Below, in pieces: positions 1-64,000 of a stretch of DNA of 64,000 nt (position 1 is the first letter of the stretch; every line of letters starts with the position of its first letter). Both the position numbers and the translations under genes were made by a program. The notes beneath the pieces were generated by a model that made no database searches, was not told the DNA's origin, and saw only the letters and a list, made by a program, of their open reading frames with translations. Source of the DNA: Raja brachyura (lineage: Eukaryota); NCBI GenBank assembly GCA_963514005.1, contig OY740801.1, positions 23,312,001 to 23,376,000 of the forward strand. Reading direction: 5' to 3'.

Positions 1-808
1 ATTAAAATCCCTCTTGTGCAGGAGGATTGAATGACACACTCAGGAGAACCACTGTGGACACATCTATAAATACAAGGTCAGGCATCAACTGTGTTTATCG
101 TTCACCATTTGAGCAAGTGGAACTCAGGGGATCAAACAAGTAGCAGTAACCACACCACCAGTGTCAATACAACTATAGTGACCATTGATTAAGTACAAGG
201 CAGCCTTGCCACCTGCCAGCATCTATAAAGCACACCCAGAGGTCAGAAACTCAAGCAAAAAATAAAACTGTTGGAGAAACTCAGAGGGTCAGTCTGTACG
301 AATGCCCTGACCCGAAATATTTGTCTGTCTTTTGCCCCCACAGATGCTGCCTGACCTGCTGAGTTCCTCCATCAGATTGATTTTGAAAATTCTTCTACAT
401 TAAGGACATCTCTCAAATAGAGAACAAGGAAAGAGGTTTCCTCAGATAATTATAGAAATTTTAAAAAATGACAGCACAGCAGAAAGAATTTTAGGGTAAG
501 TAACACATCCCACATATTAATTTTGTTCATAAAACGCACAGAACAAAATTAGATCAAATATATCTGATGGAGATATGCAACTGCAATCTTAATTCTCTTT
601 GGAAGTTAAACAAAGATGCTCATTTCAGACCAGGGCAAATTCAATCTGAAACGGGTTGCTGCACGCAATTATCATGAATCATGCAAGAGCTGGCTCCTGC
701 ATGCTATCCTGGATTAAAAGTGACCTCTGAGGCAGTGTATCGACCAAAACGTACAATGTATTCATGGAATACACTGCAAAAGATCTGACCACAGCAGTTC
801 TATAGTAT

Positions 809-934
809 TAAAGAAGGAACTGCAGATGCTGGAAAATCGAGGGTACACAAAATGTTGGAGAAACTTAACGGGTGCAGCAGCATCTATGGAGCAAAGCAAA
901 TAGGTAACATTTCGGGCCGAAACCCTTCTTCAGA
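809..934 (-). mobile_element. Penelope-terminus mini-element with hammerhead-like core
   Basis: Reverse complement CTGAAGAAGGGTTTCGGCCCGAAATGTT; TSD CTATAGTAT at 800-808 and 935-943. Confidence 0.8.
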
Positions 935-1393
935 CTATAGTATAGTTTGCTTGGTACCGCACTCCCTGAATATCTCATGTCTAGACACCTTGGTACTAGT
1001 CCACTCTTTCCTTGTACCCACTGACAGCTGATTTTCCAACATCACAAATACTTGACACCATTTGAGGGATGGGAATTGTCTACACTCTACAGGAAATCTA
1101 AATCTGTGTACAGGAAAATAAGTCTACAGGCGATGTAATATCCCTTACAATATATTCTGCTCTGGATCACCTTGACAGTAAGAACAGCTATGTCAGGGTG
1201 CAATTCATTAATTGCAGGTCAATCTTCAGCCCCATCGCACTAAAGCAGCTCATAGCGAACCTCCTGGGGACCTCCATCTGCAGATGGCTTCTGGACTGCC
1301 TGACCTGCAGACCTCGTTCAGTTAGAGTTAGTCGTAACATTTCCTCCACCCTGATGCTCAACACTGGTGCCCCTCAGGGTTGTGTGCCCTGCT

Positions 1394-1648
1394 TAGTTCA
1401 GAGATCCAACGTGGAAACAGGCCGTTCGTTCCTTTGAGTCCGTGCCGACCAGTGACCACCCGTACACTCGCTCCATCCTACACTCCAGGGACAATTTACA
1501 GAAGCCAATTAACCTGCACATCTTTGGCAGCCACAGGAAACCCATGCAGTCATGAGAATGTACAAACTCCGTACAGCCAGTACCCATTGTCAGGATCAAA
1601 CCGGGTCTCTGATGCTGTAAGGCAGCAACTCTACCGCTGAGCCACTGT
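1394..1648 (-). mobile_element. tRNA-derived SINE (same family)
   Basis: Reverse complement of the 7208 SINE. Confidence 0.8.
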
Positions 1649-2371
1649 GCTCTACTTTCTGTGCACCCATGATCGTGTAGCTGAGTATAACACCACCTTA
1701 ATCTTTAATTCTCTGATGGTACCATTGTTGTTGGCTGGGTTAACAAGTGATAGTACAGGAAGGAGGTTGGGAATCTTGTATCATGGTGTCAGACCTATCA
1801 CCCAATCCATAACATCAGCAAAGCAAAAAAGTTGGCCGCTGACCCAAATAAACCAGGGGAGATGGTGGATGATAACCCTGTTATCAACTGCGCTGCTGTG
1901 GAGATGACCGACAGCTTCACGTTCCTAGGCATTCATGTTACCAGCAACCTAACCTGGGCCTTTCATATTGATGTGGTGATCAAGCAAACAGAGCCCTTAC
2001 TTTCTTAGGTACGAGACAATTCGGCACGTTCATGATGATTCTCTTTAATAACTACCAATGTACTACAGAAATTATCCTGCCATCGTATCAGGAAGCCTAG
2101 CCATGGATGCCCAACACCCTGGCAATTCTCTTTTCTCTCTGTCACCTTCCGGGAGAAGATATGGGAGCCTGAAAGCCCAGACATCCAGTCTTGAGAACAG
2201 CTTCTTTCCCACTGTTATCCAACTCCTGAACCAATCACTCTTCACGTCGCTCTCCCAGAGGTGCACCTCTCCCTCATTTGTTTAGTCTGTTAATGCACTA
2301 CTTTAGATTGCACTACGATGTTCATACTATTCTGCTGCTTTGCATTCATGTTATTTACTATTTATAAGACA

Positions 2372-2650
2372 GCACAGCAGCGCAATGGTAGGGTTGCTAC
2401 TTTTCAGCGCCAGAGATCTGGGTTTGATCTTGACTAGTGTCTGTACGGAGATTATACGTTCTCCCTGTGACTCTAGGTTTTCTCCGGGTGCTCTGGTTTA
2501 CTCCAAGACATACCGGTTTGTATGTTAATTGAATTCTGTAAAATCGTTCTTAGTGTGTAGGATAGTGCTAGTGTACGGGGTGATCGCTGGTCATTGTGGA
2601 CTCAGTGGGCCAAAGGCCCGTTTCCACATTGTATCGCTAAAGTCTAAACT
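2372..2650 (+). mobile_element. tRNA-derived SINE (same family)
   Basis: Head, V-domain and tail match the 7208 copy. Confidence 0.8.
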
Positions 2651-4460
2651 ATTCTATTATCATATACACTGTTTACTCTGTGAGCTTCATGCTAAAAATA
2701 AATGTCATTGCACCCCAGTGTACACCACAAACTAGTTTGAATTTGATGCGAACACTCCCATCTCCAAGTACCCCGGCAAATCACTCGCCATCCTGACTTG
2801 GAAAGAATACATCCACTGGACATTGGTTTTACCGAGAACATACCCTGGAATGAATGAAAAACATTTCTAACCCTTGCTTAGCTCTATTTTTCTGGACTCA
2901 AGGAAAGCCAGCCAGTTCTGAAGTATTGAAAGTAGCAATCCAAACTCACCAGCACCCTGCACAGACTCGACCTTCTCCTCCATATACATGCTTAATTTCA
3001 GGTCTCGCCACACCAGTTCCTAAAGCTGCAAGCAGTAGCTAGGTCGCACGTTAATAGAACAGCCTGTATATAGTTTCCTTCCCCTCACTTGAATATTTCA
3101 TCAAGTATCGAAAATCAACTGCATGTAACATGCACTTCCTGTTTATGCACGGTGCCTCTTAAAACATACCATCACACCGAAACTAGTGAAAATAATTTAA
3201 CCAAATTCCATCTATGAGCAACACCCACTTGTATGTAAACTACATAACAAATTCAAAAGCAAACCGACTTGGAGTCCTTGTGTAAACAATTCAGGTAAAT
3301 TCTCAGTCAACTGAAATGTGATCACGGGAATGTAGATTAGCAGAGTCCAAATAAATTCCGTCAGGCGAATGCTTCAAATGGTGCTTAAACTTGACTTTAT
3401 GAACTTGAAATGAAGGCCCCTGCAAATTCACACCAAACATGATTAAGCACAAATTTCCTATTGCGACAGGATCGCTATTAATCATCTATTTAAAGTTATT
3501 TAATTTCAGTTACACCCCCAGCATCATATCCTTTTGGTTCCATGGTATTTGTTCCACATTTGTTTTGTCAGTAACTAATTTCTACATAATTGCAGATGAA
3601 CAGACGATTCATAGTTACAACTGAATTGAAGGACTGCATGGTTTTGCTCTGGGCAGAATATCACAAATTCAGGCACCCTTGAGATTTATGGCTCTCCAAA
3701 GGTTTACTGATAAATTTTCCATATCACCAGTGCCCTTCAGCACTGGGTGGAGATAAACAATGTCAGCAGCAAGGATAAGGGAAGATTTATACACAAGTGT
3801 AGACAGTATAAACAGGACTTATCTGTTGCATCTGAAACATACAGAATCATGCATTTAAAACTTGACATTACCTGGACAGAGGTTGTATTGATTCTGGGAG
3901 CGATCCAATTTGCATGACAGTGACAAGATAACCACAGGGAATGGCCATGTGGCCCATCATTATTTAACCATCTACAATGACTATACAGCATCCGAATGCT
4001 GTTTAAATGATTCGAAAGATTTGTTTATACCAGCAACCTGTACAGGTGTTTATTTTATAAACATTCACTCAAGGAAAGCTACACACCATCAACTCCAAAG
4101 TCATTTCTTTGCTTGCTACAGTTTGATCTCCTTCACTGGGTCCACTTCCACATACACTACCTTTATAAATCACCAAGTTCACTTAAACACTCCTGGAAAG
4201 CGGTCTCTCTAAAATCTATCCCCACTTCCCCATCAGCAATCGAGGAATGAAACGACATCTGCACACCCAGCTGAAGCTGGTGTGTGCCACTATAATTCCA
4301 TTCCAGAGAAACAACAGCACTTCAGATTGTGCAAGGCATTTTGTCACAACAGTAACCCAGAGAATACATTTAGATTTATTATTGTCATGTTTCCGAGGTA
4401 CTGTGAAATGCTTTTCCTTTACATGCGATATAATTTCAGTTTCCATTTAGCTCTTATCTT

Positions 4461-4483
4461 GGGGGGGGGGGGGGGGGGGGGGG
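4461..4483. repeat. Poly-G run (others at ~29513, ~36529, ~62139)
   Basis: G homopolymer of 20 nt or more. Confidence 0.9.
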
Positions 4484-5016
4484 AGAGAAGAGTTGGAGAA
4501 TTCAAATTCAGCTTTGCTTCAAACTTACAATTAAAAACAATTAATAGAAGTAGCTTGGATTAAGATGCCCTAATGCTCGAGTGGTTCAGTAGTGGCAGGG
4601 GGGTGGGAACAGCACAAATTTCCAGGTCAGTGTTCCATGTCCTACACATATGCGAGGATCTTCACCTGCCCTCCGATCTCCCAACCAATGTTGGTAATTT
4701 CCAGAGACAGCAGGGAGGAACTATACATACTGGCCTTGTCACCAGCACCTACATGCTAAAAGATTAAACAAACATAGCAAGTGTACCAGATTAACTGATT
4801 GCACAAGGTGTCAGAATAAAGTCATTTGTATGAATCACATGATGTGTACATTACAATACAAAGTAGTTTTAGTTTAGTTTACATAATTTAGAGATACAGC
4901 ATGGAAACTGGCCATTCAGCCCACCAAGTCCATACTGACCAATGATCACCTGTGGATGTGGATGTGCAAATGTAACGCTGCAACTCACTTCCACCTCCGC
5001 AACTGCAACTGCGACT

Positions 5017-5328
5017 GGGGCAGCACAGTGGCACAGCAGGTAGAGTCGCTGCCTCAGTGCCATCGACCCGGGTCCAATCCGGACCTTTGGTGCGATGTGG
5101 AATTTGCACGTTTGCCCTGTGGCTATGTTGGTTTCCTGCAGGTGCTCCAGCTTCCTCCTATTTCCCCAAAGACATGCAAGTTTGTGGGTTAATTGGCCTC
5201 TGTAAATTGTCCCAAGTGTGTGGTCAGTTAATGGGAAAGTGGGATAACAACTGCTGTGAATGGGTGATTGATAGTTGGCATGGACCCAATGAGTTGAATC
5301 CTATATCTTCATGCTATATCTTCAATCA
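5017..5328 (+). mobile_element. tRNA-derived SINE
   Basis: GGGGCAGCACAGTGGCACAGCAGG head; V-domain; (CAAT)n tail. Confidence 0.75.
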
Positions 5329-7207
5329 ATTAGGGGTAACCAACAGACACTGATCAAGCCATTGATCCACAAATCCAGGTATAATGAATAAAAGTAGATA
5401 ATTTTGGATAGCTCCACAAATCCATTTCTCTGCTACTTCCTTCAAACTGAAATGCTCAGTTTAATTACCTTACTCCAAAATATTGCCCATTACTCTCTGG
5501 GTGCAATCACTGAAGGTCACCAAGCAGCAGAAGCTGAGGCCACAAGTCTCTGAATATCGGATGGTAGCTACCGCAGCCCCAAATCAACCACTCAAGACTA
5601 CAATTCGGAAGTAGCCATCACCCAAATTATTTATTAAAAATCCCTCCTGGAACAGCCACACTATCAATTTCATCGCAAGTTCTCTTGCACTAAATGTATC
5701 TGTGCACTGTGGACAGCATGATTGGAATCATGTATAGTCTTTTCTTTGGATGACACGCAACAAAAACAAGTTTTTCACTGTACCTCAGTACACATGACAA
5801 TAAACCAAATGAAACAATTCTCAAAATTTAACACAACCATGAACATTGGCAACACTTTTTTTTAATCAAAGTTAAAGTTCTGCAACTTTTCCCAAAGTAG
5901 CTTTCATGTTAAGCTATGTGCCAAGAACCCGTTTATAGCTCCATTCACTTATATGGAAATTAATATAAACAAATCTGTTGAAGGGAAAAGGCAGACATGC
6001 CGTTTTATTTTTTAATGACCTACAGCAGCACTGCTTTGTAAACATGGGAAACCAGCTGAGCAAGAATATTTAATGCAAGTACGGACAGCGTTGCCCGAGG
6101 TCCCTGCACAAACAAACAAGTCTCAAGGGCAACAATGTCCACAGGTCGAAGCACCAATCAGCACCTGAAGAATATGTCAGTCAAACCGAGTTAGCAAGTC
6201 ACCAAAGTGCTGCCACCAGCTGGATGGAAACAGTTTTGCCACTACCCTTTTCTTCCCTCTCCCTTGTACCACAGCTCCTGGGTTAACTCTCTTGGTTCTT
6301 GGTCCTTCAAAATATTCCAACTGGAATTTAAACTGGAGGTGGTGAAGGGAGGGGTTTAGCCAGAGAGGGTTATTGGGAAGAAAGTGCCACTTTAAATTTA
6401 GTTGCATCTGGCTGGGCAACCGTGGCTTGGTGGTACATTGTGTTGCCGTTATACTTTGCATCATGAGGCTGTGTCAGCCCAGACCTGCTGGAAGAGTGGA
6501 GTGCTCTCAGCTGCCATCGCATCACTGCACACAAATGCTTCTCAGTGTATGTTAGAAAATGATTGGGGAAACAATGAAGGTGCTATATAGTCAGAACTAG
6601 AAACATTTATAATGGGGAACAAAGAAATGCTAGAACAATAAAGACTTACTCTGGTTCCGTCTTCACTGAAGGAGACAATAACTTCCCAGAAAGATTAGGG
6701 AATGAAGTTTAACGAAGAGGAGGGATTGGAGTTGTTATTAGCCTCGCTTGGCAGGGTGCAGCCTGTAGCACACATTGCACCGATCACTGGCCCGTCCAAC
6801 ACCAGTCTCTGCACATCACGCCCTGGACCAATCAATGTTACTGGAGCATCAGTGGAGGGCAGGGGCTCGCTGAAGTCTCCACACATAACCTTGTGCAGCC
6901 TGCACATGTACATTCTACATCGAGAGGCATGGTCTCAAGCTTTTGGATACGAGGACAGAGAGCTCTAGAACTAGTTAGCACTGCGGGTATCATTTTAAGC
7001 AGGGTCCAATGTATAACAAAACAATGGAATAAGCACTGCTGGAGGAAGCATACACCACATCATTTACACAAACAATGCAGGGAAGCATTCAAAGCGGATA
7101 GAATGTTGGAGGACGGTTTCGGTTTATTATTGTCCCGTGTATAGAGGAACAGTGAAAAGCTGTTTTGCATACTGTACAATCAAATCAGATAACACTATAT
7201 GTGAATA

Positions 7208-7514
7208 CGGTGGCGCAGTGATAGAGCTGCTGCCTTACAGCGCCAGAGACCCGCGTTCAATCCCGACTACGGGTGCTGTCTGTATGGAGTTTGTACGTTC
7301 TCCCCGTGACTGTATGGGTTCTCACCGAGATCTTTGGTTTCATCCTATTCTCCAAAGACGTAGAGGTCTGTAGGTTAATTGGCTTGGTATAAATGTAAAA
7401 ATCGTTCCTAATGTGTGTAGGGTAGGTAGTGTTAATGTGCGGGGATCGCTGGTCGGAGCAGAATCGGTGGGCCAAAGAGCCCGTTTCCACGCTGTATCTC
7501 TAAACTAAAACTAA
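7208..7514 (+). mobile_element. tRNA-derived SINE (HE1/V-SINE-like)
   Basis: A box TGGCGCAGTGA, B box GTTCAATCC, V-domain-like GTATGGAGTTTGTACGTTCTCCCCGTG, tail GTATCTC(TAAAC)n. Confidence 0.85.
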
Positions 7515-7581
7515 TCAAGCGAAACTCGAGCACAATAGAGCAAAGACAAAGATAAAGTGTGTAGAATATAGTTTTCAGCAT

Positions 7582-7742
7582 CGACACAAAATGCTGGAGT
7601 AATTCAGCGGGTCAGTTTGAAGAAGGGTCTCAACCCGAAATGGCACCCATTCCTTCTCTCCAGAGATGCTGCCTGACCCACTGAGTTACTCCAGCATTTT
7701 ATGTCCACCTTCGATTTAAACATCTGCAGTTCTTTCCGAAAC
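7582..7742 (+). mobile_element. Penelope-terminus mini-element with inverted 5' segment
   Basis: Inverted arms (atgctggagtaattcagcgggtcag / ctgacccactgagttactccagcat); TSD AGTT(T/C)TCAGCAT at 7570-7581 and 7743-7754. Confidence 0.78.
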
Positions 7743-9222
7743 AGTTCTCAGCATTGTAGCTTAACAGTTCCAGAGGAAAAGTCCAATGGGCTCAGTGAAG
7801 TAGGGTGGAGAATGGGGACTGTACCTTACCTTGATTAGAGGGGGGGGAGAAAACTGTTCTCGAGTCTTGTGGTGCACACCATTTTCTGGCCGATGGGAGC
7901 AGGGAGAAGGAATGACCAGGGTGGGAAAGTATCCTGGGGTAGTAAAGGAACTGGTGCATCTTCATGGCTGTTGCTTCAATGTGGTTCGTAATATTTACCC
8001 AAAGAACTTAAAGCTCTCAATCATTTCCACTTTGGCACCATTGACGCTGATTGGGGCATGTACTCCATGGAGCTCCTACATCCTGCTGACATTGATGGAG
8101 AGGTTATTGTCCTGACACCAGGATATTAAGCTCTATCTCATTCCTGTACTCAGTCTTGATATTTTTTTGTGAACCAGCCCACCAGTGCAAACATTTAGAT
8201 AGAATTAAAGCCAGATTTGGCAGCACAATGTGTATAGGGAGTAAAGTAAGGGACTGAGAACACCACCACCTTGATGCACCAGTGTTGAGGATTGTTGTGA
8301 AGGATGCGTTGTCACCTATGCTCACCGATTGGGTCAGAGTTGAAAGCTCAAAAATCCAATGGCAGAGGGGGGGAAACGGATTCCTAGGTCCAGATGTTCG
8401 GAGATATGTTTTGATGCAATTATAGTGTTGAAGGCAGAGCTATAGTTAATGTCTAATGCAGGTGTCCTTGTTTAGGTGTTCCAGAGACTAGTTTAGGGCT
8501 GCTGTGGACCTGTTGCGACAGTAGGCAAACTGAATGGATCAAAGTTGCCTGTGATGCTGGAGTTAATGTGGGCCATCAGCAGTTGACGCACTTTATGATG
8601 GCGAATGTAAGAGCTACCTGGCAGTAGTCATTAAGGTAGCTACCTTCATTGGTATCGGGACAATAGCGGTCTTCTAAAATGTGTGACTATGTAAAATAAG
8701 ATGGTGACTTCAGAAGGGATCGGTGAGAGATTCAAGATGTCCTTGATCACCTCTGCCAGCTGATCCGCACGTCTTGAGGATGTGACATGAGTCTCCATCC
8801 AGATCAGCAAGATAAACCAGTGGAGCAGTTACCAGTCGTAGCACCAACGCTACCTTGCCATGTTATACAATGAGAACAACGGGTTGTGAAAACAATTCTG
8901 TCAGTCTTTCCACGATCACTAACACTCAATTTGAGCAGAGAAAACGCCCATTTAACATTTCCATAAATGTCCACTGCAACAGCGAAGTAGCTTTTCTGTG
9001 CTGATTAGATCCAGTGCTTTGATCTAGTATCAATAGCAAACTCACAACTTCCTGCACCAAGCACAGGCCAAACCTAACTGACCACCAAGGTCAGAAATAG
9101 AACTTTGCAGCAACATGTGCTTGTGACATTTCTTGCACAATTCCTAATTGACCCACTGAAAATCAAACACAAACAAAACACCCAAGGTGATATTTTGATG
9201 TGACAATCAATCGTACACTTGC

Positions 9223-9314
9223 CTCAAAGCAATTGAAGTCCTCAAACCCGTCAGAACAGGGTAGTGTATCATCTTCATTTCCAAATCCAGCATCATAGTT
9301 CTGGCTGTCAGTAT
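9223..9314 (-). CDS. RAB11FIP3: RAB11FIP3 coding exon 3, 92 bp, GC-type donor
   Basis: Acceptor ttttgtacctgcag|AT, phase 1. Encodes (D)TDSQNYDAGFGNEDDTLPCSDGFEDFNCFE, similar to human DPDGQCYGGVASAQDEEPLACPDEFDDFVTYE. Followed by GAG|gcaagt. Confidence 0.82.
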
Positions 9315-9561
9315 CTGCAGGTACAAAAGTAAACACATAAACACCCTCAAATTGATCACGCAGGACAGATGCATACCATGACCACATTTACAAGAAAAAT
9401 GAATTTTCACACTCATTCATGCACAAACTGATCACATTTAATAAAGTCAATAATATTTGAGATCTAAGAGCAACTGCTGATGTGGCCATACTAACACATA
9501 AACATTACCACCCATCAGTCCAGTCAATCCTATTATTACAATTAAAGAAAGCCTTATCTAT

Positions 9562-9955
9562 ATCATCATCATCGGCGGTCACTCGAAACGAGTATGACTG
9601 TCCTCTCATGGAGGATGCCTGTGCGTGACTTTGTTTAACGTGGGGAGACTGGTGCAGACAGCCACCACACAATCCTTGACAGATCTGGATCAGAATCCAG
9701 TGCCATGGAATCCAAGACGACCGGGGACCCTTTCCTGCTGCAGCCTTCATTCGCTTTCCCAGCCGTTGTGACACTCCACTAAAGTCAGCCATCCTCCTCC
9801 GCCTGTTCCACCATTGAGGTCTTGGTTGGATTGCTCTTTGTCAGAGACCTCCCCCTCGACCTTACCACCATGGGTGACCCTACAAGGAGCATAGCTCCAG
9901 TCAGCATCGCTCCCAGGATCTCAGGACCACCACGACAAGGTGACAATCCATGGAA
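9562..9955 (-). mobile_element. RTE-clade (Rex3/Expander-like) bipartite non-autonomous element
   Basis: The minus strand starts with RTE 5'UTR-like CACCTTGTCGTGGTGG...GGAGCTATGC...TAGGGTCACCCATGG and ends in a (GAT)n tail; no ORF. Confidence 0.6.
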
Positions 9956-10224
9956 ATTCAATATAGACTTTAAGGCACTTAACGAGGTCTCGCGTGGTAG
10001 GCTTTCTTACCATTATCTATTGTGTGGCCATCTACAGGGAGTTATGGATTTGTCCCACAAGATCCAACTGTACATCAATGCTGTTAAGGTTCTCATTATA
10101 AACTTTACACTTTCCCTTTGCATTCAACCTCCCAAAGTGCAACACCTCACATTTGCCAGATGAAAATAATTCTGCCATTTTGCCACCCTTATCCATAACT
10201 GATCTATATCCTGCTTCATCCTTT

Positions 10225-10480
10225 TCATTGTCGGTATTACTCGTTATCACCTAGCCCACTGCCAACAATGGACCATTCTGGGCTCCACCTTTTCTTGATC
10301 TTTAATCTACTTGTTCTATATCTCCCATTTCCCTTTCCCGTGACTCTCAGTCTGAAGAAGGGTCTCGACCCAAAATGCCACCTATTCTTTTTCTCCAGAG
10401 TTGCCGCCTGACCCGCTGAGTAACTCCAGCTTTTTGCATCTATCTTTGGTTTAAACCAGCATTTGCAGTTCCTTCCCACA
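10225..10480 (+). mobile_element. Penelope-terminus mini-element
   Basis: CTGAAGAAGGGTCTCGACCCAAAATG core; 14-bp TSD CTGCTTCATCCTTT at 10211-10224 and 10481-10494. Confidence 0.85.
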
Positions 10481-10779
10481 CTGCTTCATCCTTTGACAAT
10501 CTTCTTCACGGTCCCCAATTGGACCAACTTTAGCGTTACCTGCAAATATATTAACCACCCAATCTACATTTACATCCACTGCTGTCTTCTAGGTTGTAGG
10601 CCAACTCTAAATCCAAACTATCAGGTCACCCTGGATCCCATACATATTTATTGGATCACATATATTCTGGATCAGCGCACCTTGAGGAACCTTGTCAAAT
10701 GTCTTAAAGTGCACACAGACATCCATGGCCCGCCCCCTAATCACTTTTATCATCTCAAAAGATGCAGTCCAGTGTCATA

Positions 10780-12390
10780 CAGTGCATTCAGAAAGTATTC
10801 AGACCCCTTCACATTTCCCACATTTTGTTATGTTACAGCCTTATTCTAAAATGGATTAAATTATTATATTTTTATCATCAATCTACACACAATACCTCAT
10901 AAAATAAAAGTAAAACAGGTGTTTAGAATTTTTTGCAAAGTAATAAAAAAGATAACTGAAATATCACATTTATATAAGTATTCAGACCCTTTGCTATGAC
11001 ACTCAAAATGAGGGCTTTGGTACATCCTGTTCCCATTGATTATCCTTGAGATGTTTCTACAACTTGATTGGATTCCACCAGTGGTAACTAAAATTGATTG
11101 TACATGATTTGGAAAGGCACACACCTGTCTCTATAAGGTCCCGCAGTTGACAGTGCATGTCAGAGCAAAAATCAAGCCATGAAGACTAAGGAATTGTCCG
11201 TAGACCTTCAAGACAGGATTGTGTCGAGACACAGTTCTGGGGAAATGTATACAATAATTTCTGCAGCATTGCCGGTCCCAAAGACCACAATGGCTTCCAT
11301 CATTCTTAAATGGAAGAACTTTGAACCCACCAGGACTCTTCTTAGAGCTGGCCGTCAGGCCAAACTGAGCAATCAGGGGAGAAGGGCCTTGGTCAGGGAG
11401 TTGACCAAGAACCCGATGGTCACTCTTTCAGAGCTCCAGAGTTCCTCTGTGGAGATGGGAGAAATTTCCAGAAGGACAATTATATCTGCAGCACTCCACC
11501 AATCAAGCCTTTATGGTAGAATGGCCAGACGGAAGCCACTCCTCAGTAAAAGGCACATGACAGCCTGCTTGGAGTTTGCCAAAAGGCACCTAAACAAGAT
11601 TCTCTAGTCTGATGAAACCAAGATTGAACTCTTTGGCCTGAATGCCAAGTGTCACGTCTGGAGGAAACCAGGCACCGCTCATCACCTGGCCAATACCATA
11701 CCAACGGTGAAGCTTGGTGGTGTCTAGCATCATGCTGTGGGAATGTTTTTCCAGCGGCAGAAACTGGGAGACTAGTCAGGATCGAGGGAAAGATGAACGG
11801 AGCAAAGTACAGAGAGATCCTTGATAAAAACCTGCTCCAGAGCATTCAGGACCTCAGACTGGGGCAGAGGTTCACCTTCCAACAGGACAACGACCCTAAG
11901 CACACAGCCAAGACAACGCAGGAGTGGCTTTATGACAAGTCTGTGAATGTCCTTGAGTGGCCCTTGAGTGGCCCAGCCAGAGCCCGGACTTGAACCCGAT
12001 TGAATATCTCTGGAGGGACCTGAAAATAGCTGTGCATCGACGCTCCTCATCCAACCTGACAGAGCTTGAGAGGATCTGCAGAGACGAATTGGAGAAATTA
12101 CCCAAAAACAGCTGTGCCAAGCTTGTAGTCATACCCAAGAAGACTTGAGGCTGTAATTGCTGCCAAAGGTGCCTCAAAGTACTGTGTAAAGGGTCTGAAA
12201 ACTTATGTAAATGTGGTATTTCAGTTATATCTTTTTAATTACTTTGCAAAAATTTCTAAACACCTGTTTTTGCTTTTTTATTATGGGGTATTGTGTATAG
12301 ATTGATGATTTAAAAAAATATAATCCATTTTAGAATAAGGCTGTAACGTAACAAAATGTGAAGGGATGTGAATACTTTCTGAATGCACTG
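10780..12390 (+). mobile_element. Tc1 DNA transposon (DD34E, ~200-bp IR/DR TIRs), full-length but decayed
   Basis: TA|CAGTGCATTCAGAAAGTATTCA...TGAATACTTTCTGAATGCACTG|TA. Transposase starts at 11179 (MKTKELSVDLQDRIV..., ARRKPLL, SDETK, QQDNDPKH, WPSQSPDLNPIE) and carries stops and frameshifts. Confidence 0.97.
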
Positions 12391-12789
12391 TACATGCTCT
12401 GCCCCAGAGACTTTAAGATTTTGCCTTCCATCACAGTGAGGTGTTTGGCGGAACTCACTGTGGTGGATGTTAAATTTGAGTTTGTGTGTTTTTGTCATTT
12501 TTATTATATGTATGACTGCAATGGTAATTTTCGGTCCTTCACAGAAAACATGCTTGCATCAATCTGTAGTGTGCATGGTCCAGGATATATTGACACCGGT
12601 TGATCATTTGCCGAATAATCCAACCACATTTTTGTTTGGAAGTGGAACGAACTAATAGAAATTGCAATATGTAAAAAGAGTTGAGATATTGTATTATAAT
12701 TTTGCTGCATGTCATTGTGGTATATATCGTGTCTTGATTGGTGAATATGTTTAGTTTGTGAGTTATTTGAAGCAGAAATAATATGCGAA

Positions 12790-12888
12790 TGTAGACAAAA
12801 GTGCTGGAGAAACTCAGCGGATGCGGCAGCATCTATGGAGCGAAGGAAATAGGCAACGTTTCGGGCCAAAACCCTTCTTCAGACTGAT
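12790..12888 (-). mobile_element. Penelope-terminus mini-element with near-intact hammerhead-like core
   Basis: Reverse complement CAGTCTGAAGAAGGGTTTTGGCCCGAAACGTTGCC. Confidence 0.8.
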
Positions 12889-13054
12889 GGCATTTGGCAA
12901 GCTAAAAAGCTGTCAAGGTTGCCCAGCTGGCAACGGGGAAAAAAATGTTAAGCGAAAGCCCTGTACTACCTGCAGTTGTGATAGATGATCTATCTGAAGC
13001 TGCTGATAGATATCCACAAGAGTCGGACTGAACACTGAGCAGGATCACAAGACA

Positions 13055-13325
13055 AGTTTAGTTCAGAGACACAACATGGAAACAGGCCCTTTGGCCCACC
13101 GAGTCTCCACTGACCATCGATCACCCATTCACACTTGTTCTGTTATTCTCATCCACTTCCCATACATCAGGGGCAATTTACAGAGACCAATTAACCTATA
13201 AAGCAGCATGTCTTTCAGATGTGGGAAGAACGGAGCACCTGGAGGAGCTCACGTGGTCACAGAGTGGTGCACAATGAATGTACCCCAAGTCAGGGTCGAT
13301 TCCAGATCTCTGGTACTGCGAGGCA
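13055..13325 (-). mobile_element. tRNA-derived SINE, degenerate
   Basis: gtttagttcagagacac...ggaaacaggccc tail plus body. Confidence 0.7.
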
Positions 13326-16037
13326 GCCGCTCATCCAGCTGCACCAGCAAGGCAGAAGCCTAGGTGACAAGCAAGGTGGTGAATGGTTACTGCAGGTAGG
13401 AGGGGAGGTAGAGTTGAGGTTACAATCAGATTAGCCAAGATTTTATTAAACAGAGAGCAGGCCTGAGGGCAGAGTGGCTTAATACCACACCCAATTCTTA
13501 TTGTTCATATCCTAGGCCAACACTTGCTCAATAGAGAGGGAACCAAAAAAAAAAAAAAAAAAAAAATTGTGGTTCCAGGCCCTTCTACTGAAGCTACTGA
13601 GAGATATCCCAGAGTTCTGGCCAATATCCCTCCCCGAAGACAGACCAATGGCTGATTGTTTTTTTAAATTTATGTAAAGGATGCAGGGATAATTGGCAAG
13701 GCTATCACTCATTGCTGTTTTATTAGCGTTTGTGGGATATTGTCAAACAATGGTCCCATTTCAAACAAATAGCTTGAATTTGAAACTCTGTAGGACATTG
13801 AGAAACATTACCCGAGGAACATGATATGGCAGTGTGCACATTCTGCCTTTTGTTGCATGCATTAGCTCTGGAACAATCCCTTGGTTCAAAGCTAGCTCCG
13901 TCACCTACAACTTGCCATCCCAGCAAGGACTGCACTCGGGGATAAACTGTACATTCGCGGCAAGGAGAAGCATTGCTTACTTATGCTATCACCTGGCTTA
14001 CTGCCACATTGAAAGTAGCACAAAAGCACCTTATGTATCAAAATGACCGATATCAGTGAAATTTCACAAAGTACACAATCAGCAGTGAGGACAGGACTGA
14101 CCTCAGGAATTCAAACCCTTTCATTAAAGTTAACCACTTAACGTAGCAAATATTTGTGGATGGGAATCATGGCCCGTCTGTTCACTATTTAATTCAGTGC
14201 AATTTATTCAGAAATCTGTAGTCCCTTTATAGTCACATATCCATATTACATGCACAACACTTCACTCAATAATAGCCTCATATAATACTTGGGTAATTAA
14301 GTATGGACATAGAGGTGAAATAAGGGCAGGAATAGATACAAACCTTTTTTTTATAGCCCACATGAATACATAGATAACAGACTAGATTGGTTGCTGGTAA
14401 ATAATTTCACCCATTTTTTTTATTTGTGCCGACATAAAATTTACTGCAGTCACTTTGCACAGAGCTGCATTATAAAAGCCAATTGGCACATTTCAGAGGG
14501 GCAAAGGAGAAACAGTCAAAACTAACACAACAGGCTATGCCCCTGACCTTCCTGTTGAGAGGTGGTATTGGAATAGCCTAGGCAAGGAACAGCAAGGAGT
14601 GTTTTCGATGTACTGTTGCCTATGTGCCATTCAACTGGCCACTTGCTTCTACTAGCGCAGTTAAGCAGTGTGGGCATCATGGAATTTGGCAAAAGGGTTT
14701 GTTTCAATGCTTGAGACTTTGCACACAGAGCTTTCGGTTTCAATCTATTGCATTTTATCAGCTTTCATAGAATGGACAGTGCCTGAAGAAAGACATTCAG
14801 AATCTGAACATATATCGATAATATTTCGGACAACATTCCCAAACTGTGGGTCAAGACATTATCAATCCCCCTCATTCAGCCCATCACAAAACAAGGCTAT
14901 TGTGCAGTGAGGGGAAAACATCAAAAGGTTTGGAGGGAGAGGAAAATATTAACAAACAATATCAAATTTCAGTATCTTCCACTCAAACTTTGCAATCCTG
15001 GTTTCATTTAAATGTATTTATGCCCATCTCTTTTAAACACACCCATATACAATAACATACATTATCCTGCAGTCCAACTGACTAGCTCTTTCCTCATCTC
15101 AATAGCCCAAGCTCACTTTAAGCTTGCACCACCTTCTGGTTTACACAAACCAACAACACAGCCTTACACCAGGTGGAGTTTTGTAGAGTTCTCAAATTCC
15201 AAGAGATGATCCCATTTGAACAGAGCAGCAGGGGACAGGGTCATCATTCCCAGTGCCTTGCATCAAAGCACAACATTTGCACTACACAGATGTGATCTCC
15301 TCCCAGCACAGTCCATGCAACCACTGGGTTATGGTTCATGCCATGGACCTCCAATTGAGTGCTGATATTCTAACCGTACCTGCTGCCTCTACATCCACAA
15401 TACAGCACTTTAACATGCTTTCAGTAAGGATCAGGAAACATGACAAGTGTGGACACCAGCATGCTGTCATACCCTGATTTGGAGGACCAAAACAATCATA
15501 CAGGTCAAGTGTAAAAGTAACTAGATCAGATAGATTTATTGTGTAATCTTCAGGCTCTGCCCAGAAAATCACGGACTCAGCTTTCCTAAAGTAGATTAAC
15601 CTTCATTTTAGGACGTGGGAGAATCACACAAACTTGCAGTATTTGCTGTTCTATTACAGTTTGTCCTGGCATCTTAGCAAGAAAACAGGTTAATCCTGCT
15701 TCCAAAAGATACATCTACAGGTAAAGATCTTTGAGATGCTTTCCAGGACATTACAGGAAAATACAGAACCCAATATGACAGCAATGTTTTAGGCTTTCAT
15801 TTCAGCATGAAACTTTATTTCCAGAAACAATCCTCTTCCTCACAAGCTTATGACAACTTATTGGTACATATGACAGTCCTCAAATCAACCTCAGCCAGGT
15901 GCTCTTAAGTCATTTCATAGCACGCACCGTTTCTGCAAAACCTCTCAGCTGGAATAAACAGAAAATCACTTCAATTCTACATCACACTAGCATGGTGGTT
16001 TGTGAGTGGGGGAATATAGGGATGCTGTTGCAGAATA

Positions 16038-16500
16038 TAGAAACATAAAAAATAGGTGCAGGAGTAGGCCATTCGGCCCTTCGAGCCTGCACCGCCATTC
16101 AATGTGATCATGGCTGATCACCTAACTCAGTATCCTGTACCTGGCTTCTCTCCATACCCCCGATCCCTTTAGCCACAAGGGCCACTTCCAACTCCCTCTT
16201 AAATATAGCCAATGAACTGGCCTCAACTCAATTTCTGTGCAGAGAATTCCACAGATTCACCACTCTGTGTGATTTTTTCCCCCCCATTTCGGTCCTAAAA
16301 GACTTCCCCCTTATCCTTAAACTGTGACCCCTTGTTCTGGACTTCCCAACATCGGGAACAATCTTCCTGCATCTAGCCTGTCCAACCCCTTAAGAATTTT
16401 GTGATTTTCTATACGATCCCCCCTCAATCTTGTAAATTCTAGCCAGTACAAGCCGAGTCTATCTTCATATGAAAGTCCTGCCATCCCAGGAATCAGTCTG
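16038..16500 (-). mobile_element. CR1 LINE 3' end
   Basis: RLIPGMAGLSYEDRLGLY.LE..RLRGD.IE..KILKG; (TTCTATG)-type tail. Confidence 0.9.
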
Positions 16501-17834
16501 GAATCAATATAACATCCCCCAGACCCAGCCAAGGCTACCTCCACAAAACCTACCAAGGAAAGACAAGAATTTGCAAGCACAAGTCCTTTACCCCATAAGT
16601 ATCTATCTTTGGTTAAAGATTAACATTTAAATTCGAGCTCTGCTATTTTCACACTCTATTGACACGGGAGATGCTTATTTGGCCAACCAAACCCAAAGAA
16701 TCCCTGAAATACCCATCCAAAAATGTAAATGTAAACTTTCAAAGTTGTTTTGGCACAGACAAAAATTAAATCAATTTAAACACTAGCCAATTCAAATGAT
16801 CACCCAGACAATAATAGAACAGGTTGCAATTTGCACATCAACAGATGAATCAAATCATTTCATCCCAGCTGCTTTCAGAATTTCCAGGGGATTTATATAA
16901 ACAATTATGACAAAATTAAAGTAAAATCAAAACTGTTAAAGCCCCTTTAATTAGAGCTTTCCTGGAGTTATCCAATGCCCGCATGAAGATAAAAGAGGTG
17001 GCCACAAACTTTAAAGAAAATAAACAGTTAACTCACTATCTGCAACTGAGCTGAGAGCAAGTTAATACTTTCAATGCCTGCAAGAAGCTGCAGTCTGTGC
17101 AAGCCAACACAAAATATTCTGTCCAGTGTTTACAGATAAGCATCTAGATGGAAAGAATGACAACTGCCGCAAAAGCAAACTAGACATGCATGTTCGGCAA
17201 AAAAAATCACCTTTCTCAATGTGGCCGCATAAACATTCAATTTATTCTATACCAAAGGCTGAAGTTTCCCTTAACCTAGAATATTAAACACCAATCCCAG
17301 GAGTTTGAATTTATATTTATGAAGTCACAAGTGTGTTAAACAAAATCTTACATCAAATAAATGGGCATATTTGGTGGATTGACCAAAGCTTGATCAAAAT
17401 AGTAGTTTTCAAGGAGCACTTAAGAGAATTTGAAAGGTAGCCAAAGGAACAGTTGCAGATGGAAGAGCAATTCCATTCAGGGACGATCAAGTAACCACAA
17501 TCAAAAGACAAATATTGGTGGTTGTAGGACTAGAGAAAGTTGCAGGAACCAAGTAGGCAAAAGATATAGGAAGAGTCCATGAAGGGACTTGGAACAAGCT
17601 GTTGCTCAAACAGGAGCCAATGTAGGCCCATAAGCATAGAGATACAGGACATTCAAGATTCAATGAATAAACAGAAAATTACAGGTTGTTTTGAGTTGAG
17701 ACCCTTCTTCGGCGATGCAGCATTTTGTGCAAATTACTCTGTTTACTTAGGAATGACTAGGAAAACCAAGATTAAAAGCAGATATTTTGGTAATCCCCAG
17801 ATGAGCAGGTTTAGTTATGAATAAACTAGCTATG

Positions 17835-18165
17835 GGAGAGCATAGTAAGTAGAGTTATTGCCTCACAGCACCAGTGACCTGGTTCAGTTGTAACGTTGGG
17901 TGCTGTCCACTTGAAGCTTGCATGTTACCCCTGACACCATGTAACTTTCCTCTGATTTTCTCCCACATCTCAAATATGTATGGGTTGGTAGGTTAAATGG
18001 CCACTGTAAATTGCTCCTCTTGTTGGTGGGCAGTGGAATCTCTGATTTGTTGAGAGAATTTGGGGAGAATAAAAACAGTACTGATGTAGGATTAGTGTAA
18101 AAAATGGGCAGTTAATAGTCAGTGCAGACTTGGTGGGCAAACGGCCTGTTTGTGTGCTGTATGGC
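17835..18165 (+). mobile_element. tRNA-derived SINE, degenerate
   Basis: gcctcacagcaccagtgacc head; ggtaggttaa..ggccactgtaaattg core. Confidence 0.65.
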
Positions 18166-18354
18166 TAGGCTATTACACTGAATTCTTCATATGGATGAGG
18201 TAGGAGTTATCAGTAACAGTTAAACCATTTTATTTATTGTTATTTTGAACACAAGAACGATTATGGCATCATTAGTTGACCAGAAGCATACAAAATGGAA
18301 GATTTGTGACGTGCAATTCAAGTTTTATAATAGCTTATATCACACATTCTTTAC

Positions 18355-18451
18355 CTCCATTATTCTTGATGGCAGCAATTCCACGGCAGAAGTCATCAAA
18401 GCCAATGACCCCAAGACCAGCAGGATCCAGGTACTTGGTCAACTCCTTTAC
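18355..18451 (-). CDS. RAB11FIP3: RAB11FIP3 coding exon 2 (second EF-hand), 97 bp
   Basis: Acceptor ttttctcctcag|GTA. Encodes VKELTKYLDPAGLGVIGFDDFCRGIAAIKNNG (human VKDLTKYLDPSGLGVISFEDFYQGITAIRNG). Donor G|gtaaag. Phase 0 in, phase 1 out, consistent with neighbouring exons. Confidence 0.95.
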
Positions 18452-18567
18452 CTGAGGAGAAAACAAAGCACCCCAAACATTAGCAGACCACAAAAGATGC
18501 TCAGTCTGTCCAGAGCTATATAAAACCAAAGCTGACAATAGCACATAAATCTGGGGCACCCAACACA

Positions 18568-20285
18568 TTTGGCAGAGGAGCTGAACCTCTTTGTTTGCTG
18601 GCTTTGAAGTGGAGCCACCCGAGACAGCCACAACACACCATATGGTCCACAGTAGCCTAACCCTCAAAATAGAAGAGCATGAGGTGAGGCGCACGCTGCG
18701 GGCCATCAATCCAAGGAAGGCTACTGGACCCGACGGCGTCTCTGGACGCCTGCTGAAGGACTGCGCAGACCAGCTGGCTGGAGTCTTCACGAGGCTTTTT
18801 AACCAGTCTCTGGCCCAGTCCACTGTCCCACCCTGTCTGAAGTCAGCAACCATAGTCCCCTTGCCCAAAAAAACCCACATTTCCAGCCTCAAAGACTACC
18901 GGCCAGTCGCACTCACACCAGTGGTGATGAAGTGCTTTGAAAAACTGGTCCGGGGTCATATCACATCACTCCTGCCTTGAAGCTTTGACCCCCACCAGTT
19001 TGCGTACAGAGCGAATAGATCTACAGAGGACGCTGTAGCTGCAGCTCTCCATGCTGCACTGTCCCACCTGGAGCAGCGGGGAAGCTATGTACGAATGTTC
19101 TTTGTGGACTACAGCTCTGCTTTTAATACTATGCTTCCCTACAAACTGGTGGACAAACTGGGGGACTTGGGACTTCCACACTCCATCTGCATGTGGATAA
19201 ATAGCTTCCTGTCGGGCCACAGCCAGAGAGTCAGAATGGGCCATCACACATCCACGGCCCTCAGCCTCAGTACCGGCTCTCCACAGGGCTGCGTGCTGAG
19301 CCCCCTGCTCTACACCATCTACACACATGACTGCACCTCCGCCCACCACAGCAACACCATTGTCAAATTTGCGGATGACGCTACAGTGGTGGGGCTCATC
19401 TCCGGGGGGGGACGAGTACGCCTATCGGGATGAGGTGGAGCAGCTGACAGTGTAGTGTGGAGAAAATAACCTTCTCCTGAACACCTTAAAGACCAAGGAG
19501 ATAATAATAGACTTCAGGAAGAACAAAACGGAAATGGTAATCATCAGAGGGGACTGTGTGGAGAGGGTGGTGGATTTCTGCTTCCTGGGAATCCATGTTG
19601 AGGAGGACCTGACGTGGAGCGTGAACACCTCTGCGCTGCAGAAAAAGGTCCAGCAGAGACTGCACTTCGTGAGGGTGCTCAGGAAGAATAACATCACACA
19701 GAGACTGCTGCTGTCCTTTTATCGGTGCTCCATTGAGAGCATCCTAACATACTGTGCATGCGTTTGGTGCACCAGCTGCACAGCGGCTCAGAGGAAAGCG
19801 TTCCAGAGGGCCATTGACAACGCCAAGAGGATTGCCGGCTGCCCTCTCCTTACCTTGGAGGACTTACATAGTTCCCGCTGCATCAAAAAATCCCAGAATA
19901 TTATAAAGGACATTTCCCGCCCCGGACACTCCCTGTTTGAACTGTTGCCGTCAGGCAGACGGTACAGATCTACAAGGTCAAGGACAAACAGACTTAAAAA
20001 CAGTTTTTACCCCACTGCTATAAAGGCACGAAATGTATCCACCAAGGAACGCGGGGACTAAGGGACTGTGGTTGGTACACTGTGAAATCGACAGAAGGAT
20101 GTAGGGTTGGGTGTTTATGCGTGCAGTCTTCATATTTCATATTTATTTTAGTTGTTTATCTTTTTTAATATTTTACCTTGTATGTATCGTTAGCTTTTAT
20201 GGTTTGAATGATGCACTGACTGGTTGACATTTTTTAATTTTGTTGTACATGGTTCATGTTACAATGACAATAAAGAAACTTATAC
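18568..20285 (+). mobile_element. Rex1/Babar LINE, 5'-truncated (RT domain + 3'UTR)
   Basis: [66 protein letters not shown]...KNSFYP; ends in ACAATGACAATAAAG. Confidence 0.95.
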
Positions 20286-22699
20286 TACATGGGTAGTGAT
20301 AAGATAAACCAAATTGTACCATGGATTCTTTGAAAAACAGAGGACCTACAGTACAGAGGACCCTTTGGCCCACCATTATCTCCGGGGAAAAGCAGATATG
20401 ATCAGACATTTACTCGCACCATTGTGGTTTCACCATTGGAGTTCATCGCAGAGTGTCATTACATTGACAGGCACTTGTACAGGTTCTGCTAGGAAATGTC
20501 CAATTTCCCAAGAAATTGACACTGGCAATATTAGTCTGAACTAATTCACATTTCTACTGCTCTATTAGCAATACAATTTGACAGCAAGTTCCTACGAAAC
20601 AACCCATATAACCCGACTTAAAGACACATGGCATCCAACACCTGCGGGCAACATCGTGCAGTCCAAGGGAATCTCATTAATATATACAACTTTTCAGCTT
20701 GGGGAATTAAAGGAAGCCACCCATCTCCTTCGGGGAGGTCTGAATAGGCTACAGAGATCAGACACAAATTCTGGCAACTAACTCTCATACATTGCCAATT
20801 GTGGCCTGTTGAATAACAAGCTGCAACCCGCAGGGGGAGAAACACCTTCGTGCAGGTGATCTACCCTCAAATCTAGCAAGGCATTCCAATATTTTGATGC
20901 TGAAAAACAAGAATTGTAGTCAAATTGGGATATTTTCATTTTACAGTCGCAGGTGCTGCAGATCTGAAATTCAGACAGGATACTGGACATACTGAGATCA
21001 GGCTGCATGTGTGGAGATGGAAACAGTTGGTGCAATGGTTGCAGAGATTGTACGTGAATAACATGGTAAATAAAATGTAGGCGCAAAGCCATCCAGAAAA
21101 GGGCACACCATTATGGAGTGGACTAAGTGGAAAGGCCATGCCACACGTGCTAGGCCTGACATCAGGACTCAAGCCCTGCTCAATGCAATATTACATAAAT
21201 TTGAAATAAACTGAAACCAATGGAAAGTTCCAGATCAAGTGCCGAGGGAAACAGAAGTCTTAAATTGATAACTTTCACAGGTAGCATGTTCACAGAACAG
21301 CACATGTATGACTGTTATTTAGGCACCATCAAGACATGCAATCTTAATGCATGATCTCCGATCCATGCACAGATGTGCATCAAATGCAGACTATTGAAAG
21401 TGATAAATATCAGTGCTATACTCAAGCAAAAAATGTACTTTTGGGGAAAATACAATTTCATAAATCGGCAGGTCAACACACGGCCATTACAGCAAGCAGC
21501 TATCATGATGGCTAGCTCACATTTCATCCCGATCCATGTCCTCCAGAAATGCTACTTGACCGGCAGAGTTACTCCAGCACCACATTCTACAATCTCACAT
21601 CCCAGCTTTACTTTCTCTCCAGCGCAAGATCTCAAACATCCTCTTTTACCCAGAGCTCTCGAACTCATTCTGTCAAACCACCATTAAGAAAATCCTTATC
21701 CAAAACAGGCCACTAAGAGATGGACTGGTTGATAGAAACAAAGGGGCATTATGGGACCTTTGCAACTACCAAAACCTCCAAGGCCAATACCTGAAAAGAG
21801 AACGTACATTTATTCAAACAAAACCCAAATAGAATTAAAAAAAGCACTCCTGTGTTTAGGTTTTCAAAAGTTAAGAGTTAAAAGAATCACCAAGGCAGAA
21901 CTCAACCACAACCCTGTCATTCAAAACGAAAGGGACAATAAATCACTAAGATCTATATCAACCATAGTAGTTTTAGTGCAACATCAAAGCACACGATGTC
22001 TCCGATATACAATATGAAAAACCTTCCAAAAGAACAATTGCACAGTCGGGGCATTACAACCAAATATTGAGACATTCAGCGTATAAAACATTGTGAGAAA
22101 ACATGGAACACCCGGTCCCAAGGAAAATGAATGATTTAATTCAAGAACACGCAACCTTTGATTAGAGAGTTCTGGACAGGGGACATACGACAAGAATTAA
22201 TTTTAGCGCAGAAAGTCTACAAATTAAGGGCGTACTACCAAGATACTGCGCAGGTCACTTCCGATAGAGAAAGGAAGAAATTATTTTATTTTCCAGAAAA
22301 GACGGAGTGTTTACTGTGCATTGGCCAGGGTATTAGGAAGCATAGTCCCAGCTATTGTGGCCAGCTATTTATTTAGAACTTCTCATGGTGCAGGCTGCGA
22401 GCATAGTAAATGGCGAGTTACTAAATAAATGCAAAGCAGAGACTTCTCTACCTCGCCCCTCCATGAAGGCAGAGGTTAGTTCAACTTGGCATCATATTCG
22501 GCACAGACATTGAGCCGAACACCTGTTCCTGTGTTGTACTGTTCCATGCTCTATTGAATGGTGGAGCAGGCCACAAGATTGATACAATCTTTTCCTGTTC
22601 TTATGTTTTTATTATGTTTTTGTTTTTAGCTCAAAAATCTGTGGTAGTAAAATTGAGGGACTGATGGGGTTTCAACAAAGCAGCTTCTTGCTCACAAAC

Positions 22700-22990
22700 C
22701 AAACCATTCAAACTTCAGTGCACTCTCCCAAGGCAAGTAAATCCTTTCTGAAATGATACCAAAACATCAAGTGCTCCAGGTGTGGACTCACCAATTGCCT
22801 GTATATTTGCAAGAGGACTGATTTGTGGTAAAACATTACAATAACCTTAATAACCATGCATCCTGTTTTTCTTATACATCCGGCTGACTCCAATAACCAA
22901 TATTCAAGTCTCACACTGTTCAAATAATGCCCTCTTCTATTCTTTCTGCCAAAATAATTCTTCTCATATCCCCTCGTTATATTCTACTGC
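22700..22990 (-). mobile_element. Old CR1 fragment
   Basis: VLLQIYRQLVSPHLE...FW...RKD..AL. Confidence 0.65.
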
Positions 22991-25524
22991 CACAATAGTA
23001 CTTTTAAACAATCACCCCATCCTCCAAATACAACTCCCCTATTCCTCTCAAGCAAAAATTGCAAGGAACTTATGATATCAATAATGAAAAATTGCTTCCT
23101 GCTGGTTCATCTGTTCTCTTTAACCTTCCTTTAGTTCACCACTAATTTGTTTATCCTGAACTCAATTTTACTCCACTAAAGTTAATCTTACTTCCCACTA
23201 GTCTTAATGTTAGCAATTACTTTAAATACTTATTTTACTTGTTACTTTATTTCCTTTTATATTCAATTGCCTTTTCACTAAACAGCTGACTTCACATTGC
23301 CTTCCACCTTTTTTTTAAATTAAGTTCTTTTGCATTGCTTTACCCTTGACCCATCTCCAACTGTTCCATTTATTCAGTTTTTATACCTCTCATATCACAA
23401 GGAGGACATAATCAAGATCATGACTAGAAGAACATTTATAACAAAAGCAATTATTTAACCTTTTTACAGTACAAAGGCTCAACAAACTCGTATTGTTTAT
23501 GTGGAGCTGAGGTTGAGAGGAGTACATATAATTAACTAGGGTAAACAGTCAGAACCTTTTCCCCCAAGGGTCTGACTTTTCCTACTGTTGCTATTACATT
23601 TATATAATTTGAACATCACAAGATCTTCCAACGATAGCATAATTGGCATATCATTGCTTCAGTAGTCTTACAATCCAATTATACCAATCTACCTTATTTC
23701 TGTGCTGTCTCTACATAACCATATCCTCTGAAATTAGGTAGATTCTTTGCCGAGGATATACAGCTGTGGCTCCAACATGAACACCACATTAGCACTTTGC
23801 ATTTGATATTGTCATTATAATTGAGGCTATTCTGTAGCTAGCTCTCAGAACATTCCTATTACACGCCTGTCAGCTCTACTGCCACCTACCACCCATGCAC
23901 CTTTACAACGTGGGAGGAATCAAAGCCGCAGTCACATGAAGAACATGCAAACTCTACACAGATCGCACTCTGGGCAAGGGTCATGTCTGGGTTGCTGGAG
24001 CCACAAATCAACAGTGCTATTACTGTGGAACTGTGTTACTCCGGTCCGTCCTGGCTAAATTTTTCCTCCCAATAAAATTGGGAAAAAAAGGTCTATGGCC
24101 TAGATACAGACTTCAATTGTCACTTTCATTCTCCATCTGTTATTGTAAAAAACAATTTGAATGTGTACTAAACAATTTATAGTTTGGAAAGTTTCAGTCC
24201 ACATGCATATTTAGGTTTACCATTGCCACATGCAGCGAGGTACAGTGAAAAGCTTTGTTTTGTTTGCTATCCAATCAAATCGAATAATACCATACATGAA
24301 TACAATCAAGCCAAACTCAAGTACAAGAGGTAGAGCAAAGGAAAAGATAGAGTGCAGGACAAGTTGTCAGCATTGTAACGTGTTAGTTCCAGAGACAGTT
24401 CTCAGCATTGTTGCACACCAGTTCCGTGATACCATGCAAAACTGTGGGGTTTTTGCCCATGTAAAAGTGGTTCCAAACGTCATGCCCAGAAGACCAGAAG
24501 ATTAGCAATTCTAAATGTTTCCTTGGCGTCACTGAATCATAGTTTCCACTGACAGAACTCACTGCTACTAAATGCAGCAAAAAGCACTAAAAGCTGGAAA
24601 GAATCCAAGCCAAATGGAAAAATGCAAAAGCAGAGTTATAAGCAGGTATGGTGGTGGGAGGATGCCTCGTTTCCTGGAGTCTGTGCAACCACACTTAGGG
24701 CGAGGTCTCTGCTGCCTGCTTTCTGCATTTAGAAGTAGAACAACTCTCCTTTTCATGGTACAGCTCTCAGATCCCCTTCACATAAAAGACTAACTATGTG
24801 AACCAACCGAAAAGAAATGTAGCAAAAGCCAGCAGCCTTAAAAACAGCTGAGTATACAATAACAGACATTTCTGCAGTGCTCATTATGCATGAATGGATA
24901 TTAAAATGCTTTAGTGGGCATTAAGCCAAGGGGGTAACAGAATGCTGAAAAGTTAATGTTTTAAATCAGTATTTTCTTTAAGGCGGGGAGGAAAGCAGCA
25001 GACCACAGGTGCAGAAGGAAAAATGTTCCAACTAGGAGGATAAAGGATTGGGGAAGAGGGGCAAGTGGCTTGATGTAATGGCTGCCAACATTCCCCCAAA
25101 CAGAAAATGAGAGCTGGGAGGTTCAGAGACAGAGCCGACAGCTACTGCGCCTCGAAATGGATCCTGGGATATTAATACCGAAACAAGTATCCACAAAACA
25201 CTGGGTTTGGAGTATCTAGAAGAGTTTGCGCTGCTGCGTCTCAGCTCCAGGGACGTGGCTTCATCGTGCTCTTGGGTATTACCTGCACTGAGTTTACGTT
25301 CCATTTGTGACTGTGGGGTTTTTTCCCACATCCCAAAGATGTGCTGGTATGATTAGCTACTACAACACCCTACACCAAAGGGGAATTTAATGGTAACAAT
25401 AATTAAGGGGTAGAAGGGCAAGCGTTAGAGAACAAGTTGCAGAAATGCAAGGAGGAGAAACTTAGAGTACTGTGATTGGTGCCACGTGCATTCATAGGGC
25501 GAGTTGGTGCTTCCTAGATTGATG

Positions 25525-26398
25525 CAGCACAGAAACTGGCCCTTTTGCCCAACTCACCCATGCTGGCCAAGAGGTCGCATTAAACAGTTGCACTTGCCTG
25601 CATTTTGCCCATATCCCTCTAAACCTTTCCTTTGAATATTGTTACTGTAGCTGCCTCAACCACTTCATCTGGCAGCTTGCTCCATGCACCCGCCACCAAA
25701 GTGGAAAAAGCAACCCCTCGGGTTTGTATTAAATCTTTCTCCTCCTGCATTAAATTTCTGACCCCTAGTTCTTGATTTTCCAACCTCTGGAATGACTGTA
25801 CATTCACCCTACGTCTCTCATGGTTTTGCACATCTCTATAAAATCACACCTTGGCCTATGCTCCAAGGAATAATCCCTAGCCATCCCAACCTCTTGCTTT
25901 AATCATTTCTTCAGGTCCTAGCAACAACCTCTGAATCTTTCATACAATCTTTCCAGTGGCACATTTCCGATAGCAGGAAGACCAAAACGGAACACAATAC
26001 TCGGTGCATTCTCAGCAAGGTCTTATATAAATTGAACACATGTCCCAATTTTGAAACAACCCTTTTACTGGAAAGTCAGAATGCCAAAACCCTTTTCCAC
26101 CACCCTGTTTACCTGTGATGCCACATATTCTATGTATCTGTGCCCTGCTGCAAAAATCCGACCCTCGTTTGACTTCCCAAAATGAAACAGCTCGCACTTA
26201 TTCAAATTAAACTAAATTTTGCACGCCTCAGCCCCCTTACCCAGCTAATCAACATTATGCTGCTGTAATTTTAAAACTTTTTACCATCTATGATGCCACC
26301 TATTTTAGTGTAATTTGCAAACTTATCAACCATGCCTTGTACATTCTCATTCAACTTATTGATACAAATGACAAAAAGCAATGGGACCAACAGAGCCC
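25525..26398 (-). mobile_element. Old CR1 fragment
   Basis: VAGAWSKLPDEVVEAATVTIFK and degenerate RT-end sequence. Confidence 0.7.
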
Positions 26399-28442
26399 TG
26401 TCACGTACTAGTCACAGACACAGTCAGGGAATGTTGCCAACTGGTCCATTCCAGACTGCAGGACCACGTGCTGAGGGGCTCTATGGGGGACGACCACAGT
26501 GTATGGTCCTCCCGCTATGGGAAATTGAGGGGTAGATTCTGGTTTAGACACCCCTCAAACAAGGGAAGGGATATCACCCCAGGGGGCCACATGAGTGGTA
26601 AGGGTGCTTGGTTAAGGACAGCTTGCGAACACTACCACATGACACTATGGAATGAACAGATGCTGGGAATGTCGGAAAAGTTAATGCACTGTTCATGTTT
26701 TGTATATATATTTTTAGAGAATCATAGAATGATACACAGTGGAAACAGGTTCTTTTGCCCAACTTGCCCATACCGGCCAACATGTCCCAGCTCCACAAGT
26801 CCCAACTTCCTGCATTTTGTCCATATCCCTCCAACCGGTCCTCTCCATGTACCTGTAACTGTTTAAATGTTGGGATAGTCCCTGCCTCAATTACCTCTTC
26901 TTTTCTAGCATTCCTGGATATATCCGATCAGGGCCCAGAGATTTATCTACTTTAATGTTCTTAAATGAATGGTTCTGGTATGAAGCTTGGTATCTGGTAT
27001 GAAAAGATATGAAGGGAGAAGCAAGGGTATCCAAGAGGAGGTACTTGCTATGAAGACAAAGAATATCATGGGAAAGTTGTGGGGGACAATGAGGGATATA
27101 CAAAGGCACCGAGAGTGAGAGGCTGAGTGTGAGGTGAGCGGCAGTGGATGTGCAATTAGAAAATTTATTTTTGTGGATCCTACCTAGTCTCTTTTTACAT
27201 CCTTTACCCTGTATCTGTACATTGTGGATAGCTTGATTGTAATTATGTATAGTCTTTTTGCTGACTGGATAGCACACAACAAAAAGCTTTACACTGCATC
27301 TTGGTACACGTGATAAAACTAAACTAGTCTTAACTTGTACATGCATCACTTAAACCACAAAACTACCAGAGACCAAAGGGTTAATGTAAGAACCTCATAG
27401 AAACCTATTTATTCACTGACCTCTTCATTATGGTTAGGTTAACAATTATGTAATAAAACCCTGGCACACAACAAATGCTGGTTATACTGTTCATCAGAAA
27501 CACCCATTGAGAACTCTAAAACCACCTAACAAAGCAGCCAACAATTTAACCTAGTTTTCTCCACCCTACACTTAATTCAGCTGCAGCTTCTGGAATGTGC
27601 TAAGCCAGAAACTCGATTGGGAGCCGATTGGGAAAAATGCAGAATCTCTAGATGGTAAATGCACTGTACTTCTTAAACTTCTGTATTTAAATCAATTTGC
27701 TTGTTATTTGTCACAATAAAAATAAAATATTCAGCACAGATTCTGCTGTCAAAGCCTGCCCCATGTATGTCCACCACAACCTCAGGATCCATAAAACTCT
27801 GGCAGAACAATTATTGGAAGCTCTTAAACATAATGAAATGTAGCTTTACAAATGATTGGCTCAAACTTGCTTCCTCTCCAATGACAATTTATTCTCCAAA
27901 TTTGGTGCAGAATTACTTTAATTAGAAGGGCACTATTTCAAGAGGGACTTAATTACCCTATAATTTACACTTGAGGGAAGGTTTCAAAAGGCAGTTCAAC
28001 TTACAAAACAGTTTATCACTACAGCAATCCTGACCTCACATGATGAGAGATATTCCCTTTGTCTTTTTGATTCCACCCCTCTGTTTTCCCAATTCTGAAA
28101 GAGGGTCTTTCATGTGAAACACTAACTCTCCTTCCACACATACTGCGAAAAAGAGTTTCAGGCATAGTTTAAAAAAATTTGGAATGTCACCTGGATTGTT
28201 GAAACCACAAAACAGCAGAGAGCAGGTAAGTGGCCAATACAATACCAGACCAAAAAATACAAGTTGAAGGGAATTGCATTGGGGGGGATGCTGGAAAACC
28301 AGTCTTGAGATTGAAATCCAAGGTGAGCAACTCATTTTCACAAAACATGACCAAATCCCAAAAGAATCACTCCATGTGATGAGCAAGAATAGCAAAAAGA
28401 TAACAAAATTTAAAGATGAAAAACAGGCACAATAATTTACAG

Positions 28443-28594
28443 AAGGGTTGAAGAAGAAGGGTTTATGTCTGAAGATGGGTTTTGGCCCAAAACGGTGCCT
28501 ATCACCTTCGCTCCATAGATGCTGCTGCACCCGCTGAGTTTCTCTAGCATTTTGCGTACCCTCGATTTTCCAGCATCTGCAGTTCCTTCTTTAA
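28443..28594 (+). mobile_element. Penelope-terminus mini-element
   Basis: 15-bp TSD CACAATAATTTACAG at 28428-28442 and 28595-28609; stuttered 5' end (gaagggttgaagaagaaggg). Confidence 0.85.
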
Positions 28595-28717
28595 CACAAT
28601 AATTTACAGGTTGTTTCCCCTGCTTCAGACCAGACAAGAAACATTGCCTACCCAAATCCCCCAGAGATGCTGCCTGACGCACTGAGTTATCTTTTAGAAT
28701 AACCCACTGAGTTATCT

Positions 28718-29005
28718 CTTAGAATAAAGGGGAGGTCATTTAAGACTGAGGTGAGAAAAAACGTTTTCACTCAGAGAGTTGTGAATTTATGGAATTCCCT
28801 GCCACAGAGGGCAGTGAAGTCCAAGTCACTGGATGGATTTAAGAGTTAAATAGAGCTCTAGGGGCTAGTGGAGTCAAGGGATATGGGGAGTAGGCAGGCA
28901 CGGGTTATTGACAGGGGACAATCAGCCATGATCACAATGAATGGCGGTGCTGGCTCGAAGGGCCGAATGGCCTCCTCCTGCACCTATTTTCTATGTTTCT
29001 ATGTT
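28718..29005 (+). mobile_element. CR1 LINE 3' end
   Basis: FTQRVVNLWNSLP remnant; tail CTATGTTTCTATGTT; same family as the copy at 16038. Confidence 0.88.
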
Positions 29006-31763
29006 ATTCCTGCACTTGCTGTCTACCCAATAATTTATCTTGTATTAAGAGTCGGGCAATATGAAAAGTGGAACATCCGTTAAAAAGGAAATCAGAATGA
29101 GAAGGAAACAGTCACACTTCATGTCTGTCATGGATAGATATGTTTACCCAATTTGTAACTGAATAATTATTGATGGGTGAAAGATCAGCAATCTGAAACA
29201 CTAACAGACACAAGGCCTCTTCCTCCACAAGACACGACCTTCAGCAACTTCAAGTTCATTTTAATTGAATTGGTTACATCTGTAGAGAACACAGCAGTCT
29301 TAGATGCTGCTCCTTCACCAATATTTCCCCAAATATCTGAAAAAGTCACCCAATTCTTGAAGTAGAGCACTCCATTTGAATAACACTGTCCAACATGCTA
29401 TACAAAGCTGCTATTCAAGAGACATGCCAATGACTTTACTTGGACCAACATGGAGTTTAAAAATGCAGTTTCAAATAACACAAACTTGGTAAACTGTACA
29501 GGACTGGGAGGTGGGGGGGGGGGGGGGGGGGGTGGCGCGGTGTTAGTGCCATTTCATGGGAGGGTTTTGCATCCTCATTCAGTAGCATCTGAAGCAGACA
29601 CAAATATAATACGGAAATACTACGGAATCTAATCTCAAACTTCAAATGTATTCTCAAAGAAACACAGGCCAACCATTACAATCTGTGCTACCACATCAGA
29701 CAATGACCCTCTTAGTATCTCATGTCCAAGGGCCTTAAAAAAAGTAAGATTTAAAGACATTATACAAATGAAGTGTTTCTTTACCAGGTCAGACATCCCA
29801 GAAGTCACACTTCCTTACAGACTAGAATTTTTGACACGAGTATCATTGACATTTCTCATTCACATATTCTAAACTACTCAGATTTTGAGGCCTCAATACA
29901 CATTTAGTTTAGTTGAGACAGTGTGGAAACAGGCCCTTCGGCCCAGAACTTTTCCTGAATCTACATTCAAATATTTTTATTTCCTGTTATTCTCAAACGC
30001 ATTTTCAAATGAAGTACTCCAAATGATAGTCAAGTTATTAAGTGAAAACTCATGTGACACAGCCACAAATATCAACATACTGCAACTGCATATACAATAG
30101 ACAACACTCACACTGCAAACAATCAAAATATAAAATATGTAACCTGCCACCCCAATCTCAGACTGGTACTCAGCCAGAATGCTGTGCACGCTCACCTGTC
30201 CTGTGTTCCCCTTGCTTCAGATGCAGGAACGCCACCAGCATCAGGTTTATTTGCTATTGTAGAAGCCCCATGCATGTGACAATGTAGATGCATCGTCCCA
30301 TCAAGTACCCTGCCCAGGGCTACTTTCAGTACTCCCAGATTCAGATCCCAACTCGCAATACAGAAGCATAACCAAACGCAACTAATCTCCAAATAGCTCA
30401 GTGGAGCCAGAAATGTTAGGAATGCTGCCATCCTGTCAAGTCAAATCCAAGATAAAAGCCATTTGCAGCTCTTCAGCCACAGAGTGCATTGAAGGCAGTC
30501 ATTTGCTGGGCAGTCATGCAGCAATTGACATAGCCAGCAAAGCTTCAAAAGAATCAGACTGAACTGGGAACACAAATCAGCTTCAGTCAGTTTCCAGAGA
30601 GCCTGGCTAATTTAGCATCACCTCTGCTTTCTATTACTCCACCACAATAACATTTCACCAGGGATCTTCAAAAGTAAGTTATTTTTAAATTTTATATTCA
30701 TGTAAAGTCATCAGCAAGAGAGCTATTCATACTGACAGATTTGTTGGTGCTCGTTGACTTACAAGGATTGTTGCCCATCCTTAAATGCCCTTTGCTGGAC
30801 TGTTTTAAGGCAAGGCATAGGAGGATACAGACCCAATGTGGAAATGGGCAAATGGTCAGCATTGACATGGTAGGTTGAAGAGCCCTTTTCTCTGGCACAC
30901 AACTGTGCCCCTATTGCAGAAGCAAATTAAGTTATACACATTTGTGGCCCAACTTCACAAATAGGCCAAACTGAAATATATCTGTCATCCAGGTGATTCA
31001 GTTTTTAAAACAATGCAGCAGTTTCATGATCACCTTCACTGATAATAGGTTTTCAATCCAAATGAATGTAAACCACCCAGGTGCTGTACTGGGGTTTAAA
31101 TAGGTGTTGCTGGATCAACAGTCAAGCTTTAGGATATCAGTCCAGTAGTTTTAACTGTTATAACCCCTCCACAATCTCTAAAATAAACTCAAATTCAGGT
31201 CCAATGAGTGGTAGTGTGTAATTATAAACTGACTGCAAATATTTGCTGCTACATATGACAATACACTTTTTTTTTAAAAACTTCAGACTGTTAAAATATA
31301 TATAGTTATGAACATTTTAACTAGTGTTTAAAAATGTGTTTGAATGGCAGATATTGATGTGAAATGGAAAACAGTAGAACACCTCCACATATCTGCAAGT
31401 ATTTAAAAATAGATATATTTTGTTTCAGACAAGTGCTTTCCTCCAAAGGACTGATTGTCCTACCATGTACCATTAGCACCTTACAATCTTTCACATCCAA
31501 TTTTCATTTCACATAAAAAACTAGGCCAACCTTATTGTGTTCTTCAGATTATAGAAGCAATTCAAGTGTCCCAAAGGCCCCAACTTGGAAGATTTGGACT
31601 TCAAGCCAAATGCATCACACTACTTGCTAGGAACATGTTGCATTGCATTACTAAGGCATTGATAAGTGAGAACTTAACAGGATTAGTTCCTGTTGACATT
31701 AATTTGAAGGGGAAAATGTGTTTATCAGCAAGGTTGGGAGGGAGTTAGGTAAAGGACATCACT

Positions 31764-32861
31764 TAGCAATGTTACAAAATTTTGAGATTTTAAAAATCAA
31801 GTCTGCAATTTATCCCATCAGGTAAAGCATAAAAAGAAGTTTAATTTGACACCTAATTCACTTTCATATCTTCAGTATTAAGAAAGTTATGGCAATTTTC
31901 ATACTCTGAAATTAGCATCTTGTTCCCCATTGCCTTTCAATTGACTTAACTAAAAAGCTGTGATCTGGATCAATTAAAAGCCCATAACTTTCTTAAAAAT
32001 TGATAGAACTCAATGAAATTTTCACTTATTCTAGATTGAAGCATTCTGAAATATGATGACCTGAAATTAAAGCATATAATTAGTTAGTTATCTAATTGTA
32101 GCTAATTACAAAATTCAACGAGTAGATCTAAACATCTATCCATTTCTTAAGAAAAGATACACTTTTTTTTAATTGCCTAAGTGTCCAAATAACATTCACA
32201 CAATAAAACATAATTTTTAAATCTCATTTTCATGAATTTCTGGGCCAAATGGAAGGAATTTAGTGTTTGATTCCTGTAAATTAATGGCCATTTAAATCAA
32301 CTTGCGAGTGGGTTTTAGTGGAATGCGGTGGATTGGAATGTTGCGGTTAGCAGTGAAGTCGGGAGGAAAAATACTGTTTGTTCATACATTTTTTTGGACC
32401 CCATTTCGCAACATGAGAATGTTATTAAAGCCTCCCGAAAAACCAACTTTTAATATAAAAATAAACTATTTACCTTTTTTCTCCCCTACGCAAAATCCTT
32501 CCGGTTGTCGGTTCTCACGGCTTTTGAAGGTGATTTTTAAATTACTCTAGTTAACAAATAATTTAGAGTAATTTAAAAATACCTTCATTCATGAAATGTC
32601 GGAGCGATTTTTCTTCCTGTGGAAAAACGGCACTTTAAGCCCGCCCCCCTCTGAAAGGCGCCAAAGTCGCGCACACGGGGAGCGGCAGAACTGTCGGAGC
32701 GATTTTTCTTCCGCAACGAAATCGCCCGACATTGATCGATTTTTCCTGCCTGTGGAAAAACGGCACTTTAAGCCCGCCCCCCTCTGAAAGGCGCCAAAGT
32801 CGCGCACACGGGGAGCGGCAGAACTGCAGCTCTGCTCAAGGTAAGTTTTGTAACATACCTA
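31764..32861. mobile_element. Non-autonomous TIR DNA transposon with 7-bp TSD
   Basis: TIRs TAGCAATGTTACAAAATTT / AAGTTTTGTAACATACCTA; CATCACT duplicated at 31757-31763 and 32862-32868; no ORF. Confidence 0.8.
32600..32826. repeat. 133-bp-period direct repeat inside the TIR element
   Basis: CCTGTGGAAAAACGGCACTTTAAGCCCGCCCCCTCTGAAAGGCGCCAAAGTCGCGCACACGGGGAGCGGCAGAACTG at ~32616 and ~32749, essentially identical. Confidence 0.92.
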
Positions 32862-35800
32862 CATCACTGCAGCACACAAAAGAACCAAGTGCAGAGTTTA
32901 GGAAGCAGAGGGGGAATTGATTTATATAGCACAGTCCAAGCAGAATGGGCAAGGAGTGCAGAAATCCTCCACATGTATCTTTCAATCGAACCATTATTCC
33001 ATACCGCAGGAACTCAGATGTACAAGTCAGGAAGAAGGTCAAGAAAATTACAGTGATAAGCAACTCAATAATTATGCATGCAAAAAACAAACGAAAAAGG
33101 GAAAATATAACCAAGCTATTTTCCTTGCATCCCCAATGCAAGTGCCAGCCTTGCTGGGGGGGCAGCACTGCACATTGCAAAGTTTGCAGGTCAGCGGCTC
33201 CTGGTAAAGTACATGGGCAGCTATTAACAGAGGATGCAATGTGCAACAAGAACTATAACACTCCCTCCCCACATTTCTGCCATGTATCCACCGCCAGTGA
33301 TCTCAACCGCCATAAATATCAGGTGCTTGGAAAAAGCAATGTTAGGTGTCAGCTGCAGTCAAGTAAAAAAAGCTTCAAAAGGAGCCAAGAATTTTATTTG
33401 TAGAACGTTCCAATTTAAAAAAATCAACAAGCATTTTACGCAAACAAAGAACAGAGAATTAAAAAGTTCCTTGAGGGCAAGTAAAGAAATGAATAGTATT
33501 TTAGGTACATGGTTAGTGGAGTTAATGTAATAAATAGAGCCATGGCAGGCCAGCCAAGATCATCGAATGTACATTATGTACTACAAAACCACCAGTGCAG
33601 AAAGTATTGTCCACAGCTCAGGCTTTCGGTGATGGAGCAACAGCTGCCATCATTGTGGCACAGAGGACAAGTGCTTTATGAGAAATACCTTTCAGCAGCA
33701 GGTAACCCAGCAGCTCCGGAACATGCAACTGGAAAGGGAATGAGTGACGGTCACAGCAGAGAAAAAGGCAGCCTTATCTTCTCCCATGACGACCTTGAAA
33801 TGTACCGAATAATGGTTAGTGTGTCCTTCACATACAATTCCACCAGGTGTCTATCTTCAAAGGTGCTTTATTCTTCACATGTGCTTGGTACAGTGAAATT
33901 CCTTTTTTGCACAGTTCAATAAAAACGTACTATTCATAGGCACAATCATTCTTATTGAAGAGAGCAAGAATAGTAGATTATACCGAGGCAATACACAAGA
34001 GTCGCCACATTTTCCAAGAACATCTTGTATCCTTCAGTTTCAAAGTTGTTAAAAAGGCAGTCTTAACTTGGCCTTAAAGGCCAGTTATCCTGGCAGTGCT
34101 GTTGGATCAAAGTTGCAGGAGTCAGCCTGACCAAGTGATGTTGTCGGTGTCCTCCACTACTGTTCCATCGCTCTGTGCCACTGTAGGCCATGTCCAATCC
34201 ATGCACCTTGGAGCAGCACCTGATCCAATTGAGCTCCAGGCTGTTGCAGGGCCTCTAGCAGCCCACTCCACCAACACAATGGAACAGACATGACCTGCGA
34301 ATGCGCCATCACGCGCCTCACTGCCACTGCTGACTGTGTGCCAGGGCAGCTCCCACAGCCGACCCCAGAGGGCCTCCAAGGATGTGGGAGGTAAGCCCAC
34401 AGCCTGCTCACTGGCAGGAGTTTCATAATACAATGACTCTAATACAAGGTTAAGTACAGTCCCTTCCTTAGTAGGAGCCTCTACATACTGCTCTAAAAAT
34501 CTTTTAGATGCATTTTATAAATTCTACATTTAAACCCCTTATGCCAATACATGGATTCATCACCTTTCCTTAGTACCGTACCATTTACAGTACATCCTAC
34601 CTTATTTGCATCTGAAAATGCACCACTTCACATTTATAAGTTGATTATTGGGGCACACCAAACCGATTCGGAAGACATGGGAATTTACAGCTAAATGGAT
34701 ACATCTCAGCAGATTGGAAATACATGTTAATTTTAAATTTGTCATATGCACAAGTATGGTGAGGTGCAGGTACATTGAAAACATTTGCCTGCAACAGCTT
34801 CACAGGCACAGATTCAAAAACAAGAAACATTTATACATAAATTACACATAACATTTCAAATAGCAAAAGGGCTGCTTGTTGTGGTAGTGGGAAGGTTAAC
34901 TAATGCTGTGGGATGAGTAAACAGAGCAGTTAAACCTCAGGAAAATGGAACAGACAGTTGACAAAAGAATCTAAAGGCAGAAACAAAAGCTTTTCTGTTA
35001 TAAACAAAGCAAATGGTTCGGGTCAGGGTTACAATAGTATCAGACACAATAAGTGTTCAAAATGGAGTTGGGTGAAAAAGGAAATAATTTAATTGGGATA
35101 CGAGAGAAAATTAAAGGATGGATTAATTGCACAGACAAATTAGAGGGGCTGATTTGGCCACTCGCCATAGCATGGCCATTTTAAAATCAATCAAGAAAAT
35201 CAAGTGCAACCTGATATTCTGGAAGATTTTATTTTTCGGAGGGGGGGGGGGGAGGAAGGGAGAGATGAAAGAGAGACAGTTCTTGTGGAATGTGGAGATA
35301 CATTCCATCAAACTGAACTCACCAAACTAGTCTGGTCACTTAATGCTGATTGTGGTTATCAGACTGGTACAAAATCCTCAAGCATTATTGGACAAAAACC
35401 CTCTCACCCTCAAATGCTTCACGCTAGTTTTGTGACATACACAGGCAATTGAAGTGCTGAAAATACCTGAATGAGCATTTGAATCCTCAAAGAATAAACA
35501 GCTACTGACCAGGGATTAGGATAGGTCAGCGTGAAATGGTGGACCAAAGAGCCTGCTGTGGTGAATGACTACGGCCAATCTATATTCAGATTATTTTTAA
35601 ACATGTTGACTGGAGTATGCTTCCATTCTTTGACAATGGAAAAATAAATAAATACATCAAACAGCATTATATGATAAAGAGATGTCACAAGTTTGATCGC
35701 AAACTGCATGCTGCTTTCGTGCCCATCATCTTGGATTCTGTGAGATTCTCAACTTTTTAAAAAAATGCCAGATAATCAAACAGTAACCGTTAACATTCCA

Positions 35801-36235
35801 GGTTGGGTACTGTGGCCTCCCTGATAGTAATTAGATCTTTCAGTTACTTCCAATTGCAGTACAATTGAAGTACAGTTTGAAAAAAGGGCACAGAAAGGCA
35901 TTTCATAGGCAACTCTCAAGTTTTTTTTTAAATAAACGTTGCAGAATTGGAGAACGGGTGCCAGACTGCTGATTTGACAATACCATGCTGAAAACATTCC
36001 ATCCATGACCCTGATCCATCTTTTAATGAAAATAAACCACGAGAGACCAGTTGGTTCCATCTCACATCCATTTATGATCATCATGCCTATGGTTACTAAC
36101 TACAATTCTGTGTACAGTTGTGACCAATATCAGCCATTCCACATTTTTAAAACCATCGGTGTCCCACATTGATCCCGGTCTGGGAACAGACCATCCCAAC
36201 CCATGAAACATCTTGTTCCCATTATATTGTGTTCT

Positions 36236-36850
36236 GATCACAATCACAATGACACTTTATTAGCCAAGTATGTTTTGCAACATACGAGGAATTTCATTTG
36301 CCAAGTCAGTCGTACAAATATAAAGCAACGGAACACACAAATCACATTTTAACATAAATATCACAGAGACTCCTCCACATTCCTCTCTGTGATGGAAGGC
36401 GAAAAAAAGTTCAATCTCTTTCCTTTGTTCTCCCGCGGTCGGGGGCCTCGAGCCCCCTGTTGACGGGATGATCTTGACTCCTGTAGCCAGCGGCGGGCCC
36501 TCCGCGTTGTGGCGATGTGTACCGGCATCGGGGGGGGGGGGGGGGGGGGGGGGATGTCAGATCCCCCACGCTGGACAATCGAACATCTCGTCAGGGCTGG
36601 TCGAACCTTCCGTGACATTGGAGCTCCCAACATCCAATGCCTCTCCCGAGACTGTAAGCTCCCGATGTAAAGACCGCAGGCCGCGGCTGGAGCGATCCCA
36701 GGCAAAGGATTGACTCCGATGCACGTCCACGCCCCGTGGTGGGGACCCAAGGTCAGTCCGAGGAGTCCTCCAGATCTATCGATGGTAGGCCACAGAGCAA
36801 TCAGAGAATGAGATCCGAAAGACAAAAAATGACACAAAGACAAAAAAAAC
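36236..36850 (-). mobile_element. Non-autonomous retroposon with GC-rich body and (ATTGTG)n tail
   Basis: Tail gatcacaatcacaat with minus-strand AATAAA (+ strand TTTATT) next to it; the segment ccttccatcacag...gagtc is shared with a fragment at ~12420. Confidence 0.55.
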
Positions 36851-39639
36851 AGTCTTTCGATGACATCTGGAATATAGTGCCCAGATTGGTCTCCCTACTT
36901 GCAGCAGGAGCACAACTAGGGTTGTACTCGTTTAGAAAAATTAGAATCTTTTTGAAATGTACAATATTTTCAAGGAGCTTGACAGAGTGGATGTTTCCCC
37001 TAACTGGGTGGGCAGTTAACAAGGATCAAAGTCTTAAAATAAAGGAGTTAGCGATTCAGGATAAATAAGAAATATCTTCACCCAGAGGTTATTTAAGTTT
37101 TGAAGTTCCCTGTCTACTCAGGGAAGATGGAGGCTCAGTTGTTAAGTACATTCAACAAAAATCGAAATTTTTAAGAAGCAATGGGAATCAAAAGGTAGGG
37201 AGTTACTGCAGCAAAGAAGTGCAGAACCATCTGCTGTGATGAAATGAATGGCAGAATGACCTATTCCTACCATCATTAGGAAAAAGATTTCAGAGAACAT
37301 CTGATCTCAGACGAACCAGGAGCCAGTCTGCCAGTGGTGTCACCAGCTTGATTCAGGCCAACAGAGTGCAGATTGGAAATATCTGCCGCTGGTTATGGAG
37401 ATCAACTGATGGTGTAAAGTGCCTCCACAGAATCAACACATCATCCACTTGCACTGCAGATTTATAAAGAAATCAGCTATTCTGCAGCAGGCTCAGTGGA
37501 GCTACCTGCAAGGAATTTCTAAAGCACTGTAGAGAGCTCCGCTGAATTCAGACATTGCACAAAATTTCAAATATACCACATCTGAACACAAGGAATGTAC
37601 CACTGAAGCAGTCATTGATCCGAAAGGTTAACTCCGTGGCTTTCTCCACAGATGCAGCAGGACCTGCTGACAATCTCCAGCACTTTCTTCTTATTTCAGA
37701 TTTCCATACATCTCCTTTTTTCCTGTTTTCAAGAGTGCCCTGCAGACTGACAACACTGGCGATGGTACACAATGTTTGAGTATTGGGCAATGGGTGGAGT
37801 GCTAATTATAGGTCAACACCACTAGCGATTTGTTCCATGCAACGAACACTGCACACGCTTCTTTACCAAAAGCAGCAGGGCTCAGATCTCTGGTTGACAC
37901 TAACCAATTAGGACATAACTAGTTCAGTTTATAATTCAGCCAAGATCTGTAAACTTGACTTAAAACTCCATTTAATATAGGAAGTACCATTCACTATATT
38001 GCACTTCAAACAACTTCTCCCATCATTTCCAGCAGTTAGAGCTGTATTACCTTGCGTATACCTCATATGCAGCATCCACAGGCAAGTCTTTAAGTTTTTG
38101 GTCCCCTGCTTTTCAACGGCACATGATGCAAACCGAGCACCAAGATTGTGACACTCCAAGAAGGGCATGCAAAATTGAGCAAGAGGTGGTATTTTATGTC
38201 TTCTGTTTTTTTTTCAGGCCGACTGCATCGAAAGATAGCTGCGATTATAACCCCGATAAAAGCAAAGATCACAGAAACTACCCAACACCAGGAAAATATC
38301 ATTCAATGGCAACATCAGCTAAACATCATTACCACAGCAGTGGATCTTACTAAGCTTCACACAATGATGGGACATTGCAGCCAAGAGGATGAAGATCAAG
38401 CCACAAAGGCCAGGACTGGACAACACAAAAGCCAGCCACAACCATAGGAAAAGAAAACAAATGTTTCAGGTTGAAACCCCTTTATCAGAAACGTTCATTC
38501 TGTTTGCCTTGCCACAGATGTGGCCAGACATGCCGAAGATGCCAAGCATTTTCTGTACTTGGATTTCCAGCATCGACAGTGAATTTCAGCACCTAGCTGA
38601 ATATCAGCACCTCTGGTTACATTTTCCATGAAACTTTTCAAAAATACTTATTCTGTTATCAAAATAGCTGCAAAACTTACACCAAATGTGAAGAATTTCA
38701 CAATACAATTAGCAAAATGCAAGGCAGATGTTTCAGCATTGACAGGCAACACATTCCAACAAGCAGATAGGCCAAGCATAACCTTTGCTCTGGCCATGCT
38801 GATGGCAGCTTCTTGCTGCACCAACTGGCCTTTCAAATGATGTCATAACTCCACGGCCATGGCAACAGCCAGTCATTCAACAACAGCAAATTTACATTTA
38901 CCCAGCTAAATGCTTCAACGTGTTTCACAGAAGCATTAACAAAATTTGATGCCACATATCTGTGGCATCCTTCCATGACAACATACCAAATCTTGATAAT
39001 TGACAAAAGATTTGCATGGGGTAAGTTTCAAGGAGCACCTTAAAGTAGAGGCAAGAGGCTCAGGAACAAATTACTTTTTGCAAATGCTGCCAATGACAAG
39101 CAAGGGGGGTGGCCAAGGCTCCAGAATCAGAGTTCAACAGAAGCCTTGGAGGATGCATGGCAAGTGATTACAAAAATAATTGATGCTGCTTATTTGAAAT
39201 CCACATAAGCCAGTGAGTGACAGGGTAATGGGCAAGAGAGATTTGGAGTGAGTTAAAGCAGGCAGTTTCATATGGTCTTAAAAAAAAATTAATGGGTAGT
39301 ACAGCAGAGCCCAGCCAGGGGTTTATACGAAGTGTCCAGATTAGAGGTAATTTTGACATTTGCCTCCTGGATTCTGGAACCTTGACCCGGCCCAAGCCGG
39401 CAGATCCTTTCCCATAGCCGACTTCCGAGATAAACTTTGCAGACCAGTATCTCATCCGCAGCAGCCTAGGTGGACAGTCCCGACTCCTCTCAGAGGACGT
39501 GACCTCTGTTGGTCTGGCAAAACAGATAATCCGGCAATGCTCTGGAACCAAGGGTGCCAGGAAATTGGTGGTGGACCAGTATATTGGACAGAAGGTTACA
39601 TAAATCCATCCCACTTAACATAGGTGTTGAATTTTGGGA

Positions 39640-40362
39640 CGTCTACACAGTGAATGGTATGCCTCTGTGGATTGTTGTAGACCACAGGGATCTAGGAGTG
39701 CAGGTGCATGGTTCCTTGAAGGTGGAGTCGCAGGTAAATAAAGTGGTCAAAGAGTCTTTTGGGATATTAACCTTCATCAGGCAGAGTATTGAGTATAGGA
39801 AGGTTATGTTGCAGTTGTATGAGATTGCATTTCGAGTATTGTGTTCAGTTCTGGGTACCACATTATAGGAAATATATTGTCAAGCTTGAAAGGGTTCAGA
39901 GAAGATTTACGAGGATGTTGGCAGGACTAGAGGGTCTGAGCTATATGGAGAGGTTGAGTAGACTGGGTCTCTATTCCTTGGAGCGCAAGAGGATGAGGGG
40001 TGATCTTATAGAGGTGTATAAAATCATGAGAGGAATAGATTGGGTAGATGCACAGAATCTCTTGACCAGAGATGGGGAATCGAGGACCAGAAGACATAGG
40101 TTCAAGGTGAAGGGGAAAATATTTAATAGGAATCCAACCAAAGGGTGGTGGGTGTTTGGAACAAGCTGCCAGCAGAGATAGTTGAGGCTAGGACTATCCC
40201 AATATTTAAGAAATGGTTAGACAGGTACATGGATAGGACAGGTTTGGAGGGATGTGGACCAAGCACAGGCAGGTGGGACTTATGCATGTGGGACATGTTG
40301 GCCAATGTGGGCAAGTTGGGCCAAAGGGCCTGTTTCCATACTGTATTACTCTATGACTATGC
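39640..40362 (+). mobile_element. CR1 LINE 3' part
   Basis: RDLGVQV, EYCVQFW.PHYRK...LERVQRRFTRML.GL..LSY.ERL..LGLYSLE..RMRGDLIEVYKI; tail CTATGACTATG. Confidence 0.92.
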
Positions 40363-42825
40363 TCTTTTATAAAGATCTCAATCCCGTTTAGAACGCTCCT
40401 TGAACAGCAAGTAATGAACACCATTCATTGGAAAGATTTCCTTTCAACTACATTGTGCCAATGAAAACAAATTTTCTCTGACCCTGTATAAGGGCGCCTT
40501 GACGTTCCTACCCGAGGAATTACCTGCATCCAATTTCCCCCCGTATTATTTAAACTCATTCTGAACAGAAAGATTCCTGCGCACAATGGCCATTACACAC
40601 CATGCTACATGTTGTCAAGTTTGCTACAGTCAGGCATTCAATATTTAAAACGGGATGTGATGGAGGAACCCATTTCCTCCTTGTATGCCAAGTTCTTATA
40701 CATATGCATCAGATACAAATACATATTGTATTCAAGGCTAAGCTTCTCAGTCAGGATATCGTTGAAGGCCAAAAACTAGTTACACTTATACTTGAAGCAA
40801 GAAATAAAGTAGTCCTTGATAATGGCACTACCTCCCACTTCTGTTCACCTCAGGAAACTCCCATATTTTAATTTTTTGACAACGTTTGTCACAACCACCC
40901 CACAATTGTTCAAAAAAAGTGATCTTTGCGGCTTGGTGCACTTTCCCTTCTCAATAGGTCTGCAGTCACTGACACCACCGCAATCTTAAAATGAATCAGG
41001 TTCCATTAAAATGAATCAATAAACGTGACGTTTTCTTATGACCCACAGCTCTGCTGCACATCACCAGTTTCCATCTTCACATCACTACTCATTTCCTGCC
41101 TTAACCCATCTCAGTTTCATGGTCATAAAAACCGAGAATGGAAACACAAACATCTTACTTGCTGCAGATTTATAGGCACATTCAATCACAAATATACAAT
41201 AATCAATAGTACCAAAAATCATCAGTAACTAGTCCAAAACAGTACAAACCAATAGACAGAGTACAATCTTGACAAAAGCCGACAGTAGATCCCTGCCTAG
41301 GTAGGCTTGAGCAAGACCCCAGGCTTGCTGATGAAACCTTAATCCATGTTTGATACTCATCTTATTCCCAGCAGTTCTCCCATCCACTAACTCCAGATTT
41401 ATTCAAGATTCACTACGTAATGTAATACAGTTAATCTGCATTTAATTCAGTGCAGGTTATCTTTAAAATGTTGTATGTTCAAGCCTCCACACCCTCAAAG
41501 TCATAAAGATCCTCCAGGCCCTTTCTCACCACCAATCATCCCACCTCCTATCTGCCAAATGTATTTAGCAACACGAGATTAGAAATTACAAAGCCACTTC
41601 TACAGGCAGCATCTTTCAGAACAACAACGATTCACCGAGGCAACCAGCAAGCAAAACCTGCAAACCACTGCTGACAGAGCTAATTACAAGCAGACAGATG
41701 CCATTGAAGATTTAATTATATTTAGGAAGGACAGTGTATCAGAGGCATGTCAAAGATACATGTAATCCCATGTTGCAGATTTAGACACAAATTTGCGTAC
41801 TGAACTAGTTTATTTTCAAGAATGGAATCTCAACCAATTGGATAAATAATACATTGTGATTTATCTATATACATATAGATTGCGACAATCTATAGTGTCA
41901 AAGTGTCATAGCACACACAAACAAGGCTCTTCTGCACCAATTATTAGGCAGCAATACCCCATCTCACAAATCTACAATCAACAAAAAGGTTTTCCTTTGG
42001 TATAAACGACATTGTCCTCGAAGTGTAGGTAAACGGTTATTAGTACTTCCTCAAAACATAGCATCCACTTTCCATTTTAAGAAAGTGGGAAGCTTTTGAG
42101 TCCAACTCCACCCACAGCATTGCTTACATTTGCGCCATGTTAAATTAGCCTTCTCCCGTTAATAATGAGTGTGGCCTCAGGAATGTGCTCAATTTTAAGC
42201 GTTATCCCTCCTGCCCCAGGGAACAGAACCCGTACCAATGCGCTCGAGTTTCAAGAAGGGAAACCCTCTTTAGTTGATCCCAAGTTTCAACGATGATGCC
42301 TCATTCGTTTACGTAGTTTCTGGAGCTGAACACCAGGGTGAGACCCAGGGATGGGGAAGGAGGGACACAGTATTCGCGCAGATATCTCACGTGACCAGCC
42401 CGCATTTGGACGAAAAACACAAAACGACAGCGGTTTTACAGAAAACATCCTTCCATCAAATCTTCTAACGCAAGACTGTATGGAAGAAACCAAGATTCAA
42501 GAGTTCCCGACCAAAATAAGATGATTTGGTTTATCTAAATCTTGCAGCAATGACCTAAATAACTCGCTGGAAGCCTAACAAAACATGAGTCAAGCACCTT
42601 TTATAGCTCGGTACGGATGTGTCATTTATCTCATCTCGCCACCTTAATCATAAACCTCCCGTTATATCTTATCGTTGTGCTTCTCATTTTGATGGCCGGA
42701 TTGTTTAATCTGACTGAAGTTATCCGTTGTGTAGAGGAAGGTGAATCCTTCCATGATATCAGCAGAACAATGATCTGCGAGTTTTCTCCGCCTCCCACAC
42801 ATTCACATCACGCTGTCACCCTTAC

Positions 42826-43077
42826 CTGTTCCGCGCCGTAGCTGCTGGCGATCTGGCAGAAATCCTCCAGCCGGATGAGTCCTTCCCCGGCCAGGTCAAA
42901 CATGTCGAACACCACCCGCAGCCTCTCGCACTCTCCCGGCTCAAAGCACGGGCTCTCGCCCCCCTCGGGCCCGGGGGACTGACAATCAATCCCCGGGCTT
43001 TCGTCCCCCTCGGGCCGTAGGAACTGGCACTCAATCCCCGGGCTCATGTCCCTCTCCAGCCCGGGGGCAAGCTCCAT
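42826..43077 (-). CDS. RAB11FIP3: RAB11 family-interacting protein 3, coding exon 1 (N-terminus + first EF-hand)
   Basis: ATG (ggcATGG) at 43077. Reads MELAPGLERD...RLRVVFDMFDLAGEGLIRLEDFCQIASSYGAEQ, then donor CAG|GTAAG at 42825. Matches the FIP3 motif RLRAVFDALD.DG.GFVRIEDF...YGAEQ. Lies in a CpG island, downstream of DECR2 as in human. Confidence 0.93.
42950..43068 (-). repeat. 45-bp coding tandem repeat (15 aa x ~2.6) in RAB11FIP3 exon 1
   Basis: TCAATCCCCGGGCT at 42986 and 43031; peptide ERDMSPGIECQFLRP/EGDESPGIDCQSPGP/EGGESPCFE. Confidence 0.85.
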
Positions 43078-43106
43078 GCCCGGTGCGGCGCCGCTCCGAT
43101 CCCCGT

Positions 43107-43130
43107 TCACTGGGGATCGGGGCGATCCAT
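43107..43130 (-). other. uORF (MDRPDPQ*) in RAB11FIP3 5'UTR
   Basis: gaaATGG strong Kozak context; out of frame with the main ORF; stop lies 30 nt upstream of the main ATG. Confidence 0.6.
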
Positions 43131-43719
43131 TTCGGCGCCGGTCACCGGGCTCGGTTCGGTCTCCACCCACCCCTCACTGCGGGCCCTGGGCTCCTCACTC
43201 TGCTTCCCGGCGCTGACCCCCGTACTCGCCCGGCGGGCGGGCGGGCCCCGGTCTTCTCCCCCCCTGCCCACCACCCCCCTCACGCTCGCTCAGCGGGACC
43301 CCGGGCCTCCCTCCCTCACTTGGTGGGCCCGGCCTCTGCTCTCGGTCTGTGTGCCTCGGCCCCCGGCCTCTCCCGTTCGCTGGGCCGGCCCCGGGCCTGT
43401 TTCCCCGCACGGCGGCCACCCCCGGCCTCTCTCCCTCGCTCCCCTCAGTCGCTCCCCCGGCAGCTCCGCGCCGCCATCACTCGACTCGCGATGACGTAAC
43501 CCGTCTCCCGGCGCGCCCGCGCGGCCCTGGAGACGCTGCATAGCAACCGTGCGCCGCATGCGCGGCCGGCCGCTGCCACTGCGCGTGCGCGTTGCTAACA
43601 GGCGGGGGTTGGGCTTGGCTGCTATGCGCGTGCGACCCGGCGGCGGGATAATGCACTCCCCCAAATAATGCAACGCCAGCACGGCGATATTTAAACAATG
43701 CATTGACTACCTCTCTCCC

Positions 43720-44175
43720 TGCAGAAGAGTCCTAACCCGAAACGTCGTCTATCGACCTAGAAACAAAGAACTGTAGATGTCGGTTTATCCCACACAAGGT
43801 GCTGAAGTATTCAGTCTTTCCAATATCCTGGCCACGTAGCATCGCTGGAGGAATAACTAGGTGTCATTTTTCTCCAGAGTTTCTGCCCGGCATCCAGCAC
43901 TTTGTGTTTATTGCCGCCTATCCACGTTCTTCACATATATATGCTCCCTGATCATCTGAGTTACTCCGGCACTTTGTGTTTGTTCTTGTAAACCAGCATT
44001 ATGTAGTTTCTATGCGGAGGAAGGAACTGGAGATGCTGGTTTAAACCGAAGATAGACACAAAATGCTGTACTGAAGAAGGGTCTAGACCCGATACGTCAC
44101 CTATTTATTCTTTGCAGAGATTCTGCCTGCCTGATGAGTTACACCAACATTGTGTCTATCTTCGGTAGTTTCTAC
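43720..44175. mobile_element. Cluster of 3-4 Penelope-terminus mini-elements abutting the CpG island
   Basis: Multiple core and arm copies in both orientations; the youngest (44013-44164) has TSD GTAGTTTCTA at 44003-44012 and 44165-44174. Confidence 0.75.
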
Positions 44176-45020
44176 ATTGTTGTGCTCTCGAAAGATAACT
44201 TCCCAAATATATTTAACGTGGATACCAAGATATCCGCACAAATGCACGTCGACTACCGTTAAGTGACCGCTTCCCAATAGAAAAAGTACCAGTATAAGTT
44301 GGGTGAATCAGTCGCATCGCATATTCGCGGCAACTGGCTAAATTAAAAGACACCAACAAACTCCGTACAACGCAAACTCAAATATCTGCAGGTGCTACCA
44401 ATTTGAAGCAAAAGCAGAGAAAATACTGGAAGCACGCGGCAGCTCCTGTAGAGAGAGAAACATAGCTAACATTGCAGGTCGAAGGCCCTTCTTCAAAACT
44501 GGGAGAGGGAAATAGTTGTAAGAAGGATGGAGTCGAGAGGGAAATGGATGGGACGAGGTCAGGATTACCCACAAGATCCCAACACAAGCGTGTCTGTGTG
44601 GGGAAATCAGTGCCCAGCCTCTTATTGCTTCCTCACACGACTAAAGGACGCGCCAAGTCAACTAAGCACAGTGCAGGCAAGTTAAAGCGAAGCCCGATGG
44701 CGGCTTCTACCTCTGGTGCGTTGCAATTGTCCATCGAATAGACCGGGAACCCGACGTTGCCGATGGGAGGGCAGATGCTGAGGAACGGTTCACCTTGTGG
44801 TTCTCCGGGGCTGAACCGATGAACAGGTCAATAGAAGGCCTGGAGTGGCAACGCCCACTGCCCTTCTTTAGGAAACGTCTCAACAAATAACAAAAGGAAA
44901 TTCAAACCAAGTGGCAAAGCTCAATACCAAAACCGATTAAAAACAAAGACGCCAAACATTCACCTGGAACAAAGCCATAATGTCACCAAGAAGGACAGGC
45001 GCCAGGTGAAGAATTAAGCC

Positions 45021-45110
45021 GGGGGTTACACAAAAAGCTGGAGAAACTCAGCGGGTGCAGCAGGAGCGAAGGAGATAGGCGCCGTTTCGGGTCGAGACCC
45101 TTCTTCAGCG
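45021..45110 (-). mobile_element. Penelope-terminus mini-element
   Basis: Reverse complement CTGAAGAAGGGTCTCGACCCGAAACGG; TSD ATTAAGCC at 45013-45020 and 45111-45118. Confidence 0.8.
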
Positions 45111-45129
45111 ATTAAGCCCCCCGCCGCCG

Positions 45130-45380
45130 CTGTCATTGGCTAACAAGGAACAGGTTGCTTTGCTTTCATTGATCGAGCTGGAGGCCGTGGTCGAACTTAG
45201 TCCTGATTTCACTGGCCGAGCCGAAGATCCTGATTTCATTGGCTGAGCTGGAGGGTCCTCATTTCACTGGCCGAGCCGAAGATCCTGATTTCATTGGCTG
45301 AGCTGGAGGGTCCTGTGAGTTTTGACGAAAGGTCACCCCTGCTTTCATTGGCGATGAGGCAATCTTTCACTGATTGGTCG
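45130..45380. promoter_or_regulatory. Tandem CCAAT-box (ATTGG) array including a 55-bp x2 repeat
   Basis: ATTGG at 45135, 45238, 45293, 45347, 45373 and ACTGG variants at 45211, 45266. A 55-bp unit (27+28 subunits) repeats across 45201-45315. Confidence 0.55.
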
Positions 45381-47093
45381 TGTTGGAGGAGACAGACCAT
45401 GACTTCCATTAGTTGGGATGGAGGTTTGCTGAGACACTCCTGTCCTGGCGCCGCTGGGTTGGGCGACGGGTTGCTCGCTCGTACCTGGCGGATAATTTTC
45501 CTCCAGCACTTAGTGTCCACGCACCTGACCTGCTCGGTGGGCGGGCCAAACTCTCCTAACCGAAGGCACAATGCTGCTTATCTGGACATCATCAGTAGAG
45601 CGTGGTTCCTGATGGCTGGCAGCTCTTCCCCGTCCTGGCTTCTCGTGGTCCATATCCATGCGCTTATCTAAAAGCTTCTTAAACACCACACCTGGCAGCA
45701 CGTCCCAGGCACCTACCGTAAAATAACGTTGCCCCACTCACCGAAAAGGTATGCCCTCTAATCTTTGACATTTCCACCCTTTGACAAACATTCTGACCTG
45801 TCAACCCCGTCTACATATCATCATTTTATGTTCTTTGTTCCTCGTTTGTTTGTTGGCATTTACACTGCTTCAGAAACTCAGACTCAGCAAATTTCATATG
45901 GATCCTCTCCAAAATCAAAAGCTGTAAGATTCCATCATCTCAGAACCTTCTGCCGGATTATCTAATTCACGTTTTATCACATTTCTTTTGGGAGATATAT
46001 TTTACTTAAATCCTTAATAGAGTCTGAAGGAAGAAAACCGCAAAAGTTGTCTGTCCATTCCCTCCACTGATGTTGCCTAACAATTGATTTCCTCCAGCAC
46101 TTCGTGTTTTGCTACATGTCTGCCCAGCGTTTCAAGATCCGTTTAAAAGTTACGTTGCACCATTTATGGACACAGGTAACTAATGACATTCTTGTCCAAC
46201 CTGTTGCCTGGTTAAGGTTCATCGATGGGTTCCTCCGGTTCTCCACCTAACACACGTGATGGATGTTGACCAAAACACCCACCCATTAATTCATCCCTGG
46301 GGTGGTCAGTGATTTTCTGAATCATTGGTTCTGCTCTTGACTGACTGCCTTGTACCATCATTACTGAATAACTCTCCCAATCTACCACAATTATTTCCTG
46401 TGTCCCTTTATTTGCTTCCAATCTATTTCATCAAATTATTTATTTCTAATGATGACAGAGACCTTGGAGATTAATCTTTTCCCTTTTTGCAGATGTTAAT
46501 CAACATGCTAACATTTCCAGATTTGATTTCTGGTTGCCAGATCTGTGCTATTTTATATTCTTAAACTTCAGAATCATACAGCACAGACGTAGGCCCTTTA
46601 ACCCAACTAGTCCATGCCCTCCAAGTTGTCTACCTGAGCTAGTCCCATTTGCATGTATTTGGTCCATATCCCTCTAACCTGTTGCTATCTATTTGTTGTT
46701 CAAATGCTGTTTAAATATTATTATTGTGCCTGCCTCAACTACTTTCTCTGGCAGCTACTCCCTCAGTGTGAAAAAGGTGCCTCTCGGATCCCGTTTAAAT
46801 CTTTCCCGTCTCACTTCAAACCTGTGCCCTCTAGTTATATACTCCCCTTTCCTGGAAAAAAAAGCTGCCACAAGGTTTTGCTGAAAGTTGGTTTATCTTT
46901 TCAATCTGTATTCCAATATTTTGGCAATGACTAAGATTTCTCAGTGGCTTGGAGCAAAGCCACATCTTGTTTTGATCACCAAAGAATATCCTTGGGGAAT
47001 CCTAAATAATTTTAGAGCAATTGGAACAGCAATAAAGTACACACTTGTTTCATAAGGAAGAATTTGAATTTCTATCACCTCTTTCAAGATGTA

Positions 47094-49415
47094 CAGTGCC
47101 CTCCATAATGTTTGGGAAAAATACCCATAATGTATTTATTTACCTCTGTACTCCACAATTGGAGATTTGTCATAGAAAAAATCACATGTGGTTGAAGTAA
47201 TACAGAGGCTACACTGCAAGATGTAAACCACTGGTTTGCTGCAAAAATACGATGACTTGGTTACAGTTTGCCAAGAGGTACTTAAAAGAGCAACCACAGT
47301 TCTGGAAAAAGGTCTTGTGGACAGATGAGGCGAAGATTAACATATATAAGAATGATGGCAAGAGCAAAGTATAGAGGAGAGAAGGAACTGCCCAAGATCC
47401 AAAGCAAACCACTTCATCTGTGAAATACGATGGTGGGGTTGTTATGTCCTGGGCATGTATGGCTGCTGAAGGTACTGGCTCACTTATCTTCATTGATGAT
47501 ACAACTGCTGATGGCAGTAGCATAATGAATTCTGAAGTGTTAAGACACATTCTATCTACTCAAATTCAAACAAATGCCTCAAAACTCATTGGCCAGCGGT
47601 TCATTCTACAGCAAGACAATGATCCCAAACATACTGCTGAAGCAACAAAGGAGTTTTTCAAAGCTAAAAAATTGTAAATTCTTTAGTGGCCAAGTCAATC
47701 ACCTGATCCGAACCCAATTGAGCATGCCTTTTATATGCTGAAGAGAAAACTGAAGGGTGCTAGCCCCCAAACAAGCATAAGCTTCAGATGGCTGTAATAC
47801 AGGCCTGGCAGAGCATCACCAGAGAAAACACCCAGCAACTGGTGATGTCCAAGAATCGCTGACTTCAAGCAGCCATTCCATGCAAAGGATATCAAGAGTC
47901 ACAGTGTTTTATTGTCATATGTCCCAGATAGGACAATGAAATTCTAGCTTGCTGCAGCGCAACAGAATATGTAAACATAGTACATAACGTGATAAAAAAA
48001 GTTCAGTGTGCAATGTATAAAAAAAGTACACATACACACATACTCAATAAATAAACAAATATAGTGCAATAATAATAATAGTCTGTTGTAGTTCAGAGCT
48101 TATTTGTTGTCATGTTTAATATCCTGATGGCTGTAGGGAAGACGCTGTTCCTGAACCTGGACGTTATTGTTTTCAGGCTCCTGTACCTTCTTCCCGATGG
48201 CAATGGTAAAATGTGTGTGACCAAGATGGTGTGGGTCTTTGATGATGTTGGCTGCCTTTTTGAAGCAGTGACTTCGATAGATCCCTTCGATGGTGGGGAG
48301 GTCAAAGCCAGTGATGGACTGGGCAGTGGTCAAAACCTTTTGCATTCTTTTCTGCTCCTGGACATTCAAGTCGCCAAAACAGGTCCGGATGCAACCAGTC
48401 AGTACGCTCTTCGACTGTGCACCTGTAGAAATTTGAGAGAATCTTCCTTGACATAGCGAGTCTCCCTAATCTTCTCAGGAAGTAGAGGCGCTATGTGCCT
48501 TCTTTATAATTGCATCAGTGTGCTGGGTCAAGGAAAGATCTTTGGAAATATGCACGCCCAGGAATTTCTTGACCCTCTCCACCATCGTCCCATTGATATA
48601 AACAGGATTGTGTGTCCTCATCCTTCCCCTTTCAAAGTCCGCAATCAGCTCCTTGGTTTTACTGATGTCGAGAGCCAGGTTGTTGTGCCGGCACCATTTG
48701 GTCAATCGGTCGATGTCACTACTATACTCTGACTCATCACTATCTGTAATTCGTCCAACAACAGTGGTGTCATTGGTGAACTTGATGATGGAGTTCGCAC
48801 TAAGTCCGGCTACACAGTCATGGGTATAGAGTGAGTAAAGCAGGGGGCTGAGCACACATCCTTGAGGTGCTCCCGTACTAATTGTTACTGAGTGTGAAGT
48901 GTTACTGCCAATTCGAACAGGCTTTAGTCTGTGGTTGAGGAAGTCGTGGATCCAATTGCAGAGGGATGTGCAGAGGCCCAATTCAGTGAGCTTGGTAACC
49001 GGCTTGGAGGGGGTGATAGTAATGAACGGCGAGCTGTAGTCTATAAACAACAGCCTGACGTAAATGTTTTTATTGTCCAAGTGGTCCAATGCGGAGTGGA
49101 GAGCCAGTGAGATCGCATCCTCTGTTGACCTGTTGTGGCGGTAGGCGAACAAAATACTAAAATTACTATTTTCAGCTACATGACATTGCTGTGTCCCAAA
49201 CATTATGGTGTCCTGAAATGGGGGGACTATGTATAAACACTGCTGTAATTTCTACATGGTGAAACCAAAATGTATAAAAATGGCCTTTATTTAGATCTGA
49301 CAATGTGCACTTTAACCACATGTGATTTTTTTACTATTACAAATCTCACATTGCGGAGTACACAGGCAAATAAATAAATGATGGGTCTTTGTCCCAAACA
49401 TTATGGAGGGCACTG
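47094..49415 (+). mobile_element. Different Tc1 family (DD34E), internally deleted, interrupted by a Rex1 LINE
   Basis: TA|CAGTGCCCTCCATAATGTTTGGGA...TCCCAAACATTATGGAGGGCACTG|TA. Motifs LWTDEAK, QQDNDPKH and WPSQSPDPNPIE with 34 residues between D and E. N-terminal DNA-binding domain is missing. Confidence 0.93.
47892..49148 (-). mobile_element. Rex1/Babar LINE, 5'-truncated, nested in Tc1
   Basis: RT: [41 protein letters not shown](A)DDT; C-terminal LPSGRRYRS...RFRNSVFPTAI. Confidence 0.93.
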
Positions 49416-50921
49416 TAGTTTACCTGTGTTTTTTAACGTCATTTTATGAGAAACCACATAGAAGTTTGCACACACAATTGCATGGGGTTGTAGATTTACA
49501 TGGAATGAGTAAGGAAGGAATTTAGGAATAATCAAGTCTTTTGCAGATTGGCAGACTGCCATTACAGTGCAGTTCTACAAAGATCAATGCAGCATGAAGA
49601 AAAACTGCAGTCGCAAGAAATCTGAAATAAAAGTAGACAATATCGTAACTCTCAAAATGTCAGGCAGCTTCTGTGGAAATAGGAACAGAGTTATTTCAGG
49701 TCAAAGAGTGAGAATAAAAGCTGCAGGAGAAACACATTCCCTCCGCAGATGCTGCCTGACCCGCTGAGTTCCTTCAGCGCTTAATTTTATTATTCAAAAT
49801 TCCAGCAACTGCAGTTTCTAGTTTCTCCACTTCAGGCCGAAGACCTCTTTTCAGGAAAGTGAGAAAATTAGTTAGTTTCCAGTTGCAGAGAAAGATTATG
49901 CAAGGAAGGAGGAAATGGGTAAGTCAAAGGGAATACCTCTGATAGGGTTTCTGATATCTGGTGCAAGTCCTAATTTGATGCCCTACAAAGCAAGAAAGGA
50001 GAGTGAACTGTGAGGGATCAAAAAGTCCGGAATGTGGCATGGACACATTAAACGAGTGAGCAACAAGTTTGCAAAAAGAGCATAATATTGGAAAATGTGT
50101 GATTATTCACTTTGCTAAGAAGAGGTATACAATATTTTGAAAAGCTGAGAAATGAGTTGATGTACTGTGGGATCTTCTTATGTTGTGAAATGAAATGTAG
50201 AACGTTTACACACAGGTAGAGCTAATAATTAGGACAAAGACTGCATTAATCTTCATCGCACAGGGTTGGAGTACATTAGTAAGGATTTATTGTAGCTGTA
50301 CATGGCATTGATGTGACCACAGATGGAGAACTGAGAGTCGATTTAATCTCTCTACTGATGGAAGAATACGGAAGGAGGCGAGCAAAGGTGTGAAGGGATT
50401 CTAGAACCAGGAAACAGAATACCAAGATGAGGGTGACACAAGGAACTGCAGATGCTAAAATCTTAAACAGTTTCCTTGAGTAACTCAGCAGCATCTGTGG
50501 AGGGAATGGACAGATAACATTTCAGGTCAGGACCCATTGCAATAGCTCAACCCAATAGCTCTCACCTATCCATCCCCTCCAATAATTGGCACATTATCAA
50601 TTCATGAGGAATGTTTTGCAATCAGTGGGTGGTTGGGGTGTGGAGTATCAGGGGCAGTAATGTACTCAAATTCACATTTACTCAGAGCACATTTATAAGG
50701 TTCTTAAATGAAATAATTTGCAGGGCTCTGGGACAAGAGCAAGGAAGTGGGACTCGATGGTTCGTGTTGCACATCACCACTATAGCACAGTACACCTCTT
50801 ACAACTGTGATTTCATGATCTTCTATTGTACAACTAACTAGTGTTTGAATTGCAGTCACTGTAATATGGCTGTCATTAAATACAATCCAAAAATGAACTG
50901 GCAGTGATACTGAAGGAGATA

Positions 50922-52506
50922 CAGTGCATTCAGAAAGTATTCAGATCCCTTCACATTTTTTTACATTACAGCCTTATTCTAAAATTGATTAAATTCATTT
51001 TTTTAATCATCAATCTATACACAATACCCCATAATAAAAAAAGCGAAAATAGGTGTTGAGAAATTTTTGCAAAGTAATTAAAAATAAATAATTGAAATAT
51101 CACATTTACATAAGTATTCAAACCCTCCACTCAGCACTTTGCTGAGGCACCTTTGGCAGTGATTACAGTCTCAACTCTTTTGGGGTATGATGCTACAAGT
51201 TTGGTACACCTGTACTTGGGTAATGTCTCATTTTCTTCTCTGCAGATCCTCTCACGCTCTGTCAGGTTGGATGAGGAGCATCGACGCATAGATATTTTCA
51301 GGTCCCTCCAGCGATATTAGATCAAGTTCAAGTCCGGGCTCTGGCTGGGCCACTCAAGGACATTCAGACTTGTCACGAAGCCACTCCTGTATTGTCTTGG
51401 CTGTGTGCTTAAGGTCGTTGTTCTGTTGGAAGGTGCATCTCTGCCCCAGTCTGAAGTCCTGAATACTCTGGAGCAGGTTTTCATCAAGGATCTCTCTGTA
51501 CTTTGCTCCGTTCATCTTTCCCTTGATCCTGACTAATCTCCCAGTTCCTGCCGCTGAAAATCATCCCCACAGCATGATGGTGCCACCGCCATGCTTCAAC
51601 GTAGGTATGGTATTGGCCAGGTGATGAGCGGTGACTGGTTTTCTCCAGATGTGACGCGTGGCATTCAGGCCAAAGAGTTCAATCTTGGTTTCATCAGTCC
51701 AGAGAATCTTGTTTCTCATGCCTTTTGGCAAACTCCAAGTGGGCTGTCATGTGCCTTTCACTGAGGAGTGGCCACCATCTGGCCACTCTAACATAAAGGC
51801 CTGATTTGTGGAGTGCTGCAGATACAGTTGTCCTTCTGGAATCCTTCTCCCATCTCCACAGAGGAACTCTGGAGCTCTTCAAAGTGACCATCGGGTTCTT
51901 GGTCCCTTCTACCCCAATTGCTCAGTTTGGCCGGGCAGCCAAATGCCATGAAGAGTCCTGGTGGTTTAAAAGTTCTTCCATTTAAGAATGACGGAGGCCA
52001 CTGTGCTCTTTGGGACCTGCAATGCTGCAGAAATTGTTTTATACCCTTCCCCAAATCTGTGTCTTGACACAATCCTGTCTGTGGTCTACGGACAATTCCT
52101 TCGTCTTCATGGCTTCGTTTTTGCTCTGACATGCACTGTCAACTGCGGGACCTTATATAGACAGGTGTGTGCCTTTCCAAATCATGTACAATCAATTTAA
52201 TTTACCACTGGTGGACTCCAAGTTGTAGAAACATCTCAAGGATAATCAATGGAAACAGGATGAACCTAAGCTCTATTTTGAGTGTCATAGCAAAGCGTCT
52301 GAATACTTATGTAAATGTGATATTTCAGTTATTTATTTTTAATTACTTTGCAAAAATTTCTAAACACCTGTTTTTGCTTTTATATTATGAGGTTTTGTGT
52401 GTAGAATGATGATTAAAAAAAATAATTGAATCTATTTTAGAATAAGGCTGTAATGTAACAAAATGTGGAAAAAGTGAAGGGGCCTGAATACTTTCTGAAT
52501 GCACTG
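50922..52506 (-). mobile_element. Second copy of the same Tc1 family, inverted, decayed
   Basis: Same TIR CAGTGCATTCAGAAAGTATTCA with TA on both sides; reverse complement aligns with the 10780-12390 element throughout. Confidence 0.96.
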
Positions 52507-53142
52507 TATTGGCCAAAACAACAACTAGCCTGTTCCTCTTCAAAATAATGTCATAAATTACATCCATCCGGGTGCATGACAGGTTGGTTTAACATCTCGT
52601 GTTGGAGCAGGCAACGGAGAGAGTGCTTTGCATCTATTGTACTCGAGTGGTTTGTGTTTATAGGGTTGGATGGAACTTGAACCTTCCGATTCAGAGGCAA
52701 GACAATGGCCTATGTAGCCACAGCTGATAAACACATGGGCTCACAAACAACATGAATTTATATAGCGCCCAAAGAGAAAAACATCAACACTTCAAAAGCA
52801 TTATCCAAACAAAGCAAACTAGTAGCCAGGTGAACTGTTTTTCATGGAGCTGAACTCCCAGCTTGTCTTTAACTATCACCATGGGAATTGAATGTATCAC
52901 CAATTCAGTATATGCTGCAACTAACATTGCATCCGAATGACACACCACGGAACATGATTCTTCAAGCATTGCACTGGAAATGTCAATCTGGAATACTCCT
53001 AGGACTCAAACTCATAACATTTGGCGTCAAATGGGAACCTCGGACAAGGTGGTAACCCCACTGTGGGAATGATGGAGAGTAGTAGTGAGTTATGACCCAG
53101 TCAAGCACTGAGGGCAGGTCACTCACACTGCAGTATATGTGA

Positions 53143-53275
53143 ATCAGTCTGAAGAAGGATCTCGACCCAAAACATTACCTATCCATGTTCTCCTGAGATG
53201 CTGCCTGACCCACTGAGCTACTCCAGCACTCTGTGTCTGTTTTTGTAAACCAGCATCTGCAGTTCCTTGTTCTCG
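53143..53275 (+). mobile_element. Penelope-terminus mini-element
   Basis: CAGTCTGAAGAAGGATCTCGACCCAAAAC core; near-TSD GT(A/G)TATGTGA. Confidence 0.75.
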
Positions 53276-53391
53276 TGTATGTGACTGGTTGTTTTCTGCA
53301 TCCGACTTTCTCATCAACTGGAAAGCAGCAAACGATACTTTCAATAATGAATAAATTAACAAAACGAAACAAATTGCAGTTGGAGAATTGT

Positions 53392-53397
53392 TTTATT
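53392..53397 (-). terminator. Candidate DECR2 polyadenylation signal AATAAA
   Basis: tttatt on the + strand. On the minus strand it is followed by a GT/T-rich tract (tttgtttcgttttgtt) about 720 nt after the stop. Confidence 0.4.
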
Positions 53398-53599
53398 GAC
53401 GGTTGGCCAGAGTTAGCACTGATTGGCACAGGATGCTCCAACATACTGACACACGAGGTTGTTGCAGGGACTCCCAATTGTTTACAGGCTGATGATCAGC
53501 TGATGCCCGGTGAAACATTTCCGAAGGTAGAACGAACGGCACGAGGCAGTGAATGAGACCCAAGGGTGACAGCTCTGCTTCAGGATGGCATCGATATTA

Positions 53600-54060
53600 C
53601 TATTGGTTTATTATTGTCAGGTGATACAGTGAACTATCCGTGTACTATCCAGGAAAATCATACCACACATGAGTACAATCAAACCATACACAAGTACAAC
53701 AGATAGTTTGTCATAAACAGAGAAGAGTGCATAATTGTGTCATGGCAACAGAGAAAGTGCAGATTACAAAAAAGTGCAAGGGCTGCAATAAGGTAGATTG
53801 GGGGATCAGAATGACACCCATAGCTTACAAAAGTTCCGATTAGTAGGAGAAGAAGCGGCTCAAGGGTTTATATCTTCTGCCCGACGGGAGAGGGAACAAG
53901 AGGGAATGACTCTGGTGTGAGTGGTCCTTAATTACGTCGGCTGCTTTCCCGAGGTAGCGTGAAGCATGGTCAATGGGGGATAGGGGGCCCGCCGTGGACT
54001 GGGCTACATTGACTGCTCTCGGTGAGTGGGTGTGTGCACGTGCCTTGCTATGCACCGTGA
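53600..54060 (-). mobile_element. Rex1/Babar 3' fragment just downstream of the DECR2 stop
   Basis: IKDHSHQSHSLLFPLPSGRRYK remnant plus the family 3' tail. Confidence 0.7.
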
Positions 54061-54114
54061 TGCATTTGAGATGGTATCCGAACATAGAAACACATTGGTG
54101 ATTCACCTTTGGGT

Positions 54115-54332
54115 TCACAGCTTGGCCGACCTTTGCAGGAGCCCCAGCATGACCGACATGTTGTTGGCTCCGCTAAGCCAATGCCCACCGTCAATCACGA
54201 GCGATGTGCCAGTCACGTACGATGCAGCCGGGCTCACAAGGTACAGCACGCCATGGGCTATTTCCGTCTTTGTCCCCACTCTCTGCAGCGGAATCAGTTT
54301 AAAGTGATCTGTTGCAGCCCTTGCCATACCAC
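54115..54332 (-). CDS. DECR2: DECR2 last coding exon with PTS1 (-AKL*)
   Basis: gcttgccag|GT. Encodes GMARAATDHFKLIPLQRVGTKTEIAHGVLYLVSPAASYVTGTSLVIDGGHWLSGANNMSVMLGLLQRSAKL, then TGA at 54117-54115. Confidence 0.96.
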
Positions 54333-54819
54333 CTGGCAAGCAGACAAGGAACAAGGTTTAGGAATTGCAAAATCCCTTATGCCCCACAATAATCATTTAC
54401 ACAGAAATAATCATTTACCTGGAAAGTGTCTAGGTTTTGCTACATACAAAGAATGGAGAGAATATAGGCGACAAAATCTAGGATGGTTTTAAGGTCCCGT
54501 TGGTAAACAGGATCAATGATGAAGACTCCCAATTTGCAGACACCCAGATAAGGGAAAGAAAGCATACCGTGCTGGAGTAACTCAGTGGATCAGTCAGCAT
54601 CCCTGCAGAACATGGATAAGTGGTATTTCGGGTCAGAACCCTTCTTCAAACTGATTGCGTGGGGTGAGGGGAAGAAAGCTGAAAGAGAGGAGGGACTGGA
54701 CAAAGCCTGGCAGGTAATAGGTTGATACAGGTGAGAGTTTTTTTAACAGGCTGATGGTGGACATTGGCCAGAGATGAAAAGACAGAAGGTGTGTGGCAAA
54801 AGGATTGAGGAGTTGCAAG

Positions 54820-55312
54820 TCACCCCGGTCACTCCGTCTTTTTCCCCCTCTCCCATCAGGCAAGAGGTTCAGAAGTACGCATACCTCCAGGTTCAGGGAC
54901 AGTTTCTTCCCAGCTGTCATCAGGCAACTGAACCATCCTCTCACCAACTAGAGAGCAGTCCTGAGCTGCCCCAGCGACGTCTTTGGAGAGCCTTGGACTA
55001 TCTTTTATCGGAATTCACTGATCTTTATCTTGCACTATTATTCCCTTTATTCTGTATCTGTACACTATGGATGGCTTGATTGTAATGTGTAGGAAAGAAC
55101 TGCAGATGCTGGTTTAAATCGAAGATAAACACAAAATGCTGGAGTAAGTCAGCGGGACAGGCAGCATCTCTGGAGAGAAGGAATGGGTGACATTTCGAGT
55201 CGAGGCTGTTCTTCAGACTCGTTTGTAATCAAGTATAGTCTCTCTGCTGCAAGCAACAAAAAGCTTTTCACTGCACCTCAGTACACATGATAATAAACAA
55301 AACTAAACTAAA
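54820..55312 (+). mobile_element. Rex1/Babar 3' end with nested Penelope mini-element (55087-55222)
   Basis: PLPSGKR...RFRDSFFPAVIR remnant; tail CACATGATAATAAAC(AAACT)n; nested insert flanked by TTGTAAT duplication. Confidence 0.7.
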
Positions 55313-55728
55313 AAGAATTGTGAAGCTAGAGGTGGAAGGGGACTTGGAAGGGAGAAATAGGTGCGAGTCTAGGTGGGGCACGGTGTGGGGGGTGGAGGTT
55401 AGGAAGGGAGAGGGGCTGGGTTTTGCATACCTAGAATTGGAGAATTCATTGTTCATACCGTTGCAGAATATGATAATGGGGTTGGGTGGAAAATTATAGA
55501 TACTCAATTACCACAATTAGAGAAGTATGATGGTGTGAAGGATAACACGACACAAGGAGATCGTGGACAAGGTGGAGACCACGGAGAGAGTGAAAAACAA
55601 GCGTGAACACTTTAAAATTGAGGCTTGGTGAAACAAGAGCCAGTGTAGGTGAACAGTCTCGGGGTGAGGAGCTCACCCATGGCCTTTGTTACCCGAACAC
55701 AATGCTTAGCAGGCATACCGTCTCTTAC

Positions 55729-55833
55729 CCAATTTTCGAAAACCTTCCGTGCCAGAAACAGGGCCCGGTGCTAGACTGTTTACACGGATGTTGTCAGGTC
55801 CCCATTCCACCGCTAGGTGCTTTGTCATTGCAT
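55729..55833 (-). CDS. DECR2: DECR2 internal exon (105 bp)
   Basis: cccttcacag|AT...TTGG|gtaaga. Encodes (D)[34 protein letters not shown](G). Confidence 0.96.
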
Positions 55834-56179
55834 CTGTGAAGGGAGCAAGATGTGATCAATCATGTGCTCATTGTGAAGCAGCAACTCATCGAGTACAGCA
55901 TGCAGCTCCAGAGGTAAATTGTGCAGGTTGTCTCTACCAACCAGTTACCATGTGCTGCTAATGATTGAATGTCCTGGATTGAATCTGTGTTCACAAACCT
56001 ATTGTGCTGCTGCAAGTAAGAATTTCATTGTTCTGCTTCAGTACGTATGACAAAAAAAAACATTCTCAACCCTCTCTGTCTCTCAAGAAGAAGATTCCTT
56101 CATAAACACTATCATAATGATCACCAAAACTGGAACATTTCTCTGAGATGTCGGAGGCTGAGCGGAGACCTGGGAAAAA

Positions 56180-56436
56180 CTTTAGTGATACAGTGTGGAA
56201 ACAGGCCCTTCGGCCCACCGGGTCCGTGCTTACAGCAATCAACCCATACACTAACACTATCCTACACACTAGGCACAATTTACAGCAGCCAATTAACCTA
56301 CAAATCTGTGTGGGAGAAAACCAGTGCGCCCGGCGAAAACCCATGCAGTCACATGGAGAATGTACAAACTCCGTATCGTCAATATCGAACCCGGGTCTCT
56401 GGTGCTGTAAGGTAGCAAATCTACCACTGTGCCACC
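56180..56436 (-). mobile_element. tRNA-derived SINE
   Basis: Reverse-complement match to the 7208 copy. Confidence 0.8.
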
Positions 56437-56439
56437 CAA

Positions 56440-57000
56440 GATTGATTGGTGAAGAAAGGGAGATAGGACTGGGTGGACTGGTGGAAGTGGAATGATCATA
56501 CAATTAGACTGCCAACTGCCCAAGTGGAATACAAGGTACTGTTTTGTACTTTGCATTGGCCCCGTGGTGGTAGCTGAGACCGAGGACAGATAGGGGTGGT
56601 GAGGAAGCAGGAAAGGGGTTGATGTGATGTGAAACTGATTGTTCAATATGGCTATTGCAGTCAAACCACAGTGCTTTGTAAAATGGCCGCCTAGTCTACA
56701 CTTGGTCTTTCCGCTGTAGAGATCACATCGAGAGCATTGAATGCAGTATTCCAGGTGAGAGGAGGTGCAAGGGAATCCGTCTCACCTGCGAGTGCTGCTT
56801 AGCCCCCCAGGTGATGGTGACGGATGAGGACTAGGAACAGGTGCTGCACCTCCCAGAGTGGCAGGCGAACATGCCAGAGGACAGGGAGGGGTTGGTGGAG
56901 ATTAATGAGTGAACCAAGGAGTTATGGACAATGTGGTCTCTGATGAAAGCAGAAATGTGGGCGTTGAAGGGAAGAGGGGAAGATATGCAACTTTCCAAAA
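56440..57000 (-). mobile_element. Older Penelope GIY-YIG fragment
   Basis: Degenerate match to the 59842 element (KQYLVFHLGSWQ; IVHNSLVHS...FACHSGRCSTC). Confidence 0.7.
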
Positions 57001-57074
57001 CTGTCTGGTCAACACACTGCAGGAAGGATGTGAATGCATTGGAGAGGGTGGGGAAGAGATTCACCCAGGGATGG

Positions 57075-57365
57075 AGTTTAGTTTAGGGAGATAAACGCGC
57101 AGTCCACACCAACCATCGAACACCAGTTCACAGTAGTTCTATATTATCCCACTTCCTTATCAACTCCCTACACACTTGGAACATTTTGCAGAGGGCAAAT
57201 TAACTAACAAACACGTCTTTGGGAATTGGGAGGAAACCGGAGCACCCGGAGCAAACCAACACGGCGAGCTTGCAAACTCCACACAGTGGCCAAGGTCAGG
57301 ATTGAACCCATGGATCTGGCACTGTGAGGCAGCAGCTGTGTCTGCCACACCACTGTGCTGCCGTC
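57075..57365 (-). mobile_element. tRNA-derived SINE, degenerate
   Basis: Reverse-complement head GGCAGCACAGTGGTG and V-domain. Confidence 0.7.
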
Positions 57366-57556
57366 CTCAGTTATAAGGATAAACTGGATAAACTGGATAT
57401 TCCAGTTTGTGGCTGTTGATCAGATGTTCGGACAAGTGCCACAACTTCAGTGGAGCATCACATCCCAGTGCTGCGCTGATCCCGGCTGATAATATTTCTG
57501 ACAACAATGACAGAGGTTCAGATCGGCACTGTTTGGTAACTGCAGGAGCTACCTAC

Positions 57557-57650
57557 CTATAGCAGCCTTGGCAGAGCCAGCGTGGACTTGTAGGATCTGC
57601 CCCCTGTAGCCCAGTGTTGCCGTGATGTTCACAATAACGCCGCCGTGGTC
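57557..57650 (-). CDS. DECR2: DECR2 internal exon (94 bp)
   Basis: ttaccccag|GAC...ATAG|gtaggt. Encodes [31 protein letters not shown](D); the HAGSAK signature replaces the classical SDR YxxxK, as in DECR2. Confidence 0.96.
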
Positions 57651-58304
57651 CTGGGGTAACACTCAGGGTTAGGAACATCAGACACAACATTCCACAAACT
57701 TTGGCAGCAACTTCCATTGGACTTTCACTCACACATTTTAACAAACATCACATATGGTGCTGCTAAATTTGATCAGATTATTGGTCCCGTTTCCTACATT
57801 GCAGCCTGATAGTAATTTGAGTTGGAGGCACAATAAATTGCAGATGCTGGAATCTTGAGCAAAACACAAAGTGCTGCAGGAACTCAGAGGGTCAGGAAGC
57901 ATCTGCAGAGGGAATGGACAAGAGAAGTTTTTGGGTTAGGATCCTCCTTCAGACGGTTCAGAAAATTTAGTTGAGTTGTTTGCAATTTTGTGTTCTGTTG
58001 CTGCAGCAAGAACTGTTGCAAGAACTGGTTTCCGGCAAAGCATAGTTCACTCACAACTCCCAGCCAGAAGTTAAACTAAACTGCCTCGTAGTGTCATACA
58101 GTACAGGAACAGGCCCCTTAGTCCATCATGTCTGCTGAATGTAGTATTGTTCTGCATTCATCCCATTCACCCGCATTTGGCCAAATGCCTTCCCTGCCTG
58201 GACAAGTCTGGTGCTTCCTAAATGTGGTGAGAATCCCTCTCTACCACCGCCTGAAAGATTCCAACAACTCCCTGTGAAAATAAATTCCCATAGATCCCCT
58301 CTGA

Positions 58305-58730
58305 ACCATGACATGAGAACAGAATCAGGCCATTCGGCCCATTGAGTCTGCTCTGCCAATCAACCATGGCTGATCTATCTTTCCCTCTCAACCCCATTCT
58401 CCTACCTTCTCCCTGTATCCCTTAACACACTTATTAATCACGAAATTATCAAGCTATAAAAATGACTTGGCCTCCACTACCATCTGAATCAATGAATTCA
58501 ACAGATTCACCACTTTCTGGTTAAAGAAATTCCAACTCATCTCCACTCTAAAAGTGTGTCTTTTTATTCTGTGGCTGTGGCCTCTGGTCCTAGACTCTCC
58601 CACTACTGGAAACATCCTCTCCACGACCACTCTCTCTAGGTCTTTCATTATTCGGTAGGTTTCAATGAGATCCCCTCTCATCCTTCTAAACCCGAGCGTG
58701 TACCAGCCCAGAGCCTTCAAATGCTCCTCC
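58305..58730 (-). mobile_element. CR1 LINE 3' end
   Basis: RRMRGDLIETYRIMK...ESRTRGHS...FFNQKVVNL.NSL. Confidence 0.88.
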
Positions 58731-59285
58731 CACTTGCCTTATACCTTTTTTGACACTGCCACCATAGGAAAAGGTTCACCCTGCACCATCAACCCCCCAC
58801 AGAATTATGTACTGGATTATTAGGGGGAAATGTTAGTTTATTTATCCAACTAAAGCCCAGGATACCACCCATCATAGGGCCATGGGTTGCATGGTCAACT
58901 GCACCTCCACCCCAACCTACAGGAGGTGCAAGGATCACAAAGGGGCACTCCTGGTGTGTGGGACTCAGCTGATGAGCTATCAGCAGAACTTCCAAAGATT
59001 GGCTTCACAGAGACTGCAGATGCTGGAATCTTAAGCAAAACACAAAGCGCTTGAGTAACTCAGCAGATCAGGCAGCATCTGTGCAGGAGCAAAGAGGTGA
59101 CATTTCAGGTCAGGACCCTTCTTCTCAAGGGCGTCAATTTGAGCCTGGATCCCAGTGCCCCATCTGTAGTGATAAAACCTGGTCACCCCCTGAAAGAGGT
59201 GGGAGATAACAATTAATTCTGTGGTAAAGGTCCTTGCTATTGAGAGGCCGAGAAATCAACCAGAACAGTTAAACTTGTTACTTAA

Positions 59286-59550
59286 GTCTTTAGACTTGAG
59301 ACACAGCGTGGAAACAGGCCCTTCGGCCCACCGAGATCACCCTGTACACTAGCACTATCCTACACACTAGGGACAATTTACAATTTTTACAGTAGCCAAT
59401 TACCCTACAAACCTGTATGTCTTTACAGTGTGGGAGGAAACCGGAGAAAACTCAAGCAGCTACAGGGAGAACGTACAAACTCCCTCAAGACAGCACCCAT
59501 AGTCAAGATCAAATCCGGGTCTCTGGCGCTGTAAGGCAGCAGCTCTACCG
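59286..59550 (-). mobile_element. tRNA-derived SINE
   Basis: Reverse-complement head GGGCGGCACAGTGGGGCAGCGGTAGAGCTGCTGCC; V-domain; tail. Confidence 0.82.
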
Positions 59551-59650
59551 CTGCCCCACTGTGCCGCCCTCTGTCAGACAATCAGACAGTAGTACCCAAC
59601 GACAGAAGCAAGAAGCGTCCATTCCTTCCAGCTGTGGAAACAAGGCTCAC

Positions 59651-59775
59651 CTTCAACCACTTCTGGTACAAGATTTTGCTGGTGTTGAAGGTCCCCATGG
59701 TGTCGATCTCCAGGACGGTTTTGAAAGCATTGAATGATAGTCCACTGGCCGGGCAGAGGAAGTTTCCTGCAGCAC
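59651..59775 (-). CDS. DECR2: Peroxisomal 2,4-dienoyl-CoA reductase, internal exon (125 bp)
   Basis: cttgccccag|GT...AAG|gtgagc. Encodes [41 protein letters not shown] (SDR NAG region, DECR2-like). Confidence 0.95.
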
Positions 59776-59841
59776 CTGGGGCAAGAAAGGAGGATCAAAT
59801 AATGGAGTGATTGACAGCTGTAGTGATATTGCCACAGAATT

Positions 59842-60899
59842 TTCATTCTTCAGAGAATGGGGATTCCCCTCCCCCACTATAGATGAGGCTCTCAACAGGG
59901 TCTCCTCCATACCCCGCAACTGCCCTCTCTCCCCATTCCCCCACGCACAACAAGGGCAGAGTTCCCCTGGTCCTCACCTTTCACCCCACCAGCCGGCACA
60001 TACAACACATAGTCCTCCGCCAGTTTCGCCACCTCCAACGTGACCCCTCCACTCGCCACATCTTCCCATCTCCCCCCGTCTGCCTTCCGCAAAGACCGCT
60101 CCCTCCGCAACTCCCTTGTCAATTGTTCCCTTCCCTCCCGCTCCACCCCTTCCCCGGGCACTTTCCCTTGCAACCGCAAGAGATGCTACACTTGTCCCTT
60201 CACCTCCCCCATCCACTCCTTTCAGGGACCCAAGCAGTCCTTCCAGGTCCGACAGAGGTTCACCTGCACCTCCTCCAACCTCATCTACTGCATCCGTTGC
60301 TCCAGATGCCAGCTGATCTATATCGGTGAGAAGAACGGAGGCTTGGCGATCGTTTCGCCGAACACCTCCGCTCGGTCCGCAATAACCAACCCGACCTCCC
60401 GGTGGCTCAGAACTTCAACTCCCCCCCCCCATTTCGTATCCGACCTCTCGGTCCTGGGCCTCCTCCACGGCCAGAGTGAGCAACACCGCAAGTTGGACGA
60501 ACAGCACCTCATATTCCGCTTGGGGAGTCTGCATCCTCTGGGCTTAAACATTGAATTTGCTCAATTCTGTTAACCCTGGCTGTCTCCTCCCCTTCCCACC
60601 TCTCCATCAGCCCTCGGGCCCTGGCATTCCTTCTCTCTCTATCTCTCCCCCACCCAAGTCGCACCAGCTTCTCATTTTCACACTACAAACAGCTTACAAT
60701 GGCCTGTTTCCTTCATCATCGATACTTTTTTGCATATCTTTCATTCATTGTTTTTATCTCTCCACATCACCGTCTATATCTCTTGTTTCCCTGATCCCTA
60801 ACCAGTCTGAAGAAGGGTCTCGACCCAAAACGTCGCCTATCTCCTTCGCTCCTTAGATGCTGCTGCACCTGCTGAGTTTCTCCAGCCTTTTGTGTACCT
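59842..60899 (+). mobile_element. Penelope-like element, 5'-truncated (GIY-YIG endonuclease + terminal pLTR)
   Basis: CNRKRCYTC, FTCTSSNLIYCIRCSRCQLIYIGE, RF.EH, LIFRLGSLHPLGLNIEF. 13-bp TSD TTGCCACAGAATT at 59829-59841 and 60900-60912. Confidence 0.93.
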
Positions 60900-60992
60900 T
60901 TGCCACAGAATTATCTTTCTATGTTACTGCATAGAAAATAAGTAATTTAATTGCTGAAAAGCAGAGATCCAAGGGCTTAGTAATTTATAGGG

Positions 60993-61210
60993 TGTGTAGG
61001 AAGGAATTGCAGATGCTGGTTAAAACCGAAGATAGACACAAAATGCTGGAGTAACTCAGCGAGACAGGCAGCATCTCTGGAGAGAAGGAATGGGTGGCAT
61101 TTCGGGTCGAGACTGTTTGAAGACAGGTCTCGACCCAAAATGTCAGCCATTCCTTCTCTCCAGAGATGCTGATGCCTCACTGAGTTACTCCAGCATTTTG
61201 TGTCTATCTT
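60993..61210. mobile_element. Inverted pair (fold-back) of Penelope termini
   Basis: ~85-bp inverted arms AAGATAGACACAAAATGCTGGAGTAACTCAG...CTGAGTTACTCCAGCATTTTGTGTCTATCTT around the core. Confidence 0.8.
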
Positions 61211-61529
61211 TGGGTTAATAATTTAGTACCTTTTAGAAGTCTAAGTTATTTGGTCTTCAACCAAAAAGCCAAAGTACTACGAGATTACGTAAGATGTTTT
61301 CAATTTATACTTTTGGGTCCTTCCTGGTCTGTGGGACTAAATTGATGACTAATTTACAAGCAGAGGGACAAGGAGACCTCCAAAGAAAGGCTTCAACTCG
61401 AGCCAGGAACCCTGCTCCCCACCTGGAGTGACAAGACATCGTAACCATGACTGAAGACGGTACTGCACAGTCACAGGGAGAGTCAGGACCATATGTTCCG
61501 CTGGATACTTGTCAATAGCGTCACGGTGC

Positions 61530-62355
61530 TTTGTCGGTCAAGAGGTGAGATTTCTTGTGATAAATATCTCCTTCGGGAAGCAACTATAACCCATTCTTTT
61601 GCCTCGTGTATAAAGTTACACAATTTCTGGAGGGGAATTTTTGAAATTTTTTCTAAAATACTTAAAATAAAATTGGACCCCGACACTAAACTGATCGAAG
61701 AAGGGTTTCGGCCCAAAATGTTGCCTATCTCCTTCGTTCCATAGATGCTGCTGCACCCGCTGAGTTTCTCCAGCATTTTGTGTACCCTCGATTTTCCAGC
61801 ATCTGCAGTTTCTTCTTTAACACTAAACTGATCACTCCAGGCATGTCAGAAGCCTGTTCTGAGCTAACATTATTTCAAAGATGTTTCTTTAATTATGGCT
61901 TGATAACGGTGAAAAAACGAATACTTAAATTTTGGAAACACACACCAGTCCCTGCTGTTAAGATGTGGATTACAAACATGTCCAAGACACTACATTTGGA
62001 AAATATTAGGCTTGTCTTGGCAGAAAAACCTGATCAATTTTTCAAGACATAGACTCCCTTCACCGAATTCTTACAAGGATAGTATAGTGCAACACAACTT
62101 TGGATTTAAATCCAACTATTGGTTGGGTGAGGTGGGTGGGGGGGGGGGGGGGGACGAGTCGCAGGTATATCTCCACTTTTTCCCCCCCTTTTTATTCTTC
62201 TCCTCTCTTACATCTTTATCCACTCTTTGGCTACACTACTTTGGTAGTCTAGGGGTCCTATCATTGCACCTCTCACTTTTTCTCTCTCTTGTTCTTTCTC
62301 TTTTCTTTTCCCTTATTTTCAAGTTAAAAAGTCAAAATTGAAGCGGTACAATAAC
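61530..62355 (+). mobile_element. L1-clade LINE 3' end (ORF2 Cys/His region + 3'UTR)
   Basis: CDK...ATITHSFASCIKLHNFW...KKRILKFWK...P.VKMW matches the fish-type L1 ORF2 C-terminus; G-run and pyrimidine-rich 3'UTR follow. Confidence 0.8.
61697..61819 (+). mobile_element. Penelope-terminus mini-element nested in L1
   Basis: 14-bp TSD ACACTAAACTGATC at 61683-61696 and 61820-61833. Confidence 0.88.
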
Positions 62356-62360
62356 TATAA

Positions 62361-64000
62361 TTTCATTTCGGAGTCACGTGAGTGACTTCGTGAAGACCCC
62401 GTCAGGCACGCATGCGCGACATATCGTCGACCGCATGCGAGCGACGGGCAATGAGGAGCGTTGCTCCTCTACTGCAGGGACCTGCAGGTAGGGAAACTAA
62501 CCTGCCGTCCTTTTTTCTTTTCAGAGACTCTGTTTTTCAGAGTACTCCAGGCCGCTTTGGCACTGACTGCGGACCGCGGGATGCGGGCAGTCAGCGGCGG
62601 CTCTAAATCATGGAGTCGGGAAGAGCCCGTTGACCCAGGTGGGTCCGGGTTCACACTAGCCGGCGGAGGACGGCAGAGGCAGCCGACTCTACACCGCAGC
62701 CCGCAGGCCGCGGGCTGGTGGCATTAAGCAGGGAATGGAGCTTGCAGGACTTTATTTATGCTGTTGCCCGACGTTATTTTACAACGGGGCAGCTCGTTGA
62801 CCCGGTGGGGTCCGGGCTCACACTCACCGTTCGCGCAGCGACGGCAGAGCGGCAGCACAAATCTGCACCGCAGCCCGCAAGGATTCTGTGGGCTGACAGT
62901 TTTTACTTACCCGGGCAAGATTGGGCAGCTCATTGACCCAGTAGGGTCCAGGCTTACACTCGCCGTTCGCAGGCAGCGACGGCAGAGCGGCGGCCCGAAT
63001 CTACACCGCAGTCCGTAGAGGCACCACGGGCTGACGGCAACGCTACCCGGAAGTCGGACAAGCCCGTGGACCAGGATCCGGGCTCGGAGACTGCCATTCG
63101 CGGGCAGCGAAGGCAGAGCAGGAGCTCTGACTCGACGCCACAGGCTGCAGGTATACTGCGGACGAACGGCTATGCTACCCTATAGAGGTAGTAGAGCCGG
63201 GGGCTCGCACATAGGCGGGGGCCTTACCGTTAGCGGCCGTCTATGTCCCGCATGAGACTCTGGTCACCATTGGAGCTAGGGGAAGAGAGTGCACTCCTCC
63301 ACCGGAAGCTCATAAAGACCCTCAGGTAAGATACTAACCTTGAGTTGTTTAGCTTCAGTACTAGACTTTGCTTACAGAAACAATGGATGGGAGACCAGAA
63401 TGAAGGCATTGAAGTATGCCTTCCAGGGCCATGGGACTTCGGATGTGAGTCAGTGCCCACTATTCCTGGAGCTGCCCGCAAGGCCGGCAGCACCCGCTCT
63501 GCGGGCAGGGATAAAAACGTGGAAACCAGGGGAGCCCTGCGCAGCCAGGACCCGATTCTCCACCACGGCTGACCATGGTGCCGTAAAGTGGTAGGAGCAC
63601 CGCGCAGGAGCAGGGTAGGCAAGACCCTGACACCCTACCTCTGTCACTTAAGCATAGCGACAGTGGAGCAAAGGTGCGTAAATGTGTTATATTCTCGGCG
63701 GCACGTTCTCTCTCCCCAAATATGCAGGTCACCAGAGGGAGCACCAGGGGAAGAATCGCACAAGTCGGTGAACCCCGCTATAGAAGCCAGGGTCGACTTT
63801 CCACCGGAGCAGGCCACCAAATCATGGACCAGTGAAGGATTGAGGCCTGGGTCTGCAAGGCCCGCATGTGTGGCCGGCATAGACTCACCACCGGGGGAGC
63901 CTGCCAGATCGCGTCGGTCACCGCACCCCCTTTAGCGGCAGGATGTGACCGAACAACGCCTTTGTCCCAAAGGAGGCCACAGACTCAGCACCGGGGGAGC
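62361..64000 (+). mobile_element. GC-rich element, probable DIRS-type (tyrosine recombinase) retrotransposon 5' part; runs off the window
   Basis: Abrupt switch to CpG-rich sequence starting TTTCATTTCGGAGTCACGTGAGTGAC and interrupting the L1 3'UTR. A TTTC start is typical of vertebrate DIRS1 ITRs. No RT or YR domain visible within the window. Confidence 0.45.
62625..63170 (+). repeat. Four imperfect ~135-165 bp tandem units
   Basis: TTGACCC..GGGTCCGGGCTCACACT..CCGTTCGC..GCAGCGACGGCAGAGC..CTACACCGCAG recurring at ~62629, 62796, 62932 and 63066. Confidence 0.8.

Follow-up and report, generated by a model that had tools for sequence, protein, structure and literature searches.

The window, meaning the whole 64-kb stretch analysed here, contains exons of RAB11FIP3 and one exon of DECR2, all on the minus strand, together with the repeats collected in Table 1. 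Each of these repeats, 90-260 bases in size, is a copy of the 5' leader (a minimal hammerhead plus a 'tail') of an intact autonomous Penelope-like element (PLE) of the Neptune/Nematis type, about 3.97 kb long, and each was inserted independently. Solo hammerhead pLTRs have already been published (PMC4209133), and the hammerhead in the pLTR is itself known; leader debris accounts for about 4% of the sampled DNA and constitutes no new ribozyme mobile element.

Copies in the window and in the genome

A profile was built on 79 young copies. It gave 30 matches in the window and none in the reversed sequence of all loci (1.6 Mb), and it recovered the dispersed family at all positions named in the initial annotation, from 809 to 61697 and including 60807. 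The latter core, described there as the motif that closes a GIY-YIG Penelope element, was matched within the copy 59842..60899, which is 91% identical to the parent over 975 nt. Positions 7582, 44013 and 60993, previously taken for single units, each correspond to a head-to-head pair. No tandem array of the unit was found in the window.

Table 1. Leader copies and related insertions in the window, with target site duplications (TSDs) or other support
Positions	Strand	Feature	TSD or support
809..934	-	Solo leader stub with long 3' end, beginning at the AGT ahead of the core	TSD 800-808 / 935-943
7582..7742	.	Head-to-head pair, short minus arm 7584-7614 + long plus arm 7614-7742	Outer TSD 7570-7581 / 7743-7754, 1 mismatch
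10225..10480	+	256-bp 5'-truncated copy of sister subfamily: ~125 nt pyrimidine-rich upstream sequence, core, tail	TSD 10211-10224 / 10481-10494
12790..12888	-	Stub, short 3' end; the one copy of the window in which core nucleotides, stem II and ACGU palindrome are all kept	TSD looked for, none found
28443..28594	+	Solo stub, ~24 extra nt before core (partial repeat of core start)	TSD 28428-28442 / 28595-28609
43719..44008	.	Older unit fragments on both strands: 43719-43753 (+), 43760-43869 (-), 43915-44008 (+)	Profile matches
44013..44165	.	Head-to-head pair, long-ended minus arm + short-ended plus arm	Outer TSD 44004-44012 / 44166-44174
44384..44495	-	Old decayed copy, absent from the initial annotation	Profile match
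45021..45110	-	Solo stub, short 3' end	TSD 45013-45020 / 45111-45118
46021..46141	+	Old decayed copy	Profile match, 25 bits; TSD looked for, none found
49735..49824	+	Tail-only fragment	Profile match
50433..50535	-	Old decayed copy	Profile match; TSD looked for, none found
53143..53274	+	Solo stub, long 3' end	TSD 53133-53142 / 53275-53284, 1 mismatch
54564..54667	-	Stub, short 3' end	TSD 54552-54563 / 54668-54679, 1 mismatch
55087..55222	-	Solo stub with long 3' end; AGT preceded by G; broken stem II	TSD 55080-55086 / 55223-55229
57825..57965	-	Older stub	TSD 57817-57824 / 57966-57973
59012..59124	-	Older stub	Profile match; TSD looked for, none found
59842..60899	+	5'-truncated autonomous-type copy: RT end, CX4CX2C linker, GIY-YIG, 3' UTR, core at 60807, short 3' end	13-bp TSD 59829-59841 / 60900-60912
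60988..61214	.	Head-to-head pair, long-ended minus arm + short-ended plus arm	Outer TSD 60977-60987 / 61215-61225, 1 mismatch
61697..61819	+	Solo stub with long 3' end, beginning at +2	TSD 61683-61696 / 61820-61833

Genome-wide, the 28-nt core occurs in 61,311 exact copies. In 620 kb of unselected DNA 167 matches of at least 50 bits were counted (276 including fragments), which is one per 3.7 kb and agrees with the earlier estimate of roughly one copy per 4 kb. That many copies carry TSDs of their own was likewise borne out. TSD pairs flank 12 short insertions in the window, where they were picked with at most one mismatch, the shuffle control having been run on genome loci and not on the window; of the 140 short copies there that are not inverted, 38 lie between exact TSDs of at least 8 bp, compared with 0-3 of 121 in ten shuffles, and in another count exact TSDs were found for 16 of 42 solo-type copies. 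TSD length is mostly 8-18 bp. On the 3' side the copies use two fixed end points, about +93 and about +129.

Parent element and hammerhead motif

The parent reads core (position 0), 127-nt leader, 1191-aa RT/GIY-YIG ORF, 235-nt 3' UTR and core again, the ORF length being counted from the first ATG at about +163. A core at -127 followed by the full open frame of about 1203 codons was present in 4 of 20 fetched loci, and the family is young, with intact open reading frames. The Pfam matches of the parent ORF (RVT_1, E 3e-4; GIY-YIG, E 2e-3) are both weak and below the Pfam cut-off, and a Pfam search with the GIY-YIG fragment of the window returned no family. As in EN+ PLEs, a single ORF holds an RT together with a GIY-YIG endonuclease at the C-terminus. 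The linker CNRKRCYTC, found in the parent and in the window ORF, fits the CX2-5CxxC linker ahead of the endonuclease that PMC8557442 gives as a mark of EN+ PLEs, and it is because of this motif that the element was assigned to the Neptune/Nematis type. A partial-tandem pLTR, an optional 30-40-bp tail and inverted 5' copies, known from EN+ PLEs, are all present.

The parent unit shows the PLE-type minimal type I core, with CUGANGA, an extra nucleotide, G10.1-C11.1, GAAA, palindromic 15.2-16.2 and NUH, and the commonest core haplotype, which agrees with that consensus, makes up 132 of 233 cores. The proposed link to Penelope stands, as does the fit to the published minimal hammerhead, including the extra nucleotide after A9 and the palindromic helix III (PMC4209133). 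Within the window catalytic nucleotides are kept in 3 of 19 cores and the full consensus in one (12790). Helix I is only 2 bp long (GU with GC or AC); the consensus has 3-5 bp, and 2-bp cases are among the published examples. The two stem II variants reported initially do both exist (166 and 11 of the 233 cores), but they differ by a change of U-A to U-G wobble and by a loop base, which is no compensatory change. An Rfam hammerhead scan of the window, suggested with the initial annotation, gave no match at the gathering score. Covariation in helices I and II was evaluated on 25 decayed, hand-picked subfamily copies, where 92% of cells were paired and 156 of 500 shuffles scored as high; folding z-scores were -1.5, -0.7 and +0.7, and the hammerhead was not the predicted fold. 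The motif is a predicted ribozyme.

Insertion ends and head-to-head pairs

The 5' ends were mapped by chained blast hits, excluding from the end distribution 44 copies from ORF-selected loci. Among young copies that reach the core, 69 of 114 stop in +3..-8 of it, about 40-fold over the upstream rate (7.2 stops per 100 nt copied versus 0.04-0.19 in four upstream bins), a count in which each pair enters with both arms and about 6 of the 69 'short' copies may instead be long ones from sister subfamilies. In the unselected subset 7 of 16 stop there, at 4.9 per 100 nt versus 0-0.7 upstream. The start lies only a few bases from the core in about 60% of copies, the others extending into the 3' UTR and ORF. 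Such a peak at the core was what the initial annotation had set as its test for a discrete element, and the ends are indeed not random; they do not fall on one base but are smeared over -5 to 0.

Genome-wide, 11 upstream parent bases are present in 5,991 of 20,261 exact 50-mers. Where the templated C before AGT is missing, the base is G in 2,356 of 4,464 cases (29% expected), A in 1,323 and T in 785. Thirty G loci were inspected, which are not independent because 3 share flanks: three junctions have a directly abutting TSD, all three with exactly one extra G and none with the G inside the TSD, and 13 of the 30 are inverted junctions, where the partner arm could supply the G. In a TSD-validated set, partly selected on the A/G/T pattern, G precedes AGT in only 4 of 13. 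Loose contig ends in two other organisms pile up at -4 to -2, these being assembled contigs of partly guessed RNA origin, one probably DNA, which cannot show RNA starts. The fixed start, often with one extra G, likely marks where the element RNA begins; in full-length L1 insertions an extra G comes from the cap (PMC11702581). A stop at a lariat branch point was discarded as an explanation, since the CTGAC motif lies only about 5 nt from CAG and is absent in sister subfamilies.

Among the 603 matches there are 89 head-to-head pairs versus 25 direct neighbours. Of 26 young pairs 25 consist of one long and one short arm, and 22 have an outer TSD of at least 8 bp; across all subfamilies long plus short arms occur in 35 of 44 (p=5e-5). 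Summed over the young pairs, partner arms have 33 non-parent bases in common, against a mean of 5.1 (maximum 18) under random pairing, and of the variant sites in pairs 13 are common to both arms and 11 different. Several pair junctions fall exactly on the near-palindrome CAGWCTG.

It was initially proposed that the short copies are either extreme 5' truncations stopping at the ribozyme or a SINE/retrozyme-like non-autonomous family mobilised by Penelope. In this form neither is supported. Truncation by hammerhead self-cleavage is suggested by a boundary that adjoins the ribozyme motif, yet cleavage by a type I hammerhead falls after GUC (+27/+28) and would exclude the core; the stretch +25..+30 around the predicted cut holds only 5 of 137 ends, versus 64 at -5..0, with 23 inside the unit. 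Because the peak precedes the predicted cut by about 30 nt, cleavage is extremely improbable as the maker of the 5' ends. A separate family, in which each stub would have its own transcription and the Penelope protein would copy it again, would explain the fixed 5' and 3' ends and the TSDs, and the initiator-like start that the unit contains could allow every stub to be transcribed; retrozymes have been reported as pLTR derivatives (10.64898/2026.07.22.740005), and Chlamys has non-autonomous PLEs (PMC8557442). Such a family should carry variants of its own, but at none of 8 variant sites was there a significant difference between short copies (65) and long ones (73), the lowest p being 0.06; all 138 belong to one subfamily and include the 44 from ORF-selected loci. 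Of the 65 short copies, 16 match the parent unit at every base. Considering also the lack of a tandem array in the window and the excess of head-to-head over direct neighbours, we regard it as unlikely.

Two further explanations concern the start itself. Transcription of D. virilis Penelope starts about 120 nt upstream, and helix I is where an intron ends (PMC2377424, PMC4209133); therefore the CAG before the core could be a 3' splice acceptor here, the stubs deriving from spliced transcripts whose first exon would be tiny or come from the host. A pyrimidine tract and CAG do stand directly before -1 in the parent, and exons ending in AG would mimic AGT starts. However, in most TSD-flanked copies (27 of 38) the end of the TSD is no farther than 6 nt from the core, leaving no room for an exon, no upstream exon sequence recurs, and the favoured base at -4 is G, not A or C, which makes splicing an improbable source. 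A 5' truncation hotspot, by stalling or microhomology at CAGWCTG or at the folded hammerhead, with pairs arising when one cDNA folds back, would accommodate the junctions on the near-palindrome as well as the variants common to both arms, and self-priming has been proposed for head-to-head PLE junctions (PMC3846280). Against this, TSD-flanked solo copies, which have no partner, share that end point, stalling at stem II should leave ends near +20, the outer ends ought to be equal under simple fold-back but are unequal in 25 of 26, and the G excess is left unexplained; a hotspot is accordingly improbable.

Our preferred model, leader copies made by an RT that initiates within the leader and copies its own RNA up to the capped 5' end, where it runs off, is probable as a whole. 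Transcription would start at the A of the initiator-like YCAGTCT, 3 nt before the core. The PLE protein would cut both target strands and prime cDNA at +93 or +129; on the leader at the RNA 5' end the cDNA would run off after about 96 or 132 nt, the cap often being copied as one extra G. Joining of the run-off cDNA to the other target end would yield a solo stub, whereas priming of both target ends on one template, one per site, would yield two run-off cDNAs that join end to end, helped by the near-palindrome CAGWCTG, into a head-to-head pair in which a long arm faces a short one. Priming on the 3' leader copy in read-through RNA would give ordinary truncated or full-length elements. The hammerhead would be carried along uncut, and inserted copies would then decay neutrally. 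An anole PLE studied in vitro primes both strands, at two internal sites and on uncut RNA (PMC11167929).

Whether this constitutes an undescribed 'strong-stop' mode of PLE integration, in which one RNA serves both cut DNA ends from two fixed leader sites and is copied to the cap, with the hammerhead unused for the template 5' end and a fossil record hundreds of thousands of events deep, is to us an evenly balanced proposition. Leader-only stubs and long plus short palindromes would then be the default, and full-length copies would need read-through RNA. PLE integration and pLTR regeneration were called open in PMC11167929, PMC2377424 and PMC3846280, and exact predictions follow from the family: its RNA should start at -3, cDNA should be primed at about +93 and +129 with each DNA strand using one of the two sites, and the ribozyme should stay uncut. 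Literature searches, which covered few subscription papers, returned no account of a fixed start, an extra G or two-site priming in PLEs.

Comparison with known systems

The motif resembles the metazoan PLE pLTR hammerheads of PMC4209133, which have CUGANGA, an unpaired nucleotide, a helix II opened by G-C, GAAA, a palindromic CG and UH, after a U-rich 5' flank. These too are mostly single motifs, ascribed to truncated PLEs and some on opposite strands, as in the window. Their helix I has 2-6 bp, with 2 in Drosophila, Culex and Oikopleura as here, where helix II has 4 bp. The 61,311 exact cores compare with 4,000-9,000 motifs given there for coelacanth and Xenopus; no cartilaginous fish turned up in the supplement consulted, and the text consulted maps no solo-copy ends.

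Two 3' ends about 36 nt apart, head-to-head inversions, a tail on one arm, a TSD around the whole unit and partial tandems are shared with the insertion forms of EN+ PLEs (PMC8557442, PMC3846280). In contrast to those forms, leader-only copies are here the majority product and have a fixed start and an extra G. The solo pLTRs of Adineta, unlike the skate stubs, are without TSDs and were ascribed to recombination or deletion. Anole Poseidon PAc (PMC11167929) likewise has two internal start sites 3' of the hammerhead, extension of both strands and an uncut RNA template; it belongs to another clade, and its start sites lie inside the ORF, whereas those deduced here from sequence lie in the non-coding leader before the ATG.

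Non-LTR retrozymes (10.64898/2026.07.22.740005) are also short, non-coding, pLTR-related and dispersed as monomers with a type I hammerhead, but they are defined by head-to-tail tandem units, while skate copies are solo or head-to-head and match an autonomous parent. With L1 (PMC11702581) the skate copies have in common the extra G at the 5' junction of complete cDNAs and inverted insertions, which in L1 have 12-18-bp TSDs. L1 primes at the poly(A) tail and at variable internal sites, whereas the skate PLE apparently uses two fixed 5'-leader sites for both primings.

Parent element and its leader

The dispersed hammerhead-bearing repeat (hereafter the unit, with the core CTGAAGA...GAAAC and a conserved tail) is the non-coding leader of a parent Penelope-like element (PLE), repeated at the parent's 3' end as a pLTR, since cores flank the parent ORF on both sides and the first ATG, opening a 1,191-aa product, lies only at about +163. 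Except for window positions, coordinate zero is the C of CTGAAGA (hammerhead C3 = 0). An RT protein search returned many near-identical genome copies with open frames of at most 1,226 codons. In four of the 20 loci fetched (L168, L169, L173 and L174) a core precedes a frame of ~1,203 codons by 127 nt and a second core lies ~235 nt beyond it; L184 starts in the same way and has a shorter frame. The 1,191-aa product gave weak RVT_1 and GIY-YIG matches and carries the CX4CX2C linker, described as a mark of the Neptune and Nematis clades (PMC8557442). At L167:4389-7961 a proline-rich, low-complexity stretch of ~300 aa lies ahead of the RT, which makes the parent ORF unusually long.

The initial annotation had considered a non-autonomous, retrozyme-like family. 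At eight variant sites, 65 short copies, with 5' ends near the core, showed no significant difference from 73 long copies, which extend farther upstream. Over 92 nt, 16 of the short copies show no difference from the parent. No short-only family was seen. The unit was set apart from the retrozyme as the available text of 10.64898/2026.07.22.740005 defines it.

Copies in the genome and the window

The exact 28-nt core pattern has 61,311 matches in the 2.70-Gb genome and none in the control. In 62 unselected 10-kb stretches 276 unit matches, 167 of at least 50 bits, were found, with 4.1% of the DNA covered; extrapolation gives 0.7-1.2 million copies and fragments genome-wide.

In the window, four of the seven matches of the strict core pattern are family members, blast with four window copies as queries gave 31 merged matches, and a profile from 79 young copies gave 30, versus none when all loci were reversed. 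Every copy position listed in the initial annotation was recovered. TSD pairs were found at 12 short insertions and at the long copy 59842-60899, which is 91% identical to the parent across 975 nt; none was found at 12790 or at the oldest window copies. Catalytic nucleotides are kept in three of 19 window cores, stem II and the palindrome additionally only in the 12790 copy, and many core changes lie at CpG. The minus strand carries RAB11FIP3 and a DECR2 exon. The RAB11FIP3 exon is 92-95% identical to the best-matching skate proteins, which marks the host as skate-like.

Head-to-head unit pairs and other features of the window
Feature	Position	Strand	Remark
Head-to-head pair	7582-7742		one long-ended and one short-ended arm (profile matches)
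Head-to-head pair	44013-44165		one long-ended and one short-ended arm (profile matches)
Head-to-head pair	60988-61214		one long-ended and one short-ended arm (profile matches)
Tc1/mariner (Sleeping Beauty-like) transposase	11137-11993	+	broken
LINE reverse transcriptase fragment	18585-20061	+	RVT_1 match; presumably L2/CR1-like
LINE reverse transcriptase fragment	39771-40181	+	presumably L2/CR1-like
LINE reverse transcriptase fragment	48082-49251	-	RVT_1 match; presumably L2/CR1-like
Tandem repeat, 45 bp	42949-43067		within first RAB11FIP3 exon
Tandem repeat, 27/55 bp	45200-45315

Copy ends and insertion

Ends were mapped in 137 young copies, none of them chosen by ORF: 26 came from the window and unselected DNA, the other 111 from loci where an exact core had been the selection criterion. 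The 3' ends form two classes, 100 at +88..+96 and 36 at +126..+135, which are the PLE tail. Of the 5' ends, 23 lie inside the unit (+4..+38), 69 at +3..-8 (27 of them arms of pairs, and about six possibly long copies of sister subfamilies) and 45 farther upstream, as far as -3,609. Per 100 nt copied this amounts to 0.5 ends inside the unit, 7.2 at +3..-8 and 0.19, 0.04, 0.11 and 0.19 in the upstream bins; in the unselected subset the values are 1.3, 4.9 and 0.7, 0, 0.07 and 0.14. The predicted ribozyme cut region (+25..+30) holds five ends, -5..0 holds 64. Loose ends at -4..-2 also occur in contigs of two other organisms. Genome-wide, 5,991 of 20,261 exact 50-mers retain 11 upstream parent bases, a lower bound for long copies because one-base variants escape an exact match.

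At L169:4141-4275 and in window copies both 3' ends come after a repeated TTCTCCAGC motif and stop near TAAC; AGATGCTG pairs with CAGCATCT, both being conserved between subfamilies. These features may represent binding and start signals of the PLE protein.

Neighbouring units among 603 matches were head-to-head in 89 cases, tail-to-tail in 13 and direct in 25. A long arm (3' site about +129) is joined to a short one (about +93) in 68 of the 89 head-to-head pairs and in 35 of 44 high-scoring ones (50% expected, p 5e-5). The 26 young pairs, of which one is duplicated, combine a long with a short arm in 25 cases, and outer TSDs of 11-17 bp flank 22; 23 of 34 rows, which count each pair twice, have outer TSDs versus a shuffled mean of 0.76. 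The arms have 33 non-parent bases in common, where 500 random pairings averaged 5.1 and reached at most 18; the excess partly reflects subfamily.

The parent reads CCAGT ahead of the core. Of the 4,464 cases in which a base other than C precedes AGT, 2,356 have G, 785 T and, by subtraction, 1,323 A; from flanking DNA 29% G would be expected, and a mutated C would more often read T. Of the 30 loci with G taken first, 13 are inverted junctions, ten lack a TSD, four have a TSD and longer filler, and in three the TSD is followed by exactly one G. Against the G excess count the TSD-validated set, with G ahead of AGT in only 4/13, and the shared flanks of three G loci. One head-to-head stub recurs with an identical 3' flank at L197, L221 and L227 (G000:C1 near 3.81, 10.78 and 15.59 Mb); as these places are distant, one palindromic stub seems to travel inside another repeat or duplication. 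The sequence YCAGTCT at the 5' boundary fits the initiator consensus, YYANWYY.

Established here are the anatomy of the parent, the fixed ends, the TSDs, the unequal arms and the excess of G. Beyond this, we propose a route in which RNA would start at -3, cDNA would be primed at about +93 or +129 and reverse transcription would run off at the RNA cap; pairs would arise when both ends are primed on one template. The main rival reading takes the unit's 5' boundary for a splice acceptor, and in D. virilis Penelope the start indeed lies ~120 nt upstream and an intron ends at helix I (PMC2377424; PMC4209133); TSDs directly abutting the unit speak against it. Short repeats of the unit's first bases stand at the L011, L125 and L136 junctions, L011 jumping from within the ORF back to the leader, which suggests that re-priming recurs at the end of the template.

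Hammerhead motif and known systems

Helix I of the unit hammerhead has 2 bp, its covariation count is not above shuffles, predicted folds favour a long tail helix, and an Rfam scan of the window gave no matches. No description of the fixed start, the extra G or the two-site pairs was found in the literature searched. Related observations are an anole PLE with two internal start sites, both strands extended and uncut RNA used (PMC11167929), the extra G at the 5' junction of full-length L1, ascribed to the cap (PMC11702581), and a tail on one end of inverted PLE insertions, already described (PMC8557442; PMC3846280). The unit motif agrees with the published minimal hammerhead, extra nucleotide included (PMC4209133), and activity of such motifs was reported as low or dependent on PLE protein (PMC11167929). 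The unit thus belongs to a known kind of element carrying an already published ribozyme motif.
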